Part shown: positions 1 to 64,000 of the stretch, one piece after another
How the letters are laid out: the number at the start of each line of letters is the position of its first letter
How positions within the stretch are numbered: the stretch's first letter is position 1
From: Spirochaetia bacterium
GTDB lineage: Bacteria; Spirochaetota; Spirochaetia; UBA9216
NCBI GenBank assembly: GCA_963675665.1
Contig: OY776510.1
Span: 3,008,001-3,072,000, forward strand
DNA length: 64,000 nt
Reading direction: 5' to 3'
Translations under genes and position numbers: made by a program
The notes under the pieces: model-generated
What the model saw: only the letters and a program-made list of their open reading frames with translations
Databases searched by the model: none
Told to the model about the DNA's origin: nothing

Positions 1-65
1 GCCAAATATTACAGAAAGATGGAAAGAATAGATAAATCGAGAAAAAAAGGTTCAATATCCAATTT

Positions 66-821
66 TTAATTCGAAATCTTGAGTTTTAATATATCCGGAA
101 AAAAACAGCTGCCTCCACATGAAATACTGTCGCCGAGAAGAGATCTTCGTATTGTTACGATCTGCTGAAAACTCCCGGTTTTCGCCAGAATGAAAGTTAT
201 GCTGCCTTTAATGGAAAGACGTTCCGTTACACGCTCTGAAATTTCAGATACGGCTCCGTGAATAAATATCCGGTCAAAGCCGAAAATTTCTTCGAAAGAA
301 TTGATATCCCGGGTATCGGATATCGTAATATTATTAAAACCGTATTCAGCGAAAATACCCCTGTATTTATCCGCTGCAGCAGTTTCTTCTATCAGGTAAA
401 CTTTGGCTGTCAGTCTTGAAAGAACTGCGGCCGCATAGCCGGCATTATTACCGGCTACAAGAACGGTATCTGTAGATGTCGGTGAAATGTATTCAACAGA
501 CGTAAGGATGTCAGACGGCGAGGGGATACTTCCGCCGTCAAATCCGGGAAGAGAAATGTTTTCATAGGCTATTCCGCCATATGATGAGTCCAGAAAAACA
601 TGGCGGGGAACCTTTTTCAGTGAATCTATTATCGAAGAACTTATTCCCCTGTGTGAATCGGAAAGTTCGGCCGCAAGTATAGAGTTTTTCTCTTTCCAGT
701 CCGGTACTGTATTGGCGGCGTTCTGGGCTGAAAGATAATTACAAATCAAAGAGAAGAAAAATAAAGAAAAAATGAAAAAGCGCGAAATTCCGGATCTGAA
801 AATCATAAAAAATTTTATCAT
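66..821 (-). CDS. Protein-L-isoaspartate O-methyltransferase-like protein with N-terminal signal peptide and degenerate SAM-binding motif
   Basis: PCMT-like segments VPRHVFL, AYENISLP, GYAAAVLSRL, FDRIFI; motif I reads VLVAGNNAGY instead of VLEIGTGSGY; hydrophobic N-terminus ending LSA-Q. Confidence 0.7.
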   Translation of the reverse strand: MIKFFMIFRSGISRFFIFSLFFFSLICNYLSAQNAANTVPDWKEKNSILAAELSDSHRGISSSIIDSLKKVPRHVFLDSSYGGIAYENISLPGFDGGSIPSPSDILTSVEYISPTSTDTVLVAGNNAGYAAAVLSRLTAKVYLIEETAAADKYRGIFAEYGFNNITISDTRDINSFEEIFGFDRIFIHGAVSEISERVTERLSIKGSITFILAKTGSFQQIVTIRRSLLGDSISCGGSCFFPDILKLKISN

Positions 822-882
822 ATAAAAACGATATTGGCTACATCATTGATGCAATGAATCTAATCTGTTAATATCCAGAGGT

Positions 883-911
883 AATTTCAAAAGTCAGTGA
901 CTTTTGAAATT
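883..911. repeat. Perfect palindrome, 14-bp arms with 1-nt centre
   Basis: AATTTCAAAAGTCA-G-TGACTTTTGAAATT in the divergent pcm/valS intergenic region. Confidence 0.85.
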
Positions 912-992
912 CCGACTTTGGATGTAAATGGAGTATTTTTACAATTTGTTATATTGTATATATTTAGAGAATTAATAATAAAAATACTCCAA

Positions 993-1029
993 AGCCTCTT
1001 TCGAAACTAACCGAGTTTTGAAAGAGGCT
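993..1029. repeat. REP-like stem-loop upstream of valS
   Basis: AGCCTCTTTCGAAACT-AACCG-AGTTTTGAAAGAGGCT, 16-bp stem with one G-T pair. Confidence 0.7.
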
Positions 1030-1062
1030 CTCCAAGTCTGAAATAATTTGCGGAGAGAATAG

Positions 1063-3705
1063 ATGAGTTCCAGCGACATGCCCAAGGCGTACAACCCGAA
1101 AGATTTTGAAGACAGAATATACAAGTACTGGATGGATAACGGATGTTTTAAACCGAAAGAAGAAGGTAAGGATCCGTTTGTTATAGTCATACCTCCGCCG
1201 AATGTTACCGGAGTTCTGCATATGGGTCACGGTTTGAATAATATCCTTCAGGATGTTCTTATCCGTTACCATAGAATGAACGGTCGGCCTGCTTTATGGG
1301 TTCCGGGTACCGATCACGCAGGAATAGCAACCCAGAACATCGTTGAAAAGAAACTGCGTGCAAAGGGTATTGAACGTCATGAGCTGGGCCGTGAGAAATT
1401 TGTTGAAGAAACATGGAAGGTAAAAGAAGAACATCATGCAATTATAAAGAAACAGCTTCAGAAAATAGGATCTTCATGCGACTGGAGCAGGGAACGTTTT
1501 ACCCTTGATGAAGGCTGTTCAAAGGCTGTACGTGAGGTTTTTGTAGGTTTGTATGAGAGAGGACTCGTTTATAAGGGTAATTACCTCGTTAACTGGTGTC
1601 CGTCCTGCGGAACAGCGCTGGCAGACGACGAAGTTGAACACCAGGAAATAGATGGTAAAATGTATCATTACTATTATCCTTTTGAAGACGGCAGCGGTAA
1701 AATCGAAATTGCTACAACCAGGCCCGAAACAATGCTGGGCGATACGGCCGTTGCCGTTAACCCGGAAGACGAACGCTACAGCGGGTTAATAGGAAGAAAG
1801 GTCAGGCTGCCTCTGACCGACAGAATAATTCCAATAATCGGCGATTCATATGTCTCGATGGAATTCGGTACCGGGGCTGTAAAAATTACTCCGGCACACG
1901 ATCCCAATGACTGGGACATCGGAAACAGGCATAACCTGGAGAAAATAAACATTCTGAATGATAATGCTACACTTAACGATAATGTTCCGGAAAAATACCG
2001 AGGGCTCAGGGTTAAGGACGCACGGAAAGCGGTAATAGAGGACCTCAAGGCTGAAGGTTTATATATAAAGGATGTTGAGCATTCTCACCAGGTTGGACAT
2101 TGCTACAGGTGTAATACTGTTGTTGAACCTTACCTTTCAAAACAGTGGTTTGTATCCATGAAGGGAATGGCTGAAAAAGCCTTAAATGCATGGGAAAAGG
2201 AAGAACTGATTTTCTATCCGCGAAAATGGGAAAATACTTATAAACACTGGATGAATACAATACGGGACTGGTGTATATCGCGTCAGCTGTGGTGGGGGCA
2301 TCGAATTCCTGTATGGTACTGCGACGACTGCGGCGAGATGATTGTTGCAAGAGAAGCGCCGGAAGTATGCACCAAATGCGGAAGCAGTTCGTTAACACAG
2401 GACAACGATGTTCTGGATACCTGGTTTTCATCCTGGCTGTGGCCGTTCTCGACGCTTGGCTGGCCCGGAAAAACAGATGATCTGAAGCGGTTTTTCCCGA
2501 CATCTACCCTCGTTACAGGTTATGATATTATTTTCTTCTGGGTATCAAGAATGATTATGGCTTCGCTTGAGTTTATGGAAGAGGTACCGTTCAAGGATAT
2601 TTATATCACAGGTCTTGTCCGCGACAAGCAGGGCAGAAAGATGTCAAAGTCTTTGGGGAACGGTCTTGACCCTCTTGAAATAGTTGATGAATACGGCGCC
2701 GACGCATTAAAGTTTACAATGACCTTTTTGTCTGCCCAGGGTCAGGATATTTTGATAGATACCGAATCTTTCAAGCTGGGTTCGAAATTCGCCAACAAGG
2801 TCTGGAATGCTTCACGCTATATAATGATGAATGTTGAAGGCCGCAACATAATTCCTTTCGAAAAAATTGAACTTAAGGAAATTGATAAGTGGATTCTGCA
2901 CAGGCTTAATGAAAGTATAAAATCTGCGGAGAGTGCAATTGAGGTTTACAGGTTCAACGACTTTGCACAGGCCGGGTATGAGTTTTTCTGGAATGATTTC
3001 TGCGACTGGTATATAGAAGCGTCGAAGATTTCACTCTACAGCAGCGATGAAAAGGAAAAGGATCGTGCCATATCGATGCTTGTATATGTGCTTGAACAGG
3101 CTTTGAAGTTTCTTCATCCGTATCTTTCATTTATTACCGAAGAAATATACCAGAAACTGCCGCAAACCGAAGGCTCGCTTATTACGGCGGAATATCCGAA
3201 AAGTTGCGGGCAGAATAATTACCCGGAAACTGACGAGAGTTTCACTTTACTGCAGGATTTAATCAGGGGAATACGAACGCTCAGATCGGAGTTTACAATA
3301 CCCCCCGAGAAAAAAATACCTGTAACCGTATTTATGGAAAGTAGTTTCAAGGCTGAAAAATTCTTCATTTCTCATAAATCCCTGATAGCTCAGCTTGTAA
3401 ATACTGATAACCTGGTCCTGACGACCGAAAAACCGTCTATTGACGGAAGCGTTGCATCGGCAGGCACCGGTTTTGAGGCTTACGTCTTTATCCGTGATGT
3501 AATTGATATTGAAAAAGAGGTTGCAAAACTGAGGAAAGAGCAGCAGAAGATGGCTCAAATGATAAAGCAAACCGAAGGGAAACTTAAAAACGGGAAATTT
3601 CTCTCAAATGCTCCTGATGACGTGATAGAAAAGGAAAAGAGCAAGCTTGCTGAATTTACGGAAAGGGCGGAGAAGGTCAGTTTCTATATAAACGAACTAG
3701 GTTAA
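1063..3705 (+). CDS. valS: Valine--tRNA ligase
   Basis: PPPNVTGVLHMGH (HIGH), DWCISRQLWWGHRIP, KMSKS, C-terminal coiled-coil arm; 880 aa. Confidence 0.98.
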   Translation: MSSSDMPKAYNPKDFEDRIYKYWMDNGCFKPKEEGKDPFVIVIPPPNVTGVLHMGHGLNNILQDVLIRYHRMNGRPALWVPGTDHAGIATQNIVEKKLRAKGIERHELGREKFVEETWKVKEEHHAIIKKQLQKIGSSCDWSRERFTLDEGCSKAVREVFVGLYERGLVYKGNYLVNWCPSCGTALADDEVEHQEIDGKMYHYYYPFEDGSGKIEIATTRPETMLGDTAVAVNPEDERYSGLIGRKVRLPLTDRIIPIIGDSYVSMEFGTGAVKITPAHDPNDWDIGNRHNLEKINILNDNATLNDNVPEKYRGLRVKDARKAVIEDLKAEGLYIKDVEHSHQVGHCYRCNTVVEPYLSKQWFVSMKGMAEKALNAWEKEELIFYPRKWENTYKHWMNTIRDWCISRQLWWGHRIPVWYCDDCGEMIVAREAPEVCTKCGSSSLTQDNDVLDTWFSSWLWPFSTLGWPGKTDDLKRFFPTSTLVTGYDIIFFWVSRMIMASLEFMEEVPFKDIYITGLVRDKQGRKMSKSLGNGLDPLEIVDEYGADALKFTMTFLSAQGQDILIDTESFKLGSKFANKVWNASRYIMMNVEGRNIIPFEKIELKEIDKWILHRLNESIKSAESAIEVYRFNDFAQAGYEFFWNDFCDWYIEASKISLYSSDEKEKDRAISMLVYVLEQALKFLHPYLSFITEEIYQKLPQTEGSLITAEYPKSCGQNNYPETDESFTLLQDLIRGIRTLRSEFTIPPEKKIPVTVFMESSFKAEKFFISHKSLIAQLVNTDNLVLTTEKPSIDGSVASAGTGFEAYVFIRDVIDIEKEVAKLRKEQQKMAQMIKQTEGKLKNGKFLSNAPDDVIEKEKSKLAEFTERAEKVSFYINELG

Positions 3706-4211
3706 TCCTGAACCTCGGTAACAAGCGCATCGAAGAGGGTCATCATATCTGCATTGGTTTTACGCAGGCGGCCGGCAATAATCTTGGCAATTGCCCTTGT
3801 AACAGGCAACCCTATATGCGGATCTGAATCTCCAAGATTTAAAAAGTCCGCTTTGCCTATAACAAGCGCTATTGAATCTTCTGTAGCCATGACGGTAGCG
3901 GAACGTTTGTCGTTATCTATCAGAGCCATTTCACCTATGAAGATATTGTATTCGGCCTTGAGGCTTGTCACAACGTAGTCGTCCCCGGCCATTGTTTTTT
4001 TCAGAATATCTACAGCGCCCTCCATAAGAATGAAAAGCTCGTCGCCCATTTCCCCTTCGGTGATAATGTTCTCTCCCTGGTGAAATTTACGTAAGGAACA
4101 AATATCGAGAACTCTTCTCATGGCGTCTTCATTGTCCTTGATAGTTTCAAAAAGAGCTATTTGTTTCAGTTTTTCAGCATGTTCGGCAATGACTTTGTTA
4201 AAGAGTCCCAT
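3702..4211 (-). CDS. Stand-alone cyclic nucleotide-binding domain protein
   Basis: IITEGEMGDELFIL, FIGEMALIDNDKRSATV (phosphate-binding cassette); no HTH. Confidence 0.9.
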   Translation of the reverse strand: MGLFNKVIAEHAEKLKQIALFETIKDNEDAMRRVLDICSLRKFHQGENIITEGEMGDELFILMEGAVDILKKTMAGDDYVVTSLKAEYNIFIGEMALIDNDKRSATVMATEDSIALVIGKADFLNLGDSDPHIGLPVTRAIAKIIAGRLRKTNADMMTLFDALVTEVQD

Positions 4212-4220
4212 TTCTTCCTC

Positions 4221-5450
4221 CTACACCGCTTCTTCTTCAGTTTCTTTTTGTAAGCTGATAAAGCGTTCAATTACAATAGCTCTGGAGTGTTTCTGAATTA
4301 TATAATCGTCCGAAGGGATGAAAACAGGTTTATTTATCGAAAGCTCCTTAACAAGCTGCAGATTTGTAACAAGTTTTGAGATGTCCGGTGTTTTTTGGGC
4401 TTCGCGGACGGCTTCCATTTTTACCTTGTTCGGAGAACCCGTATTCTCCAGTATCCCGATAAGGATTCTTGAATTATCAGCCGTCATGCTTATTTTCAGG
4501 CTTCCGAAATCGGTTCCGATATATTGGTCCGGTATTGCGATTGTATTAATATGGGTATCCGACTCAAGATTGGAAACAAGGTCGTTAAGAATATTCGCCA
4601 GACCGTTGGTTATAGTGGTTCCGGCCAGCATCTGACGGTTAAGATCACGAGGGAAAAGGATTTCATCGCACATCGCGTTTCTGAGATATGATTCATATTT
4701 CTTGTCTATCAGTTCGGCACAAACATAAAGATCTCTTGCCATTGCTTTTATTGTAATGACTGTCATAACAGTTTTGGAGTCGGCTTCAGATGAGCCTGAG
4801 CTTTCAAAAGTGTCGGCAAGAACAATGGCCTTGACTGCATCACGGATATTCGCCCTGTTCAGGGTATCTTCGGAAAAATAATCACCCCTTATATACTTGA
4901 CCTTTTTCAGTTCCGGCAGCTCTTTTAATGCTTCAATTTTTTCAGAGTCAATATTGGAAACTATTACAATTTTGTCGGCAGTTATTTTTTCGGACAGCTG
5001 GAGAATATCTCTGACGATATCGCTCATATTGTTTTTCCAGCCGCATATTACAATATGTTCACTTAATTTTGGAAAATCCATTAAACCTCTCCTTGCACGG
5101 GTATTGCTCTCTACAAAGACGGATGCAAAAGTACCTGACAGTAAACTGACAAGCGCCATACTGCCGAAAATGGCGACTATCGTGATAGTCTGACCCGGCA
5201 CTGTGACGGGCGATTTGTCGCCGTACCCTACGGTGCTGAAAGTAATAACCGCCCACCATATTCCGTCAAAATATGACTGGAACTGATCGTTCTTTCCCAA
5301 TTCAAGCAGAGTAATGACACCGCCGGTACCTCCGAACAGAAGAACGCCGAAAATGGCAAGCCGGTAAAACGGCGATTCTGTAAAGATGTCTATAACCTGT
5401 TTTATCTTCTTTTTGAAGTTTTTATGTCTTTTCATCCCTATATATAACAT
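4221..5450 (-). CDS. Two-TM potassium channel with RCK/TrkA-N gating domain (start may be the Met at 5435)
   Basis: Filter WWAVITFSTVGYGD; Rossmann start HIVICGW; A-x-I-x-x-A RCK pattern. Confidence 0.92.
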   Translation of the reverse strand: MLYIGMKRHKNFKKKIKQVIDIFTESPFYRLAIFGVLLFGGTGGVITLLELGKNDQFQSYFDGIWWAVITFSTVGYGDKSPVTVPGQTITIVAIFGSMALVSLLSGTFASVFVESNTRARRGLMDFPKLSEHIVICGWKNNMSDIVRDILQLSEKITADKIVIVSNIDSEKIEALKELPELKKVKYIRGDYFSEDTLNRANIRDAVKAIVLADTFESSGSSEADSKTVMTVITIKAMARDLYVCAELIDKKYESYLRNAMCDEILFPRDLNRQMLAGTTITNGLANILNDLVSNLESDTHINTIAIPDQYIGTDFGSLKISMTADNSRILIGILENTGSPNKVKMEAVREAQKTPDISKLVTNLQLVKELSINKPVFIPSDDYIIQKHSRAIVIERFISLQKETEEEAV

Positions 5451-5523
5451 CGATCTTTATGGTCATATTCTTGACAGAAGAGTATTTATAAACAAAACAA
5501 TTAATAAAAATTTAAAATATGGA

Positions 5524-5552
5524 TTGGCTAAAATAATGAGTATGGTTATAAT
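5524..5552 (+). promoter_or_regulatory. Putative sigma70 promoter giving a leaderless transcript
   Basis: TTGGCT-N17-TATAAT, then 7 nt to ATG 5560; no Shine-Dalgarno. Confidence 0.5.
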
Positions 5553-5559
5553 CCTTTCC

Positions 5560-6834
5560 ATGACAAAAGCGAATATAAAATCTTTTTTAATAATAATTTT
5601 GATAAATATTCTTATCATGGTATCGTGTGTTCTCCCGAAAGATGGCGATGATGATGGTAAAGAAAATCCTTCCGGAAATACACACAGTTTAACTGTTACG
5701 CTGAACCAGGCTGACCAGATTATAGATGTGGGAGAAAGCTGTATGATTACAGCTGCGGCTGAAGATTCTGAAAATCATGATGTTACGTTTACATGGTCGG
5801 TAAACGGAGAAGTAACAGGCGCGAAAACCTCATCTGTTGAATTCTCTTCGGAAGAAGAAGGATCCTACAATATAAGTGTTACGGTAGAATGTGAAAAAGC
5901 CTCTGCTTCTGCCGATGTAACTATTACAGTAGAGCAGATTCTTGAATTCAGCAAAACCGCCGCCTGGATAGCCGGCACGGATATTGAAAACGCGACATAT
6001 GAGGCTGTATCAGTCAGCGGGTCAACCATTCTGCTGGGAACACAGTTTAAAGGGGTTGTTTACAGTACCGACGGCGGCAGCAGCTGGAACGTGTTAAACA
6101 ATGCAACCGACGGTCTGAGCAATGATCAGGTTAACTGTACAGCTGTTAATCCTGCTGCAACAGATACATGGTATTTCGGTACTTTTAACGGACTTTCAAT
6201 TTATGATAGTACAACGCCTGTTATGAGCTTATATGAAGCAGGCGTAAAAATATACGATATAAGGATTAGCGGCGGGAAAATATACCTGGCAACCGACAGC
6301 GGTATTGCCGTATCGGATACAGCTTCTATAAGCTTCACATACTATAACAGCTCAAACGGCCTGCCTGCAGACAGCATCAATAAAATACATCTCGACGGTT
6401 CAGCGATATACGCCGCGACCGACTCGGGTTTCGCGTATGCGGATGTCGGCAATTTAACAAACTGGACAACAAAGAATGATACAGATTATTCAGGGAATGT
6501 TGCAGTTCAGGCGGTTTATGCCGACGGCTCAAATATTACGGCGTGGCATGACCCTGATATATCCGTGAGCAGCGATTCGGGCGCGAACTGGAGTACTTTT
6601 CTTTCCGGCGTCGGAGGAGCGCTGACCGGGTATGTGATCCATGACGGAAGACTTTATTCGGTAAGGTACGGGGCGCATCTGTTTGTATCGGACGACAACG
6701 GGTTAAATTGGAATGAACTAACGCTCCCGGACGCTCCGTACTGGTTCGGCTACAACAGTAACGGAGTTTTTTCCGACGGGAGTGAGCTTTATATTGTTCA
6801 TAACGGCGGTCTGTTGACAGGCACTGTAGACTGA
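5560..6834 (+). CDS. Lipoprotein with Ig/PKD-like domain and Asp-box (BNR) beta-propeller
   Basis: Signal MTKANIKSFLIIILINILIMVS-C; Asp-boxes STDGGSSW, SSDSGANW, SDDNGLNW; start moved from 5386, which would overlap the opposite-strand channel gene. Confidence 0.8.
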   Translation: MTKANIKSFLIIILINILIMVSCVLPKDGDDDGKENPSGNTHSLTVTLNQADQIIDVGESCMITAAAEDSENHDVTFTWSVNGEVTGAKTSSVEFSSEEEGSYNISVTVECEKASASADVTITVEQILEFSKTAAWIAGTDIENATYEAVSVSGSTILLGTQFKGVVYSTDGGSSWNVLNNATDGLSNDQVNCTAVNPAATDTWYFGTFNGLSIYDSTTPVMSLYEAGVKIYDIRISGGKIYLATDSGIAVSDTASISFTYYNSSNGLPADSINKIHLDGSAIYAATDSGFAYADVGNLTNWTTKNDTDYSGNVAVQAVYADGSNITAWHDPDISVSSDSGANWSTFLSGVGGALTGYVIHDGRLYSVRYGAHLFVSDDNGLNWNELTLPDAPYWFGYNSNGVFSDGSELYIVHNGGLLTGTVD

Positions 6835-6853
6835 AACCGGTAAAACGCCATAC

Positions 6854-6882
6854 TTGACCACAGGTTTAAATTTCCCTAGAAT
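6854..6882 (+). promoter_or_regulatory. Putative sigma70 promoter of ileS
   Basis: TTGACC-N17-TAGAAT. Confidence 0.65.
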
Positions 6883-6967
6883 ATCAGGTCTGAAATCCTT
6901 TATTATAAAGATAAATTCAGGAAAAAGATAAAATATTTCACCCGGAAAAATGGCGGGATTATGAATA

Positions 6968-9900
6968 GTGGAGGAAATTTTGTATAAGTCTGTTGACCCG
7001 AAAGTCAGCTTCCCGAAGATGGAGGAGCGTATACTTGAATACTGGAAGAAAAACAGGATCTTCGAGCGATCAATAGAGCAGAGAGAAGGAAGCAGGGAAT
7101 TTATTTTCTATGACGGACCTCCGTTTGCTACCGGTCTGCCTCATTTCGGTCATTTTGTTCCGGGTACAATCAAGGATATTATTCCCAGGTATCAGACCAT
7201 GAAAGGGCATAAAGTCAGCAGGCGTTTCGGTTGGGACTGTCACGGTCTTCCCGTTGAATACGAAATGGAAAAGGAACTCGGCATTTCAGGAAAGAAAGAA
7301 ATCGAAGATTTCGGTATAGCTGAATTCAATGAGTCATGTCGTTCAATAGTTCTGCGCTATACAAAGGAATGGGAATCGATTATCACAAGGCTCGGCCGCT
7401 GGGTTGATTTTGAAAACGATTATAAAACCATGGAACCGGATTACATGGAATCAATCTGGTGGGTTGTAAAATCGCTCTGGGAAAAAGGGCTGATGTATGA
7501 AGGACACTATATTCTTCCGTACTGTCCAAGGTGTTCGACTGTTCTTTCAAATCATGAGCTGAATCTTGGAGGTTATCAGGATGTTCATGACCCTGCAATT
7601 ACCGTCAAGTTTAAACAGAAAGATACAGAGAATACTTATTTTCTGGCCTGGACGACAACTCCGTGGACGCTGCCTTCAAACCTTGCTCTTGCGGTAGGCG
7701 CAGATGTGGATTATGTGAAAGTCAGGGATGGAGAGGAAAATTATATACTTGCCGAGGCCCGGCTGGAATCATATTACCGGAATGAGGATGAATACGAAAT
7801 TACAGACAGAATGAAAGGCAGCGAGCTTGTCGGTCAGCAGTATGAACCTCTTTTTAACTATTTTGCCGATGCGGTAGAGAGTAATGCGTTTCAGGTACTT
7901 GCTGCTGATTATGTAACAACAGAAGACGGTACAGGTATTGTTCATACCGCACCGGGTTTCGGTGAAGACGACTATAACACCTGCAAAGGCACCGGTATTC
8001 CTACAGTCTGTCCTATTGATGATGAATGTAAATTCACGTCGGAGGTAGCAGACTACCAGAACCGCTTTGTCAAGGATTGCGACAAGGATATAATCAAGAG
8101 GCTGAAAGAAGAAGGAAAGCTGATTAAACGCGACAATTATCTTCACGCCTATCCGCACTGCTGGAGATGCGACAGCCCGCTTATCTACAGGGCCGTTTCC
8201 TCCTGGTTTGTTGATATCGGCAAAATCAAGGACAAAATGCTTGCAGCCAATGATCAGATACTCTGGGTGCCTTCGCATCTGCAGAAGGGCCGTTTCGGGA
8301 AATGGCTTGAAGGCGCGCGTGACTGGGCAATTTCGCGTAACCGGTTCTGGGGAAATCCTATACCGGTATGGAAATGTCCGGACTGTAACGAAATGATCTG
8401 TATCGGTTCGCGCGCTGAACTTGAAGAAAAGTCCGGTCACAAGGTTACCGATCTGCACAAACACTTTGTCGATCATATAGAGATTGACTGTAAATGCGGT
8501 GGTAAGATGAAACGGATACCCGAGGTCCTGGACTGCTGGTTTGAATCGGGCTCAATGCCGTATGCCCAGAATCATTACCCGTTTGAAAACAAGGAACATT
8601 TTGAGCAGAACTTCCCTGCGAACTTCATCTCCGAAGGTCTTGATCAGACACGCGGATGGTTTTATACGCTTACGATTCTTGCAGCGGCCCTGTTCGACAA
8701 ACCGGCCTTTGAAAAGGTTATTGTAAACGGCCTTGTGCTTGCCGAAGACGGCAAGAAGATGTCAAAGTCTGCACGGAACTACTCTGATCCTGTTGATGTA
8801 ATTAATCAGTTCGGAGCCGATGCTCTTCGCCTGTTTCTGATGAACTCTTCAGTTGTAAGGGCTGAAGACCTGAAGTACAGCGACGACGGTGTTCTTGAAA
8901 TCCTTAAAAGCATTATTATTCCGTTGTGGAACGCTTACAGCTTTTATGTGACATATGCCAATCTTGATAAAGCTTCGCCGACCGGGGCTCCCGACGAGCC
9001 GGACAACCCTCTGGACAAGTGGATTCTGTCCGAGTCCGAGAAGCTTGTTTTTGAAGTAACGGAACAGCTTGAATTATACGAACTGCACAGGGCTATTGCC
9101 CCTATATTGAATTTTATTGATCTGCTGAACAACTGGTATATCAGGCGTTCAAGAAGACGCTTCTGGCGTTCGGAAAACGATTCCGACAAAGAGCAGGCAT
9201 ACCAGACGCTGTACACGGTTCTGATGAAGCTTGTGACGGTTGCTTCGCCTTTTATTCCTTTTGTTACTGATGAAATATACATGAACCTCAAACCTGAGGC
9301 TTCCTGTGATTCTGTTCATCTGTGCAACTGGCCGGAATACGATGAAAGCAAGCGCGACCCCGAACTTGAGCACAAGATGGCGGTTACTCGCCAGGCTGTT
9401 TCGATGGGAAGGGCACTGCGATCAATGCATTCGCTGAAAACAAGACAGCCGCTGAAGGCTCTTAACCTGGTAACCCGTGATGAGAGTGAAAAGACAGTGC
9501 TTCGTGAAATGGTTGATATTATTTCTGAAGAACTCAATGTCAAGGAAGTGATCTTCAGGGATAACGAAGAAGAGCTGGTCGAATACAGCGCCAAGGCCAA
9601 TTTCAAGGTCCTCGGGAAAAAACTTGGACCTGACATGAAAACGGCGGCGGCGGCTATTGCGGCTTTAAAACCGGTTGAAATACAGTCTCTGCTTGAAGGC
9701 GCAACCCTGTCGCTGGATCTGAGCTTCGGTACGCTGGAACTCACAGAAGAGTCGGTTGTTATTCAGCGAAGTGAAAAGGACAACATGAAGGTGTTGAATG
9801 ACGGTTCGCTTACAATTGCTCTTGATTCAGAAATGACTGAAGAGCTGCTGTATGAAGGAATGGTACGTGATATAGTCCGATCTGTACAGAATCTGCGAAA

Positions 9901-10099
9901 AGACAGGGACCTTGATGTAACCGACCGTATTATACTTTCAATAAGCGGAAGCGACAGGGTAAAGATCGCTGTCGAAGCTTTTCAGGATTATCTCTCAGCA
10001 GAAACCCTGACTGAAAAATGGAAATGGGAAGAAAAAGCGGACGCTCTGAAGGTGGAGTGCGGAGATGAGGAATGTATTATTGCGCTTAAAAAAGCATAA
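6968..10099 (+). CDS. ileS: Isoleucine--tRNA ligase, type 2 (eukaryote/archaea-like)
   Basis: FYDGPPFATGLPHFGH, FGWDCHGLPVE, WTTTPWTLPSN, EGLDQTRGWFY, KMSKS; long IleRS2 C-terminus; GTG start. Confidence 0.97.
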   Translation: MEEILYKSVDPKVSFPKMEERILEYWKKNRIFERSIEQREGSREFIFYDGPPFATGLPHFGHFVPGTIKDIIPRYQTMKGHKVSRRFGWDCHGLPVEYEMEKELGISGKKEIEDFGIAEFNESCRSIVLRYTKEWESIITRLGRWVDFENDYKTMEPDYMESIWWVVKSLWEKGLMYEGHYILPYCPRCSTVLSNHELNLGGYQDVHDPAITVKFKQKDTENTYFLAWTTTPWTLPSNLALAVGADVDYVKVRDGEENYILAEARLESYYRNEDEYEITDRMKGSELVGQQYEPLFNYFADAVESNAFQVLAADYVTTEDGTGIVHTAPGFGEDDYNTCKGTGIPTVCPIDDECKFTSEVADYQNRFVKDCDKDIIKRLKEEGKLIKRDNYLHAYPHCWRCDSPLIYRAVSSWFVDIGKIKDKMLAANDQILWVPSHLQKGRFGKWLEGARDWAISRNRFWGNPIPVWKCPDCNEMICIGSRAELEEKSGHKVTDLHKHFVDHIEIDCKCGGKMKRIPEVLDCWFESGSMPYAQNHYPFENKEHFEQNFPANFISEGLDQTRGWFYTLTILAAALFDKPAFEKVIVNGLVLAEDGKKMSKSARNYSDPVDVINQFGADALRLFLMNSSVVRAEDLKYSDDGVLEILKSIIIPLWNAYSFYVTYANLDKASPTGAPDEPDNPLDKWILSESEKLVFEVTEQLELYELHRAIAPILNFIDLLNNWYIRRSRRRFWRSENDSDKEQAYQTLYTVLMKLVTVASPFIPFVTDEIYMNLKPEASCDSVHLCNWPEYDESKRDPELEHKMAVTRQAVSMGRALRSMHSLKTRQPLKALNLVTRDESEKTVLREMVDIISEELNVKEVIFRDNEEELVEYSAKANFKVLGKKLGPDMKTAAAAIAALKPVEIQSLLEGATLSLDLSFGTLELTEESVVIQRSEKDNMKVLNDGSLTIALDSEMTEELLYEGMVRDIVRSVQNLRKDRDLDVTDRIILSISGSDRVKIAVEAFQDYLSAETLTEKWKWEEKADALKVECGDEECIIALKKA

Positions 10100-10100
10100 A

Positions 10101-11024
10101 ATGCTTAAATGGGCTGCGGTGATTGCCGCAGCTTCGTTTTTTATATTGTCATGTCAGTCGGTGCCTGAAAAAGCCGGGATGGAAAGCAGCGTTCAGCTTC
10201 TTCCTTCAGGTTCGGATGTGATAATCAGGGCTGATATCAGTAAAAGCCGTGATCTTGTCGAACCGGTGATAAGCATGCTCGGCGGCAGTATTCCGGAAAA
10301 AATTGCACAGGATTTTATTGAAAGAACTGAAACTGTCTGGGCAGGGCTTGATTTTGATGCTGAACAGTCAACAGGAAGCATTGTTGCCGAGGGCGATTAT
10401 CCGGGAGGTCTGATTAATTGGGGGCTTTGCCGGGATTCGGACTGGAAAAAGCACAAGTACAGCACCGAGCCTGAGCTCGATATGAAACTTCCGTACTGGG
10501 AGCAAAAATCGGGCCGCAGTCAACTTTCGATCCCGGTTAATGAATACCTGCTGGCCTCAGGCGGCCAAATTGAAGAAATGCTCAGGCTGTGGGCAATTAA
10601 GAATAACAAACCGGCTGATCCCGAATGGATGGAAGCGGAAAGAAACTCCGACGTAACCATAATGACCAGGAACCTGACGCCTGAGGATTACGGCAGGTTT
10701 ATTCCGGAACTTACCAGGGTGCCGCTGAAATCGCTGATATTGACGCTGAACAGAATTGATAGCGACTACCTGTTTTCGGGAAGGTTTCATATGGACAGCG
10801 AGTTGAGCGCGTTTCTGTTTTCCACAATCTTCAGGGCGCTGGTAATAGCCGCCAAAGACGCGAACGGAGAGCGTATGTTTCCGGATCTTAAACAGGTAAA
10901 GATTATAATGGACGGATCGGATGTTGTGCTGAACGGGATGAAACTGCCCGCAGAGACTGTTGCGGCAACCGTGCAGAAATGGTTTGCCGCCGCCGGCATG
11001 AGCGGGATGAACGGAACAAATTAA
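10101..11024 (+). CDS. Spirochaete lipoprotein, possibly Tp0453-like
   Basis: Signal MLKWAAVIAAASFFILS-C starting 2 nt after the ileS stop; position after ileS and size recall Treponema Tp0453 (family call is inference). Confidence 0.65.
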   Translation: MLKWAAVIAAASFFILSCQSVPEKAGMESSVQLLPSGSDVIIRADISKSRDLVEPVISMLGGSIPEKIAQDFIERTETVWAGLDFDAEQSTGSIVAEGDYPGGLINWGLCRDSDWKKHKYSTEPELDMKLPYWEQKSGRSQLSIPVNEYLLASGGQIEEMLRLWAIKNNKPADPEWMEAERNSDVTIMTRNLTPEDYGRFIPELTRVPLKSLILTLNRIDSDYLFSGRFHMDSELSAFLFSTIFRALVIAAKDANGERMFPDLKQVKIIMDGSDVVLNGMKLPAETVAATVQKWFAAAGMSGMNGTN

Positions 11025-11034
11025 GGATAGAACT

Positions 11035-11649
11035 GTGATTGGTATAGTAGATTACGAAGCCGGAAACCTCAGAAGCGTTGAAACCGCAATGAGATACCTT
11101 GGAGCTGATTTTTTCATCAGTAATGATCCGGATAAACTGTTGAAAGCAGACAGGATGATTTTTCCCGGGGTAGGCGAAGCAAGAGCCTCGATGGATGTGC
11201 TTGTTAAAACGGGTCTTGACGACACGGTAAGAACATTTGCAGAATCGGGCAGGCCCCTTCTGGGAATATGCCTCGGCTGCCAGATTTTCTTTGATTTCTC
11301 GGAAGAACGCAATACCGAATGTCTGGGCATCATCCCCGGAAAGAATGCTGAATTCTCCAAGGATATGGGGTTGAAAATCCCTCATATGGGCTGGAACCAG
11401 GTAAGGCATGATAACCGGCACGCTGTTTTTTCAGGGATACCCGAAAACTCCTCTTTTTACTTTGTTCATTCATACTACCCGGCGCCTGCCGATAAGAGCT
11501 ATGAAATCGGAGCTACGGAATACGGAATTGAGTTTACATCGGCTGCCGCCGTGAAAAATGTTGTAGCAACCCAGTTTCACCCGGAAAAATCCGGAGAGGC
11601 CGGGCTAAAACTGCTGAAGAATTTTATCGACTGGAATATTAAGGAATAG
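11035..11649 (+). CDS. hisH: Imidazole glycerol phosphate synthase glutaminase subunit
   Basis: [43 protein letters not shown]. Confidence 0.97.
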
Positions 11650-11660
11650 CGGGTACTGTT

Positions 11661-12428
11661 ATGCTGCAGAAACGAATAATAATATGTCTCGATGTAAGAG
11701 ACGGAAAAACCACAAAGGGTATCAAGTTCAAGGGAAACATAGATATTGGCGATCCTGTTGAAATGGCGGCGGAATACTACCGGCAGGGAGTGGACGAGCT
11801 TGTTTTTTATGACATAACAGCTTCCGCCGAGAAACGGGGAATTATGATTGATGTTGTAGAAAGGGTAGCCGAGCAGATCTTTATCCCGTTTTGTGTAGGC
11901 GGAGGCATAGCGACTGTTGCCGATATGAGAGCAGTTCTTCTTGCCGGCGCCGAGAAAATCAGTGTGAACTCACAGGCTGTGAAAAATCCCGATATTATCT
12001 CCGAAGGAGCGTCCCTCTTCGGCCGTCAGTGTATAGTTCTCGGAATGGACGCTGCAGCCGACAGCGAAATGCCGTCAGGCTACAGGGTAGTAATTAACGG
12101 CGGGCGGACCCCTACCGAACTCGACGCGCTGGAATGGGCCCTCAGGGCGGAAAAACTGGGGGCCGGCGAAATCGTTCTCAATTCGATTGATGCCGACGGC
12201 ACACAGGACGGTTACGAGCTTAACGCCACACGGATGATTTCCGGGGCTGTAGGCATTCCTGTAGTGGCTTCAGGCGGCGCAGGGACGTCGGAGCACCTGA
12301 AAGACGTTCTTACCGCCGGAAAGGCCGATGCGGCCCTTATAGCGTCTATGGTGCATTTCGGCGGATACACGGTCGGCGGAATAAAAGAATACCTCAACAG
12401 GGAAGGAGTTCCCGTCAGGATAGTCTGA
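11661..12428 (+). CDS. hisF: Imidazole glycerol phosphate synthase cyclase subunit
   Basis: [47 protein letters not shown]. Confidence 0.97.
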
Positions 12429-12523
12429 AGCCGGCTTTTTACGATAATAAACTCCAAAACCGTACGTCATTTGTAAAAATGTGATATATTATAAGTGGAA
12501 ATACAGAACCGTTTCCCTGAAAA

Positions 12524-15235
12524 ATGAATTTTAAAAATATTGTTACACTGATTATAATATCGCTTATACTCGCTTTAACCGGGTGTCCGAAGCCGCTTGA
12601 TCCGGTCATGCTCGAGCTTCTTAAGGATCTTGACGCCCCCGAAATTGTTATTATCTCGCCTGCTGATTACAGCGAATATTCTACCGTTCTGGAACTGAAA
12701 GGGACTATTAATGATCTGTCGCTGGAGAACGCTCCAGAAGGGACTTTGTTTCAGGTAGCATACCGGATTATCGGCACAACGATAAGCGGCACCATAGATG
12801 CCGATACGGCAGACGGTAGTTTTTCAACCTTGATTGACGTATCGGAACTGAACGGGGACCAGGTAATTGAAATATCGGCAGAGGACCTGAACGGGAATAC
12901 AGTTATTGTAAATGTAAATATCAGAAAACCCGCGGACGGGGGCGATATTTCAGGTTTCAGCGTGACTGCGGGAAACAAACAGGCGGTTATAAGCTGGGAC
13001 CCGGTGCCGGGGGCTGTCTCATATGATCTGAACGAGATGGCATACGGCAAGAGCACAGCGGGCGTTACAAGTCCATACATATGGAGTAATCTGGAAAACG
13101 GTGAAATATATACATTTGAATTAAAAGCAAATCTTCCTGAAGATAACGGAACCGATGCGTTCTCAAGCCAGGTATCAGTAATGCCGCTGAGCATCAGAAG
13201 TCTGTGCCCTGCGCTGTCGCCGGACGCCGACCGGAATACGATTAAACTTGAGTGGCCGAATATTCCGAATATTTCAACGTTCACAGTGGAAAGGCGCACG
13301 GCGCCGGACGGAACATGGGCGACCAGGAGGCTTTTGCCCAAAGACGCGTATGACGAAACCGGCGGGTTTATAGACGACGAAGTTGAATACGGAGAGTCTT
13401 ATTTTTACCGGGTAAAGCCCAGGGAATATCCCGACATTGTAAGCGAGGCGTGTTTCGCGGCTACCCAGAGATTCGGCGATTACAACGTTGAAGGTATGCT
13501 TGACTTCAACGATGCTGCCAATGATGTACTAATCTCAGGCGATTATGCCTATGTCGGCGTTAATAATGTGGGATTGGTTGTTATAAATATTTCCAGACCG
13601 GAAGCGCCCGAGATTGTAGGCGGCGTTGATGTATCAGGCCCTGTAATGGATTTGGCGATCATGGGAAACAACCTTTTTGCGGCCTGTTTTACAAGCGGTC
13701 TGGCCATTATCGATATTACCAGTCCCGAAGACCCGGGAGAACCGGTATATGTTGCAACGGAGGGCCTTGCAAGCGGGGTAGCAGCTTACAGCAACAGGGT
13801 ATACGTGGCCAACGGCAACAGCGGTCTTGCAGTAGTATATCTCAACAGTCTGCCGCCGCAGGGGGTTTTCCCATATCCAATCAATACCGGCGGATCTGCA
13901 GGGGGGGTAGCGATTAAGGACAGTTATGCTTATGTAGCGTGCGGCAGCGGAGGCCTTGCAGTAATCAATCTGAACACTAATTCCAAAATAACGGCGGCGA
14001 CAACTACCGACGACGCGCAGAATGTTTCGGTTTCGGGCAATTACGCCTATGTTGCATTGGGCGACAGCGGCGTTGATATTATTAATATTGAAACTCCGGC
14101 AAGCCCGGGCTCGGCCGTAAATGTAGTAACATCGGATTATGTTCCGGACGCTGCAGCCGACGGAAAATATCTTTATGCTGCTTCATATGAAAGCGGGCTG
14201 GCGGTAATTGACATATCTGATCCTGAAACGCCGGGGACCCCGGTTTATGTTGATACAATGGGGACCGCGAACGGAGTGGCTGTCGACGGCGGCTATGCAT
14301 ATGTAACCGACGGCTATGAAGGGTTCCGGATAATCGATGTTGCTTACCCCTTTGATACAGGCTCCAATGCTTCCGTAAGTACGGGCGGCGAAATAACTTA
14401 TGTTGAAATTGTTTCCGATGAATACCTTTATGCGGCGGATTACAATAACGGCCTGGCCATTATTGATATATCAGTTCCGCTGGAGCCTGATTTCGTAAAG
14501 TTTTTCGACATTTCCGCTACGCCGTTTTCAATCGCAGCTGCCGGAGAGCATGCGTATATTGCCCATGCCGACGGTATCGACATTCTTGATATAACGGAGC
14601 CTGCATCCCCGAACCTGGTGTCGACTGTCAGCGTCGGCGAAACAGTTTACGATACGGCCGTCTCCGGGTGTTATGCCTATGCCGCGGCAGGCTCCAAAGG
14701 ACTTGCCATTATCGATATTTCTAATCCTTCAGCTCCGGGAAGTCCTGAATATGTCGACACTGAATTTTTTGCAAACGGCGTATGCGTCTCGGACGGTTAC
14801 GCCTATGTATCGGACTGGACAAAAGGCCTGGCGGTCATAGATGTATCCGACCCGGAAAATCCGTGTAGTCCCGTATACGAATATACTACCCAATACGTCA
14901 ATGATGTAGAAATTTTGGATAACTGGGCCATTCTGTCATCGGAATACAAATATATTATATGTATTGATATATCCACCCCCGAGAATCCCGGAAGCGAAGC
15001 GCTATACCCTTTAAACGGTGAAGCGGAAAATATTTTTATTTCAGGTAATTATCATTATATAGCGGACGGAAACGCCGGGACAGCAATCATTAATACAAAG
15101 GACGCATCACCAATAGATAATGCGGTATATATTGCAACCCTGGATTATGTGCACTGTGTCAAGGTTTCAGGCCGGTACGCATATATTGCCGAAGGTTCTT
15201 CAGGACTTAAAGTTGTTGATCTGCTTGGGGAATAA
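12524..15235 (+). CDS. Surface lipoprotein with Ig/FN3 domains and tandem LVIVD-type beta-propeller repeats
   Basis: Signal ending LALTG-C; FN3-like VTAGNKQAVISWDPVPGAVSY; about a dozen ~42-aa repeats of YAYVA..GLA(V/I)IDIS.P..P. Confidence 0.88.
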   Translation: MNFKNIVTLIIISLILALTGCPKPLDPVMLELLKDLDAPEIVIISPADYSEYSTVLELKGTINDLSLENAPEGTLFQVAYRIIGTTISGTIDADTADGSFSTLIDVSELNGDQVIEISAEDLNGNTVIVNVNIRKPADGGDISGFSVTAGNKQAVISWDPVPGAVSYDLNEMAYGKSTAGVTSPYIWSNLENGEIYTFELKANLPEDNGTDAFSSQVSVMPLSIRSLCPALSPDADRNTIKLEWPNIPNISTFTVERRTAPDGTWATRRLLPKDAYDETGGFIDDEVEYGESYFYRVKPREYPDIVSEACFAATQRFGDYNVEGMLDFNDAANDVLISGDYAYVGVNNVGLVVINISRPEAPEIVGGVDVSGPVMDLAIMGNNLFAACFTSGLAIIDITSPEDPGEPVYVATEGLASGVAAYSNRVYVANGNSGLAVVYLNSLPPQGVFPYPINTGGSAGGVAIKDSYAYVACGSGGLAVINLNTNSKITAATTTDDAQNVSVSGNYAYVALGDSGVDIINIETPASPGSAVNVVTSDYVPDAAADGKYLYAASYESGLAVIDISDPETPGTPVYVDTMGTANGVAVDGGYAYVTDGYEGFRIIDVAYPFDTGSNASVSTGGEITYVEIVSDEYLYAADYNNGLAIIDISVPLEPDFVKFFDISATPFSIAAAGEHAYIAHADGIDILDITEPASPNLVSTVSVGETVYDTAVSGCYAYAAAGSKGLAIIDISNPSAPGSPEYVDTEFFANGVCVSDGYAYVSDWTKGLAVIDVSDPENPCSPVYEYTTQYVNDVEILDNWAILSSEYKYIICIDISTPENPGSEALYPLNGEAENIFISGNYHYIADGNAGTAIINTKDASPIDNAVYIATLDYVHCVKVSGRYAYIAEGSSGLKVVDLLGE

Positions 15236-15253
15236 AGATAAAAAGCCTGACGC

Positions 15254-15282
15254 TTGACGATTAATACGCATATCATTATATT
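15254..15282 (+). promoter_or_regulatory. Putative sigma70 promoter of the FmdB-family gene
   Basis: TTGACG-N17-TATATT; GGAG RBS before ATG 15326. Confidence 0.55.
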
Positions 15283-15325
15283 AACCTCATAGAATTTACC
15301 ATAATTCCAGCTGGAGAAACGATAT

Positions 15326-15661
15326 ATGCCTACTTATGAATACGAATGCGTTGAATGCGGACACCGGTTTGAGGCCTTTCAGAGCATGTCAGACGATCCT
15401 TTAACCGAATGCGAACACTGCAAGGGCCCGGTTAAACGGCTGATTTTCGGCGGTACCGGGGTCATTTTCAAAGGCAGCGGCTTTTATGTAACCGACAGCA
15501 GCAAGGCAGGAAAGCAGAGCACCCAGGCATCAAAAGCCGATTCCGGAGACTCCGGGAAAGATTCGAAGCCGGAAAAGGCGTCAGCTGAATCTTCGACTTC
15601 GGAAAAATCAACGTCTGAAAAGAAAACGGACGCAAAAAAAGAACCGGCGGCAACAAAATAG
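15326..15661 (+). CDS. FmdB-family zinc-ribbon protein
   Basis: MPTYEYECVECGHRFE..CEHC..FKGSGFYVTD plus low-complexity S/K tail. Confidence 0.93.
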   Translation: MPTYEYECVECGHRFEAFQSMSDDPLTECEHCKGPVKRLIFGGTGVIFKGSGFYVTDSSKAGKQSTQASKADSGDSGKDSKPEKASAESSTSEKSTSEKKTDAKKEPAATK

Positions 15662-15683
15662 AAGGCTGAATAAAGAACATCAA

Positions 15684-18587
15684 TCAGGAAAACCCCGTAT
15701 CTGAATAATAATGCTGTTTCAGTATTGTTTTCCGGGAAATAAATACGGGAAACAGAAAAATACTCACAAAAAAAGATGCCGAAAGTCCCGATATAAGAAT
15801 TATTGCCAGATTTCTGAAAAAGGGATCTGCGGTAAAAAGCATGGGCACAAGGCCCCCGATGCTTGTAATTGTCGTCAGAAAAAGGCCGTTAAAACGCTGT
15901 TTCACAGCCTGAAAACTGCCGTTCCCAAGATTGTCCATGATCAGGATGCCGTTATTGATCCCCATGCCGGAAACCAGAATAAGCCCCAGAATTGTCTCTG
16001 TTCCGAGTTCAAGGCCCGCCATCCTGATGATGACAAGCGGAATTGAAAGGATGAACGGAAGCTGAAGAAGTATCACCCCGGCCTGTTTAAGCGATTCGCG
16101 TTCTATGCTGAGCATAAAAAAGATAAGAATAATTGCCAGGATAAATCTCAGCCACATCCTTCGAAATAACTCCTGTCTTTCGATAAGTTTTGACGATGGA
16201 ATAAAACTGTAGCCGGAGGGAAGTTCAATCCTGTCAAGTTCTTCCCATATCATGGCGTTTAGTTTTACGGGATCCATTTTACGGCACGTCACAGTAAAAC
16301 TTTCAGAATGCTGACGGTTCAGCCTGTTGATACGGGAGGTGTCGGTTGTCTCTGTAAATGTACCCAGTTGATCAAGCCTTGAGAATGAGTCCGGATCTGC
16401 CCCGGATATCTTGAGTGAACCGAGCTGAGAGGCGGTCAGTTTTTCATAGTCGGCAGCCATCACTCTCAGGTCTCTTTCCTTCCCCGAAAAATACCATTTG
16501 TCCGCGACCGGGCCCTGAAGGTTCCACCGCAGAAAAGATGCCGCGGTTGAAGCGGATAATCCGGCTGCCGCAAGGGTTTCGCTGTTCGGGATGAAATGAA
16601 AGGCCGGGGGAGCATCCTTGAAATGAAGCACGCCTTCAAGGACCCAGTTGTTTGCGAGTAAACCCTTAAGCGCTTTCCGCGAGATCTCTTTCAGTTTGTC
16701 CGTCCCGGCCCCCGTTACCGATATCGTAAGTTTCAGCCTGTCGCTCCGATCGCCGTCAGGTATATAGATAAATCCGCCGGGGATGGTATTCCCGAGAGCT
16801 TTAAGACGGGTGAGCATTGCGTTTCTGTCCGTTTTTTTTTCATTGAAGCGGACCGTGAGGTTACCGCCGCCCCGGCGCGAGGTTGACTGGACCGATATAA
16901 CCGGCTCTTCCGACTCTATATCACCGCACAAACTTCTTATTTTTGAATCGGAAGATTGCATACTCTCTCCCTCTTCAAGCTCTACCCCGGCGAAGATAAC
17001 AGGCGAATCGGCGGGAGTGTCGAGCTGTATCGGAAGGGCTGCAAGACATATAATCCCTGCAAGCGGAAGGATTGTGGACGCAGAAATGAATATCCTGCGT
17101 TTATAAATGCTGCCGGATACGGAAGCAATTCGTTCGGAAAAAGAAAGAAGCCTGCGGCGGAGCTTCGCAAGAAAGAAAATAAAGCGTCCGGAAGGCCGGG
17201 CCGTCGTTATTCTGTAAAACGGGGGGATAAAGATAAGCGAAACAACAAGCGAAACGGAAAGCATTACAGCAAGGGCTGCAAGCAGCTGCCTGAGTCCGGG
17301 AATCTCGCTGGTAAGAGAAATGACCGGCAGCATGGCCGCAAGCGTACTCATAGTCGACGAAACAAGGGGTTTTATTATCTCCCTTATAGTTCCCTCTGTC
17401 CGCTCAAGGGCATCGGTTGTAAGCAAAGCTGAATCGAGAATCATCCCGATTCCTACCGTAAGCCCCGCAAGAAGCCAGCGATCGGGCGAGAGACCGGCAA
17501 CTGCGAGCAGTCCCAGCGAAAGAAGAAGTATAACCGGCTGGGTGAAAAACAGCGTTATTACCCTGTAGTTACGCACCCTGAACAACAGCAGCATTGCGCT
17601 TGAAACAAGCATGCCGATAGCCAGGGCCGCGGCAATTTTTTTAAAGGAGTTCTCAAGCTCGGCGCCCCTGTCGTATACTATTTTAGCTTCATATCCCCTA
17701 TTTTCCCATCCGGCAGTTTCGTTTCTGAGGTGTCTTGAAATGCTGATAAGGTTGTTTGACGAGCTTTTGATATGAAGACTTACCCGTTCCCTGCTGTTAA
17801 GTCTGCTGATGTTTTCGGGCTCGCGGAAAGAAAATCCGACTTTGGCGATATCGTTGAGTTTTACCGCCTGACCGACAGGCAGCGCGCGCAGTTCGTTAAG
17901 CGATTTAATCCTCGCTTCAACCGACAGGGGGAAACGGTTTTTGCCGTTATCTATTTCTCCGGCGGTGCGGTATATATTTGAATTGCGAACAAGCGAAGCA
18001 ATGGAATCCGGGCTGTACCCGAAAGCTGCAGCCCTGTCTGTGTCGACGTTAACGTGTATCTCCGGCAGGGCCCCTCCCGAGATTTCTATCTCTCCCAGGC
18101 CCTCAATTCTTGAATATGAGGGTTTGATTTCGTTTTCAACAAGGGGCCTCAGTTCCTCAGTACTCAGGCTGTTGGAAAATGCAACAATGAAGATTGCCTG
18201 CTGATCGCTGCCCGAGTTGAATACCTGGGGTTTCTGGACAGCCGGATTATGCTGCGATATCCAGGCATAGCTTCGATCTATTCTCTCACGGGCCTCGATT
18301 AGAAACTGATCAATATCGGTTGATGAAGCCAGACGCAGATCAAGCCTTGAAAGCGAGAACTCGCTGCCTGATTTTAATTCCTCAATGCCGGCAAGTCCGG
18401 ATACTGCTTCTTCCATGGGAATGGTGATGCTTTTTTCAATCTCCTCTGCAGTTACGCCGTAAAATCTGGTGATTATTGAAAGACGTGCTGAATCGATATT
18501 CATTCCGCCCGGATCGGTATCGGAGAGAAACCATGCGGCGGCAAGGAGCAGGGCCGCCAGCAGCATTGAAGCGGCGGTTTTTGTCAT
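15684..18587 (-). CDS. Divergent RND (AcrB-like) permease, subunit 2
   Basis: AEEIEKSITIPMEEAV, INRLNRQ, two TM bundles; TM4 GMILDSALL, TM10 GMGINNGIL, TM11 QRFNGLFLTT (degenerate RxRPI). Confidence 0.85.
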   Translation of the reverse strand: MTKTAASMLLAALLLAAAWFLSDTDPGGMNIDSARLSIITRFYGVTAEEIEKSITIPMEEAVSGLAGIEELKSGSEFSLSRLDLRLASSTDIDQFLIEARERIDRSYAWISQHNPAVQKPQVFNSGSDQQAIFIVAFSNSLSTEELRPLVENEIKPSYSRIEGLGEIEISGGALPEIHVNVDTDRAAAFGYSPDSIASLVRNSNIYRTAGEIDNGKNRFPLSVEARIKSLNELRALPVGQAVKLNDIAKVGFSFREPENISRLNSRERVSLHIKSSSNNLISISRHLRNETAGWENRGYEAKIVYDRGAELENSFKKIAAALAIGMLVSSAMLLLFRVRNYRVITLFFTQPVILLLSLGLLAVAGLSPDRWLLAGLTVGIGMILDSALLTTDALERTEGTIREIIKPLVSSTMSTLAAMLPVISLTSEIPGLRQLLAALAVMLSVSLVVSLIFIPPFYRITTARPSGRFIFFLAKLRRRLLSFSERIASVSGSIYKRRIFISASTILPLAGIICLAALPIQLDTPADSPVIFAGVELEEGESMQSSDSKIRSLCGDIESEEPVISVQSTSRRGGGNLTVRFNEKKTDRNAMLTRLKALGNTIPGGFIYIPDGDRSDRLKLTISVTGAGTDKLKEISRKALKGLLANNWVLEGVLHFKDAPPAFHFIPNSETLAAAGLSASTAASFLRWNLQGPVADKWYFSGKERDLRVMAADYEKLTASQLGSLKISGADPDSFSRLDQLGTFTETTDTSRINRLNRQHSESFTVTCRKMDPVKLNAMIWEELDRIELPSGYSFIPSSKLIERQELFRRMWLRFILAIILIFFMLSIERESLKQAGVILLQLPFILSIPLVIIRMAGLELGTETILGLILVSGMGINNGILIMDNLGNGSFQAVKQRFNGLFLTTITSIGGLVPMLFTADPFFRNLAIILISGLSASFFVSIFLFPVFISRKTILKQHYYSDTGFS

Positions 18588-21500
18588 CCGGGACGGCCCT
18601 TAAGCCTTGTTTTTATTATATTTGGCAGAACAAGAAGAGACATCAGCGTTGATACAACGAGCCCGCCTATTATTGAGACCGCAAGAGAAGCCTGGCTTGA
18701 CGTTCCGAAAGGATCGATTGCCAAAGGGATCAGGGCCGTTATTGTGGTCAGGCTTGTCATCAGGATGGGCCTGAGCCGCGAGATTGTTCCGCGGTAGATG
18801 GCCCCGAGCGGCAGGGCCCCGCTTTGTTTCATCAAGCGGGATGCTTCCTCAAAAAGAAGAATCCCGTTGTTGACCGAAATGCCCATTACAACAAGGATTC
18901 CGAGGCTTGAATTGAGGTTGAGCGAATGTCCGGTCAGAAACAGTATTGCAATGATCCCTGAAGCGCCGGCCGGAATGCTGAGCATAAGAAGAAGCGGCAG
19001 GAAGAAAGATTCAAACTGGATTCCGAGACACAGGTAGAGCAGTATTACAGCCAGAATAAGCGTGCGGATTATCTGTGGAAGCTGGGACATCAAAACCGGG
19101 ACGTCCCGGGGTTCCGCTCCGCGGCTTTTAAGCAGACTGGTTATGTTCCTGCCTGTGTCGGAAGGGGTCCTTATTACAGCGAGATCCTTTCTCCCTTCCC
19201 GCAGCAGGTATGGAAGGGCCTGTTCATCCTGAATCCTGACAATCGAACTCAGGCGGACCGGAGCAGAACCCTGTCCGGGCATGTTCAACTGAAGAATGTC
19301 TCCGCGTTCGGAACGTTCGGATTCCATGATACGGAGTCGTACATCCGTCTCCTCTCCGTTTATCAGAATATTTGTCGGTATCTCTCCGTAGACGGCCTGC
19401 CCGATATGCTCGCTGAGATCGGAAAGACCTATGCCGTATGATGAAAGGGCCTTCCGGTCAGGGTAGACGAGTATCCGGGTCTTTCTATCCTCAGGCACCA
19501 GACGGACATCGGCAAGACCCCGGACTGCTTCCTCGGCGCTGCGCCTGACAATCCCGGGTTTGTCGCCGCTGATTACCCAGTCGGAATTCACGTTGATTCC
19601 TAAAAGATTTGCAAGGATATTTTCGGGGGGGCCTGTATTAAGAGTCCCGGTTTCCGGTGCTGTCAAGGAAGAAAGGCGCTTCTTTATAAAGGCTGTATCC
19701 GCATTTTTCCGGTGATTGATTTCAAGCTGGATTATCCCGGATGATTCATCGGTTGAGGCAAGATAGTATGGGTCGGAGCTTTCTCCTCCGGCCCAGGCAT
19801 TTACATGTTCTACTCCCGAAATTGTTGATATTTCGCCTGCAAGCTCTTCGGCAGTAAGCCTGACTGATTTAATGCTTGTTCCAGGCGGAAGCTTCAGACT
19901 GCCGCGGATTATCCCCTCGTTTATCGGGGTAATCACCTCGAGCGGAAGCTCCGGAAAGGGAATGACGGCCGCTGCACAGCAGAGCAGCGCAATAAGGCCG
20001 GCTATTGCCGGATGTTTCATCCCAGTTTTTACCAGCCTGATTATCGGTCTTGGGTTCCCCCGGTTTTTTATATCATTGATATCTTTGGGATTCAGGACAA
20101 GATAAAGAACGGGAATAAATGAAAGCGCCAGAAGAAGCGAGGATATCAGCGCGAAAATGACGCTCAGCCCCAGATCGGCGAATAACGAACCGGTTAATCC
20201 CCTGATAAACAAAAGGGGTAAAAACACTATAACGGTCGTAAGGGTAGAGCCTGCAAGCGAAGGGGCAAGTTCCCTCAGCGCCTGTGAAACAAGCGCTATC
20301 CGGGCTTCGGGCTCCTGAGAAGAAAGCCCGAGTCTGCTCATACGCTCGGTTACCACTATTGAATTGTCAACTACCATTCCGACTCCGAGGGCAAGACCTC
20401 CCAGACTCATCAGGTTAAGGCTTTTTCCGGTAAGAAAAAGCATGAGAACCGACAACAGCAGCGAGGAGGGCAGTGAAATCAGAAGAAGCAGGGCCCTCGG
20501 AAGATTGCGCATAAACAGCAGTATGATGACAAAGGCAAAGACTGCCCCCGATAACAGCGAAAAAGCGAGATCGTGCATTGACTGTTTAAGAGAAAGCGAA
20601 CGATCGGAGATAATATAAATATCAAGATCGCGTCCGAAGCTGCGGCTGATCTCCTCCAGTTCTCTGCGTATGTTTTCTGCCATTGCAGCGGGCGAGAATC
20701 CGGCAGTCCGTCTAATTTGCAGTCTCACGCCTTCTCTTATACCTGATCCGGAAGCCGAGAAAAAGACGGACGATTGTTCTTTTTGCCCCATTTCTATAGA
20801 CGCAACGTCTCTCAGCCGGATTGTCGCGGATGAAGAATCTCCATTCTGTTTCGGCAGAAAGATCCCGCCGAGTTCCATCAGACTTTGGGCCCTTGAACGG
20901 GTCTTGACCAGGTATTCGGTATTTCCTTCGGTTATTGTTCCGGCGGGATAGTCTATGTTTGCGCCTTCGAGTGCAGAGGCAAGCGCCGGAAGTGTATAGC
21001 CGAGGCCTGCAAGGCGCTTCGGATCAACCTCAACTTTAACCTCGTCTGTAAGGCCGCCGGAAAGCTGAATGGAACCGACCCCTTCAATCCTCTGAAGGCG
21101 CGAGCGAAGCTCCCGATCGGCAATTCTGCGGGCAAGCGAGAGCGAGCCGTTTTTCGGAAAGATTCCGAGGGTTATAATGGGCTGGTCTCCGGGATCAACA
21201 GCAAGGACGCGGGGCTTTGATGCGTCCGAGGGAAGATTGTGCCATGCCAGATCGATTACGCCCCGGGTTTCCAGCCCGGCTTCAGTACGATCGGTTCCCC
21301 ACGGAAATTCAAGTTCTATGAGCGATAGCCCGTCGCGCGAGATGCTTTTTATTCTTCTTAGTCCTCCGAGAGAGGACAGGGAATCTTCAAGAGGAATCGT
21401 AATAAGCCTGCGAATTTCATCGGCAGGAAGCCCCTGATAAGTTGAGATGACCGTCAGCCTGGGGACGGAAAAGTCCGGAAGAAAATCGGTGCGTATATTG

Positions 21501-21592
21501 AATAATGTCCAGATGCCTCCTGTGATTAAACCCGTCCAGAGCATGATTGTGCCGACGGGGCGTCTTAAAAAGAGCTCAGGAATCTTCATCAA
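18584..21592 (-). CDS. RND (AcrB-like) permease, subunit 1
   Basis: FLRRPV, LNLMSLGGLALGVGMVVDNSIVV, GISVNNGILL, SRLRPILMTSLTT. Confidence 0.93.
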   Translation of the reverse strand: MMKIPELFLRRPVGTIMLWTGLITGGIWTLFNIRTDFLPDFSVPRLTVISTYQGLPADEIRRLITIPLEDSLSSLGGLRRIKSISRDGLSLIELEFPWGTDRTEAGLETRGVIDLAWHNLPSDASKPRVLAVDPGDQPIITLGIFPKNGSLSLARRIADRELRSRLQRIEGVGSIQLSGGLTDEVKVEVDPKRLAGLGYTLPALASALEGANIDYPAGTITEGNTEYLVKTRSRAQSLMELGGIFLPKQNGDSSSATIRLRDVASIEMGQKEQSSVFFSASGSGIREGVRLQIRRTAGFSPAAMAENIRRELEEISRSFGRDLDIYIISDRSLSLKQSMHDLAFSLLSGAVFAFVIILLFMRNLPRALLLLISLPSSLLLSVLMLFLTGKSLNLMSLGGLALGVGMVVDNSIVVTERMSRLGLSSQEPEARIALVSQALRELAPSLAGSTLTTVIVFLPLLFIRGLTGSLFADLGLSVIFALISSLLLALSFIPVLYLVLNPKDINDIKNRGNPRPIIRLVKTGMKHPAIAGLIALLCCAAAVIPFPELPLEVITPINEGIIRGSLKLPPGTSIKSVRLTAEELAGEISTISGVEHVNAWAGGESSDPYYLASTDESSGIIQLEINHRKNADTAFIKKRLSSLTAPETGTLNTGPPENILANLLGINVNSDWVISGDKPGIVRRSAEEAVRGLADVRLVPEDRKTRILVYPDRKALSSYGIGLSDLSEHIGQAVYGEIPTNILINGEETDVRLRIMESERSERGDILQLNMPGQGSAPVRLSSIVRIQDEQALPYLLREGRKDLAVIRTPSDTGRNITSLLKSRGAEPRDVPVLMSQLPQIIRTLILAVILLYLCLGIQFESFFLPLLLMLSIPAGASGIIAILFLTGHSLNLNSSLGILVVMGISVNNGILLFEEASRLMKQSGALPLGAIYRGTISRLRPILMTSLTTITALIPLAIDPFGTSSQASLAVSIIGGLVVSTLMSLLVLPNIIKTRLKGRPG

Positions 21593-23132
21593 AAAGCTCC
21601 GCTGTCCAGTCTTTCGTCATCGAGTTTCCAAGACTGTCGGTAAGATCCGAATAAACCTGAAACAGGATAAGCCCGCTCTGCTCGGCATCATCGGTAAGCG
21701 ACGAGATCAGTCGAACTAAACCTTGATCAGCTTCGGGCGTCGGAACCGGGGACGAAGCTGCTGCAAGCGAATCGCCGGGATTGAATATTTGAAAATCAAG
21801 ATAACCGACTGATATGCAGGAATCGGCGGGGCTTATCAGAAAGTTTTCAACAAGGCTGAAGAAGGGAAGTTCCGCCCCGTCCGCAAGGCCGAAATAGTAA
21901 TCGATGTAGTAGGGATATTCGGTTGCGTCGCCGCCTGATGTATCGAGAATTTCATGACTTGATACAGCCGCTGAGGGAGTTTCAGCATCGTATATGCAGA
22001 ATCCTGTTCCGCCGTCGGGGGCCATGTTTACGCGCTCAAGCAGGGGGGGCGAAGATCCCCGACCGTCCACAAAAATGTAGTATATGTATTCTTCCTCTAT
22101 ACAGTTGTCCTGAAGATCGCTTAAGCCGGTTGATACGGCTATCCGGTATAGTTCATGCCAGAGAAGAGCGTCGTCAAAACTGATTATCATCTCTGCGGGG
22201 CTCGCTCCGTCATCGAAGCTGATATCAAAGTCAATGTCCGGTTCGACTGTAATTGCCGCCTCTGCGCTATCCCGGTTAACCTCTTCGGAAAAACCGAGTC
22301 GTATATCCCAGTCTTTCTCCCACCCGGTATTCACATTGATTTCCTGACCGTCCGGGGCCGAGGCAATAAGGTTCAGAGACCCTTCATCAGATGCCGCCGA
22401 AGTTATAAAAGGAGGCTCTTCGTCGCTGCCGACTCTGAAACTTGAGCTGTACTCTTCTGATAGAGCATAACCGTTTGTGCTTTTCAGATCGGTTGAGATA
22501 ACTATCGTGTATTCCTGTTGCCATTCAAGTTTTTCGGCAGGAGTAAATGTAAATATCGTCAGGTTTGCATCGAGCTTCGAGACGCCGGTAACGGACGGGC
22601 TTATTGAAAAAGCTGAGAGGACCGAATCAGGAGAAACCGGCGTGTTGAAGACAACAGCAACAGTTTTTTGCTGATCATCTACAGTTTCATCATCTGCGGG
22701 CGACACGGAAACGATAAGGGGCCTTTGCCCTCGCGCACCGATTCTGAACCTTGCCTGGAAGTCCTCGAACAGCGAGTTTCCTTGTGAATCTTCGGCGGAA
22801 GTAGTAAGTTTTATCTCGTAATCAGTATTGTCTTCCATCCGGGAATAGGGAACAAAGGTAAGTGCTGTTCCTTCGATTGATACCCTTCCGGGCACTTCCG
22901 TGCCCTCTGTGGTTATGCTGAAAGCGCCCTCCGTGCAGACCGGCTCGGGCTCCCTGTTGAATATCAGTTTCACATCCGAAATCTCCGATGGAGAACCCAA
23001 ATCTCCGCCGGGACTCCACGATACTATTTCGAGCGGCGAGCTGAGCATAGCGCTGCATGAAAAAAGAAGCGGAAAGACAACGAAGGTTGACAGAAATGTT
23101 TTTTGAAGGCTAAAAAAAGTTTTCATAATCAT
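21576..23132 (-). CDS. Lipoprotein with tandem bacterial Ig-like (Big_5/SbsA-type) domains
   Basis: Lipobox LLFS-C; repeats P-x-IVS-x-SP...FN/FS.PV...LTF.P...L...Y.I. Confidence 0.82.
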   Translation of the reverse strand: MIMKTFFSLQKTFLSTFVVFPLLFSCSAMLSSPLEIVSWSPGGDLGSPSEISDVKLIFNREPEPVCTEGAFSITTEGTEVPGRVSIEGTALTFVPYSRMEDNTDYEIKLTTSAEDSQGNSLFEDFQARFRIGARGQRPLIVSVSPADDETVDDQQKTVAVVFNTPVSPDSVLSAFSISPSVTGVSKLDANLTIFTFTPAEKLEWQQEYTIVISTDLKSTNGYALSEEYSSSFRVGSDEEPPFITSAASDEGSLNLIASAPDGQEINVNTGWEKDWDIRLGFSEEVNRDSAEAAITVEPDIDFDISFDDGASPAEMIISFDDALLWHELYRIAVSTGLSDLQDNCIEEEYIYYIFVDGRGSSPPLLERVNMAPDGGTGFCIYDAETPSAAVSSHEILDTSGGDATEYPYYIDYYFGLADGAELPFFSLVENFLISPADSCISVGYLDFQIFNPGDSLAAASSPVPTPEADQGLVRLISSLTDDAEQSGLILFQVYSDLTDSLGNSMTKDWTAELFDEDS

Positions 23133-24598
23133 TCTTCCTCCGCAAGGAATATGAATGATATTGCGTCAAGAAGGTACGAACCGCCGGGGGGTGCCGAATC
23201 GGATGAGCCGGCAGTAATTCTGAAGCGGTAGTAAACCGGCTCTCCCACAGAACAGCTTGCGAGATCTTCGTAAATTAATCGTATCCGTGTTTCACTTTCC
23301 CAGGCGGACGAATAGAGAGACGGGGCTGCAGTTCCGGGAGGGAAGACCGGAGACAGGCTTATGCACGAAACGAATTCCCGGCGTTCGTTTATTGATTCGG
23401 AGGGGAAGCCTTCGGCAAGGTTGACATAGAAATAAAGGGTGTCCGTGCCGTAGTAATCAAGATTCGGAATCGTAATATAACCGTCGTTGTTGAAGTCTCC
23501 TGCATACAGGACCATATTGGGCGGGATATTGTCTTCGATTTCCACACTCACTATTTCCTGGGCCGGTATTGACGGTGTGAAATACAGGCTCCAGTTGCTG
23601 GTAGTGGAATTCCCCCTTGTGTCCATCAATCCTTCTTCAATAATCAGTTCATATTCCTGATCAGGAGGAAGTTCTTCGTCGATGTAATACAATGCTGTCT
23701 GGGGATCTATGGCCACGATATATCCGTCTATAGAGGGGGTGAGCGACAGCTGACGTCTCAGGCTTGAGAAATCAATGCTTTCCGAAAAGGTTAGCGCAAG
23801 ATGCTGCCCGAGCAGCAGATCATCAGCGGAAAGGGCTGTCAATACCGAATAACTGCCGTCGGCGTTGTCGCCGGCAGGATAGATCCCGGTCACCGATGGA
23901 GCATCGGTATCTGCCTGGACAAGAAAGCTTCCGCTGCTTTTCCGGGGAAGGGGGATTCCCGCCTCGTCCGTTACCTCCGGAGATATACTCCAGTTGTAGC
24001 AGCACAGATTAATCCAGGCGTTGTCGGGAGTGATTGTTACAACAGTAGAATTTTCGTTCCAGCTGCAGTCGAATTCTGCAGACGGCCTGAGGGTGAACCC
24101 GTCGTCAAACGAATTCCTGTCTATCGGTTTGCTGAATGAGAACACAATGGTGTTGTCGACATCGACAATCGCCGTATTATCCGGAACTGTCGAAACGAGA
24201 ACCGGCGGAAGCTCGTCGGTTTGATAGTAAAATGGAATATCTATATATTTGGTAAAGCTTCTGCCGTCTGCTGTTTTCAAATCGCCGAAGATCTGCATCC
24301 GATACCTGTGCCCCGGCTGCATCTCTTTATGCGGAGCAAATACAACCGAATCGGTTTCCCAAAGAAAGTCTCCGTCCGCATCGCCGTCCGGGCCTGCAAG
24401 ACTGAATATCGATTCAAACGAGAAGCGGTCAGGCTCTTCGGAGAACCGGACAGTTATATATTCCTCCGGGCCGAAAATTTGTTCGGGTTCCGACGGATCC
24501 GGTTCAAGCTCCAGATCCCCGAGCCATATAAGTGCGCAGGAAAAAAACAGCAAAGGCAGGGCGCTGATGAATAGAACCGAAAGGGATTTATTGTACAT
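23129..24598 (-). CDS. Second lipoprotein with tandem Ig-like (Big_5/SbsA-type) domains
   Basis: Lipobox LFFS-C; PPVLVSTVP...FSFSKPIDRNSF, APSVTGIYP...LTFSESID. Confidence 0.82.
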   Translation of the reverse strand: MYNKSLSVLFISALPLLFFSCALIWLGDLELEPDPSEPEQIFGPEEYITVRFSEEPDRFSFESIFSLAGPDGDADGDFLWETDSVVFAPHKEMQPGHRYRMQIFGDLKTADGRSFTKYIDIPFYYQTDELPPVLVSTVPDNTAIVDVDNTIVFSFSKPIDRNSFDDGFTLRPSAEFDCSWNENSTVVTITPDNAWINLCCYNWSISPEVTDEAGIPLPRKSSGSFLVQADTDAPSVTGIYPAGDNADGSYSVLTALSADDLLLGQHLALTFSESIDFSSLRRQLSLTPSIDGYIVAIDPQTALYYIDEELPPDQEYELIIEEGLMDTRGNSTTSNWSLYFTPSIPAQEIVSVEIEDNIPPNMVLYAGDFNNDGYITIPNLDYYGTDTLYFYVNLAEGFPSESINERREFVSCISLSPVFPPGTAAPSLYSSAWESETRIRLIYEDLASCSVGEPVYYRFRITAGSSDSAPPGGSYLLDAISFIFLAEEE

Positions 24599-25955
24599 CT
24601 ACCGGGTCTCCTTCTTTAAGAAGGGGCGACGGATCTATGACTATAACATCGCCTTCTTCAAGCCCCTCGATAAGTTCATGCATTCCTCCCGATTCAGCCT
24701 CGACAACCACGCTCCTGGGATAAACCCTTCCGCCCTGTACAAGAAGCACCAGCCCGCGGCTGCCGTCGAGCCGGACGAACGAATTCGCCGGCAGCCGGAC
24801 AAGCTGCCGCGGGGGTCCGTATGTCAGCGAGAACCTGGAAAACATTCCGGGACGAAAGAGTCCTTCATTATTATCCAGTCCGGCTTTGATTGTAATATTA
24901 CCGCTGCCTGTATCTATGGTGGGGCTTATCCGGCGGATTGTCGCAGAAAATACCCGGTCTTTTACCGCGTCGAGACTCAACTCTACGGGCTGTCCGGGAG
25001 TCAGAAGGACGCCGATTTCTTCAGGCACTCCGAAAACGAGGTCCACCTCGGAAGAATCAAAGATGGTGAAAAGCTTGTCGTCCGCCTGAATTCTCTCTCC
25101 GGTTTCCATATATCTTGCCCCGATTATTCCGTCCATAGGCGAGAAGAGTTTTGTTTCCTCAATCAGGGCTTCAGCTGACTGCAGTTCCGTTTCGGCGGAT
25201 TTTACCTTCGCTTCAGCCGCTTTCAGCTCGGATTTCAACGTAAGCGAATTAAGGTTAAGAAGCAGTTTAAGTTTCCCGGCTTCATCGGAAGGAATATCGT
25301 AACCGTATTCGATAATATCCTTGTCCCTGAATCCGATTTTTTTAATCATTATGTCCTTTTCAAGGATCTTTATTTCCGTTTCAAGAGCTGAAAAAGAGAG
25401 TTCCATTGACGACAGATCTTCTTCGGCGGCTCCGCCTATGCTGAACAATTCCCTCTCGTTTTCGAGAAGCCCACGCTGATGTTCCAGTTCCAGAAGTTTC
25501 TGCTTCAGATTGAGTTCGGACTTCTCGATAGAAATCAGGTTGCCTTCTATTCGGAGTCTGCCCTCCCTGTATTGCGTTTCGGACAGTTCGTATGCAGCTT
25601 CAGCCGAGAAGAGAGAAGCCCGGGCCTGCTCCCTGCGTATCTCAAGCTGGATGTTGTAAAGGATTGCAACAGGCTGCCCGTTCCTTGCCTTGTCGCCTTC
25701 TTCAACCAGGAGATCCCTTATAGTTCCGTCGACCGCCGAGGTAATATCGGCCTTGCTGCGAAACGAAAGGTTTCCAAAACCGTCTATAACCTGCCTGATC
25801 TCTTCCCGTTTCAGGCGGCACACGCTTACACTGCGGGCTTCTCCGGCATCGGATATGTCACGGATCTCTTTCTTGCCGGTGCAGCAGGAAAAAAGCTGTA
25901 AAATTGTAAGCGTTATAATTACTGTTATGATCGTTCCGGTTTTTAATCGCATCAT
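24588..25955 (-). CDS. RND periplasmic adaptor (MFP) with long alpha-hairpin
   Basis: Lipoyl halves DGTIRDLLVEEGD and FSPMDGII; RISPTID, FRPGMF; start set at the ATG overlapping the TolC stop (TAATG). Confidence 0.9.
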   Translation of the reverse strand: MMRLKTGTIITVIITLTILQLFSCCTGKKEIRDISDAGEARSVSVCRLKREEIRQVIDGFGNLSFRSKADITSAVDGTIRDLLVEEGDKARNGQPVAILYNIQLEIRREQARASLFSAEAAYELSETQYREGRLRIEGNLISIEKSELNLKQKLLELEHQRGLLENERELFSIGGAAEEDLSSMELSFSALETEIKILEKDIMIKKIGFRDKDIIEYGYDIPSDEAGKLKLLLNLNSLTLKSELKAAEAKVKSAETELQSAEALIEETKLFSPMDGIIGARYMETGERIQADDKLFTIFDSSEVDLVFGVPEEIGVLLTPGQPVELSLDAVKDRVFSATIRRISPTIDTGSGNITIKAGLDNNEGLFRPGMFSRFSLTYGPPRQLVRLPANSFVRLDGSRGLVLLVQGGRVYPRSVVVEAESGGMHELIEGLEEGDVIVIDPSPLLKEGDPVDVQ

Positions 25956-27379
25956 TATTCGCAGTCCTTTATCAGGGAATTTGCTCCGTAATGGATGCTT
26001 GAACACAGGTGTTCAAGCTTGCCGAAGCCGGTCCCCGTAAGCTTTTCAAAAGCCCTTTCGGTTTGCATCAGTTCCATTACCTCTTCAAGAATGCCTATTT
26101 CTCCGCTGTAGAATTCGATTCTCGCTTCAAGCAGATCGGCTTCGGTGACCTCTCCCATTGTATTTCTTGTTTCAAGAATCTTCAGACGTTTATTCTGAAG
26201 CTCCTGGGTGCTGCGCCTTACCGTCAGTCTCAGTCTCATGTGTTCAAGTTCTTTCAGGGCGGTACGGACTGAGCGGTTGAGGGAGGTGACGGCGCTTTCA
26301 AGTTCTTCGGCCGCCTGCCGGAGTTGAAGCTTTGCTGATTTGCCGTCTGCAATAAAACCCGGGTCCGGCAATAACGAGACGTCGGCGCTGCCGGAACGTG
26401 AAATCTGATCATTGCCCTGGAATCCGCCGCCCATGCCGATTTCGGAGGGAGCCGGACTAAACGGAAATCCGAAGTTGAGACTCACGGAGCCTCCGGGCTG
26501 TTGAAGCGGAAAATCCGTTCCGCTTATAACCAGATTCACTTCAAGCGATATTGACGGAATATACGCCCTTTTTGAGAGTTCGTATTCCGTTCTTATCTGT
26601 TCTAGTTCGATGCGCTTTCCCCTGAGTTTCAGATTCGCCGTAGCTGCAGTCTGTAACCAGATACTGTGGTCATTTTCCCAAAGCTGAAGGCCCTGATATT
26701 CACGATCAAGAGAGCCTTTGAGTTCAAGAGGATTTTTTTCGAAAAAGAGGTGATCGAATCCGAGTAATACGGCGAAGTCCTGCATCAGTCCTTCGGTTTC
26801 GGTTTCGGTGTCCATAATGTCGAGTTCCATTTCCCTTACTTCAATAGCCGCTTCAAGGTAATCAAGCTCGGTCAGAGTTCCCATTTCGTATTTTTTGGCT
26901 GTAACCGAAAGCTGCTTGACCGAAATATCAAGCAATTCCTTCTGAAGATCCATTTTCTGTTCATTTAAAAGCAGGCCGTAGAAAAAACCCCACACGCTGT
27001 CGCGCAGTTCTTCCATACTGTTTTCAAGCGACGCGGCCTGCATTCGTAACCGGACATCTGCAAGCCTGAGGCCCTCAAGGCCCCGGCCTCCGTTGAAAAG
27101 CGGCTGTGTAATACTGAGTCCGAGTTGGATCGACTCTGAATCGCCTGAATGAAGGTTTGCCTGCCGGCCTGAACTATAGCTAAGATCAAAGCTGGGCAGG
27201 AAACTTCGAATATCAAGTTTGTTCTGAAGCGCTGCAAGTTCAATCTGTTCCCTTGCGTGGATAAGCTCTTTTGAGGATTCAAGAGCAAGCCTTTCAGCTG
27301 TATCAAGATCTATTCCCGTCGAATAAACAGCGACAGCTGATGTGAAAAAAAGGATTACAAACAGCCTATTTTTCATCAT
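25955..27379 (-). CDS. TolC-family outer membrane channel
   Basis: Signal peptide; FLPSFDLS, LSITQPLFNG, KYEMGTLTELDYLEA and duplicated MGEVTEADLLEA. Confidence 0.9.
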   Translation of the reverse strand: MMKNRLFVILFFTSAVAVYSTGIDLDTAERLALESSKELIHAREQIELAALQNKLDIRSFLPSFDLSYSSGRQANLHSGDSESIQLGLSITQPLFNGGRGLEGLRLADVRLRMQAASLENSMEELRDSVWGFFYGLLLNEQKMDLQKELLDISVKQLSVTAKKYEMGTLTELDYLEAAIEVREMELDIMDTETETEGLMQDFAVLLGFDHLFFEKNPLELKGSLDREYQGLQLWENDHSIWLQTAATANLKLRGKRIELEQIRTEYELSKRAYIPSISLEVNLVISGTDFPLQQPGGSVSLNFGFPFSPAPSEIGMGGGFQGNDQISRSGSADVSLLPDPGFIADGKSAKLQLRQAAEELESAVTSLNRSVRTALKELEHMRLRLTVRRSTQELQNKRLKILETRNTMGEVTEADLLEARIEFYSGEIGILEEVMELMQTERAFEKLTGTGFGKLEHLCSSIHYGANSLIKDCE

Positions 27380-27833
27380 AAATTGCCGAAGCAAGTTCAG
27401 CGATATTACTGTCGATCAGTTCAAAAGTCCACGAAAAGGAATCAATGCTTTTTTCGGTATCTTCGGTATAGAGCCTGTATGCCGCCGCTTCACCGTTCAG
27501 GGAAAGCTCGAGTCTCAGTGTCACTGATTCGCGGCTGCTGTAATCATACTGCCATTTTTTCATATGGAGAAAGATCTCCAGCTCGTAGATATCCTCGTCA
27601 GATTGTTCAAAGACTGTAAAGCCTGCGCCGGCAAGACAGCTTTTTACAAGGTCGGGCAACTCTTCCGAGATACCGTCAAGAATATAAGAAGGTTTGAGAG
27701 TGATTTTATTCAGATGGACCCCGGCAGATACAGGTATCTCCGTATATATTCTGGTTGAGCTGCTTCCGGGCAGAGTTGAGCAGGAACACAGAAAAACTGT
27801 GATTATAATGCCAGCGGCAATGATTTTTTTCAT
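27366..27833 (-). CDS. Small lipoprotein of unknown function
   Basis: MKKIIAAGIIITVFLCS-C; overlaps both neighbours in the operon. Confidence 0.8.
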   Translation of the reverse strand: MKKIIAAGIIITVFLCSCSTLPGSSSTRIYTEIPVSAGVHLNKITLKPSYILDGISEELPDLVKSCLAGAGFTVFEQSDEDIYELEIFLHMKKWQYDYSSRESVTLRLELSLNGEAAAYRLYTEDTEKSIDSFSWTFELIDSNIAELASAIYDEK

Positions 27834-28495
27834 TTATATTTCTCCGTTTTTTCAAGTAGATCCGTTACGGCCTGTCTTAACGGACTTTCGGAAGAAAGAA
27901 GTTCAAGTGCCCTTTCAAGCTGTTGCGAGGCGATCTGCGGATTCAAAAGCCCGCTGTAAATTTTCGCAAGCTCAATTCTGTTCAGCGCAAGTTCTTCCTC
28001 GAACAGGATTGAACGGCTTCGGTATTCTATTGCTTTCTGGTAATCATTTTTAACCGCGGCAATTGACGCAAGTATTCCGAGAACGCGGGGGTCTTCGGGC
28101 GCACGCGACAGGATATCCTCGCCCAGAGCGGCTGCCGCGTCTATATTATCAAGTTGAACAAGACAGCGAAGAAGCCAAATCTCCGCTTCATAGTAGTTTT
28201 CTGTTCTTTTAAGAAGCTTTTTCAGGGTATTTTCGGCCTCTTCATACCGCTCTGAAAAGAATTCCGCCTTGCCCTTCAATAGCCCGGCCTGATGAAAAGA
28301 ACTGTTTCCTTTTACAAGCGCGCTTGTCAATTTAAGGCAAAGCCCGAAGTCGGCGCGTTCATAGGCGTTTACAGCCCGGAAGTATAGATCAAGTTCCGTA
28401 CGGTCCGGCTCTGCCGGGCGGTTCAGAAAGAAGAATATTGTGACCGATAAGGCTGATGCGGCCAGAAATATAAGAAATGTTTTCTTAACTGTCAT
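27830..28495 (-). CDS. Membrane-anchored TPR protein, first gene of the operon
   Basis: N-terminal TM then TPR-like helices (LLKGKAEFFSERYEEAENTLKKLL, LAKIYSGL..QLERALEL). Confidence 0.85.
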   Translation of the reverse strand: MTVKKTFLIFLAASALSVTIFFFLNRPAEPDRTELDLYFRAVNAYERADFGLCLKLTSALVKGNSSFHQAGLLKGKAEFFSERYEEAENTLKKLLKRTENYYEAEIWLLRCLVQLDNIDAAAALGEDILSRAPEDPRVLGILASIAAVKNDYQKAIEYRSRSILFEEELALNRIELAKIYSGLLNPQIASQQLERALELLSSESPLRQAVTDLLEKTEKYK

Positions 28496-28744
28496 TCACT
28501 GATGTATAATCGCTTTTTTATCTGCTGCTTCTGAAAATAAAACAATGATTGTAAAAAAATCAGATTTCAGATTACAATTGGGAAATACGGCTGATATTTT
28601 TATATATCCTTTACAAGGAATACAAAAGAAATGAACTATAATGAATTCAACGGTTTTTCCGGGTCTCAAATCGAGACGCAAAATGAATATGCGGGTGCGG
28701 AGAATACGTGTTTCCGGATCGTGATTACGGTTGTTTGCTACCTG

Positions 28745-28773
28745 TTGACAATAATAGCGAGGAAGTGTATAAA
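28745..28773 (+). promoter_or_regulatory. Sigma70 promoter of tetR
   Basis: TTGACA-N17-TATAAA. Confidence 0.7.
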
Positions 28774-28779
28774 AATAAT

Positions 28780-28800
28780 ACATACCGGTAAGTCGGTATT
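28780..28800. promoter_or_regulatory. Putative TetR operator 1
   Basis: ACATACCGGTAAGTCGGTATT, imperfect palindrome just downstream of the -10; second copy at 29475. Confidence 0.75.
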
Positions 28801-28835
28801 TAGAATGAATGCCTTGTAATCGGAGAGGGTCGGAT

Positions 28836-29450
28836 TTGGCTGAAAACAAACCAAAAGACATCAGAAAACAGGAGATTCTGGACGCCGCTGAGAAATGTTT
28901 CGCGGAAAAGGGATTACAGGATACCAGGATTGATGATATCGCCCTGAAGGCCGGTTTGACAAAAGGCGGTATCTATTGGCATTTCAGGGACAAACGGGAA
29001 ATATATCTGGCCATGATTGACCGGCACCTGACTGCTGATCTGGAATTCTGGGAGAAGATTGTCAGTGTTGAACCTGTAACCCTGAAGTCTCTTGAAGCCG
29101 CCGGAATTCTGTATATCAGATATGCCGCGGAGAGCAGCAGTCATTTTTATCTTCATACGGAAATGCTCGCCCAGTCATTCCGGGATAATATCGTGAAAAA
29201 CAAACTGGAAAAGCTGCATTCGGACTGGAAAGTGAAAATCCGTGATTTTATTGTTTCTGTCCATGGGAGTCAGAATCGGGATCCCAAAGATTTTAATGCG
29301 GAAGGGACGGCATGTCTGCTCCTTTCCTGTCTGGAGGGATTCATTCATCAATTTTGGCTGGACCAGGCGGAGAAGAGCCTCGGTCGATATGAAAAATCAT
29401 GGATATATCTTGTCCGGAGTTTGCTTGGAGATCGGAGAAAAGAGAGATAA
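28836..29450 (+). CDS. TetR/AcrR-family transcriptional regulator
   Basis: RKQEILDAAEKCFAEKG..TRIDDIALKAGLTKGGIYWHFRDK; TTG start after GGAGAGG preferred over ATG 28809. Confidence 0.95.
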   Translation: MAENKPKDIRKQEILDAAEKCFAEKGLQDTRIDDIALKAGLTKGGIYWHFRDKREIYLAMIDRHLTADLEFWEKIVSVEPVTLKSLEAAGILYIRYAAESSSHFYLHTEMLAQSFRDNIVKNKLEKLHSDWKVKIRDFIVSVHGSQNRDPKDFNAEGTACLLLSCLEGFIHQFWLDQAEKSLGRYEKSWIYLVRSLLGDRRKER

Positions 29451-29474
29451 TTCCGGTTTTTTTTGAATAGAAAC

Positions 29475-29495
29475 ACATACCAACTGGTCGGTATT
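29475..29495. promoter_or_regulatory. Putative TetR operator 2
   Basis: ACATACCAACTGGTCGGTATT upstream of the gene at 29546. Confidence 0.75.
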
Positions 29496-29545
29496 ACATT
29501 AGAAAAATTGAGAAATCCCTTCCGGGGATTTATAAGGAGCTGCTG

Positions 29546-30682
29546 ATGAAAAGAAGGGAAATGGGGATTATTATTACTGTGCTGAAAAAAGAAACGGGAT
29601 CGATGTGGTTTTTTCTTCTGCTGGGAAGTCTCGTCAAAAAGAGAAGGATTTTTTCCCGGACGTCATGGGCCGGGAAGGAAACAAAGGAGTCCCGCTATGT
29701 TCAGCGCCTGGCTCCCGTTGCCGCGCTGTATGGAATTCTGCTGAAGAAAATGGAGAGAGGACAGGCTTTCCGGATCATGTCGGAAATCATCGTTGCCATG
29801 GGGACATGTGAACAGTGGGAGAACCTCCGATCTCTCGGTGTCGGCGACAAAACGGGAATAGCACGGCTGAAGGCTTTTTATCATTTTATGGGAGAGGGAG
29901 GATCGGGACAGTTTGTCACAAGAAATCTGGATACGGATTCGGAGAAGTGTTTGCTTTATATTGTCCGGGACTGTCCGTTCGCGCGATTTTTCACCGAGGT
30001 CGGCTGTCCGGAACTGGCATCGTGCTTCTGCAAAATTGACAAAGCCTTCTTCCCCGCGGCCATTCCCGACTATGAATTTTCAAGAGAGAACTCCTGGAAA
30101 AATACATCAGCCTACGGACGGGATCACTGTATCTTTAAATTCACCTGGAAAGATTCTCCCGATGACTGCTATTACCGGGAGACGCCGCTGCTGGATTATA
30201 CGCATCCCTCAATCCAGATGCTCTTTGAACGGCTTGATATGCCCTATCGTTCCGATGATGAAAAAATCAGCCATTTTTATGAATTTGTCCGAAGGGAGCT
30301 GCGTCCGGTCCGCGGAAGTCAACGAAACAGGAAATCTGCATCCGAAATTTTGAAAAAGCGGAAGGGCGATGACCCGGCGAGGACAATCCTTTTCATGGCA
30401 TTGCTTCGTGCGGGGGGGATTGCCTGCCGTGTCCGTTTCTTTGCAAAGGATCGAAAATTAATGTCAAATACAGTGATATATCACCGGAATGAATGGATTT
30501 GTGCTTCCGCATGGACTGATTCTTCCGAGGGATCATCCCCGGATCCGGTCGGCTGGAAAGGAAAAGAGTGTTCCGTCGGCAGGAATGGCATTCAGGAAGA
30601 ATTCGGGGTCTTTCAGTCCCCCGACGCCTTTTTTGCGGAATATCGCGCGCAGGCATGGGGAAACGGGGCAGGGAATCATTGA
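29546..30682 (+). CDS. Fusion of ATC-hydrolase-like domain and degenerate transglutaminase-like domain
   Basis: VRDCPFARFF..PELASCFCKID...GRDHCIFKF; then ETPLLDYTHPSIQ..YEFVR..ASEIL..LFMALLRAGGIACR. Confidence 0.7.
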   Translation: MKRREMGIIITVLKKETGSMWFFLLLGSLVKKRRIFSRTSWAGKETKESRYVQRLAPVAALYGILLKKMERGQAFRIMSEIIVAMGTCEQWENLRSLGVGDKTGIARLKAFYHFMGEGGSGQFVTRNLDTDSEKCLLYIVRDCPFARFFTEVGCPELASCFCKIDKAFFPAAIPDYEFSRENSWKNTSAYGRDHCIFKFTWKDSPDDCYYRETPLLDYTHPSIQMLFERLDMPYRSDDEKISHFYEFVRRELRPVRGSQRNRKSASEILKKRKGDDPARTILFMALLRAGGIACRVRFFAKDRKLMSNTVIYHRNEWICASAWTDSSEGSSPDPVGWKGKECSVGRNGIQEEFGVFQSPDAFFAEYRAQAWGNGAGNH

Positions 30683-30824
30683 TATTTCACAGGATTAACG
30701 GTAACACTCTTCATAACAGGAGCATAACATTGTGAGAAAGTCCGGCGAACGAAAAAACAATTGTAATTAATTCGGATAACAATATTTAAAGAATTACTAT
30801 ATAATATGAATCAAGGAGCATGGT

Positions 30825-31178
30825 ATGTTAGTTGAATTTAATAATGTTCGACAAATTCCGGATGAAGGTTTAAGGAGATGGTTTAAAGACGAGGAATTTG
30901 ACTTAATAGTCTGGTATGAGAATGATGAAATAACAGGTTTTCAGCTTTGCTATAATAAACTGAAAGAAGAAAAAGCATTAACCTGGTTTAAAAGCGGGAG
31001 CTATATTCATAATAAAATTGATGACGGAGAAGAGCCTTACTGTAATAAAATGACCCCGGTTCTGGTTCAGGACGGAGTTTTTGACAAGACGAAAATAGCT
31101 GAAAAATTCAAGCGGCATGCCGGGAATATTGAACCGGGCTTGGGTGATTTTGTGTATAATAAACTATTGGATTATTAA
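30825..31178 (+). CDS. Conserved hypothetical protein
   Basis: AAGGAG RBS; RRWFKDEEFDLIVWY..GFQLCY..ALTW; TATAAT upstream. Confidence 0.75.
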   Translation: MLVEFNNVRQIPDEGLRRWFKDEEFDLIVWYENDEITGFQLCYNKLKEEKALTWFKSGSYIHNKIDDGEEPYCNKMTPVLVQDGVFDKTKIAEKFKRHAGNIEPGLGDFVYNKLLDY

Positions 31179-31509
31179 TACTGTTCTATTGAAACGGATC
31201 TGATAGAGATATTCCGAGCTCCATTACTGATCCGTAACAAGCCTCGAAGACCCGGCCGTTTTTGATACTTATAACGTTGCTATATGGAATTTAGGGATAT
31301 ATATGTAAATGGGCATGTAGTTGTGTTTAAAAGTAAAAAATACTGACAATTGTTTAGTATAAGTAAATATTTGTATATATTTCAGGAAGTGTAATGCAGT
31401 AATTGTTTATATAGTAAGAAAATATGTATATGTTAGATGTTTAAGATAATAAATAATAAAAGTTGATGATAATTGTAAATGATGTTATTTTATTATCGAG
31501 GAGTTTTTA

Positions 31510-32235
31510 ATGAATTTAAAGAATGGTATACCCAAGAAAATTACTCCAGATCCTATAATCGATGCAAATTTTGAAATAAGATTTCAGTCTGATTACCCTG
31601 AAAATGCAGTATTTGGGGTTATATATGGTAAAATAAGTGAAGGATATCCTGAATTTAAAAGTACTGGCATCCCTAATGAATTACGTCAAAAGGACCCAAA
31701 CTTGAGATATATGGCAGAAGCTCATATTAGTAATGAGAAATTTATTATTGGAATATCTAGCCGTACATTTTTCATAGGATGTAAAGGTGACTACAAGGGG
31801 TGGAACGATTATAAAATTGAAATTGATAGGGTTCTGAGTAATGTGTTAGATGATCCTAGAATATTTAAAAAAATTGATAGAATAGGTATGCGATATATAA
31901 ATTTCTTTCCAAATGAAAAAAGTATGAATCATACTACTGAAATGAAAATTGATTTTACAAATTCTGATGAATTTGAATTTATTAATACACAAACTCGTGT
32001 TGAATTAGAACGGAATGGATATAGAGCAATTTTAAATTGTGCAGATAATGCTAAAGTTCTAAATAGACAGGAAGAAGGTAGCATTGTCGATGTTGATATT
32101 TTTAAAAATATAGAGGAGTCAATTAATAAAGCTGATATTATGAATATTGCAGAAGAATTACATGATAATGAAAAATATTTATTTTATTCAATTATTAATC
32201 CATCGATAATAGAAAATAGGAATCCCGAATATTAG
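31510..32235 (+). CDS. TIGR04255-family protein in an AT-rich island
   Basis: PKKITPDPIIDANFEIRF, YKGWNDY, IDRIGMRYINFF, VDVD, LHDNEKYLF; GAGGAG RBS. Confidence 0.8.
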   Translation: MNLKNGIPKKITPDPIIDANFEIRFQSDYPENAVFGVIYGKISEGYPEFKSTGIPNELRQKDPNLRYMAEAHISNEKFIIGISSRTFFIGCKGDYKGWNDYKIEIDRVLSNVLDDPRIFKKIDRIGMRYINFFPNEKSMNHTTEMKIDFTNSDEFEFINTQTRVELERNGYRAILNCADNAKVLNRQEEGSIVDVDIFKNIEESINKADIMNIAEELHDNEKYLFYSIINPSIIENRNPEY

Positions 32236-32247
32236 GAGAGTTTTATA

Positions 32248-32781
32248 ATGGTAACAATGAATTGTGTACCTAAAGAGAGCCAATGCAAATATTGGATAGA
32301 TTCTGAAATTGGTACCTGTGCTCCATCAATACAGCCCATTTTAAACGAGGGTATTATTGATAATAATATTGAATTAGAAAAGTATATTAGCAGGCTTTCT
32401 GATTATTCTCTTCCTATTTTCCTAAAGGATATTGATATTTTTACTGAAAAAGTTTCTATATTATCCGAAAGCTTTGAAGGGGAAATAGAAAGAAAGAACA
32501 TTTTTATACATTCTATAATTCAAGAGCAAATAATGACTTTATTTCAAGATTTGGTTTTGTCAAATTATATTTTGGCTTCATTGGAAATTGTTGATAATGA
32601 AAGTATTTTTTTTAATATAAAGTATAAGGATGATATAAATATTCATGTTGATGTCTATTTAGAGGATGAAGAATTATTTGGTAATGAAATATATTATGTG
32701 GTTTATAAAGGTGATAATTTCCTGAAAAATGGAGAAACAAATTTATTCAATCTAAAAAAGGTAATTGTAGAATATACTTAA
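32248..32781 (+). CDS. Acidic hypothetical protein
   Basis: AGGAG RBS; stop adjoins the next start; AT-rich like its neighbours. Confidence 0.75.
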   Translation: MVTMNCVPKESQCKYWIDSEIGTCAPSIQPILNEGIIDNNIELEKYISRLSDYSLPIFLKDIDIFTEKVSILSESFEGEIERKNIFIHSIIQEQIMTLFQDLVLSNYILASLEIVDNESIFFNIKYKDDINIHVDVYLEDEELFGNEIYYVVYKGDNFLKNGETNLFNLKKVIVEYT

Positions 32782-33395
32782 TGGAAGGCTTATACCCAAA
32801 AGAAATTTTACCTGAAGATAATTATATAATTATTGATAGGGATGACTATACGGAAGATTTATATTTTTCAAGAAGAGCAATAGCAAATGATCAGTTAGCA
32901 GATGATTTAGGAGATGTAAGAATAGATGCAATAATTACATCTTCGCAAGATTTATATGGGCTTTCATTAAATTTACTTGGTAGATTTAATGCAGAGCATA
33001 ATTTTTATATTGTTGATAATAAATCTGGATTATTGGATCTTTGGGCGCCAGGGATGGACATACCAGATCCTGAAAATATTGAATATGAATATGAGAAATG
33101 TGCATTATTATTTCTTGAATTATCAAAAATAAATGGCTGTGATTATCCTTATCACTACTCGAATAGCGAATATAATGGAAGAGGAAAAGTTATACATAGT
33201 CCTATAAAATGCAACTACTGGCATTATGAATTGAAATTTATTGATAATGATGGAAAAGAAATAACTAGAGATAGTAAAAAATGGAAGCGTAGTGCAGCAA
33301 AATCTTTTATAAAATCATATTTAAAGAAGCATATAAAATTAGTAAAACCAGACTATAAATTGCTCGATGAATCGTTTTATATAAAAATTGTATAG
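32781..33395 (+). CDS. Hypothetical protein, possible ADP-ribosyltransferase-like fold
   Basis: Coupled to the previous gene; spaced motifs YFSRR, GLSLN, HSPIKCNYWHYEL (fold call is inference). Confidence 0.6.
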   Translation: MEGLYPKEILPEDNYIIIDRDDYTEDLYFSRRAIANDQLADDLGDVRIDAIITSSQDLYGLSLNLLGRFNAEHNFYIVDNKSGLLDLWAPGMDIPDPENIEYEYEKCALLFLELSKINGCDYPYHYSNSEYNGRGKVIHSPIKCNYWHYELKFIDNDGKEITRDSKKWKRSAAKSFIKSYLKKHIKLVKPDYKLLDESFYIKIV

Positions 33396-33575
33396 ATAAT
33401 CCATTTAACAAGAGATTTGCAACAGTACTTGGTTTAAAGATAGAGAAGATTTATTGTAAATGAAGAAAAAACAAAAATTTTTTGATTTTTAAAATATTTC
33501 ATGATAGGCTTGTATAAAACAAACGTCAGCTAATAAAGATAATTTAAAAACGCTAATTATAAAAAGGATAGTTTT

Positions 33576-36500
33576 ATGAAGGGTGTCCGTAGTCTTTTTA
33601 CGGTGCTTCTCTGTTTTTACTCGTTTATTTTGATATCAAATGTTATTTCGCAGGACTCAGAGTACAATCACGCTGATATATCTTTTGACAATGTTCTTTT
33701 CAGATCCTACCTTGATACGGCGGACAAGAGAAAATCCTCGGAGCAGTGGCTCGATTACGCACGCTTCGGGCTTGAGAGCGCGTTATCTTCGTGGGAGAAG
33801 GAAATCATTCTGTTGCTGGGCGATGATTTCGATCTTTCAGATCTTCGCGATGACGCAGAGACGGAGCTTGACGAAATTCTGAAAGAGCGCTATGCCGAAT
33901 GGCTCAACAATAATTTTTTTAATTCGGTTGATCCGCCCTCACTGGGGGCTTTGAGCAGCGAGATAGTCGCGCTGAACGGGCAGTATCTGTATGAGACGGA
34001 CAAGAACGGGAATATTACATACAAGACAACAGTTAACTATTCCGATGTTTATACGACCGACGCGACGGGAAACGAGACGCTTGTACAAAAGGGCGAGAAG
34101 ACGCTCTGGGTCGAGGGGGTAAAGTCGAAGATTGCCGAACTTCTCGATGCCTGGAGTCAAAAAATGACGACGGCCTTTTCGGAGTTAAGGGCTTCAGTAA
34201 CGGAACTGGCCCTTCTTGAAGAACTTGAGCAGGATTACCTGCGCGATTATGAAAGCTATCAGGATAATTACCGCGATGAGCTTTACCGGCTCTACAATAC
34301 CGAACAGAGCAGGTTCACGAGGTTGAGGCTCTACGACCAGTATTCGCTTGAGCATCAGAGCGGGCAGGAAACTGCGTCAAATATATCGAACGAGCTTATT
34401 GCCGCGACCCGGGCCGAATTGAACAGTAAGCTTGAAGCGCTTGTAAGAGGATTAAACGCACAGGCTGCGTCCGGCGAAAGCGGCAACGGAATAGTTAATG
34501 CCGAAGACTGGCGCGAGTCTTTCTCGACTCTGCTTACGCTGGGAATGAACAGTTGGGACGAGGCCGAGCAGGAGCTTCTGATGAAGCGGATAGAATGGGA
34601 GCAGGACGCCGCAGGCGAGGTCTCCGACGGGGAAGAAGCCTGGGCGGACGCCTTCCGTCAACTGTCTGAAAAACGTACCGAGTGGATGAACGAATACCGC
34701 CGGACGCTGCAGGAAGGAAACCTGCTGTGGGCCGAAGAGAGCCTGGAGCTTGAAGAAGCAATAGCAAAGGCCGTGTCCGAGATAGATGAAAGCATAGCGA
34801 ATTCCGGGGCTTCTTTGCAGAGCCGGATAGACAACCTTGTAGGAATGCTTTTACAGTCTGTAAACATGATGCGTACGGCAAGGACCAGCTGGGAATACTG
34901 GATGGATCGTTTCGACGAGGGCGAAAAAGGTTCGTTTGATACGAGAGGAATAGATTTTGATCCGGATTCGATGCTGGCCGTTACGGAGGAAGTTAAAAAC
35001 AGACTTGATGAAGAAAAGCTGAATGAAAAATATTCAACCATTGCAGCTTATTCGGATTATGATCAGGAAGCCATGAAGCATGCAATGGCATGGATAGATG
35101 ATAAATACGGAATATATACGGAGGGATTGTGGTCCGAACCTCTGTCGTACTCAGACAAACTTGATATCTTCAATTCATATGACCCTTATAAATATAATAT
35201 CCCATACTATGGTCTTAATCCATATTATCTCTATAATGTCAGAAACCAATATTTTTCGGCTATTGACGATCTGTTTTCTGAAATGGCGGTACTTGGTTCC
35301 GTGCCTCAGACCGGAAGCGATGTTTATGACGAAGCCGTATACTGGATAGATATGTTCAGGACCTATCAGGAGTATGCCCTTGACGCCCGGCAGGGGCTTG
35401 CTGAAACCTACGGGATAGTTGTTTTTGACAATGCCTCGCTTCAGACGGCCTTTAACGGAGACGAGCTGAACGATGCCCTGCTTGATAATGATCTTTTATT
35501 CGATCAGGATTCCTGGGAATCTATTTATCTGGATGAGTATCAGGTGGAGCTTTTAAAGGCCAGGGCATACATGCAGTACTGGCGGAAACAGCAGGAGATT
35601 GCCCGGGCTGTCTATGATTACGCGGCCGACAACTCTTCCACCAAGGAGAATGCCGGGGTTACTTTAGGAAGACTCGCCGATGCGAAGGCAGCCTATGAAG
35701 AGGTCCTTGCCGAATACTCCGATTGTCTCGACAGGCTTTCGAACATCAGCACCGACCTTGAGACGCTGCAGGCCGATATGCAGACCATTCAGGAAGAGAT
35801 AGACGGTTACCAGCAGCAATTGGACGACGTTCGGTCTCAATATAACAGTGCAATCACCGATCTCGATCTGGGCAATGCGGAATACCTTGCCGGACAATAT
35901 CGCGAATACTACATCCGGCTTCTGGAAAGTATGGGCATGACAGGAGATTCTGAGGAAAGTCCGTCGACTGCGCTCGAAGAATACCTTCTTGCGGCCTCGG
36001 AATACGGGCTTGAAGACCGGATCTCGCTTGTATCAAACAGGATTGTCGGGCTTTTAAGCGGCGGCGAGAATACAAACCTGGACGGCAGCATGTTCAATCC
36101 GGAAACCGCGTCGCTGTCCGAGCTTGGAAGACGGATGCAAACCGTTTCGGACGCAGGCTTCATTTCGGGCCCTTCAACGGATGAGCTGTTCGGGTTTGAA
36201 GGAAACGAAGAGGCGATTGATCAGTTCAATGCCTATCTGTCCGACAAACTGCTTCTGCCGATGAGCGATTACCGCCATGACAAGCTGATTGAATACTTTA
36301 CAGCCTATACCGACGCGGACACGGAAGAGATTGAAAAGAGCAGGCTGCTCTGGCAGATGCAGCTTATTGCGGAGGAAGTCCGAAACGAAAACAGCATGAA
36401 CTATGAGCTGAGGCTGGCGGAGCTCAGACTTCTTTCGACCGACGACTTTTCGTCCTGGGCACAGCAGCACTTCGGCGACGAAGCGGCTGATGCCGATCCT

Positions 36501-39500
36501 GAAGGATTAATCGGAAGCGCGGAAGAATCCGGGCTGACCGGTATTACCGAAGCAGTTGTGCGGGATTTACAAGTGTATGAGGAAATCCTTGAACTGTATC
36601 AGCAGCAAGCCGATTCGGGCGGCGGGGAGTTCGTAATATATGAATGGGGTTCCGCACCCGGCGACACGCCTCCGGAACTTTCGAAACAGCAGGCCCTGCA
36701 GATTCTGTGGGACTACAGGGGCGGCGATACAGATGAAGAAACCGCATCGGACATTTTCGGGGTAGTCGAATCGCTCGGGGCCCTTGTTTCCTGGCTTGAA
36801 TCCCTCGGAAGTCTTGATGATGATATATCCGTACTCGAATCGGCAGTGCTTAATCCCGACGAGGCCCTGGGGCAGCAGTATCTTAAAGCCTGTCTAAGCG
36901 GACGCCGTAATCTTGCAACCGATATGGGCGATATGTATTCAGTGATCTATTCCGATTCCGTCAGCAGGCAGAAATACACAAAAGGGTTTGCCGAATTGTT
37001 GTCGGAAAATATCGATTACGCGCCCTGTCTGTCGGCTTACGGATATGAAAAATCCCGCGCGGGGCTGATAGAGATGCTTGCGCAGTTCGGGATAATAGAT
37101 GCCGATACCCTGATTTTTCATGCTCCCGAGGCCGTTTGGGAAGTCCGGGGATTTTCAACCGTCGAGGAAGTGGCCGGTTTCTTTACCGGGCTTGATAAGG
37201 CGGCATCGGGCCTTCAACTGCCTGAATATCTTGCGGAGATCTTTGAAGGGTACAGAGGCGAGCTGAAGGATTATTTCGCTATAAGGACCGCTTCGGCATT
37301 TTTCGGGGAGTTTTCCGGCGATCCGGGTCCTGTTAACGAAAAAATCAGGCTTGTAACGAACAGCATGAGCAGTCTGGGAGCGTTGACGGGCACACTTCAG
37401 AAAAGCAGTGATCAGAGCGTGAAACTTTTGGCTCTGGCCGTCTCCGATGATGTTTCGGACGAATTGCGGGAGGAAGCGGATTTTCGGCTGATAGAGACCG
37501 CTGGATTCGATCTGGCGGCCGACGCTCTGGACACGGACGGTTTCAGCGGCGCCGGGGCTGAATGGAACGAATTGTTCGACAATTATATATCAGCGGTGAG
37601 GACCGGCCTTGGTCAGGAAGACGGAATAGAGGACTACCGTTCGGCCATGACAGACCGGGCAGCGGAGCTTTGGGAGCTGTCTATTGCACTTGCCGATCCT
37701 GATTCGGTAGATCCGGACAGCGCTCCGGAACAATGGCTTGAATCCTACAGCGCCATGATCTGGAACAGTTTTGACTTTGACGAGGCGCTTGACCGGATTA
37801 CCGGGACCGACAGTACGATAAATATTTCTCAGCTTGAGCAACTTCGAATAATAGATCAGCTGATGCCCGAAACCGCAGGCGATTTTCCTTCCGATGTTGA
37901 GCTGGAGTGGCTTTACGAAGGAAATGAGGTCCTTCGTGAAGTTGATTCGATGATAGTCCTGGGACTGCCGGAATTGTGGGCCGGCGATTCGTTTGATATT
38001 GCGGAAACCGTAAAAAGCCGGTACTACAGTGATGAAGATATAAGCATAATGGAAGATATGCTTGTTTTGTCGATTGAAGAGTCGGAAGCAGGCGTTACAA
38101 CTGTAGACAAGGCCGTACAGCTCTGGAATGATCAATTCGACGGCGGTTTGGCGGACGGAAGCATTGACGGACTCCTGAAGGCCTTCTGCGGACTGGGGCT
38201 TATAAACCCGGCTGTGGAAGCGGCAGGGGAGTATTCGGCAGAATACGGATATGAAGACCTTCTTGACGAACTTTTGGCCGGGGCAGTCCTGAGCGAAGAC
38301 GATCTGGCCATTTTGGAGGAGGCTGTCCTGAATCCGGCGGAAGCCCTTGAAGCACGGCTTGACAAGCTTGCCGAGCTTGATGCCGAAGCCCTGTCGGGTG
38401 AAGAGCTTTACTGGAACCTTGCCTGGAATATCCGCTCGGACGCTGCGGAAGACGACTATTCCCGGACTGCCGCGCGCGGCGCCCGGATTTTTGACGATAT
38501 TGAAGCTGCCGGAGTAATCAGTAACTGGATTTCAAGCTTTGACGAAGCAGGTTTTGAATCGTATTCGGAGGAACTTGCGGACCTTTTTGATTCACAGATG
38601 AGCAGGATTGCAGGGCTTGCCCAAAGCCCGGCCGGAGGCGTCTATGCCTCCATAGCGGCATGCGGTATCGGCGAGGTACTGGTTGAGCAGGCCGGATATT
38701 CGGATGCGGACGCGGCTGATTTTGTAAACTGGTTTATGACAAAAAAAGGTATAGACGAAGCATTCGACCGGGAATCGTTGACCGATTATCTGTCGCTGGA
38801 ACCGGATGCGCGTTTTTATTCGGTTTTGGCCGATTATCCCGATGCGGCAAGCCACTATCTAAAGAAACAGATAGCGGAAGGAGCGTTTACCTCAACAACC
38901 CTGTCTGTTTTACTTGACTCCGTCAATCTTGCCGATGAGACGGAGGCGGAACTGGTTGAAATTCAGGGAATACTCGATGATGTAGAAGTCTATAACGAGC
39001 TTCTGCATGGAGATTTCGAGGATTTTCTTGACGAACGTTACGGCAGTGAAGAACAGAAGCGCACGGCGCGCGAGATCTACATGAGGTTTATGGGCAGCGC
39101 GGAGGTCCAGTGGGATGATGCCGTGTTCATGCTGTCTTCGGGTTGCGGAGCAGGCGCAAGGGAGATTCTTGATAACCTTTCGTTCAACCGGACAAGGGGC
39201 AGCAACCTTAGCGGGCTTAATCCCGGATCGGGAACAGGCTCAAACGAAGTGTTCTTAAACGAGGCCCTGATGACGATCTATGAGAAACTCTACGAAAGAG
39301 ATGACGCGCTGACGGCTGAACTGTCCGCTCTTCAGTCGGAGAGGGACCTTCAAGTCAGAGCAGCGGACTATCTCGGTTCTCTTGAAACTATCGATTCCGA
39401 CAACTGGCGAAGCTTCCTGAACGATGAATGCCTGTCCTCCGAAGACGATGAGCTGAATCTGGTTCCCGCTTCGACGGTTGATTATAATTATTCTGATTAT

Positions 39501-42500
39501 ACAAGAAATCTTCAGATAAACAATAATGACGGGGACCCGGTTTTTCAGAATTTTGATTCGCTTACGCTTTTTTCCGGCACGGGTAATGACCAGCTGAATA
39601 TAATTCTGGAAGCCGCAAACTCGTATCTTGATTACGCGGCATATCTGACCGCGGCAATCAACAGCTGGGACGACGGAACAATTTCGGCTACCGAAACCAT
39701 GAGAACCCTTCATGAAGGGCTTGGTTCCGCAGACGGCAGTGATTTCCGGAACAGCCTTGAATCCAAATCGTATGCTGAAATAAATCAGGCCTATTCATAC
39801 GAGATCGACGCGTCGGTTGAAAACGGATATAAAGAAGCCCGGAGTGAGTTTTATAACCTTACGGCAAAGATAGAATCAATTAAGGAAAGCCTTTCAAACT
39901 TCGGCTACAGAAGGGCGCGGCTTGTCAGAATGGCTGCTATGGGAAGTAGTGAACAGCTTGCGGAGCTCCGGCCCCTGAACGACGAGATAAGCGCGCTTGA
40001 GGCTGATATCGACGCGGCCCAGGCTGAATGGCAGGAGCTGATAGACGGCGCCGACGGATACAAAACGCTTGAAGAAGAATACGCCGGTGTTTACGCGCAG
40101 ACAAAAGCCGCCCTGGAGGAACTGAATGTACTGAAGCAGGAGTATTCTACTGCAAGGGCGATATACGAATACGCTTCGGCAGGCTACCTGAGTATAGACG
40201 ACGAAATACTCAGCGAGTTTGACCCGGTAGAGACCGGCGCCGAAGACGATTCAACAGCGCCGGAAGACGATGAAACCGAGGTAGAAAGCGGAATAACCGG
40301 CGGAACAATGGTGGCCTCTGATGTTGATCTAGGTGAACAGACCGCGGATCAGGTCTACCGCGATGCCCTGCTTGCGACCATCAACAAGGTAAGTCCCGCG
40401 GAAAGGCTTGTATATATAAATGAAAAGCTTGCAAGGGCCGGGGCCGCAAACGATGCGCTTGAGACGATAATAAACGGAGGCTCCGTGACCGGGTCAATCT
40501 ATTCGAAAGACGAGGTCTACCGGGCTTATTTCGATAATTACCTTGAAACCTTCCGCGAATCGCTTGTGTTGAACAAGATCAATCTCGTGCTCAACAAGGC
40601 AATCGCAAGGCAGGAGACCGTGACCCGTGAAGCCCTGTCCGACTGGAATACGGCGATTAGCGAAAGCTATGGAACGCCGGGCTATCTTGATTCAGAAGGC
40701 AACGCAATCGTTCCCGCCGGACTTGACTCATGCTCTATAGTACAAAATGCCGACGGAAGCCGGGACATAAACTGGGACGGCGCCGGCTCTAACGCGGAAA
40801 CATTCAGGCAATATTTTGAAGCAAATGAGAACTCCGAAACCGGTTCAAGTGATTTTCAAAACGATCTGATGCTCTGGCTGGAAAAAGTCAGCGGGATAAT
40901 GAACGGCAGCGGGGCCCGGGACCTTTTCACAACCTGGGCCATGGCGCTTAAATGGGAAGAGTTCCAGGCAGCAGGAGCCCCCGGCGATATAAACGACAAT
41001 TTCTGGACTGATTTCCTGAATAAAAACGGCGAAGGCGACCTGGACCGCGAAGGCGCCAGGACCCTGCTCATTACAGAATGGCAAAACGCCTTTAATAAGG
41101 TTAATTCCTGCACCGGTGAAAATAAACGGCTGTACAGTTTTTACAAGCTGCTCGATAAGGGCGGAATAATGCAGCTGAATACTGAAACAACAACGGGCGA
41201 CAGTTTTGAGACCTTTGATCTTCTCGGAGAAAATGAAAGCGTGATTCTGGCAAACCAGTATTTGTCGGATGAATATAATCAGGATGCCAATAACTTTTTT
41301 ATTGCCTCAATTCCAATGTTCAGCATGGCCGTAGCATATTTTGCTGCGGCAACACTTGCGCTTGCAATTCCGTTCAACTGGGTTGCCGCCATAATACTTT
41401 TCGCTTTGGGTACGGCAGCGGCCCTGGGCGGGGCTCATATGGTTGGAGAAGGAAACGCGAAAAAGGCCGCTGCAGATTATATTCAAAATAAGATTGTAAA
41501 ACCTGCGGAGTATAACAGTACGAAGTTTATGCTGAATTTCAAGCAAAACACATCATTGATTCTTGATAAGAAACAGGTGTATGAAGAAGAGTTCGCGAAA
41601 TTACAGAGGATGGAGGGAGAAGCCGACGGTGATGAAATCCTCACCGACGAACAGCGAATCGGGCTTTTAAAAATCTCGACTATTGAAGCCTTTAACAATG
41701 AAGGTGAAGATCTTCATGCCCTTCTGTTTCAGGGCGGACTTGTATCGGAAACCGGAAATACCGACGCTGATACCGCGGCGCTTGAAGCGCTGTTTGGCGA
41801 TTATCAGGAAATGATGGACCAGAGCGAGAAGGACGAAAGTGTCAACAGCAGCCTGTTTATAAGCGCGCTTGAAGAAGAATCGCAGGACTACAAACAGATT
41901 ACCGCGAGAGAGCTTAACGATTACCTGACCGGAGAAGACGGCGTTGCAAGAGAGCAGGTCGAGGCGGAAGAAGTGTACCGGAGTGCATACTATCAGTATC
42001 TGGCCGAAGAAATAAGCCTTGAGGAATTTGAAGAAGCGGCCGAATCGGCATTCGGAAACCCCGCCTTCTCGGTAAGGGAACACATGCTGAGGCTGTATGA
42101 ACAACAGGCCGGGATAGCGGAAATAATAATGGGCAGCGATCAGTTTAACGCCGCCATAAGCGCCGAGTTGCTTGAAAGCCGGGAACTCCTGCTATGCGGA
42201 AGCGGGAGCCGAAAAGGCATTTATGATTACAAGATGAGCAATTACCGTGAAGTCAGGATGTACGATCTGCAGATGCTGCAACTTGAAATGAACGAGAAAT
42301 ACCGCAACTGGGAGAACCGGATGAGGGCCATATCGGCACGGGGCGAGCTTGAATGGAGCGCCGGCGAACGGAAGCTTACCAGGAAATACACCGAATGGCA
42401 GAAAGAAACAAAGCGCCTGTACAACAGGCAGTCCGAAGCCTGGGACGATAAATACCTTGACTTTCTGAGCGATAAACAGGCATGGCTTGATGCGGTAATG

Positions 42501-45500
42501 ATCCAGAGCACGAAAGTCGGCGACATGGACGTGCTCGAAAACTTCGGAGAAATGACCGGAGCAGCCATAGCCGCAGCCGGAGCCGACGTGCTTGCAGGTG
42601 ATTTCAGCAGCCTGGAAACAGATCCTGGCGCGCTTCTGTCGGAGGTAGTAGACTTTGAGCTGTTGGGGACCCTGCTTGAAAACGCGCAGAACCTGAACGA
42701 CTCGATAAACGATACGGAGAACGTAATATTTACAGCCGCTGCGCCGGACAGCTTCACAACCGCCGACAGCCTGCAGGCGATAAAAGACTTTCAGTCTGTT
42801 CAGAATGAAGAGTATGAAAAGCACCTTGCCGAACTGGAACTTGAGCGTATGCTGGAACAGGTTGAGGATGCCGAGGAGAGCTTTAATGAGAGTATCGACT
42901 CCGCCAATAAAAGCCTGGACAGCAATATAAATCAAACAATGAGAAACGACGGCTACACGCGCAGCGGCGGACGCTATGAAAGAGAGCTTGTGGTAGGGGC
43001 AACAATAGGCGGGTACGTATATGAAGACGGTTATGTGAGCACATACGATGATTACCTCCCTGAAAATATTGATTTCGGAAGCGAATTGAAGGATGCCCGA
43101 AACAATGTTGCGAACCTTGATTCGAAAGGCCTGCAGGGGCTCGTTGCAAGGGCCATGGAGAACATACGGGAGCAGCTGAAACGGATATTCGGTTCGGACG
43201 ACGAGACGGAAAACGCCGAAATGCTTGTGGAGCTTGGTTTTCCGGTGACTGTGGAAAAAGATAAAGAAGGCACAGTAAAATATAAAAGAGAAGATACCAA
43301 TCACTCCATACTTGAGAGCGTAGCAGACTGGGTAGGGGAGCATCTTGATTTGAATATGGATACAAAAGAAAACTCTCCCGAAATATCACCGGGATTATTC
43401 GGAATACATGTAGGCTACGCGCCCGAGTTTGCCGATACCGCCGATACAGGCAGGGAATGGAACGACGAGGGGCAGCTGAAAGACGAAGGGCTTGGCGAAA
43501 TGGGAAGAATCATGGGTGAGTTTATCTTCAACAAAATGAAGGAAGGAGCCGGCTGGGCCGAGGTGAACATGCCGCATTACAAGAAACCGTTGTGGGAAGG
43601 CGAAATTTTCGGAATAGAAGCGCCGAGCGCTGCGGACCTGACGAGCCTTGCGGTTACTATCTGCACCGCCGGAGCTGCAAGCGGCGCAGGGGCCATACTT
43701 TCAGCGACAATAAACCTGAGCGATGATTTTGCGCTATCTGCAATGGACATAGTCACCGGAGACAAAAGCCTGCTTGAGGGAACGCTCGACTTTGGGAAAA
43801 AAGCATTTGTATCACTGGCAGGAGCAGGGATTGGCGAAGGCGGAGATGCTCTAAGCAGTACCCTGGATCTGGACTTGGGAGGGGAACTTCTGCTTGGCAC
43901 AGGAGAGCAGATAGTAACAAACACCGCCTCTGGAGCAATAAACGCCATAGAATACAGCGAAGAAGGAGGGTGGAACTACAACTGGAACACCCTTGTGCAG
44001 AGCGTGGCCGGAGAAGGTGCAGTAGCCGGGTATGTAGGAAGCGCCGCAGGAACGGCTGCAACATTCGGCTTGAACGAGTTGAATAACAGCATCGATGCCA
44101 ACGGATTTTATCTTGGAGATCTCAAAATAGATCAGGAACAAATAGGCCGTGTAAACTCGATGATAGGCGGTATTGCCGGTGAAGCGGCAGGTTCGCTTGT
44201 AGACAAGGATTTCTCGCTTAATGTTCTGAATCTGGCGGATATAATGGCGCTTGCGGGAGTTGAGGAAGAGAACACCAGTGACCTCGGCCTGTTTGAAGTG
44301 CATATGGGTTTTGACGAAGACGGAAACTTTACAAGCCGCAACAAGATAGGCACCGGCGGGGCCCAGGTAAGCTACCGCGATATTTTGTTTGATGCAGATT
44401 CAGTATTTAATAATATGGCAAGAATAAAGAGCATAAACGAAGACACTGCGGCAGCCGCGGCAAACCGCGACGTGATGCTGGGGATAACCGACAGAAGCAT
44501 AGGTGTTGATGAATTGACATTTGATGGAGCCAGCGAGGTAAGCGCGTTGCTTAGATCGCAGCTTGAAGGGACCCGAACCGAACAGAGTTACAAGAATATA
44601 AACGCATCGATGCATTCCATGACCGGTGTAATAAACAGCGGCTATTTGTCTGAAGGCAGTTCCGGGTATATAGAAGGTGATTCGGCAATGGCTGTAATGA
44701 TGCGTGAGCTTCTTGAAAATGACAAAAGCGGCATCAGCCATGAAAACCTGTTCGAAATGTTCGGCACCGAAGAAGGGCGCGAGCAGTTTGCAGAAGCAGT
44801 CCTTGATGCCAACCTGCTGCTTGCCTACAATCAGGGTGACATAGGCACTGATGAGTTTATGGGCAGTGATATCTTTAATACAACAGGAAGCTTCAGCCTT
44901 GCCTATGAGATGTATTCCGGAGCATACGGAGAAGAAACCTCGGCAGTAGTAACGCTTGCACGGATGTTTGAAAGCGGCAAAGCGTATGCGGGAACAATCA
45001 CAGATGCCGATATACAGGCGGATATAATTTCACAGAAGGAAGCCCTGGTAAATGAATATTTCAAGGAAGATATTGCCAATGCCGATGCTCTTTTGGGAGG
45101 AAATTTCTTTAATGCTGAATCGCATATTAATGAGGGAATAATATCGAACAGGATGGAACAGATAGGTGATGAAATGGCGGCAATAGCAGCGGCACATCTG
45201 GCCCATCAGTCATTAGCTTCCGGTGTAACCGGATATGACTCAAATACCATAACATATAAGAAAACGGAGCTGGATGAACTGAAGAAAAATTGGCTTGATT
45301 CTGCAATTGAACTGTCAAAAATAGCAAATGATAACGGCATCAAGTTTAATTATGAATATGCTTTAATAAGCAAGAACCCTGTCATGAATGAGGCCGGAAC
45401 GGCGGCATCACCGGTATATGGGGGAACAGGATTATATACACTGTATGGATGGGAAGTAATAACCCCGGAAATGGCGGAAGCGACCGGAAGAGCTGTATAC

Positions 45501-46109
45501 AGTAACAGATTACACGAAGCATATGATATTTCCAAAACCTGGGCGGAAGAACAGCAGTATGGAACTGATGAATACTTCACAGCTCCGGAAGCCGGAAGCT
45601 TTGATATTAGCTGGAATTCGGGAGGTGCCGGGATTGAGATAGTCTTAACATCAAGCGATGGTGCATATCAGCACCGATTAGGGCATAATTTTATAAACAG
45701 CATTGATGCTATGACGGAGCTGTTGATATTAAACGGTTCGACCGAAGTGGCCGCCGGAACTGTTATCGGGGAGTATCAGGATTATAAGACAAACGAATCT
45801 ACGGGATCTCATTCGCATTGGGAAGTATACAGAAATATGAGTGAAAGTCTTTTTACAAATTATATACAAATGGATAACAATGATTGGTTAACGGAAAGAT
45901 ACGGCAGTAATCCCTTTACGGCATCGGAAAGAGCGCAGAACCTGAGCGGTTTATCGGAACCGGGCACATATGAATATAATATAAACCTGACAAAGAAATA
46001 CGCTGCAGAGGAATACTGGAACTACAGAAGCAATCAGGAATTCGGTATAGAGCTTTCAACCAGGACAGAATTTTTATTCTATTTAAGGATGATGAATCAA
46101 TGGATGTAA
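33576..46109 (+). CDS. Giant (4177 aa) secreted acidic coiled-coil protein with central hydrophobic hairpin and C-terminal M23 peptidase-like domain; putative polymorphic toxin
   Basis: Sec-type signal; long heptad-like helices; hydrophobic stretch FFIASIPMF..AALGGA; C-terminal HEAYD (HxxxD), APEAG, HRLGH, VAAGTVIG, STGSHSHWEV (HxH). Confidence 0.85.
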   Translation: MKGVRSLFTVLLCFYSFILISNVISQDSEYNHADISFDNVLFRSYLDTADKRKSSEQWLDYARFGLESALSSWEKEIILLLGDDFDLSDLRDDAETELDEILKERYAEWLNNNFFNSVDPPSLGALSSEIVALNGQYLYETDKNGNITYKTTVNYSDVYTTDATGNETLVQKGEKTLWVEGVKSKIAELLDAWSQKMTTAFSELRASVTELALLEELEQDYLRDYESYQDNYRDELYRLYNTEQSRFTRLRLYDQYSLEHQSGQETASNISNELIAATRAELNSKLEALVRGLNAQAASGESGNGIVNAEDWRESFSTLLTLGMNSWDEAEQELLMKRIEWEQDAAGEVSDGEEAWADAFRQLSEKRTEWMNEYRRTLQEGNLLWAEESLELEEAIAKAVSEIDESIANSGASLQSRIDNLVGMLLQSVNMMRTARTSWEYWMDRFDEGEKGSFDTRGIDFDPDSMLAVTEEVKNRLDEEKLNEKYSTIAAYSDYDQEAMKHAMAWIDDKYGIYTEGLWSEPLSYSDKLDIFNSYDPYKYNIPYYGLNPYYLYNVRNQYFSAIDDLFSEMAVLGSVPQTGSDVYDEAVYWIDMFRTYQEYALDARQGLAETYGIVVFDNASLQTAFNGDELNDALLDNDLLFDQDSWESIYLDEYQVELLKARAYMQYWRKQQEIARAVYDYAADNSSTKENAGVTLGRLADAKAAYEEVLAEYSDCLDRLSNISTDLETLQADMQTIQEEIDGYQQQLDDVRSQYNSAITDLDLGNAEYLAGQYREYYIRLLESMGMTGDSEESPSTALEEYLLAASEYGLEDRISLVSNRIVGLLSGGENTNLDGSMFNPETASLSELGRRMQTVSDAGFISGPSTDELFGFEGNEEAIDQFNAYLSDKLLLPMSDYRHDKLIEYFTAYTDADTEEIEKSRLLWQMQLIAEEVRNENSMNYELRLAELRLLSTDDFSSWAQQHFGDEAADADPEGLIGSAEESGLTGITEAVVRDLQVYEEILELYQQQADSGGGEFVIYEWGSAPGDTPPELSKQQALQILWDYRGGDTDEETASDIFGVVESLGALVSWLESLGSLDDDISVLESAVLNPDEALGQQYLKACLSGRRNLATDMGDMYSVIYSDSVSRQKYTKGFAELLSENIDYAPCLSAYGYEKSRAGLIEMLAQFGIIDADTLIFHAPEAVWEVRGFSTVEEVAGFFTGLDKAASGLQLPEYLAEIFEGYRGELKDYFAIRTASAFFGEFSGDPGPVNEKIRLVTNSMSSLGALTGTLQKSSDQSVKLLALAVSDDVSDELREEADFRLIETAGFDLAADALDTDGFSGAGAEWNELFDNYISAVRTGLGQEDGIEDYRSAMTDRAAELWELSIALADPDSVDPDSAPEQWLESYSAMIWNSFDFDEALDRITGTDSTINISQLEQLRIIDQLMPETAGDFPSDVELEWLYEGNEVLREVDSMIVLGLPELWAGDSFDIAETVKSRYYSDEDISIMEDMLVLSIEESEAGVTTVDKAVQLWNDQFDGGLADGSIDGLLKAFCGLGLINPAVEAAGEYSAEYGYEDLLDELLAGAVLSEDDLAILEEAVLNPAEALEARLDKLAELDAEALSGEELYWNLAWNIRSDAAEDDYSRTAARGARIFDDIEAAGVISNWISSFDEAGFESYSEELADLFDSQMSRIAGLAQSPAGGVYASIAACGIGEVLVEQAGYSDADAADFVNWFMTKKGIDEAFDRESLTDYLSLEPDARFYSVLADYPDAASHYLKKQIAEGAFTSTTLSVLLDSVNLADETEAELVEIQGILDDVEVYNELLHGDFEDFLDERYGSEEQKRTAREIYMRFMGSAEVQWDDAVFMLSSGCGAGAREILDNLSFNRTRGSNLSGLNPGSGTGSNEVFLNEALMTIYEKLYERDDALTAELSALQSERDLQVRAADYLGSLETIDSDNWRSFLNDECLSSEDDELNLVPASTVDYNYSDYTRNLQINNNDGDPVFQNFDSLTLFSGTGNDQLNIILEAANSYLDYAAYLTAAINSWDDGTISATETMRTLHEGLGSADGSDFRNSLESKSYAEINQAYSYEIDASVENGYKEARSEFYNLTAKIESIKESLSNFGYRRARLVRMAAMGSSEQLAELRPLNDEISALEADIDAAQAEWQELIDGADGYKTLEEEYAGVYAQTKAALEELNVLKQEYSTARAIYEYASAGYLSIDDEILSEFDPVETGAEDDSTAPEDDETEVESGITGGTMVASDVDLGEQTADQVYRDALLATINKVSPAERLVYINEKLARAGAANDALETIINGGSVTGSIYSKDEVYRAYFDNYLETFRESLVLNKINLVLNKAIARQETVTREALSDWNTAISESYGTPGYLDSEGNAIVPAGLDSCSIVQNADGSRDINWDGAGSNAETFRQYFEANENSETGSSDFQNDLMLWLEKVSGIMNGSGARDLFTTWAMALKWEEFQAAGAPGDINDNFWTDFLNKNGEGDLDREGARTLLITEWQNAFNKVNSCTGENKRLYSFYKLLDKGGIMQLNTETTTGDSFETFDLLGENESVILANQYLSDEYNQDANNFFIASIPMFSMAVAYFAAATLALAIPFNWVAAIILFALGTAAALGGAHMVGEGNAKKAAADYIQNKIVKPAEYNSTKFMLNFKQNTSLILDKKQVYEEEFAKLQRMEGEADGDEILTDEQRIGLLKISTIEAFNNEGEDLHALLFQGGLVSETGNTDADTAALEALFGDYQEMMDQSEKDESVNSSLFISALEEESQDYKQITARELNDYLTGEDGVAREQVEAEEVYRSAYYQYLAEEISLEEFEEAAESAFGNPAFSVREHMLRLYEQQAGIAEIIMGSDQFNAAISAELLESRELLLCGSGSRKGIYDYKMSNYREVRMYDLQMLQLEMNEKYRNWENRMRAISARGELEWSAGERKLTRKYTEWQKETKRLYNRQSEAWDDKYLDFLSDKQAWLDAVMIQSTKVGDMDVLENFGEMTGAAIAAAGADVLAGDFSSLETDPGALLSEVVDFELLGTLLENAQNLNDSINDTENVIFTAAAPDSFTTADSLQAIKDFQSVQNEEYEKHLAELELERMLEQVEDAEESFNESIDSANKSLDSNINQTMRNDGYTRSGGRYERELVVGATIGGYVYEDGYVSTYDDYLPENIDFGSELKDARNNVANLDSKGLQGLVARAMENIREQLKRIFGSDDETENAEMLVELGFPVTVEKDKEGTVKYKREDTNHSILESVADWVGEHLDLNMDTKENSPEISPGLFGIHVGYAPEFADTADTGREWNDEGQLKDEGLGEMGRIMGEFIFNKMKEGAGWAEVNMPHYKKPLWEGEIFGIEAPSAADLTSLAVTICTAGAASGAGAILSATINLSDDFALSAMDIVTGDKSLLEGTLDFGKKAFVSLAGAGIGEGGDALSSTLDLDLGGELLLGTGEQIVTNTASGAINAIEYSEEGGWNYNWNTLVQSVAGEGAVAGYVGSAAGTAATFGLNELNNSIDANGFYLGDLKIDQEQIGRVNSMIGGIAGEAAGSLVDKDFSLNVLNLADIMALAGVEEENTSDLGLFEVHMGFDEDGNFTSRNKIGTGGAQVSYRDILFDADSVFNNMARIKSINEDTAAAAANRDVMLGITDRSIGVDELTFDGASEVSALLRSQLEGTRTEQSYKNINASMHSMTGVINSGYLSEGSSGYIEGDSAMAVMMRELLENDKSGISHENLFEMFGTEEGREQFAEAVLDANLLLAYNQGDIGTDEFMGSDIFNTTGSFSLAYEMYSGAYGEETSAVVTLARMFESGKAYAGTITDADIQADIISQKEALVNEYFKEDIANADALLGGNFFNAESHINEGIISNRMEQIGDEMAAIAAAHLAHQSLASGVTGYDSNTITYKKTELDELKKNWLDSAIELSKIANDNGIKFNYEYALISKNPVMNEAGTAASPVYGGTGLYTLYGWEVITPEMAEATGRAVYSNRLHEAYDISKTWAEEQQYGTDEYFTAPEAGSFDISWNSGGAGIEIVLTSSDGAYQHRLGHNFINSIDAMTELLILNGSTEVAAGTVIGEYQDYKTNESTGSHSHWEVYRNMSESLFTNYIQMDNNDWLTERYGSNPFTASERAQNLSGLSEPGTYEYNINLTKKYAAEEYWNYRSNQEFGIELSTRTEFLFYLRMMNQWM

Positions 46110-47119
46110 TGATGAAGAGAAGAATAATTGCGATACTGATATTTGGGATATTAATAACGGCAACTGCATTTTGTGAGTATGAGATAAGGATTGTCAAGCC
46201 GCTGCCCGCGAAATATATTATGGAGTCTTATATCTGGCTCAATGATGAAGAGATTGTCTATAATATATCCGGGCATAATCCGAGTCAGTTGAGAAGATTG
46301 AATATAATAAACGAAGATGATGAATTATTGCTTGATGGGGAAGCAAGAGATGAAGATTACCATATTTTCTCTCTTTCCCTGATTAGTGTTGATAAGGAAT
46401 CACTAATTATAGGTATAAGCAAAGGAAGAAGTACTTATATTAACTCCTATTTTTTTAATTTAAGAACTAAAAATCTCGAAGAAATTAAATATAATTATCA
46501 AAATAATCCAGGCATTAAGTATCAAAATAATTTAGGGTTTAATGAGAATTTATTTGAATTTGGTGCGGGACGAACAGACGCAGGTTTTACTTACATTCAA
46601 AAATATCCTGAAACCGGAAGGGTGGTAAGATATGACTATACATGGGAAGAATCAGGCATTCAGAGGGTTGTTAGTAATACTGAATTTTTTAATGTCTCCG
46701 ATGTACTGGATGATAATCTGCTGATAACTCATGTCGAAGCCAATTTGGGAGTCAATTATCTGACGCATTTTGACGGCGATGGATTTTCCCGAGCAGTAGT
46801 CGTTCCAAATAGCGACTCGCAGAGGAGTTTAAAAACCAATTGGGGAGCATATTTTCTTAAAGACGGCAATATACTTTTCGGTGAGGATATGAACGATGAT
46901 ACCGATTATTTTGATCCGGATGAGGCATATTGCAGGTTGAGGATCTGTAACCGGGAAGGGGATACTATTTATACCTTTGATGATTTTTTGTATATGAGAG
47001 ATGCCTATCAATATTTTACAATGAGTCCGGACAGAACAAAGATAATAATACAGGGTTATGATATGACCATGTGGCCGCCGCAGACAAAAGCTTATCTGCT
47101 GGAGATAATATATAATTAA
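46109..47119 (+). CDS. Exported beta-rich protein, putative cognate immunity protein
   Basis: ATG overlaps the toxin stop (TAATG); signal MMKRRIIAILIFGILITATAFC; WLNDEE, SPDRTKII; paralog of 47363. Confidence 0.75.
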   Translation: MMKRRIIAILIFGILITATAFCEYEIRIVKPLPAKYIMESYIWLNDEEIVYNISGHNPSQLRRLNIINEDDELLLDGEARDEDYHIFSLSLISVDKESLIIGISKGRSTYINSYFFNLRTKNLEEIKYNYQNNPGIKYQNNLGFNENLFEFGAGRTDAGFTYIQKYPETGRVVRYDYTWEESGIQRVVSNTEFFNVSDVLDDNLLITHVEANLGVNYLTHFDGDGFSRAVVVPNSDSQRSLKTNWGAYFLKDGNILFGEDMNDDTDYFDPDEAYCRLRICNREGDTIYTFDDFLYMRDAYQYFTMSPDRTKIIIQGYDMTMWPPQTKAYLLEIIYN

Positions 47120-47161
47120 TATGATAAACGGAAGCGTTAAAAATGAAAACATGAACTGAAA

Positions 47162-47361
47162 CATTTGCATGTTTATTACAGGATTGGTTGTTTTGAGGAA
47201 TACTTGAAGGTATTTCCCGAAATGAGAAATAGACTAACTCCGATTATTTTGTTGATTATATGGAATCAAAATACGGAATAGACAACGCGGACTGGCAGGA
47301 TTATCTGAAGGCTTATTATTGGGAAAACTACACGATATATATGCAGGGAATGGGGTATTAG
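47162..47361 (+). pseudogene. Frameshifted ORF tail, possible orphan toxin C-terminus
   Basis: HLHVYYRIGCFEEYLKVFPEMRNR, then in another frame NSDYFVDYMESKYGIDNADWQDYLKAYYWENYTIYMQGMGY-stop ending 1 nt before ATG 47363. Confidence 0.45.
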
Positions 47362-47362
47362 A

Positions 47363-48274
47363 ATGAAATTTAAAAAATGGCTCATACTTTTATTATTAAA
47401 CATTATATTTTTAACAAGTTTTACAAATGCATATGAGATACGACTGGTAAGGGAAGATCCCCTCCATGTGATAAGATATCTGGGCTGGATCTCGAACCAT
47501 GAGGCGGCTTATTGTATTTACGGAACAGATAACATTGTTGTATACAAGAACCTGCTTGGAGATATGCCTTATGAGAAGCTGAAAGAATTTCCTGAACGAG
47601 TTATATATGTTGGTGATGATAATACAAAATATGAATTATTTATAGAAATTGGTGATGATGTTTATATATTAGATAAGGAAATTATGAAAATAGAACTATT
47701 ATCAACTCCTGATGGATATAAATACAGCGGGGGGCGTCAGTTACCTGAAAATATATATACATATAATATAAATACTTCACCTGGAAAGCTGTCTTTAAAC
47801 AGGGCTGATTATAAGAATTACGGGCATCTTGAAGCAGATATCAGGGATTTTGAACACTATAAAATTTTGAAGAAATTAGGTGTATATAAAAATGAAGAGA
47901 GCCCCGGATATTTAATAATCGGAAGTTATGGAACAGATTTTTATGAAGTTCAATTTGAATATCCGGAAATTAAGGCTGTAATTCCTATTGTTGAAGAATA
48001 TGGGTATGTTGATATAAAAAAACTGGATGAAGACATGTATCTCGGAATGTTCTACAGGGAAGATGTGGAATCAGATGATGAATATTCGAGGTGTTCGCTG
48101 CGGGTTTTTAACAGAGAAGGTGAAGTTTTTCTCGACTATAAAGACTATCTGCTTGTAAACCACCACGGTATTGGTGAAAGCTTTTATCTGAGTCCAGATA
48201 GGAGGTATATAATTGCCACCGGTTCAAAGACCCTGGGAAACCATAAAACGCTGATATTTGAATTGATAAAATAG
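47363..48274 (+). CDS. Second exported beta-rich protein, putative orphan immunity paralog
   Basis: Signal peptide; AYEIRLVR / CSLRVFNREG / YLSPDRRYII match EYEIRIVK / CRLRICNREG / TMSPDRTKII of 46109. Confidence 0.75.
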   Translation: MKFKKWLILLLLNIIFLTSFTNAYEIRLVREDPLHVIRYLGWISNHEAAYCIYGTDNIVVYKNLLGDMPYEKLKEFPERVIYVGDDNTKYELFIEIGDDVYILDKEIMKIELLSTPDGYKYSGGRQLPENIYTYNINTSPGKLSLNRADYKNYGHLEADIRDFEHYKILKKLGVYKNEESPGYLIIGSYGTDFYEVQFEYPEIKAVIPIVEEYGYVDIKKLDEDMYLGMFYREDVESDDEYSRCSLRVFNREGEVFLDYKDYLLVNHHGIGESFYLSPDRRYIIATGSKTLGNHKTLIFELIK

Positions 48275-48410
48275 GAAGCTTTATAAAAGTAGATTGGTAA
48301 AAAGATCTTTGGAAAAGCAGAGATGGAGAGATTTGCTGATCATCCGGATTAATCAGAATTAGAACAATAATGCGGGAAAGCAAACAAGGATATAAGAATA
48401 CAGAACTGCA

Positions 48411-48522
48411 GCGTTAGGGATGGGAAGGGCGCAGGGACTTCGTCCCTGCGGTGGAAAACGGCGTTGCCGTTTTTTACGAAACCCCTGGACAGCCCGACCT
48501 TGCAGACTGCAAGGGAACGCCC
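48411..48522. repeat. GC-rich multi-hairpin element (REP/MITE-like or structured RNA)
   Basis: CGCAGGGAC-TTC-GTCCCTGCG, AAAACGGC-GTT-GCCGTTTT, CCTTGCA-GAC-TGCAAGG, closed by GCGTT...AACGC. Confidence 0.7.
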
Positions 48523-48531
48523 GGGAAAAGA

Positions 48532-48561
48532 ATTGAATACTCAGAAGAAGATGGGTGGAAC
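48532..48561 (+). pseudogene. Short remnant homologous to the giant toxin gene
   Basis: Translates IEYSEEDGWN vs IEYSEEGGWN at 43947-43976. Confidence 0.65.
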
Positions 48562-48699
48562 TGTAAACAGATAACCTGTACGTAAATCTGAAATTGACAT
48601 ATTGTTCAATAATAGATTACAACTCTAAACCCGTCCGTGTTAAGGTTGGCAAGGGTGCAAACGCACAAGGCGCTTCAACACCGCTGATCTGCCTTATAA

Positions 48700-49041
48700 C
48701 AGCCGAGAAGATGTCAGACCGGGTATGTTTCCTCCGTATCTCGAGCTGGACGTTGTAAAGGATGCCTGAAGACCGGTGTTCAAGATTGTCGAACCCGGTT
48801 TCGGCAGGCTTTTCAAAAGTCCGGTCCGTTCGGGCGGTTGAGAAAGATGAAGAGCGTAACCGACAATGCAGAGGTGCTCAGAAATATCAGAAATGGTTTA
48901 TCCACTGCTTCAGAAAATTAAAACTATGATTGTAAAAAAAACGGCTTTCAGCTTACAATTGGAAAATGAAGCTGATTTTTTCGCAAATGTTTTACAAGGG
49001 ATAAAAGAGAAATGAATAATAAAGATTTCAATGGCTTTTCC
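48700..49041 (-). pseudogene. Collapsed remnant of a second MFP-TolC-TPR operon plus its upstream region
   Basis: Hand alignments: 48700-48763 vs 25601-25664 (52/64), 48775-48830 vs 26008-26063 (44/56), 48831-48895 vs 28415-28479 (51/65), 48897-49041 vs 28517-28660. Confidence 0.85.
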
Positions 49042-50442
49042 TCAAAAGATGAATATATCAAAGTAATGGAACAGGCAATTGAGAGAGGTCTTTCGGGAAT
49101 TGTTGTATATGATAAAGACGGTCGATTTATATATTGTAATAAAATACTGGAAATCCTGACGGGAATGCCGAGAGAACTGCTTGAATTGTCATCAGTAGAA
49201 GAATTAAAGGAACGGGAAAAACACGGAAGTTCTACAACCCTTATGGTCCTTGAAAAGAAAGAAGAAGTTCTTATTGAGCAGAATATGGTACATAACGGCA
49301 AATCTTATATTGCAAAGGGAATACCTTTTTTTGATGAAAATGATGAATTGAAATATGTGATTTCCAATATTATTGATATACCGCGGTTAGTGGATCTAAA
49401 AAAGAAACTTGAGAAAAACAATGATAGTGTCAAAAATGATAAAATCCTGAAAAATATGGGTTACGATCAAACAGATCTGGATGACAAGTTATTAATTTAC
49501 AGCAGCAGAGGGATGCAGAAGGTGATGGAAAAAATTCAGATGCTTAAAAGTTCTTCTGCAACTGTGCTGATTCAGGGAGAATCTGGAACGGGCAAAGAAG
49601 TTATTGCCAAAGTATTGCATGAAATCAGTGAAAGGAGAAATGAGAAATATGTGAAGATTAATTGTGGGGCAATTCCTGAAGCTTTATTTGAATCAGAATT
49701 GTTTGGTTATGCATCAGGTTCATTTACGGGTGGACATGCAAAAGGTAAAAAAGGATTGCTCGAGCATGCAAATAACGGTACGGTACTGCTTGATGAAATC
49801 AGCGAGATTCCTGTTAATTTGCAGTCAAAAATCTTAAGAGTATTGCAGGAAGGTGAATTACAGAAGATAGGCAGCAATGAACCTGTTAAAGTGGATATCA
49901 GATTTATCGCTGCATCCAATCTTGATCTGGCTGAGTTGGTTAAATCCGGTAAATTCAGAAGCGACCTGTATTACCGTTTGAATGTTATCCCGCTTGTATT
50001 GCCGCCGCTGCGTGAGCGGAAAGAAGATATTCCTCCATTGACATACCATTTTCTTCAGAAGCTTAACCGTAAATACTGTATGCAGAAGAAAATCTGTAAT
50101 GATGTAATCATTCAAATGCAAAAGATGATATTTAAAGGAAATATCAGAGAGCTCGAGAATCTGATCGAAAGGCTTTACTTTTTTTCAAAATCATCTGAAA
50201 TAACTGTTGAAGATTTCCTGCAGATGCAGACGGCATATGATTCATACGTAACGGAACAGAATGTGGGCGAACTTCAGCAATTGGATTATGGCAGGAGTTT
50301 GGATGAGTTGATGAACAGCCACGAAGAAAAAATACTTCGCCACTATAAATCTCTTTATGGAAGTTCAAGAAAAATCGCAGGAGTTCTTGATGTTGATCAG
50401 TCTACTATTTCCAGAAAATTTAAGAAATATAATATAAAATAA
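49012..50442 (+). CDS. Sigma54-dependent transcriptional activator (PAS-AAA+-HTH)
   Basis: PAS GIVVYDKDGRFIYCN; GESGTGKE, FESELFGY, GSFTGG (GAFTGA variant), LLDEI, FRSDLYYRLNV, GNIRELEN, HTH DQSTISRK. Confidence 0.96.
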   Translation: MNNKDFNGFSSKDEYIKVMEQAIERGLSGIVVYDKDGRFIYCNKILEILTGMPRELLELSSVEELKEREKHGSSTTLMVLEKKEEVLIEQNMVHNGKSYIAKGIPFFDENDELKYVISNIIDIPRLVDLKKKLEKNNDSVKNDKILKNMGYDQTDLDDKLLIYSSRGMQKVMEKIQMLKSSSATVLIQGESGTGKEVIAKVLHEISERRNEKYVKINCGAIPEALFESELFGYASGSFTGGHAKGKKGLLEHANNGTVLLDEISEIPVNLQSKILRVLQEGELQKIGSNEPVKVDIRFIAASNLDLAELVKSGKFRSDLYYRLNVIPLVLPPLRERKEDIPPLTYHFLQKLNRKYCMQKKICNDVIIQMQKMIFKGNIRELENLIERLYFFSKSSEITVEDFLQMQTAYDSYVTEQNVGELQQLDYGRSLDELMNSHEEKILRHYKSLYGSSRKIAGVLDVDQSTISRKFKKYNIK

Positions 50443-50514
50443 TGCATAAATGCATAAAATATGCAATTATGCAACATAAAACAAGAATAAATAGTGGTAT
50501 GGTGCATAAATGCA
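50443..50514. promoter_or_regulatory. Three TGCA-N4-TGCA palindromes, putative enhancer (UAS) for the activator
   Basis: TGCATAAATGCA 50443, TGCAATTATGCA 50462, TGCATAAATGCA 50503; 160-230 bp upstream of the -24/-12 site. Confidence 0.7.
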
Positions 50515-50673
50515 ACATATCTAATAAAAAATTGTCGTTTCTTCAGTTTTCAGGGACATATCAGATAAATCCAATAGATTAAAACCGTAGAAAATCCCTA
50601 AATCGTGAAAGTTTAGAAAAGAAAATCCTAAAAACAGACAGAATCCTCTATGCATATTTATTTGTTATGCTTT

Positions 50674-50689
50674 TGGCATAATACCTGCT
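50674..50689 (+). promoter_or_regulatory. Sigma54 -24/-12 promoter
   Basis: TGGCATAATACCTGCT, GG-N10-GC. Confidence 0.8.
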
Positions 50690-50749
50690 AAATGATTACA
50701 AATTATCCGGATGGTAATAATTATACATACAAGGAGGAATAATAAAACA

Positions 50750-51748
50750 ATGATAAATCAGAGTTTTATAGGATGTCACTATGATATCGGCTTTAAATTG
50801 GGCAGCAAATTGAGATTCATGAGGATTGATTTTAATAAAATTATAAACCTTAATGAATTTCAAAAGGATTTTGGAAAGAAGTCTCATGAAATCCTTTTGG
50901 ATGTTTTTCCGGAAATTTGTGAAGAAATCAGAGGGATTACCGACGGTTTAAAATTCTCCCATGAAAGATTTGCGTCATGGTTATTATGCATGGCATGTTG
51001 TCTTTTTGATGAAGGCTGCACCGCTATAGGTTTCAGACATAACGGCAAAGTTATATACGGACGCAATGGGGATCTTCCTCCTGAAATGAAAAAAGTCTGT
51101 CAGAGTTTTTATTACAAACTGGAGAACGGAATGGAATTTATAGGAAACTCTTCAGCAATGATAAACTTTGAAGAAGGCTACAATAACAGGGGGCTTGCTG
51201 TCGGCATGACGTTTGTTTTTCCGGCTGATATAAAACCCGGATTAAGTGCGGTCTTTCTTGTCAGGTATTTACTGGAAAAATGCGGCACTACTGAAGAGGC
51301 TGTTGAAGAATTAAAAAAGATACCTGTTGCATCGGCATGTAATATTTTGCTTGCAGATTTAAAAGGAGATATTGCAGTTGCAGAATGTGCGCCTGAAAAA
51401 ATGGTTGTAAGAGCTGCAGGGGCTGATGATTTTATTGTTGCAACAAATCATTTTGTTTCAGACGAAATGCTGGAATATTCAGATACTGAAAAAAATAATT
51501 TCCATGCAGACAGAAGATATAAAACGGCATATGAAGCATTGAAAAATAAACAGGGGAAAGATGCCGTTGAGTATGCAAAAGAAATTCTCGGTGGACGTTA
51601 CGGATTCATCTGTCAATATGAGGAAGAGTTGGATTTTGATACTTTATGGTCGACTGTTATTGATATTACTGAAAATAAAATCTATAGAGCGGAAGGCAAT
51701 CCTTCAGTAAAGAAGTTTATTCAGGATAAGAGATTATCAGGAAGGTAG
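50750..51748 (+). CDS. C45-family (Ntn-hydrolase, AAT-like) peptidase/acyltransferase
   Basis: HYDIGFKLG, EEIRGITDG, autocleavage site EG-CT, GRNGD, EGYNNRGLAV, ATNHF; start set after AGGAGG. Confidence 0.9.
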   Translation: MINQSFIGCHYDIGFKLGSKLRFMRIDFNKIINLNEFQKDFGKKSHEILLDVFPEICEEIRGITDGLKFSHERFASWLLCMACCLFDEGCTAIGFRHNGKVIYGRNGDLPPEMKKVCQSFYYKLENGMEFIGNSSAMINFEEGYNNRGLAVGMTFVFPADIKPGLSAVFLVRYLLEKCGTTEEAVEELKKIPVASACNILLADLKGDIAVAECAPEKMVVRAAGADDFIVATNHFVSDEMLEYSDTEKNNFHADRRYKTAYEALKNKQGKDAVEYAKEILGGRYGFICQYEEELDFDTLWSTVIDITENKIYRAEGNPSVKKFIQDKRLSGR

Positions 51749-51754
51749 AGAGAT

Positions 51755-52003
51755 ATGAATGAAAGAGCGGAAAATAGAACGAAATACGGAAACAGGCTTT
51801 TTGTATTGCCGAAAAAGAAAAAAGAAATTGCGGTCTTTATAATGATGCTTATCGTAATACTTTTCGGGGTATCACCGGTTATTAACCTTGCAAACACGCC
51901 TTCTTTGATTTTTGGGGTCCCTTCAGTTATGGTTCTGGCCGTATTGGTGCCGGTTCTGATTGTGATTGTTTTATCACTGGCAAGAAAATGGGGGGTGAAG
52001 TAA
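51755..52003 (+). CDS. Small two-TM partner of the sodium:solute symporter
   Basis: Two hydrophobic helices with P.IFGVP; stop overlaps the SSS start. Confidence 0.75.
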   Translation: MNERAENRTKYGNRLFVLPKKKKEIAVFIMMLIVILFGVSPVINLANTPSLIFGVPSVMVLAVLVPVLIVIVLSLARKWGVK

Positions 52004-53520
52004 TGGAGAAGTGGATTCTTCCTTTTTGTATAACAATATCATATACGATTATTACGGTTTTCCTGGGTCTCAAATCGAGAGGCAAAATGAATATGCGGAA
52101 AATGGAGAACTGGTCGATAAGCGGAAATACTATCGGGGTTGTCGTCACTTTTTTTCTGTGCGGAGCAGCTAATATCAGTGCATATACTTTTATGGGTGCT
52201 CCTGCCTGGGGATATTTAAAAGGTGTTGCAGCCTTTTATATTCTGGTAGGTTTGTCATTAACTGCTTTTACCGGATATCTTGCCGGCCCAAGAATTAATA
52301 AACTTGCACAGAAAGAAAAGATAATTACCCTGGCTGAAGCATACGGGATAAGGTATGAAAGTAAATTCCTGAGGGCGGTAACCGGTATTGTAGGCGGATT
52401 GGCAACAATAGGAATGTCGGTAATACAGATAATCGGCGTCGGATATATTCTTTTTGTAATGAGCGGAAAACATCTGCCTTTATGGGCCGGTCAGCTGATT
52501 GTGTTAATTGCAATTTTTATCTATGTATTTATCAGCGGAGTGAGGGCTATAGGCTGGACGAATGTTCTGCAGGGCATAATGATGTTTATTTTATCCATCG
52601 CCGTATGCCTGCTGATTATGAATAAGATAAACGGGAATATAAACCTGGGTAGTGTGTTTACAGCTGTAGCTGAAGTAAAACCGGCACATTTAACTTTACC
52701 TGGTTCTTTGGGTGATATGCCGCCTGTTTTCTGGACGACTTCCGCTATAGTGACAATGTTGTCTTTCTGGCCCGGGTATTGGACAAGTTATGCCAGCGCC
52801 AAATCGGAAAGCACGGTAAGAAATGCAAATATTTACCTTCCCGTATATTATCTGATTATGGCTCCTATGATTATCGTCGGCTTTATCAGTGTTTATGCCT
52901 ATACGGAATATAAAGGTCCGGCCGACAGCGTGGCTTTAAGTTTTATTATGAAGGAGTTACCCTGGTGGGTTGTCGGTTTGTTCGGCGCCGGGGTTCTGGC
53001 TTCAGCCCAGTCGACCAGTGAACCGCAATTTCATACAACTGCTTTAACTCTTTCTCATGATGTGATTATGCCGTTTAAAAAAGAAAAAGCCGGGAAAACG
53101 GAAGGTCTGCTGCAACGATGGCTGCTTCTGCCTGTAATGTTTGGAATAGTCCTTCCTCTGGCAATATTAAAACCGGCCAATATGGTTTATATAAATCTTT
53201 TCTGTATTGGATTTGTGGTACAACTTACGCCGCTTTTATTATTCGGAATATTTCTCTGGCCCAGAAGCACAAAAGCCGGAGCTGCAGCGGGAGTTATAGC
53301 CGGAGTAATAGTGGTTATAGCATGCAATTTTATATGGAAGAATCCGCTTGGAATTCATGCCGGTATCTGGGGATGGATGTTTAATATACCAATTCACATT
53401 ATTGTCAGCCTTGTAACACGTCCTGTAAAGAGAGAGACGCTGGAAAAATTCCATGACAAAGAAATAGTTAATGAATTCTATAAAGTGAACGCAGCAGAAG
53501 GAATAAGCAGGCAAGGTTAG
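52003..53520 (+). CDS. Sodium:solute symporter (SSS) family transporter
   Basis: ISAYTFMGAP, SGVRAIGWTNVLQG, AGVLASAQST, WPRSTKAGA; ~13 TM. Confidence 0.93.
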   Translation: MEKWILPFCITISYTIITVFLGLKSRGKMNMRKMENWSISGNTIGVVVTFFLCGAANISAYTFMGAPAWGYLKGVAAFYILVGLSLTAFTGYLAGPRINKLAQKEKIITLAEAYGIRYESKFLRAVTGIVGGLATIGMSVIQIIGVGYILFVMSGKHLPLWAGQLIVLIAIFIYVFISGVRAIGWTNVLQGIMMFILSIAVCLLIMNKINGNINLGSVFTAVAEVKPAHLTLPGSLGDMPPVFWTTSAIVTMLSFWPGYWTSYASAKSESTVRNANIYLPVYYLIMAPMIIVGFISVYAYTEYKGPADSVALSFIMKELPWWVVGLFGAGVLASAQSTSEPQFHTTALTLSHDVIMPFKKEKAGKTEGLLQRWLLLPVMFGIVLPLAILKPANMVYINLFCIGFVVQLTPLLLFGIFLWPRSTKAGAAAGVIAGVIVVIACNFIWKNPLGIHAGIWGWMFNIPIHIIVSLVTRPVKRETLEKFHDKEIVNEFYKVNAAEGISRQG

Positions 53521-53552
53521 CAAATTAAACTGCAAAATATCAGGAGTACTTA

Positions 53553-55193
53553 ATGAAAGAAATATATACAAATACGTATGAGCCCGAATATGCTGATACG
53601 GTATTTTTAAATGGTAAAGTAATAACTGTAAATTCCAGGAACGAGATAGCGGAAGCGGTTGCTGTAAAAGAAAATAAAATAAAATTTTGCGGTTCAAAAA
53701 ACAGAGTTAAAGACTGGATTGGAAGTGAAACCGAGGTTATAGATTTAAACGGCAGAATTCTTATGCCCGGATTTATTGACAGTCATATGCATTTTCAGGT
53801 GATGGGAATGCTGATGGGGCCGATACTGAATGTTAATTTTGAAAATGCAGAATCGATAAAAGATATTCAAAAATTGATAGCGGATAAAGTAAAAGACAAG
53901 AAGCCGGGAGAATGGATTGTCTGTGCCGGATACGATAATAACAAACTGAAAGAAAAAAGGCATCCGGGAATTGAAGAGCTTGATGTTGTCGCTCCGGATA
54001 ATCCTGTAAGAGTCGGCCGATGTGACGGGCATATGGGGGTCTGTAATTCTCTTGCTTTAAAAATTGCCGGGATATCGGCGGATTCCGGACCTTCGGATGA
54101 AGTAATAGTTGAAAACGGAAAACTGACCGGACTGCTGAAAGAGATGACTTTTATCAACGTGGCGAACCATTTTCAGTTTACTGAAGAAGATTTGCTTGAA
54201 GGTTTAAAGGCCGGAAACGAACTGATGCTGAAATACGGTATTACTACTGTTCATGATGCGGGGCTGGAAGGCCCCGGCGGTATGCGTTTTATTGAAACCG
54301 CCAGCAGAGCCGGGGATATTAAAGTAAGATTGCATGTAATGATTTCCGATCTTTCAGGTTTTGAGAAAAATGAAAGGTTACTGGAATCCTATATTAAAAC
54401 AGGTTTGACCAGCGGATTTGGTAATGAGCGTTTTTCGATTGGACCGTTTAAGATAATAACGGACGGCAGCAGCAGCGGACCCACATGTGTTATGAAGGAA
54501 CCATTTTCTCATGATTCGAATTTAAAAGGATTTCCGCTATGTACACCGGAAGACGCGGAGAGGGTGCTGACAAAGGCTCATAATGCAGGAAACCGGATAA
54601 CCGGTCACGCTCAGGGAGATTTCTCGATTGATTTTTTACTCGATATCATCGGGAAAATTATGAATGGCAATCAGGGTACAGCCTGCAGACCCCGAATTGA
54701 GCATGCCGGAATGATGACGCCTGCTCTTATTGAAAAGATGAAAAAGTATAATGTGATACCTACACCGAATCCGGGATTTATCGAATTATACGGCAGCGAT
54801 TATAAAAGGTTTTACGGAGAAAGGGTTGGTTATATGTATCCGCTTAAATCGTATCTGGATGCCGGTATTCCGGCTGCAATAGGTTCTGATGCGCCTGTAA
54901 ATAATTGTAATCCGATGCTGGCTTTATACGGAGCAGTTACACGTACCGATTCAAGAACAAAAGAGATTATAGGTGAAAAACAAAAAATTAATATTATCGA
55001 TGCAATCCGTATGTATACATATAACGGCGCTTATGCAAGCTTTGAAGAAAAAATCAAGGGGAGTATTGAGACCGGAAAGCTTGCGGATTTGATTGTTCTT
55101 TCTGAAGACATACTGTCCGTCGATTGCGAAGATATCAGGAAAATTGAAGTTGACCTGACAATGATAGACGGTGAAATAGTTTACAGGCGTTGA
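53553..55193 (+). CDS. YtcJ-like metal-dependent amidohydrolase (amidohydrolase 3)
   Basis: MPGFIDSHMH, DGH, GITTVHDAG, HAQGD, RIEHA, GSDAPV, GSIETGKLADLIVLS. Confidence 0.95.
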   Translation: MKEIYTNTYEPEYADTVFLNGKVITVNSRNEIAEAVAVKENKIKFCGSKNRVKDWIGSETEVIDLNGRILMPGFIDSHMHFQVMGMLMGPILNVNFENAESIKDIQKLIADKVKDKKPGEWIVCAGYDNNKLKEKRHPGIEELDVVAPDNPVRVGRCDGHMGVCNSLALKIAGISADSGPSDEVIVENGKLTGLLKEMTFINVANHFQFTEEDLLEGLKAGNELMLKYGITTVHDAGLEGPGGMRFIETASRAGDIKVRLHVMISDLSGFEKNERLLESYIKTGLTSGFGNERFSIGPFKIITDGSSSGPTCVMKEPFSHDSNLKGFPLCTPEDAERVLTKAHNAGNRITGHAQGDFSIDFLLDIIGKIMNGNQGTACRPRIEHAGMMTPALIEKMKKYNVIPTPNPGFIELYGSDYKRFYGERVGYMYPLKSYLDAGIPAAIGSDAPVNNCNPMLALYGAVTRTDSRTKEIIGEKQKINIIDAIRMYTYNGAYASFEEKIKGSIETGKLADLIVLSEDILSVDCEDIRKIEVDLTMIDGEIVYRR

Positions 55194-55227
55194 TTATATT
55201 CAAATTGTATATTAACTGGAGAAGAAA

Positions 55228-56583
55228 ATGGAATATGGATTTTTATCAACAATACCGATACTTACTCTTATTATTGGAGTAGTAATAACAAAAAAGATGA
55301 CTGAAATGCTGCTTCTATCCACTCTGGTTGGGGCAGTGATTATATTTAGAGGAGGCTTTTTCAGCGGTTATATCAGTTTGCTCTATGGGACTATAAGTGC
55401 TGAATCATATCAGTTTCTTTTTCTAATCCTTCTCGGTTTCGGACCTTTTATTACCCTGTTTGAAAAATCCGGAGCAATGATGGGTTTTTCCAAAATAATG
55501 TCAAAACTTGCAAGAACTAAAAAACTTGCATTATTTTCAACCTGGCTCCTGGGGATAATTATTTTTATTGACGACTATTTAAACGCTCTCACTGTGTCAG
55601 CTTCAATGAAGCATATAACCGACAGGCTGGGAATCCCACGGGAACATCTCGCATATACGGTGAATTCAATGGGGGCCTGCGTCTGCGTGTTAATTCCGTT
55701 TACCAGCTGGGCGGCTTTTGCAATCGGGTGCATGGGAAATTTCAATATGGGGTTCTATGATTATATTAAGACGATTCCGTATATGTTTTATCCGTGGATT
55801 GCAATAGTAATAAGTCTTTTGCTGGGCATAGGTTTATTTCCAAAAATCGGGCCGATGAAAAAAGCCTACGTCCGTGTTGAAAACGGCGGAACAACAACAT
55901 TGCCGGTTGTTGAAGACGGACCAAAACCGATAATTAATATTGAGAGTGCGGAAGATGTTGCACCAGGAAACCCAATCAATTTTATTTTACCTGTTATTGT
56001 ATTGGTAGCTGCAATGATTTTTTTTAATAATGATTTAATTCACGGTTTGATAGCAGGTTTGATAACACAGGCCATACTGTATATCGGTCAGAAAATTATG
56101 AAACCGGTCGCGTTTGTTAATGGTTTTATGGAAGGTATTACCAATATGGCCAACCTGATATTCGTAATATTAATCGGCTTTACCCTTGCCGGTATTAACG
56201 AGCAGCTTGGTTTCTCGGAATACATGATAGATGTTTTTACAAGAAACATTCATCCCGCTTTTCTTCCTGCAATTACTTTTATATTAAGCGCGTTAGTTGC
56301 GTTTGCATCCGGCAGCTTCTGGGCTTTGGTAGTCATTGCCGCCCCGGTTTTTATTCCATTGGCCCAGAATCTCGGTATGAATCCACTGATTCTTGTTGCT
56401 GGTATCATGTCGGGAATTGCTTTGGGAAGTCAGGCCTGTTTTTATTCGGATGCTGTTTTTATGACGGCTGCGGGAACAGGTGTTTCAAATGTACCCCAGG
56501 TTAAAGCCGCTTTGCCGTATGTAGGCATAGGAACTGCAATTGCAATAATCGGATTCCTGATAGTTGGTTTTGCAGCAGTATAA
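55228..56583 (+). CDS. NhaC-family transporter (likely amino acid/Na+)
   Basis: IFIDDYLNAL, REHLAY, LIPFTSWA, IPYMFY, FASGSFW. Confidence 0.88.
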   Translation: MEYGFLSTIPILTLIIGVVITKKMTEMLLLSTLVGAVIIFRGGFFSGYISLLYGTISAESYQFLFLILLGFGPFITLFEKSGAMMGFSKIMSKLARTKKLALFSTWLLGIIIFIDDYLNALTVSASMKHITDRLGIPREHLAYTVNSMGACVCVLIPFTSWAAFAIGCMGNFNMGFYDYIKTIPYMFYPWIAIVISLLLGIGLFPKIGPMKKAYVRVENGGTTTLPVVEDGPKPIINIESAEDVAPGNPINFILPVIVLVAAMIFFNNDLIHGLIAGLITQAILYIGQKIMKPVAFVNGFMEGITNMANLIFVILIGFTLAGINEQLGFSEYMIDVFTRNIHPAFLPAITFILSALVAFASGSFWALVVIAAPVFIPLAQNLGMNPLILVAGIMSGIALGSQACFYSDAVFMTAAGTGVSNVPQVKAALPYVGIGTAIAIIGFLIVGFAAV

Positions 56584-56601
56584 AATTAAAGGAGAAAAAT
56601 A

Positions 56602-57741
56602 ATGAAAAAAGCAACAGCATATTTACTTAATCACGAAGGGACAAATGAAGAAATCGGGCGGCGCCTGGGGGAATGGATTAAGTCCGTACCGGAAGGCGAG
56701 AAATGGCTGGATATCCCTGTGGATATTTTCCCGAAAAAAGATGTCCGCAAGATAGAAGAAATGTATAAAATATATGATAAATTCTGTCCCGGTATAAATG
56801 AGGAAATCAGCAGTTTTGCCGAAGCAATAGATACAGATGCTGAAAAGGTTTTCTTTTATTTAATAAGTTTTATGAATGCCGGATGTAACGTAATGGGTGT
56901 AAGACCGGAACGGAATATCGACGGGCATACCATTCTCGCATATACATATGATTTTACGGATACCCTCGAAGAAATGTGTCTTGCCGGCAACGCGGTAAAA
57001 AATAAGTACAGGTATGCCGGATCTCAGTGCAATGTTTTCGGCCGCAGCAACGGAATCAATGAGCATGGGCTTGCAATGTGCCAGTCTTCAAACGGGATTC
57101 CGGTAACTAATGTTGAAGGAATGGGCCTGGACGCAAAAGTAACCGGATTAACATTCTGGTGTGTGATACGAAGTCTGCTGGAGAATTGCAGGGATATTTA
57201 TGAAGCCCTTGCATATCTGAAAGATATGCCGATCGCATATAATATGAATTTGATGATGGGCGACAAGTCCGGGGATGTTGTTTTATTTGAAAATCTGGAC
57301 GGATTCAAACTTCATAAAATTGTTTCGAGTTCTGATGATCAAGAATGTATATTCGCAAGTAACCACGCTGTTTTACCCGAAATGCTCGATATTGAAAAAC
57401 AGAGATGGAATTGTTCGGTAATCCGGTATAGAAAAATCAGGGAACTTTTCTTATCAAAAGAAAAAATAAAAAAGGATGATATAAAACAGCTTATATCAAA
57501 AAAATATCCCGATGGATTATGTACTCATTATTACGGAATGGAATATATGTTCGGTATGCTTTACAGCGGCATACTTGATCCGCATGAAATGACAATCGAT
57601 GTTGTGTTCGGCAGTCCAGAATATAACCCGTGGCGAAAATTCGAAATAGACAAAAAGATTGATGAATCAGAGTTTGAGATTATACTTCCGTATGAAGATG
57701 CTCCTGACGGTTTTTATGAAATGACCGATGAATTGCCTTAA
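56602..57741 (+). CDS. Second C45-family peptidase/acyltransferase
   Basis: AG-CN cleavage site, LAYTYDF, GRSNGINEHGL, ASNH, CTHYY..FGMLYS. Confidence 0.88.
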   Translation: MKKATAYLLNHEGTNEEIGRRLGEWIKSVPEGEKWLDIPVDIFPKKDVRKIEEMYKIYDKFCPGINEEISSFAEAIDTDAEKVFFYLISFMNAGCNVMGVRPERNIDGHTILAYTYDFTDTLEEMCLAGNAVKNKYRYAGSQCNVFGRSNGINEHGLAMCQSSNGIPVTNVEGMGLDAKVTGLTFWCVIRSLLENCRDIYEALAYLKDMPIAYNMNLMMGDKSGDVVLFENLDGFKLHKIVSSSDDQECIFASNHAVLPEMLDIEKQRWNCSVIRYRKIRELFLSKEKIKKDDIKQLISKKYPDGLCTHYYGMEYMFGMLYSGILDPHEMTIDVVFGSPEYNPWRKFEIDKKIDESEFEIILPYEDAPDGFYEMTDELP

Positions 57742-57833
57742 TCTGTCTTGATATAAATGTTCCGCAACAGCTGTAGCTGGTGCGGAGAAATCCTGACAAT
57801 CAGAATCCCTTTCAATAAATAGAGGATGCAAAT

Positions 57834-59045
57834 ATGAACAAAATTGAATCAAAAGTAAAATTATTACCAGGGGTATCAATAATCGTTTTTCTTGCAATTA
57901 TGCTATATCTGGGAATGTTGAGGATTGAAGAAACTCTTTTGGAAAGTCCGAAGATTTACGGATATTTTGAATTGGTTTCACAAATGCAAAACAGGATTAT
58001 GTCAAAGATTTTCTGGATACTGGGAGATTATACGGAAGCTGTTTTATATAAATCTTTACCGGCAAGCCTCGGTTTGCTGGCCGGAAGTATAATTGCTCAT
58101 ATTTTATGCAGGAAGAAGCCTGAGTTTAAAATTTATTCCGTTTCATTCGGAATGGGCTTACTTCCCTGGATTTTATTCAGTACCTTCATCGGATTAACAA
58201 TATCAACCTTTATATATTCCAAAGATGTCGCACTTCTTGGCTGGGCCCCGACTTTTTTGCCGGGATGCTCAATTCCTGCAGCGTTGATTGTCATGTATGG
58301 GGGCGGCTGGAGAACTACCGTCACAGGAGGAGTGCTGGCGGGAGTGATACAATTCCCGTTCGCAAAAATCGGGGTTTTTATTGCAACAAAGCTGCAACTG
58401 CCTCCGTTCACATTTATTACAATTATCGGAATGTGTATTTCCAGCATTATTGTAATAGAAATATTCAGAATCCTGCCGTGGAACAGGGGGCTGGTAAAAG
58501 GAAATGTCGCCCCGCATTATGATCCATATGTTAAAAAGAATGATATTGCTCCAAAGCTGTCTGTTTTCTGGCTTCTTCGCAGAGGAATAACGGATTTAAC
58601 AGAACTTTCCTTTATTGGAAGTGAGATTGCAGCCGTTGGTTTGCTTTTGGGAGCAGTAGTCAGCTGGCTGTTGAACCCCGCCCATATTTGTTACGGGATC
58701 CCGAAATTATTTCCTGCAATTCTGCTGACACAAATATTAAGCGGAGTTCTTTGTGCATATATCTATTTTAGTAAATGGAGAGATAAAGGATATCACTATA
58801 CTTTTGCTTCTGTCATAGGCGCCTCTGTTTGTGTAATGCATTTCGGAGTATCATTACCAATAATTCTTGTTTCAGTGATTTTAAATGTATTAATTACTAC
58901 TCCCATTGTCAGCTTCGGTGCCGAATTCATGATGAAAAAAGTTCGACGTTATCCTGTAATGTGTGGCGTAGTTGTTTGTATGGGCTTTTGTATTGGAGGA
59001 ATTTCATTTGTTATGAGATTTATTCTGACAGCAGTATTCCTATAA
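57834..59045 (+). CDS. Polytopic membrane protein of unknown function with internal duplication
   Basis: ~10 hydrophobic helices; duplicated GDYTEA/TDLTEL and GWAPTF/GYHYTF motifs. Confidence 0.75.
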   Translation: MNKIESKVKLLPGVSIIVFLAIMLYLGMLRIEETLLESPKIYGYFELVSQMQNRIMSKIFWILGDYTEAVLYKSLPASLGLLAGSIIAHILCRKKPEFKIYSVSFGMGLLPWILFSTFIGLTISTFIYSKDVALLGWAPTFLPGCSIPAALIVMYGGGWRTTVTGGVLAGVIQFPFAKIGVFIATKLQLPPFTFITIIGMCISSIIVIEIFRILPWNRGLVKGNVAPHYDPYVKKNDIAPKLSVFWLLRRGITDLTELSFIGSEIAAVGLLLGAVVSWLLNPAHICYGIPKLFPAILLTQILSGVLCAYIYFSKWRDKGYHYTFASVIGASVCVMHFGVSLPIILVSVILNVLITTPIVSFGAEFMMKKVRRYPVMCGVVVCMGFCIGGISFVMRFILTAVFL

Positions 59046-59067
59046 ATGCTGAAGGAGGGGAAGCAGA

Positions 59068-59898
59068 ATGAAAATAAGTGTACTGATTGAAAATACTACA
59101 TATAAAAAGGATATTTTAGCAGAGCACGGTTTGTCGTTATTTATAGAAACAGATAACTGCAAAATTCTTTTTGATGCCGGGCAGACTGATGCATTGATAA
59201 AAAATGCTGAAACAATGAATATTTCTTTAGCCGATATTGATTATGTGGTAATAAGTCACGGCCATTTTGATCATACCGGAGGCTTGCCTCAATTCTGCAG
59301 AATCAATAAAAAGGCGGAAGTGTATATTCACCGGGACTCTTTTGGAGATTTTTACGGTGAAGATAAAGATGGATTGTCTGACGGTTTAAAAACAGGTATC
59401 TTATGGACAGAAAGAGAAACTGAAGAAACAAGAGACAGATTGTCATATACAGCAGGCCCATATTGGATTAACGACGATATGGTTATTTCAGGAACAATTC
59501 CCGATACGATTAGAGCTGAACAAACTGAAAAATTTCTTGTTAAAAAAGATAAAGATAAATACATAAAAGACAATATGGATCATGAACAGATCCTGGTTCT
59601 CAAAGAAAAAGAAAAACTATATATATTTTCCGGATGCAGTCATACCGGTGTTATTGCGGCTGTAAATTATGCAAAATATTTTTTTCCGGAAACTGAAATT
59701 AAACTGTTTGCCGCCGGGATGCATCTTTTTAACAGCAGTTCTGATGAAAGGAAAAAAATATTCAGGAATTTATTCGAAGAAAATATTGATTATATACTGC
59801 CTTTTCACTGTACGGGATCTATGGCCATTTTTGAATTAAAAAATTACCTTGAAGACAAATGTAAAATTCTTAATGCAGGTGATTGCATCGATGTTTAA
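59068..59898 (+). CDS. MBL-fold metallo-hydrolase
   Basis: AEHGLS, LFDAG, SHGHFDHTGG, SGCSHTG, GMHL, HCTG. Confidence 0.92.
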   Translation: MKISVLIENTTYKKDILAEHGLSLFIETDNCKILFDAGQTDALIKNAETMNISLADIDYVVISHGHFDHTGGLPQFCRINKKAEVYIHRDSFGDFYGEDKDGLSDGLKTGILWTERETEETRDRLSYTAGPYWINDDMVISGTIPDTIRAEQTEKFLVKKDKDKYIKDNMDHEQILVLKEKEKLYIFSGCSHTGVIAAVNYAKYFFPETEIKLFAAGMHLFNSSSDERKKIFRNLFEENIDYILPFHCTGSMAIFELKNYLEDKCKILNAGDCIDV

Positions 59899-59975
59899 TC
59901 CATTATAAAATTCAAAGATATTAAAAAACATTATTACAACTGAAGAACATGTGTTAGAATCGATCTGGCATAATT

Positions 59976-61187
59976 ATGGAACAGTACTTAACTCACGGTG
60001 TTATTTTTCTAATAAGCATGTTGCTGATTTTAACGGGGCTTATCGAGTATTATCTGCATAATAAAAAATTGTCTAAAATACCTGTCAGAATATTGGTTAA
60101 CGGAAGCCGGGGGAAATCTACTGTAACCAGATTAATTTCTTCAGTTCTGACAGAAGCGGGGTATTCGGTTACAGCCCGAGTGACCGGGACTAATGCAATG
60201 CATATTTTGGATGATGGTTCAGAGGCGCCGGTTAAAAGAAAAGCTGGTCCGCGGATTATTGAAATAATCGATACTATCAGGATTGCAGAAAAAAGAAATT
60301 CTGATGCTGTTGTTATTGAGTGTATGGCTCTCGTTCCCGAGTATCAGAAGTTACTGGCATCAACAATGGTAAAACCGGGCTTTACGGTTATTACAAATGT
60401 GAGAGCGGATCATCTTGATGTAATGGGTCCTGAATTGAATGATATTGCCGAATCTTTCGCTTCGACAATATATAAAAATGGAAAGGTGATCGAAGCCGGG
60501 TCCGATTATATGGGCGTTTTTAGAAAAGCGGCAAAAATCAATTCGGCAGAAATTATAAGTGCAAGTAACGGAATAAACCGGGTTGATTCTGAAATAATCA
60601 AAGACCTTTCCGGTATCAGAGAGAACCTGGAAATTGTTTTGGCCCTTGGCAGGGAAATGGGAATCCCGTCAGCGGACATTTTCGCAGGCATAAAAAAAGC
60701 AAGCCATGAAAGCGGAGGAGTGTTCAAGTTTCGAATATCAGTTGGCAATATTTGTATAAATGCTTTGAATTTTTTTTCAGCTAATGATCCTGAATCAACT
60801 GAAAAACTGATAAAAATGAATATAAATCGAAATGAACCAGTCATTTTAATATATAATCATAGAGCGGATCGTGTTGAACGAGGTCTCCAGTTCTGCAGTT
60901 TTTTTAATAAATGCAGCCGATTGTATAATGTCGAAGGTATTGTTTTTATAGGAGAGGGAACTTTTCCATTTGCACGAAGGCTGCAAAAAACGGGATGGCC
61001 AAAGCATAAACTGATAAGGAAAAGAAGATTGAACAGTATAGAGAATTTCATGCAGCAAATCCTGTTGCATTTTAATATAGATAACAATACATCTGCAGAA
61101 TATTCAGTTGCAGTAATCGGTGTCGGAAACATCTCGGGCTACGGTGCTGATATAGTTGACTACTGGAACAGTTGCAAAAGGATTTAG
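59976..61187 (+). CDS. pgsB: Poly-gamma-glutamate synthase PgsB/CapB
   Basis: VNGSRGKSTVTRLI, ECMAL, TNVRADHLDVMGP, ANDPEST, RADRVER, GVGNI. Confidence 0.93.
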   Translation: MEQYLTHGVIFLISMLLILTGLIEYYLHNKKLSKIPVRILVNGSRGKSTVTRLISSVLTEAGYSVTARVTGTNAMHILDDGSEAPVKRKAGPRIIEIIDTIRIAEKRNSDAVVIECMALVPEYQKLLASTMVKPGFTVITNVRADHLDVMGPELNDIAESFASTIYKNGKVIEAGSDYMGVFRKAAKINSAEIISASNGINRVDSEIIKDLSGIRENLEIVLALGREMGIPSADIFAGIKKASHESGGVFKFRISVGNICINALNFFSANDPESTEKLIKMNINRNEPVILIYNHRADRVERGLQFCSFFNKCSRLYNVEGIVFIGEGTFPFARRLQKTGWPKHKLIRKRRLNSIENFMQQILLHFNIDNNTSAEYSVAVIGVGNISGYGADIVDYWNSCKRI

Positions 61188-61188
61188 A

Positions 61189-61635
61189 ATGCTGGAACTT
61201 TCAATCGGTCTTGGAATTTTCGGAGGGTTGTTGCTTTTTGAGTTGCTTGGATATTCACCAGGCGGTATTGTAACACCCGGATATCTTGCATTATTTATAG
61301 ATCAACCACTCAGAATCCTGGGCACTATTATTGTAGCGCTTATCACATATTTAATTATCCATTATCTGTCAAAAGTAATTATTTTATTTGGAAAGCGGCG
61401 GTTTGCATTAACCATTCTAACAGGTTTTACAATAGGCTGGTTATGGAGTTTTCTGCTTGCTGAATATGCGGTGACCAGCCAGGAATTGAAGGTTATCGGT
61501 TTTATTATTCCGGGATTAATAGCCAATGAAATGAGTAAACAGGGGATAACAGAAACTGTTTCTTCAGTTGTAATTGTTACGGCATTTGTAAAGATAGCAA
61601 CGGCAGCGGTGGGGTCTGCATTAATACTCGTATGA
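61189..61635 (+). CDS. pgsC: Poly-gamma-glutamate biosynthesis protein PgsC/CapC
   Basis: SPGGIVTPGYLAL, ILFGKRRF, IGFIIPGLIAN..KQG; start set at the ATG 1 nt after the pgsB stop. Confidence 0.95.
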   Translation: MLELSIGLGIFGGLLLFELLGYSPGGIVTPGYLALFIDQPLRILGTIIVALITYLIIHYLSKVIILFGKRRFALTILTGFTIGWLWSFLLAEYAVTSQELKVIGFIIPGLIANEMSKQGITETVSSVVIVTAFVKIATAAVGSALILV

Positions 61636-62711
61636 AGAAAAAAAGGTCTACCTTACATCTTTTTATTATGGCAGCAGTATCGCTTGTTCTTATGTTTATA
61701 TCGGAATACACTCCTTTGAAAACCAAAGATGATTTATACGAATTAAAGGTTTCAGCAGCCTTAAACATGCAGGAAAGCCTGGCGGTTATTTACAATTACA
61801 GAATAGAAAATAATATTGATTATGATGAATTAAGTGATCCGAATAAGACAGGTGTAATTGGTACCGAATATTCAGAGATTACAACAACGCTTGGTCCTCT
61901 CGAAGTAAAACGTACCACCACAAACCCTGATTTTGCTGCCCTGATGGTTCAGCTTTTTACTGATATCGGTCTGGGAAAAGGAGACCTTATTGCCGTAGGT
62001 GCATCAGGTTCTTTCCCGGCATTGGCTATAGCAGTACAGGCGGCGGCAAATGTAATGGAAATGGATGTTCTGAGCATAATATCCATAGGCGCTTCAACAT
62101 ATGGAGCTACAGATATTGATTTGACTATTGCGGATATGGAAAGAGTATTGCTGGATGCAGGATATTATAAAACAAAATCTATCGGGGCCTCTGTAGGCGG
62201 TGAAGATGATGAATTGATTAATCCGATGTTTCCGGAGGCTTCCGCAATAGCAAATAATATAATCATCAGAAACAATATTACGACTATCGATACAGATTCT
62301 TTTCAGAATGCAGTTTTACAGCGCTGCGAACTTTATAGGAATAATGCCGGCGCAAGAGAAATATCAGCTTTTATAAATATTGGCGGTGCTGAAGTTAATG
62401 TCGGCAATGGAAGCGCGGGATATCGAATGGCGGCCGGACATGTAAAAAGAATGCCTGAATTGAAAAGCAGCGTTGCAGGCGTTATCCATTATATGTTTGA
62501 AGATAATATTCCGGTAATCAATCTGCTTAATATAAAAGAGTTATGCCTGAAGTACGATATTCCTTATGATCCGGTTCCTCTGCCGATACCCGGAACTTCC
62601 GGAATATATTATAAGAGTACGCCAACAGCATATTATGTTATTATTTTAATAATCTACCTGGGCATTATGTTCGGCATAATTATCAGAAACAGGAAAAAGA
62701 ATTATGTGTAA
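61632..62711 (+). CDS. pgsW: Poly-gamma-glutamate system protein PgsW
   Basis: DPNKTGVIG.E..ITTTLG....KRTTTNPDFAA, SGSFPAL, SIGASTYGA, FINIGG, PVINLLNI. Confidence 0.88.
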   Translation: MKKKRSTLHLFIMAAVSLVLMFISEYTPLKTKDDLYELKVSAALNMQESLAVIYNYRIENNIDYDELSDPNKTGVIGTEYSEITTTLGPLEVKRTTTNPDFAALMVQLFTDIGLGKGDLIAVGASGSFPALAIAVQAAANVMEMDVLSIISIGASTYGATDIDLTIADMERVLLDAGYYKTKSIGASVGGEDDELINPMFPEASAIANNIIIRNNITTIDTDSFQNAVLQRCELYRNNAGAREISAFINIGGAEVNVGNGSAGYRMAAGHVKRMPELKSSVAGVIHYMFEDNIPVINLLNIKELCLKYDIPYDPVPLPIPGTSGIYYKSTPTAYYVIILIIYLGIMFGIIIRNRKKNYV

Positions 62712-64000
62712 TAACAGGTCAATAACCAATTATTTAATCTGTATTCTGATATTACTATTTACGGCGCAGGTAATATATTCCATTGATTCCAATACCAGTC
62801 CCGATAGTTTTACTTTTGAAAAAATCCAGACGCCGGGCGTAAGTAATACCCTGCTTGAAGACCGGGACGGATTTATCTGGGTCGGCACAGATATGGGTTT
62901 ATGGCTTTATAACGGGTATGAGTTCAAGAGTTTCACCCATATAATCCCGGAGCGGATAGATGCCGGAATGTATCAGGACCATGACGGTTATATCTGGATT
63001 GGCACCGGAAACGGTCTAATTAAATTCGATCCGCTGTCCGGAGAACGAACAACCTACAGGCATGATGATAATATTTCCGGAAGCATAAGTAACCATGTTT
63101 TTCAGTATAAAAAATATACATTTTGCGAAGATCTTTCGGGACGGCTGTGGATTGCTACGGATAACGGGTTGAATTTGTTTAATAAAGAAGACGAGTCTTT
63201 TACTGCATATACAAGTGCCAACAGCGGTATGATAGATAATTTTATCACGGCAATTATTCCGTCGCGGGACGGGCTGATCTGGGTAGCCACATTCAGGGGG
63301 CTGCAGAAATTTGATCCGGTTAATAAAGAGGTGCTGCATTATTATCCGGGCGCGCCTTTTAATATGTATGCCCTCTGTGAAGATTGTCAGGGCGACTTGT
63401 GGATTGGTTCATATCTTGACGGTTTATACAGGCTTGATTACAGGTTTTCCAGGTTTTCCGAATATAAACATATCAAGGATGATGAAACTACCATCAGCAG
63501 CAATATGGTAACCTACTTATTGAATATCAATAAGTTACCCAATCTGATGTTTATTGCGACCTTTGACGGCGGCCTGAATGTTCTGAATATTAATACAGGA
63601 AAGATTACCCACTTCAGGGATGACTTAACATGTCAGGCAAAAAACGGGATAAGCGGAGATTCGCTGGCACAAATTATACAGGACAAAATGGGATCGTTAT
63701 TTATCCTTAATGAACATGGATTTTTAAACAGGATGGATCCTGAAACAAAACGGTTTTCAACTCTAACGGCTGCCGATGACGAGTCAATAAATGTTCCGAA
63801 AGCCTCATTATATTCGGTCTGGACGGATAATGACGGAAATATTTGGATGCTGGCCGGAAGAAACAAGATCAGTAAATATAATAAAGACGATAATGCATTT
63901 GTTTATCAATACAGACTTTCTGAAGATATCCTTGGTTTGGCGGCTGTCGACAATGACAATACTATCTGGATGTCGGGCGACGGCTTTATTGTAAATGTGA
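62704..64000 (+). CDS. Partial: exported beta-propeller (Reg_prop-type) ligand-binding sensor, likely a two-component kinase or cyclase, truncated by the window end
   Basis: Missing from the ORF track (no stop). Translates MCNNRSITNYLICILILLF...LLEDRDGFIWVGTDMGLWLYNGYEF, QDHDGYIWIGT, EDLSGRLWIATDNGL; the same frame reads TIWMSGDG at 63961. Confidence 0.88.
   Translation, partial: MCNNRSITNYLICILILLFTAQVIYSIDSNTSPDSFTFEKIQTPGVSNTLLEDRDGFIWVGTDMGLWLYNGYEFKSFTHIIPERIDAGMYQDHDGYIWIGTGNGLIKFDPLSGERTTYRHDDNISGSISNHVFQYKKYTFCEDLSGRLWIATDNGLNLFNKEDESFTAYTSANSGMIDNFITAIIPSRDGLIWVATFRGLQKFDPVNKEVLHYYPGAPFNMYALCEDCQGDLWIGSYLDGLYRLDYRFSRFSEYKHIKDDETTISSNMVTYLLNINKLPNLMFIATFDGGLNVLNINTGKITHFRDDLTCQAKNGISGDSLAQIIQDKMGSLFILNEHGFLNRMDPETKRFSTLTAADDESINVPKASLYSVWTDNDGNIWMLAGRNKISKYNKDDNAFVYQYRLSEDILGLAAVDNDNTIWMSGDGFIVNV

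Follow-up and report, generated by a model that had tools for sequence, protein, structure and literature searches.

A candidate polymorphic effector/immunity system of spirochaetes linked to an RND-type tripartite envelope operon

We analysed a 64,000-nucleotide stretch of a Spirochaetia genome (the window), in which a gene for a giant exported protein diverges from an eight-gene envelope operon. The explanation that best accounts for the whole locus, to which we give a probability of roughly 0.55, is a polymorphic effector/immunity system spread across spirochaetes and tied genetically to an RND-type tripartite envelope machine of its own. The genetic link between the giant and the operon is strong. 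That the two are functionally coupled in some way is highly probable, and a polymorphic toxin/immunity nature of the giant and its downstream genes is probable too, with toxicity and immunity themselves predicted. The giant comprises the following features.

33576..46109, plus strand: giant polymorphic protein, 4177 aa, net charge -483; open reading frame with an N-terminal hydrophobic signal
41295..41450, plus strand: mid-protein hydrophobic hairpin, residues 2574-2625, from a hydropathy scan
43323..44375, plus strand: most conserved module, residues 3250-3600, Gly/Ala-rich, from alignments A1 and A5
44358..46106, plus strand: variable C-terminal region (residues 3595-4177), made up of a helical domain and, after it, a divergent M23/LytM-like domain (~45585-45839)

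The first-pass annotation had described a signal-peptide giant of 4177 aa lacking RTX, RHS or two-partner-secretion signatures, and both the ORF and the family searches agree. The whole protein matched zero Pfam or NCBIfam families at E<=0.01, so RTX, RHS/YD and TPS/FHA signatures are absent; five segments searched at E up to 10 gave chance-level Pfam matches only. Membership of the Leptospira family TIGR04388, a check put forward with the first reading, is not supported, as that HMM (cut-off 45 bits) had no match on the giant at E<=0.01 and none genome-wide at E<=0.001. A similar double hydrophobic segment was present in seven of the eight giant homologs examined. The conserved module ends in the motif G-L/F-x-E-x-H-x-G ... 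G-x-G-G-x-x-V-S, immediately before a polymorphic junction at residue 3594, and the module is included in orphan cassettes of other genomes. GC content falls from 0.505 in the giant body to 0.438 in the tip and 0.356 and 0.337 in the downstream genes.

Between close relatives, the body stays constant and the C-terminal module is swapped at a sharp junction. P0002 is 89% identical over giant residues 1091-3594, and past 3594 similarity is undetectable. Matches in seven relatives end at giant residues ~3420-3600. By eye, and unscored, the P0002 tail ends in a canonical-looking M23 motif.

The gene directly downstream, whose immunity role is putative, covaries with the tip. G001 and G004 have their last 800 aa in common (54%) and likewise the downstream FGE-sulfatase lipoprotein (65%); G003, G014, G012 and the source genome (G000) each carry a different exported protein downstream of the giant. 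The second example is G351, in which five shorter ORFs come after a giant of 3699 aa; each is 70-90% identical to the giant's body up to residues ~3339-3445 and diverges beyond. A sixth cassette of 602 aa has only 34 residues in common with the giant body. Each cassette is backed by a signal-peptide protein, and related tips (966, 627 and 602 aa) pair with related downstream proteins (39-43% identity). Similar arrays were found in G345 and G238, and orphan cassettes in further genomes as well; three cassettes scored above the Pfam M23 cut-off (54.2 and 34.0 bits in G345, 44.8 bits in G238). The relatives' orphan cassette arrays adjoin a transposase; orphan cassettes were not found in the source genome. 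Tip swap, tip/downstream covariation and the relatives' cassette arrays bear out the earlier description of a polymorphic-toxin-like giant with immunity-like genes, a function predicted from sequence.

Two exported proteins are encoded behind the giant.

46100..47119, plus strand: candidate immunity protein, 339 aa, signal peptide, translationally coupled to the giant
47363..48274, plus strand: 303-aa paralog of the 339-aa protein, signal peptide

The giant's gene and the 339-aa ORF share 10 nt at the giant's stop. The protein has no family in Pfam or NCBIfam, and a homolog search returned one match besides itself (77% identical). The 303-aa protein resembles it (32% identity over 65 aa, E 5.7e-6) and is possibly an orphan immunity gene. 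The pair fits the coupled immunity-like paralogs that had been proposed.

The M23 zinc/catalytic motifs are HxxxD, H and HxH. Within the tip, LHEAYD, GHN and STGSHSHWEV align with EHRAVD, WHN and PHLHLEY of P0015, a homolog of the tip that scores above the Pfam M23 cut-off (44.9 bits). PF01551 reached E 0.0054 and 17.3 bits on the giant's last 477 aa, below its cut-off of 28.7, and gave no match with the whole giant as query. The M23-like C-terminal domain of the first reading is therefore upheld in its motifs but remains sub-threshold as a Pfam match. The best PDB profile match was the M23 peptidase TagE (E 0.0085). The AlphaFold model of the tip was mediocre (pLDDT 64.8); Foldseek on this model placed lysostaphin first, at a non-significant E of 0.2, and none of its matches reached E 0.001. 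No Pfam family was found in the last 800 aa of five other giant homologs, so most tips lack a recognisable toxin fold.

The operon lies on the minus strand (15684-28495) and consists of eight ORFs, listed here from its last gene to its first.

15684..18587, minus strand: RND permease A, 967 aa, a divergent paralog and the operon's last gene; PF00873, E 3.9e-94
18584..21592, minus strand: RND permease B, 1002 aa; PF00873, E 7.7e-166
21576..23132, minus strand: Big_5 Ig-like lipoprotein 1, 518 aa; PF13205, E 1.4e-31, three stretches; lipobox LLFSC
23129..24598, minus strand: Big_5 Ig-like lipoprotein 2, 489 aa; PF13205, E 5e-21; lipobox LFFSC
24588..26006, minus strand: periplasmic adaptor (MFP), 472 aa; TIGR01730, 187.2 bits (cut-off 94.9); HlyD_D23
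25955..27394, minus strand: TolC-like outer-membrane factor (OMF), 479 aa; PF02321, E 2.6e-37, two stretches
27366..27833, minus strand: small lipoprotein, 155 aa; lipobox FLCSC; family-less
27830..28495, minus strand: TPR protein, 221 aa, the operon's first gene; TPR_19 and TPR_16, E ~3e-10

Neighbouring ORFs overlap by 4-52 nt and carry the Pfam domains expected of the TPR-lipoprotein-TolC-MFP-Ig-Ig-RND-RND order first assigned to them (ACR_tran twice, Big_5 twice, HlyD_D23/HlyD_3, OEP and TPR). Permease (PF00873, two copies), adaptor (TIGR01730, above cut-off) and OMF (PF02321) of an RND tripartite system are encoded together. Four of the proteins carry a lipobox: the MFP, the two Big_5 proteins and the 155-aa one. 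Permease A scored 226.7 bits against NCBIfam RND_permease_2 and permease B 439.6 bits against NCBIfam; neither reached the curated cut-off of 1250 bits for the RND multidrug subfamilies NF033617 and NF000282. The TM4 motif is ILDSALL in permease A, with one Asp only, and VVDNSIV in permease B, whose TM10 motif SVNNGIL is without Lys. Compared with AcrB, the permeases have a single TM4 Asp and lack the TM10 Lys. The small lipoprotein matched nothing in Pfam and NCBIfam searches and is kept in L003 (47%) and G004 (43%). Big_5 Ig-like lipoprotein 2 served as the operon marker (alignment A2); by tblastn its orthologs were 56% identical in L003, 49% in G004, 29% in G014 and 24% in G012. The TPR gene is kept beside the giant in L003, G004 and G014.

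Two stretches separate the operon from the giant, and a third with related content lies beyond the downstream genes.

28496..28700, no strand: upstream region U (copy 1) and a stub like the first ~10 codons of a sigma-54 activator gene (ATG 28631)
28809..33395, plus strand: inserted island, lacking at this site in L003 and G004
48700..49011, no strand: rearrangement scar, abutting the sigma-54 activator gene (49012-50442)

A 121-aa ORF called in the first of these is probably no gene, and no homolog of it was found in the relatives' loci. The island encodes a TetR protein, an ATC_hydrolase and transglutaminase protein, a 117-aa ORF, a TIGR04255-family protein and ORFs of 177 and 204 aa, with a GC content of 0.27 between 31.2 and 33.6 kb. 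From the TPR gene to the giant the distance is ~5.1 kb here, as against 127 bp in L003 and 273 bp in G004. As both lack the island at that site, the view of this ~5 kb as an insertion is well founded. At ~80% DNA identity, the scar repeats stretches from the MFP gene, from the junction of MFP and OMF, from the 5' end of the TPR gene and from region U (copy 2), so the operon pieces first described here are real. The toxin piece is not supported: it comes down to a match of 10 aa (9/10 identical; E 0.09, the target being 1.1 kb long) that has no counterpart at the DNA level. We do not read 48.7-49.0 kb as a second copy of the system; rearrangement left there a duplicated segment of operon 5' end, promoter and sigma-54 activator start. 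The giant, Ig, TPR and small-lipoprotein genes are each single-copy in the source genome.

The association of giant and operon was followed across 251 genomes of the class with the giant and the Ig lipoprotein (Big_5 lipoprotein 2) as markers. Both were found in 61 genomes, the giant only in 9, Ig only in 22 and neither in 159, counts that overstate the association because the sampled genomes are related and not independent. The giant has a patchy distribution, like that of an accessory trait, and was found in 4 of the 10 genomes from the source organism's family and in 70 of the 251 class genomes. In 27 class genomes the markers lie within 25 kb of each other, in divergent and in co-directional layouts. 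The giant directly adjoins the operon in L003, G004, G014 and G012, at giant identities of 22-51%, and two giants accompany one operon in G537 and G566. G464, G588 and G457 keep both markers although these are far apart, and in G001, G003 and G024 the giant is not beside the operon. Among phylum genomes with the operon and no giant HMM match, an ORF of >2300 aa stood beside the operon in 5 of 10.

Several genomes carried one partner. In G400 and G301 the operon is present, and no giant ORF was found within 14-20 kb. The giant was not detected in nine class genomes with strong Ig matches, and all nine assemblies are fragmented. The closed genomes G238 and G360 have cassette-size genes, yet neither an Ig marker match nor a full-length giant; a 40-kb stretch examined in G238 contained no operon genes. 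Operon-only and giant-only genomes are a minority, mostly weak matches or fragmented assemblies, so the neighbourhood and co-occurrence survey did not overturn the claim that these genes travel together. That claim is carried by synteny and co-occurrence in class and phylum, not by the remnant.

Known systems resemble parts of this locus. The giant is like the polymorphic toxins CdiA/CdiI, Rhs and MafB, as treated in Zhang et al. (2012; PMC3482391), in its conserved body, sharp junction and exchangeable C-terminal module, and in the covarying immunity-like gene downstream and 5'-truncated cassette arrays in relatives. Unlike known polymorphic toxins, it is without TPS/FHA, RHS/YD, PAAR, LXG/WXG, MafB-N, HINT or any Pfam body domain; its junction motif differs from their VENN or PxxxxDPxGL; its body combines a Sec signal with a mid-protein hairpin; and it is partnered by the RND/MFP/OMF/Ig-lipoprotein operon. 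The downstream proteins are exported here, whereas immunity proteins of the compared systems are cytoplasmic. The account of trafficking in Zhang et al. (2012; PMC3482391) lists type II, V, VI and VII secretion, PVC, Tc-toxin (TcdB/TcaC), PrsW-peptidase and phage-packaging (MuF) routes; an RND or TolC context is not named among the routes in that account. Our literature search found no published description of an RND-type tripartite machine as a polymorphic-toxin partner.

Other resemblances concern the tip, the machine and the size of the giant. Peptidoglycan-hydrolase effectors of T6SS pair with periplasmic immunity proteins, and lysostaphin is a secreted M23 bacteriolysin. The locus is like these in its predicted wall-cleaving tip and the signal-peptide protein encoded just downstream, and unlike them in that the tip is borne on a 4177-aa Sec-exported protein and its M23 domain is divergent (17.3 bits). 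With pumps of the MdtABC-TolC and AcrAB-TolC types the operon shares an adjacent pair of RND paralogs (as in MdtABC), a lipoprotein adaptor and an OMF; it differs in its two Big_5 lipoproteins, TPR protein, small lipoprotein and tie to the giant, and in permeases far below multidrug family cut-offs. Type I-secreted giant adhesins (LapA/LapBCE, SiiE) are likewise very large acidic proteins linked to an MFP and an OMF. Here, however, an RND pair takes the place of the ABC transporter as energiser, and the giant has an N-terminal Sec signal and neither RTX repeats nor a C-terminal secretion signal. TIGR04388 (Lepto_longest) also comprises very large spirochaete proteins. In putatively Leptospira-like genomes it touches the N-termini of three 4500-4582-aa frames below its cut-off (E 3e-4 to 8e-5), and these frames also match the giant-core HMM; its above-cut-off matches sit at other loci.

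We propose that Sec would export the giant with its long acidic family-less body, its hairpin and the conserved Gly/Ala-rich module bearing a fixed junction motif. The exchangeable module behind this motif would here combine a helical domain with a divergent peptidoglycan endopeptidase of M23/LytM type, and the cognate periplasmic immunity protein would be the 339-aa exported protein, perhaps also its 303-aa paralog. The operon, not a drug pump, would move, anchor or present the giant at or across the outer membrane, and the tip would thereby reach the neighbour's cell wall. From genetic linkage, the operon's role as an outer-membrane translocation or display device can be proposed tentatively, at somewhat worse than even odds. 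The fuller version is more doubtful: the proton-driven RND pair, adaptor and OMF, with the Ig lipoproteins and TPR protein, would take up a giant held in the inner membrane by its hairpin and pass or present it through the outer membrane for its tip to attack the neighbour's wall, a new type of secretion system. That reading also makes the delivery pathway one without a described counterpart in diderms and gives it a polymorphic toxin family of its own, points that are just as doubtful. RND pumps are not known to move proteins.

If the giant is a polymorphic toxin, the operon might instead protect or service the producer, by pumping toxin fragments or wall breakdown products from the periplasm or by stabilising the envelope around the giant, with delivery by other means such as lysis, vesicles or outer-membrane contact. 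Linkage and co-occurrence show a functional tie and are silent on its direction, RND pumps are known for small molecules rather than proteins, and exported immunity-like proteins indicate that the producer's own periplasm needs protecting. We nevertheless consider this role improbable, because each tip already has its specific immunity gene and an eight-gene general protection is not obviously needed, because two Ig-like lipoproteins and a TPR protein are more typical of protein handling than of efflux, and because G537 and G566 have two giants per operon.

With its Sec signal and hairpin, the giant could equally be a resident inner-membrane or periplasmic protein. Taken further, it would be a periplasmic scaffold anchored by the hairpin, whose tip remodels the cell's own peptidoglycan without antagonism, with the downstream proteins as regulators or inhibitors and the RND machine as a co-functioning envelope transporter. 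The hairpin kept in seven of eight homologs, a huge acidic body (net charge -483) without Pfam or NCBIfam family and the frequent use of M23 enzymes on the cell's own wall all fit such a scaffold. Its tip, however, is replaced between 89%-identical relatives and covaries with the downstream gene, orphan cassette arrays stand beside a transposase in relatives, and the spread is patchy (4/10 in the family, 70/251 in the class). Such traits characterise conflict systems rather than housekeeping genes and leave the scaffold a slim chance. Less likely by far is coincidence, with an ordinary efflux pump for drugs or metals happening to sit beside a large surface protein. The RND, MFP and OMF families are standard and a TetR gene adjoins the operon in the source genome, but that gene belongs to the insertion missing in kin, and the RND proteins score far under the NCBIfam multidrug cut-offs. 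The giant still lies beside the operon where its identity has dropped to 22-25%, in different families and in two layouts, and this synteny already contradicts a chance neighbourhood.

Even on a cautious reading, the analysis defines a large phylum-wide protein family that Pfam and NCBIfam do not model, a conserved motif marking the junction at which tips are exchanged, and a group of new candidates for cell-wall toxins and for exported immunity proteins (FGE-sulfatase, RCC1, LRR, SH3 and F5/8-type folds). If the coupling of a polymorphic effector to its RND-type machine is one of export or display, it would widen the range of what RND machines can move and would give spirochaetes a contact weapon of their own. 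Homologous loci occur in putatively Treponema-like and Leptospira-like genomes, so the system may matter for competition among host-associated spirochaetes.

The strongest new result is the link between a 4177-aa giant protein and an eight-gene operon that diverges from it. We put the probability of some functional tie between the two at about 0.8. On the minus strand of the window, ORF calling gave eight ORFs (15684-28495) whose adjoining ends overlap by 4-52 nt. Their family matches and lipoboxes confirm the TPR-lipoprotein-TolC-MFP-Ig-Ig-RND-RND order read in the first-pass annotation. The giant ORF likewise begins with a hydrophobic signal, as that annotation had it. The protein carries a net charge of -483 and contains a hydrophobic hairpin (residues 2574-2625), with a similar double segment in seven of the eight homologs examined.

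Features of the locus
Operon gene 1, minus strand: TPR protein, 221 aa
Operon gene 2, minus strand: lipoprotein, 155 aa, without family
Operon gene 3, minus strand: outer-membrane factor (OMF), PF02321
Operon gene 4, minus strand: periplasmic adaptor (MFP), TIGR01730, 187 bits against a cut-off of 94.9
Operon genes 5 and 6, minus strand: two Big_5 Ig-like lipoproteins, 489 and 518 aa
Operon genes 7 and 8, minus strand: two RND permeases, 1002 and 967 aa, PF00873
TetR gene, plus strand: in the insert between operon and giant
29546-30682, plus strand: ATC_hydrolase and transglutaminase-core protein, 378 aa, adjoining the TetR gene and part of the insertion
31179-33575: AT-rich block with a TIGR04255-family gene (84 bits) and 2-3 ORFs without family, including 177 and 204 aa
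33576-46109, plus strand: giant protein, 4177 aa
339-aa ORF, plus strand: overlaps the giant stop by 10 nt
303-aa ORF, plus strand: paralog of the 339-aa ORF
48700-49011: rearrangement scar
49012-50442: sigma-54 activator (PAS, AAA+ and HTH), 476 aa, with a duplicated operon promoter region in front

The arrangement recurs in other spirochaetes. On the MAG contig L003, genes for the TPR protein, small lipoprotein, OMF, MFP and 489-aa Ig lipoprotein (Ig2) diverge from the giant start across a gap of 127 bp. The complete operon adjoins and diverges from the giant in two sampled genomes: G004, of the same genus and with a 273-bp gap, and G014, of another family. Their giants are only 23-25% identical to that of the window. 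Beside the giant of G012 (another family; giant 22% identical), matches covered six of the eight operon genes, from the OMF through the second RND permease. The operon lies upstream of the giant on the same strand in G351 and others.

Co-occurrence was counted with an Ig2 profile (alignment A2) and a giant profile (residues 2880-3600; alignment A1). Among 251 class-sampled genomes, 61 had both markers, 9 the giant only, 22 the Ig marker only, and 159 neither (odds ratio ~49; the p-value is overstated, as related genomes are not independent). Among the matches listed, the markers lay <25 kb apart on one contig in 27 genomes and 30-39 kb apart in two. Three genomes (G464, G588, and G457) kept both although they are >260 kb apart, and in the remaining 29 the markers were on different contigs or outside the matches listed. 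Together with the synteny, these counts agree with the first-pass view that the giant travels with the RND/Ig operon. That annotation had named common occurrence of either one alone as evidence to the contrary; in the class sample such genomes were a minority, mostly weak matches or fragmented assemblies. The nine giant-only cases comprised two closed genomes with cassette-size frames only (G238 and G360), three weak matches (G438, G466, and G476), and four fragmented assemblies (G017, G465, G525, and G536). Nine of the Ig-only matches were strong, all in assemblies of 90-690 contigs; the other 13 were weak (E>1e-15) and may be generic Big_5 proteins. No match to the Ig-operon marker was found in G238, G357, or G360. 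The giant profile was less sensitive in the phylum sample, where ten genomes had the Ig-RND operon and no giant match. An ORF of >2300 aa stood beside the operon in five of them, contig ends cut the operon surroundings in three, and no giant-size ORF was present within 14-20 kb of the operon in G400 and G301. In G001 and G003 (same genus), giant and operon were on separate contigs, and the 3-18 kb or more preceding the giant contained no operon gene.

The ~5 kb separating operon and giant had been thought inserted. Consistent with insertion, L003 and G004 lack the stretch from the TetR gene to the AT-rich block at this position. The AT-rich block, just upstream of the giant, has a GC content of 0.273 against 0.433 for the genome and looks horizontally acquired. 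PADLOC gave no hits on the island genes. We do not regard the 121-aa ORF at 28496-28861 as a gene, because it overlaps the start of the TetR gene and falls within the duplicated promoter region, and kin carry no homolog of it.

The region at 48.5-49.0 kb had been read as a decayed second copy of the system, carrying a piece of the toxin. We found ~80% identical pieces of the 5' part of the operon, with internal deletions, at 48700-49011. They derive from the MFP gene (25601-25664), the MFP/OMF junction (25988-26063), the TPR 5' end (28415-28479), and the region upstream of the TPR gene (28517-28630). Similarity continues past the start of the sigma-54 activator gene (49012) for ~10 codons, and the matching stub starts at 28631. 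On X5, a 28.6-kb contig from a related organism, the intact upstream region is joined to the activator 5' end, 24,135 nt upstream of the giant start. This intact junction, the duplicated operon pieces, and the codon stub together indicate a scar, left when a rearrangement shifted the activator from the operon-giant interval to behind the giant. The MFP, MFP/OMF, and TPR pieces are present, and we reject a second toxin locus: the pieces duplicate the operon 5'/promoter segment and the activator start. The supposed toxin piece was just a 10-aa match (E 0.09) without DNA similarity.

On the contig of the related organism, the activator gene occupies the operon-giant interval, and its product may regulate the giant/operon system. 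No sigma-54 (-24/-12) promoter pattern was found upstream of the TPR gene or of the giant; the sole match, at 48894, lies inside the scar. Rfam returned nothing on 28400-49100. A C45 acyltransferase/hydrolase (Pfam) is encoded at 50711-51748.

Judged by profile matches, the giant family is wide, although close relatives are few. The giant is single-copy in its own genome, and only six proteins matched at E<=0.001 (1690 scored candidates from a 5.8-billion-protein index). Species-representative genomes held one giant locus, in a MAG titled Spirochaeta sp. The giant profile matched 69 of 401 phylum-sampled and 70 of 251 class-sampled genomes, mostly in open frames of 2000-4580 aa. Pfam and NCBIfam assigned no family to the giant at E<=0.01. 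NCBIfam returned only one chance-level match among six homologs (P0005; E 0.003, 16.2 bits against a cut-off of 300) and none among four distant giants. PDB sequence and profile searches with the N-terminal domain and the junction module gave nothing significant, and an AlphaFold model built from 15 sequences for this conserved 351-aa junction module was uninformative (pLDDT 45.3). The Leptospira large-protein family TIGR04388, against which the first-pass annotation had suggested an HMM test, matched neither the giant nor anything else in its genome. Separately, TIGR04388 scored above cut-off on a ~2300-aa frame of G143, a Leptospira-like genome. The C-terminal third of this frame also matches five more frames (707-2348 aa) within 45 kb (C1:1343252-1388847), apparently a further cassette array belonging to a separate giant family.

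The C-terminal region of the giant appears to be exchangeable. The homolog P0002 is 89% identical to the giant over residues 1091-3594, with no detectable similarity beyond; its tail ends in an M23 motif that looks canonical by eye. The break directly follows a conserved motif, G-L/F-x-E-x-H-x-G ... G-x-G-G-x-x-V-S, at the end of the family's most conserved module. Alignments of seven relatives to the giant end at residues ~3420-3600. The body has a GC content of 0.505, higher than that of the tip (0.438) and of the two genes downstream (0.356/0.337). In the genomes compared, the gene directly 3' of the giant always encoded an exported protein, of a kind that varied with the tip. G001 and G004 share a downstream FGE-sulfatase lipoprotein (65% identity), and the last 800 aa of their giants are alike (54%). 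Elsewhere the gene encodes a 164-aa lipoprotein (G003), an RCC1-repeat protein (G014), a 365-aa lipoprotein (G012), or, in the window, the 339-aa protein. In G351, five shorter ORFs come after a 3699-aa giant; all are 70-90% identical to its body until residues ~3339-3445 and then diverge. A sixth, of 602 aa, has only 34 residues in common with the body. A signal-peptide protein follows each cassette, and the array terminates at a Mutator-family transposase. Where cassette tips are related (966, 627, and 602 aa), the downstream proteins are also related (39-43% identity). G345 and G238 show the same pattern. The swapped tip, covarying downstream genes, and cassette arrays uphold the first-pass reading of a polymorphic toxin with immunity-like paralogs, which we consider likely from this genomic arrangement.

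Candidate immunity proteins were noted at seven loci (L015:6223-7074, L026:5008-5913, L027:5776-7011, L055:17051-17827, L053:7528-8808, L050:11064-12413, and L051:8579-9679). All are exported, with very unlike folds (FGE-sulfatase, RCC1 repeats, LRR, SH3_3, and F5/8-type 'NADase_transloc'). PADLOC gave no hits on the immunity-like genes. In the closed genomes G238 (L053), G360, G357, and G345 (L055), we found cassette-size genes only (774-1360 aa) and no full-length giant. Those examined lacked a signal peptide, and some had a significant M23 match and an exported downstream protein.

The tip is probably a divergent M23/LytM-type endopeptidase behind a helical domain. Its Pfam M23 match was sub-threshold (E 0.0054, 17.3 bits against a cut-off of 28.7); the earlier M23-like call is weak but supported. 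When residues 3561-4177 were run against 1.84 billion representatives in a full HMMER scan, 15 proteins reached E<=0.001. Among these, P0015 scored 44.9 bits for M23 and three others 16-20 bits; LHEAYD, GHN, and STGSHSHWEV of the tip align opposite the M23 motifs of P0015. The best PDB profile match was TagE (E 0.0085), an M23 peptidase, and three cassettes of other genomes exceed the M23 cut-off (54.2, 34.0, and 44.8 bits). PDB sequence and profile searches with the C-terminal 477 aa gave nothing significant. The AlphaFold model of the tip was mediocre (pLDDT 64.8); lysostaphin and LytM entries headed its Foldseek list, none at E<=0.001. Pfam found no family in the last 800 aa of five giant homologs. 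Another tip homolog, P0017 (491 aa), combines an eCIS_core domain (PF13699, E 6e-26) with the helical domain (residues 178-310 of the 617-aa query), which suggests that this module is traded between delivery systems.

The RND permeases clearly belong to PF00873, with NCBIfam multidrug scores of 439.6 and 226.7 bits, far short of the 1250-bit cut-off. The TM4 motif of both contains one Asp (D-S, D-N), and Asn occupies the TM10 position where AcrB has Lys. One TM4 Asp and no TM10 Lys hint that the proton relay differs from the one in classical drug pumps. In the pathway we propose, Sec export would place the giant in the periplasm, where the hairpin would hold it, and the exported protein encoded downstream would protect the producer and its siblings by blocking the tip. 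Together with the Ig-like lipoproteins and TPR protein, the RND/MFP/OMF machine could then pass or present the giant at the outer membrane, from which the tip would reach a competitor's wall. We hold the passing or presenting step as tentative, at somewhat less than even odds, since RND pumps are not known to handle proteins.

Genomically, the locus shows the hallmarks that define polymorphic toxin systems, but it has none of their known trafficking domains. The trafficking list of the survey by Zhang et al. 2012 (PMC3482391) has no RND-type partner, and its main text does not contain 'RND', 'TolC', or 'M23'; its supplementary tables might list the giant family under another name. In the literature outside subscription journals and supplements, we found no description of the family or of its operon linkage. 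There is a real possibility that the locus encodes a new delivery pathway.

Follow-up and report, generated by a model that had tools for sequence, protein, structure and literature searches.

Taken together, our data point toward a giant, Sec-exported polymorphic effector in the window (the whole stretch of 64,000 nucleotides analyzed here): a conserved body with an exchangeable C-terminal cassette, an M23 tip in this allele that would act against competitors, a directly adjacent gene (d1) as candidate immunity gene, and a second gene (d2) that may be an immunity gene left over from an earlier cassette. We give this reading as a whole a probability of about 0.7. It is built on the architecture of the protein, the homology of the tip to M23 enzymes with intact catalytic residues, the exchange of cassettes among relatives, orphan cassettes, a displaced tip remnant, and the linkage between tip and downstream gene. 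Toxicity, immunity by binding, the target compartment, tip release, and export are the steps that we infer.

Architecture of the giant protein

The giant open reading frame (P0001; 33576..46109, + strand) starts with ATG 8 nt downstream of the ribosome-binding site AAGGA and encodes 4177 aa; the ORF list and the translation bear out the coordinates given in an earlier note on this DNA. The gene is present in a single copy in the 5.15-Mb genome of its source. Ahead of the cassette, the following segments can be told apart.

33576..33653, + strand: predicted Sec signal peptide, residues 1-26 (hydropathy)
33633..35045, + strand: N-terminal conserved domain, residues ~20-490 (aligns to P0003, P0004, P0006, P0007, P0016, P0021, and P0022)
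35046..41294, + strand: acidic stalk of variable length (composition)
41295..41447, + strand: hydrophobic hairpin, residues 2574-2624, ~50 aa (Kyte-Doolittle maximum, 2.16)
41973..43625, + strand: body domain conserved family-wide, residues ~2800-3350 (alignments A1 and A2, invariant columns)
43626..44075, + strand: Gly/Ala-rich hydrophobic zone, residues ~3351-3500 (composition and hydropathy)
44076..44387, + strand: junction module, residues 3501-3604, with the end ...GLFEVHMGF...IGTGGAQV (HMM and homology breaks)

The signal peptide proposed in the earlier note is visible as a basic n-region followed by hydrophobic residues (2-26; Kyte-Doolittle maximum, 2.11). A comparable N-terminal stretch rises above the hydropathy cut-off in 8 of the 11 homologs with a complete N terminus, and P0006 and P0021 also begin with a basic and then a hydrophobic run, yet one that stays under the cut-off. 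The long body is as acidic as had been claimed (pI 4.11; D+E, 18.6%; net negative charge in each 200-aa block), and its composition (L+A+E, 31%; Pro, 1.5%) fits a helical structure. The stalk is conserved solely among close relatives, and family members range in length from 2543 to 4177 aa. Self-BLAST detected no internal repeats at an E value of 0.01; cross-matches to homologs hint at a resemblance between residues ~230-430 and ~2880-2990. The giant protein matched nothing in NCBIfam, the PHROGs, or PADLOC, and the N-terminal domain (residues ~20-490) none in Pfam, NCBIfam, or the PHROGs. A Hint/intein-like autoprotease, of which the earlier reader had seen no sign, was not found by Pfam or NCBIfam, nor was any other autoprotease family.

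Both hydrophobic features of the C-proximal half had been predicted correctly. The double hydrophobic helix of ~50 aa expected at ~41295-41445 lies at nt 41295-41447; it occurs only in the close subfamily (window and P0002 to P0004), is weak in P0007, and is unaligned in distant members, and the translocation-type role that the earlier note gave to the hydrophobic segments is at most putative. The Gly/Ala-rich hydrophobic zone expected at ~43630-44200 stands out by a G+A content of 28% in residues 3401-3600, compared to 10 to 22% in every other block, and has one hydrophobic window (residues 3357-3376); five distant homologs have an equivalent hydrophobic segment ~220 to 235 aa ahead of the junction. 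The family-wide body domain contains the motifs GLFGIHVGYAP and GEMGRIMGEF, and searching with them recovered all eight related loci.

An HMM of the junction module matched 27 of 29 family sequences (19 of the 21 non-seed sequences). Homologs diverge downstream of this module, and the C-terminal stretch past it always measures 248 to 578 aa. PT-TG (PF14449) was absent from the junction when six junction segments were scanned with the Pfam HMM at E values up to 10. It appeared only as a protein-language-model neighbor with a score of 0.82, and the neighbor cluster "RHS repeat-associated core" reached 0.86; all Atlas neighbors scored below the lead threshold of 0.9 and are, therefore, leads only. 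In our model, the body would comprise the N-terminal domain, the variable acidic stalk, a conserved C-proximal domain of ~800 aa, the Gly/Ala-rich zone, and the junction module, and it would carry a replaceable C-terminal cassette of ~580 aa.

Exchange of C-terminal cassettes among relatives

Homologs of the giant protein were restricted to Spirochaetota as far as searched. They have a body of ~3500 aa and the junction module in common and then continue into unrelated C termini of ~400 to 580 aa. A conserved N terminus combined with unrelated C termini and variable downstream genes is what the earlier note had set as a test of its proposal, and this is the pattern found among the homologs. P0002 shares 89% identity across query residues 1091-3594 and is unrelated beyond; P0003 (55%) aligns only to residue 3502 and P0004 (47%) only to residue 3557; and P0013 is ~90% identical over residues 3492-3640, after which identity drops to ~25-30%. 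The breaks in homology lie at residues ~3495 (P0002) and ~3645 (P0013). Clustering placed 36 tails into 15 clusters, and the 21 tails obtained with body queries alone into 13. Most of these tips resemble nothing known: Pfam gave a single match on 18 tips (M23, below threshold), profile searches of four other tip types against the PDB gave nothing below an E value of 0.1, and no toxin or enzyme family could be recognized in the other tip types by Pfam or PDB profiles.

Closer inspection of one locus from Alkalispirochaeta (L006) revealed three orphan tip cassettes downstream of the main gene. Before they diverge, the orphan ORFs match main-gene residues 2172-2642, 2347-2642, and 2543-2808 at 81 to 92% identity, and after each orphan cassette comes a small ORF for a secreted protein, as judged by its signal peptide. 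Beyond them lies a further ORF pair whose start reads transposase-like. A sequencing run that held 45% of the sampled words consisted of low-coverage fragments identical to the window and did not represent a strain with an alternative tip.

The AT-richer tip had been taken as a further sign of exchange. The drift itself is real, with GC3 falling from 0.55 over the body to 0.37-0.40 in the last ~380 codons of the giant gene; as a sign of exchange it is ambiguous, because AT content is just as high (GC 0.36) in the ordinary chromosomal genes that lie farther downstream, and alone it is no proof of foreign origin.

A divergent M23 homolog as the tip of this allele

In the window, the cassette has two parts.

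44388..45275, + strand: adaptor module of the cassette, residues ~3605-3900 (sequence comparison)
45276..46106, + strand: M23 metallopeptidase tip with a C-terminal helical extension, residues 3901-4177 (profile versus PDB)

The adaptor matched no family; its residues 3728-3870 recur in P0014, P0017, P0020, and P0022, which bear other tips. For the tip, a profile made from alignment A3 was searched against the PDB with hmmsearch and matched 5j1l (E = 4e-7), 4rny (2.3e-4), 9gy1 (0.0029), and ShyA (0.0036), with LasA and zoocin A also among the matches; M23 chains made up 11 of the 14 rows listed. The zinc ligands named in the earlier note, HEAYD at nt 45513 and STGSHSH, are present where it had placed them. 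HEAYD (residues 3980-3984) aligns to the HxGxD of 5j1l and 4rny, and HxxxD is conserved in the tip alignment. The histidine of GHNF at nt 45681 (H4037) is nearly invariant and aligned to the catalytic His of the PDB chains, and in STGSHSH (nt 45798-45818; H-S-H at 45810-45818) both H4079 and H4081 are invariant in A3. All five catalytic and zinc residues are retained in the tip, and the M23 motifs are kept across 13 tips.

The divergence of the tip is considerable. Pfam Peptidase M23 (PF01551) stayed below its gathering threshold (13.9 versus 28.7 bits; E = 0.062), and a phmmer search of the C-terminal 577 aa against the PDB gave no real match. AlphaFold2 modeled the tip with a mean pLDDT of 33 from the single sequence and of 55 with an alignment; the catalytic core was of low confidence (27-70) and the C-terminal helical extension of ~90 aa exceeded 90. 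Foldseek ranked lysostaphin and LytM on top for this model, matches that are non-significant (best E = 7e-3; TM, ~0.2) because the core of the alignment-based model is poor. A metagenome scan for the tip yielded one short locus only; narrower alignments served for the locus searches. Judged by the profile search, the tip is a genuine M23 relative, which also bears out the earlier note, and it is predicted to cleave the peptide cross-links of peptidoglycan in the periplasm of diderm competitors.

Downstream genes and the trace of a displaced tip

The giant gene is followed by two genes for secreted proteins and a short remnant between them.

46100..47119, + strand: d1, 339-aa secreted protein, candidate cognate immunity protein (position, homologs)
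47236..47361, + strand: displaced-tip remnant, last 40 codons plus stop of a P0013-type tip (tblastn)
47363..48274, + strand: d2, 303-aa secreted paralog of d1, candidate orphan immunity protein (BLASTP, signal sequence)
48448..48477, + strand: terminator-like hairpin and T-run after d2 (consensus match only)

d1 overlaps the stop of the giant gene by 10 nt and has an N-terminal signal sequence. A homolog of d1 lies directly 3' of the same tip type in all three loci that have this tip and downstream sequence (window, L030, and L032). The similarity to the L032 homolog is clear (E = 9e-12 and 6e-18); the direct match to the L030 ORF is weak (E = 0.003), and this assignment depends in part on L032 as a bridge. 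In an index of 5.8 billion clusters, d1 has one homolog only (P0024, 77% identity), and it belongs to no family in Pfam, NCBIfam, PHROGs, or PADLOC. d2 is related to d1 (BLASTP; E = 5e-7), had no homolog in 400 other Spirochaetia genomes, and matched nothing in NCBIfam, PHROGs, or PADLOC. The remnant is 95% identical to P0013 residues 621-660 by tblastn, and its stop (47359-47361) ends one base ahead of the d2 ATG. The terminator-like site after d2 is the sole one on the + strand between 35516 and 49200.

In every locus examined, the giant gene is directly followed by an ORF with a signal peptide or lipobox, which often overlaps it. Among seven other pairs that share a tip, the downstream proteins are also shared in three and have no detectable similarity in four, and two families of downstream proteins (one of the FGE-sulfatase type, the other made up of G004_d4 and G033_d1) accompany dissimilar tips. 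Across these loci the cognate downstream gene appears to co-vary with the tip, in 3/3 loci for the type seen here and in 3/7 other pairs.

The earlier note had read this end of the locus as an exchanged toxin tip with immunity genes. Variable tips, orphan cassettes, the displaced remnant, and the linkage of tip and downstream gene all speak for the exchange, and for the immunity genes the same-tip linkage of d1, the remnant ahead of d2, and the orphan arrays of L006 do so as well; comparative evidence of this kind strongly supports an exchangeable, putatively toxic tip with candidate immunity genes. In our model, the giant protein would be a polymorphic effector exported by Sec, and its family was found in Spirochaetota only, within the reach of the searches; the cassette of this allele would consist of the adaptor module and the M23 zinc endopeptidase, and d1 would be its cognate periplasmic immunity protein, a function suggested by position and linkage. 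Recombination at the conserved junction may have put the present pair of tip and d1 in the place of an earlier cassette, of which the immunity gene d2 and the last 40 tip codons would be what is left.

A linked RND operon and alternative explanations

Upstream and divergent lies an operon for envelope proteins.

15684..28495, - strand: linked operon (Pfam, synteny)
27830-28495, - strand: TPR protein (Pfam)
27366-27833, - strand: lipoprotein (linked operon)
25955-27394, - strand: OMF/TolC-like protein (Pfam)
24588-26006, - strand: MFP/HlyD-like protein (Pfam)
23129-24598 and 21576-23132, - strand: Big_5 (Ig-like) lipoproteins (Pfam)
18584-21592, - strand: RND1 (Pfam)
15684-18587, - strand: RND2 (Pfam)
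28496..33575, no strand assigned: ~5-kb insert between the operon and the giant gene (spacing in other loci; Pfam, NCBIfam)

The operon adjoins the giant gene divergently in 7 of the 9 loci examined upstream; its order is identical in L002, L006, G004, G014, G037, and G012, and this chromosomal context is conserved across at least six families. Among 41 genomes, 12 have both the giant gene and the operon, 1 the giant gene only, 3 the operon only, and 25 neither, so that 12 of 13 giant-positive genomes have the operon; by family, the numbers are 8, 1, 1, and 21. In six other loci the two are ~0.2 to 1.1 kb apart; the insert seen here holds genes for a TetR protein, an ATC-hydrolase/transglutaminase, a 117-aa ORF, and a low-GC trio (GC 0.26-0.28) that includes a TIGR04255 protein. 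A scan for the sigma-54 consensus remained at chance level (31 matches versus 23.8 ± 5.0) and gave no site ahead of the giant gene.

The OMF-MFP-Ig-lipoprotein-RND operon is the leading candidate for the exporter of the giant protein. It is even conceivable, and we put this forward tentatively as a possibility with the odds against it, that Spirochaetia have an undescribed envelope-spanning machine for secretion or display, with the effector as its cargo or as a shaft that it extrudes, and that this machine is made of a TolC-like channel, an MFP, two Ig-like lipoproteins, a TPR protein, and paired RND proteins. After Sec export, proton-motive-force-driven RND transfer would then bring a protein of ~4000 aa through the outer membrane, a two-step, RND-powered secretion for interbacterial killing with swappable cell-wall-degrading tips.

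The same linkage could be read in another way. The giant protein could be a hairpin-anchored component of an RND-linked apparatus that remodels the peptidoglycan of its own cell, the downstream proteins being regulators or inhibitors and the diversity of tips reflecting lineage-specific wall chemistry. That the giant gene keeps so closely to a conserved envelope operon, both in position and in occurrence, would suit such a machine, as would the single copy in the genome; M23 enzymes are mostly housekeeping endopeptidases, the best PDB matches of the tip are of the cell-shape and autolysin type, and the hydrophobic hairpin is compatible with inner-membrane anchoring and might hold the protein in the inner membrane of the producer itself, so that a self-directed role would fit too. 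However, the hairpin is missing from distant members, close relatives with near-identical bodies (P0002, 89%; P0013, ~90%) bear unrelated tips, cassettes occur as orphan arrays, and a displaced tip has left a remnant whose partner gene is still in place. Tip swaps, orphan arrays, and the remnant point to diversifying conflict rather than housekeeping, and we consider a self-directed machine unlikely.

The swapping of tips by cassette recombination might also serve binding specificity or the evasion of phages and predators, without killing, if the protein were a variable surface fiber or adhesin. A giant acidic stalk with a signal peptide, arrays that look like silent cassettes, and the linkage to OMF and MFP genes, known from giant adhesins of type I secretion systems (T1SS), would be in line with this. 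Yet the tip keeps the complete M23 catalytic set, Pfam and NCBIfam revealed no adhesin repeats or domains in the giant protein, and a secreted partner gene is tightly coupled to each cassette, for which antigenic or adhesive variation has no need; we rate a fiber as quite improbable. A remnant of a phage or mobile element is hardly credible: as a long, presumably helical chain that has hydrophobic segments and ends in a muralytic domain, the giant protein is laid out like tape-measure proteins with muralytic ends, the language-model neighbors of the N-terminal domain include tape-measure clusters (0.82, under the 0.9 threshold), and a low-GC island lies upstream, but the giant protein has an N-terminal signal peptide and no PHROG match, no neighbor matches a PHROG of known phage function, neither a tape-measure family (PHROG, Pfam) in the giant protein with tail genes nearby nor phage structural genes in the window or related loci were found, and the context beside the same operon is conserved across at least six families. 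One neighboring gene matches a PHROG of unknown function.

Relation to known systems

The polymorphic effector proposed here has its closest parallels in contact-dependent inhibition (CDI), in which a giant stalk protein with a conserved junction and a variable toxin tip is encoded next to an immunity gene and accompanied by orphan and displaced cassettes. Shared with CdiA/CdiI are the very large Sec-dependent stalk, the junction that splits a conserved body from a variable C terminus, the candidate immunity gene directly 3', orphan cassettes in which a stretch of body homology persists, and the displacement of tips by incoming cassettes. In contrast to CdiA (type Vb), the giant protein has no TPS domain and no FHA/hemagglutinin repeats by Pfam and NCBIfam, and no CdiB/TpsB-type gene was present among the neighbors scanned; its body is acidic and compositionally helix-prone instead of a beta-helix, the junction motif is another one, and the link is to an RND/MFP/OMF operon. 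From other polymorphic toxins, including Rhs and MafB, it differs in having no YD/Rhs repeats by Pfam and no PAAR, LXG, MafB-N, or known pretoxin domain. MafB is Sec-dependent with an unclear outer-membrane step, and the giant protein resembles it in both respects.

Some M23 enzymes serve as antibacterial weapons. The tip is similar to the LytM/lysostaphin type (lysostaphin, zoocin A, and LasA) in its HxxxD, catalytic His, and HxH and in profile similarity, and differs in its divergence beyond the Pfam threshold, the helical extension of ~90 aa, and its fusion to a 3900-aa carrier. Producers of lysostaphin and zoocin protect themselves by cell-wall modification, whereas the candidate immunity factor here is a secreted protein of a new family. 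The OMF and MFP genes linked to a giant exported protein recall tripartite efflux systems and the T1SS of giant adhesins; here, however, the inner-membrane part is an RND pair and not an ABC exporter, the operon adds two Ig-like lipoproteins, a TPR protein, and a small lipoprotein, and the candidate substrate starts with a Sec signal and lacks RTX repeats.

In the literature searched, no published description of this family came up. The portions of the survey of polymorphic toxins by Zhang et al. 2012 (PMC3482391) considered here contain neither "M23" nor "glycine zipper" and name spirochaetes only in phyletic lists and in a note on immunity genes of Treponema denticola.

Implications

In sum, the family bears every genetic hallmark of a polymorphic toxin system: its cassettes are exchanged, orphans form arrays, and candidate immunity genes stay in place where tips were displaced. 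As far as searched, it is rare and found in spirochaetes only, in which interbacterial toxin delivery has hardly been explored. Its carrier resembles none of the stalk or trafficking domains described so far, the tips are mostly new, and the immunity candidates come from new families. The divergent M23 tip and its proteinaceous partner form a candidate enzyme-inhibitor pair for peptidoglycan biology. The linkage of giant gene and operon, seen in 7/9 loci, is likewise new, and the pairing with an RND/MFP/OMF operon turns the outer-membrane crossing of Sec-dependent polymorphic toxins, a long-standing question, into a testable one. Should the link to the RND proteins prove functional, giant proteins would join small molecules in the range of RND machines.

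Exchanged C-termini on a conserved body

Our data support reading the giant gene locus as a polymorphic toxin system, probably one built on a carrier of a new type. The gene has a ribosome-binding site (AAGGA) 8 nt before its ATG and is present in one copy in its own 5.15-Mb, one-contig genome. All coordinates given in the earlier note were correct. The ORF and its elements are:

33576..46109 (+): giant ORF, 4177 aa
Residues 2-26: predicted signal-like segment, basic then hydrophobic (composition and hydropathy)
Residues 2574-2624 (nt 41295-41447): hydrophobic hairpin, 50 aa
Residues 3401-3600: Gly/Ala-rich stretch (G+A 28%), with a hydrophobic window at 3357-3376
HEAYD from nt 45513, GHNF from nt 45681, H-S-H at nt 45810-45818: M23 motifs

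The protein is strongly acidic (pI 4.11, D+E 18.6%), with a negative net charge in every 200-aa block, and over its full length it gave nothing above threshold in Pfam or NCBIfam and no match in PHROGs. At least six relatives of similar length were found in a search of 5.8 billion protein clusters, the figures resting on the best 1690 candidates scored, and HMMER, run with the last 577 aa against all 1.84 billion representatives, found 15. Furthermore, 8 loci were retrieved when prokaryotes were scanned with a sequence pattern, one genome for each species, all in records titled Spirochaetota, Spirochaetales, Spirochaetaceae, Spirochaeta or Alkalispirochaeta. As judged by sequence similarity, the giant protein belongs to a rare family, confined to spirochaetes in the searches made; 13 of 41 related genomes have a match, among them four of the five further genomes in the window's genus.

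Consistent with the exchanged tip proposed earlier, alignment of the homologues (BLASTP) gives a conserved body followed by unrelated C-termini. The homologue P0002 has 89% identity across query residues 1091-3594 and unrelated sequence beyond, the alignments of P0003 (55%) and P0004 (47%) stop at residues 3502 and 3557, respectively, and distant members (22-25% identity) have in common the N-terminal ~470 aa and residues ~2800-3620. A junction module (...GLFEVHMGF...IGTGGAQV; residues 3501-3604, a local HMM segment) matches 27 of 29 family sequences, or 19 of the 21 non-seed sequences, and always lies 248-578 aa from the C-terminus. The ends differ: some members have the M23-like ...STGxHLHWE, P0003 and P0004 have one common end of another type, that of P0006 contains HEGSH and that of P0007 a Cys/His pattern. 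When the last 260 aa were clustered, 36 tails fell into 15 clusters, and the 21 tails retrieved through body queries into 13; the size of the 12-member M23 cluster is inflated, because its members were retrieved with the window's own tip as the query. Residues 3728-3870 recur in P0014, P0017, P0020 and P0022, all with other tips, and by alignment the cassette of the giant protein is two-part.

Pfam and NCBIfam revealed no releasing protease in the giant protein, in line with the absence of a Hint/intein-like autoprotease noted before. Past the junction, P0006 has HEGSH and P0002 to P0004 have HESYR, whereas RELLE stands there in the window's protein, and hence this allele is without an obvious catalytic site at that place. 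The Gly/Ala-rich zone, kept across the whole family, is a candidate for membrane insertion. In contrast, the 50-aa hairpin is confined to the giant protein's subfamily, which makes a central role in the mechanism unlikely.

A divergent M23 tip

The Pfam M23 model scored 13.9 bits on the tip, below threshold. However, HxAxD, a His within "HN", and STGxHxH are conserved in an alignment of 13 tips, and a profile of 11 tips matched solved M23 chains (5j1l, E 4e-7; 4rny, E 2.3e-4; then 9gy1, ShyA, LasA, zoocin A and LytU) with all motif residues aligned, which bears out the M23 assignment made from the sequence alone. AF2 modelled the catalytic core without confidence, and the best Foldseek matches of the model, lysostaphin and LytM, were non-significant; the ~90-aa C-terminal helical extension has a pLDDT above 90. 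The tip is a divergent predicted M23 endopeptidase with a complete catalytic set, and its nearest solved relatives are endopeptidases of diderm bacteria. That the tip is AT-richer, as had been proposed, holds for the drop in GC3 (0.55 over the body, 0.37-0.40 in the final ~380 codons), but GC varies across the window and ordinary genes downstream of the giant locus are equally AT-rich, so that the tip does not stand out from them.

Candidate immunity genes

Two genes follow the giant gene:

46100-47119 (+): d1, 339 aa, candidate cognate immunity protein
47363..48274 (+): d2, 303 aa, paralogue of d1

The start of d1 overlaps the stop of the giant gene by 10 nt. Both products have an N-terminal signal sequence and are distant paralogues (E 5e-7), and neither has a family in Pfam, NCBIfam, PHROGs or PADLOC. 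From 2 kb into the giant gene to where the locus ends, the + strand has a single terminator-like site, at 48448 after d2, an arrangement that fits a single predicted transcript of the giant gene, d1 and d2.

Variable genes beside swapped tips, as the earlier note envisaged, were indeed found. Locus L032 comes from a different family within the class and has a tip of ~39% identity; its downstream ORF, which overlaps the tip-bearing gene, matches d1 (E 9e-12 and 6e-18). L030 is a metagenome contig of 1.4 kb with a tip of 42% identity, and its downstream ORF resembles that of L032 (E 3e-9) and, weakly, d1 (E 0.003); hence, the d1 family is present in 3/3 loci with the window's tip type. The L032 homologue of d1 (2533-3535) runs across two reading frames in its assembly, which reflects either decay of the immunity gene by a frameshift or a mistake in the assembly. 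L037, with a more distant M23 tip, has a downstream signal-peptide ORF without detectable similarity to the d1 family. Directly after every giant gene or orphan (partial copy with a body stretch and a tip) in the loci examined lies an ORF whose product has a signal peptide or lipobox. Among seven pairs of loci with the same tip type over at least 230 aa, three have downstream proteins in common (G001/G004, L006o1/L004 and G037/G032) and four have downstream proteins without detectable similarity; dissimilar tips, in turn, can go with one downstream family, as seen for the FGE-sulfatase type and for G004_d4 with G033_d1. Such exceptions are typical of fast-evolving immunity genes, yet they weaken the rule. 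The first downstream gene in L021, L022 and L003 encodes an FGE-sulfatase (SUMF1-like) domain protein with a signal peptide, and the L003 tip is dissimilar to those of L021 and L022; these proteins could confer immunity to some shared sub-module or serve as accessory enzymes.

Orphan cassettes and a tip remnant

In the Alkalispirochaeta locus L006, a small signal-peptide ORF lies between the full gene and three partial ORFs, which are 81-92% identical to main-gene residues 2172-2642, 2347-2642 and 2543-2808 and divergent beyond, each with a small secreted ORF directly after it. In this region (20462-34100), an ORF pair (31548-32832; start transposase-like by eye) comes after the array, a partner gene is duplicated (30122-30931 and 32790-33590), and an extra 31-codon body fragment lies at 34001-34093. 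The same genome has a second full-length family member, L005.

A tip remnant lies in the window itself. The 243-nt spacer between d1 and d2 holds, in frame, the last 40 codons and stop of another tip, which match the C-terminus of P0013 at 95% identity, with the stop one base before the d2 ATG. P0013 is ~90% identical to the giant protein over residues 3492-3640 and then ~25-30%, and therefore it is, by alignment, an allele with the same body and a different tip. The simplest reading of these sequences is that the present cassette (tip and d1) was inserted at the junction and displaced an earlier tip, whose 3' end and partner gene d2 would be the leftovers.

Linkage to an RND operon

A divergent operon lies upstream of the giant gene:

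15684..28495 (-): TPR protein, small lipoprotein, OMF (TolC-like), MFP (HlyD-like), two Big_5 Ig-like lipoproteins, two AcrB-family RND proteins

The gene order is identical, and divergent beside the giant gene, in L002, L006, G004, G014, G037 and G012, at a distance of ~0.2-1.1 kb. The bodies encoded at these loci share just 22-56% identity with that of the giant protein. In the window, ~5 kb more lies between the two (TetR, an ATC-hydrolase/transglutaminase protein and a very low-GC trio of ORFs), a segment that, from this comparison, is an insertion. The operon is adjacent in 7 of the 9 loci examined upstream; it is absent at L001 and L005, whose genomes have it elsewhere. Co-occurrence of the giant gene and the operon (scored by Big5a) was as follows, with Fisher p-values that make the association look too strong, because relatives are not independent:

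Genomes (n = 41): both 12, giant gene only 1, operon only 3, neither 25; p 7e-7
Families (n = 31): both 8, giant gene only 1, operon only 1, neither 21; p 1e-5

The three operon-only genomes are all 81-86% complete. In the tandem RND genes (15684-21592), a crude pattern search found a TM4-like motif (...VVDNSIVV...) in RND1 and no comparable one in RND2.

The low-GC trio (31510-33395; GC 0.26-0.28, GC3 0.17-0.20) is directly upstream of the giant gene. Its first ORF encodes a TIGR04255-family protein that also matches phrog_5464 (unknown function), no family was assigned to the second and third, and PADLOC found no match in the trio. A 127-nt direct repeat (80% identity; 28534-28660 and 48915-49041) flanks a block of 20.4 kb that reaches from TetR to d2. 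Copy 2 covers the promoter region and first ~10 codons of a sigma-54 activator gene (49012-50442), and copy 1 begins a 62-aa ORF (28631-28819) with the same first residues. The repeat looks like a partial duplication that arose when the TetR-d2 block was rearranged or inserted beside the TPR operon. After the activator gene, a near-consensus sigma-54 -24/-12 element (TGGCATAATACCTGCT, 50674-50689) precedes an AAT-family acyltransferase gene (50711-51748), although matches to the sigma-54 pattern over the whole window are at chance level.

Proposed mechanism and relation to known systems

In sum, the giant protein combines a conserved body with an exchangeable cassette, a predicted Sec-type N-terminus and a complete M23 catalytic set; tightly coupled, putatively secreted partner genes follow the tip type, orphans and a displaced remnant are present, and the giant gene is genetically linked to the envelope operon. 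In our model, the giant protein would be exported by Sec and then handled by the OMF/MFP/Ig-lipoprotein/RND apparatus, being threaded or displayed via the TolC-like channel. The tip may arrive in the periplasm of a neighbouring diderm cell and cut peptidoglycan cross-links there, d1 would neutralise it in the periplasm of the producer and its siblings, and d2 might guard against relatives still bearing the P0013-type tip.

The genetics are those of the CdiA/CdiI, Rhs and MafB-type polymorphic toxin systems, but Pfam and NCBIfam found none of their defining domains in the giant protein or its scanned neighbours. In the accessible text of Zhang et al. 2012 (PMC3482391), "M23" and "glycine zipper" are absent, and spirochaetes are not mentioned apart from phyletic lists and a remark on immunity genes of Treponema denticola. 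Likewise, a full-text search of open-access papers and preprints gave, within the text it covers, no description of the giant family or of an RND-linked giant toxin. What is new here is the carrier of a probable polymorphic toxin system, together with a candidate export route and candidate immunity families.
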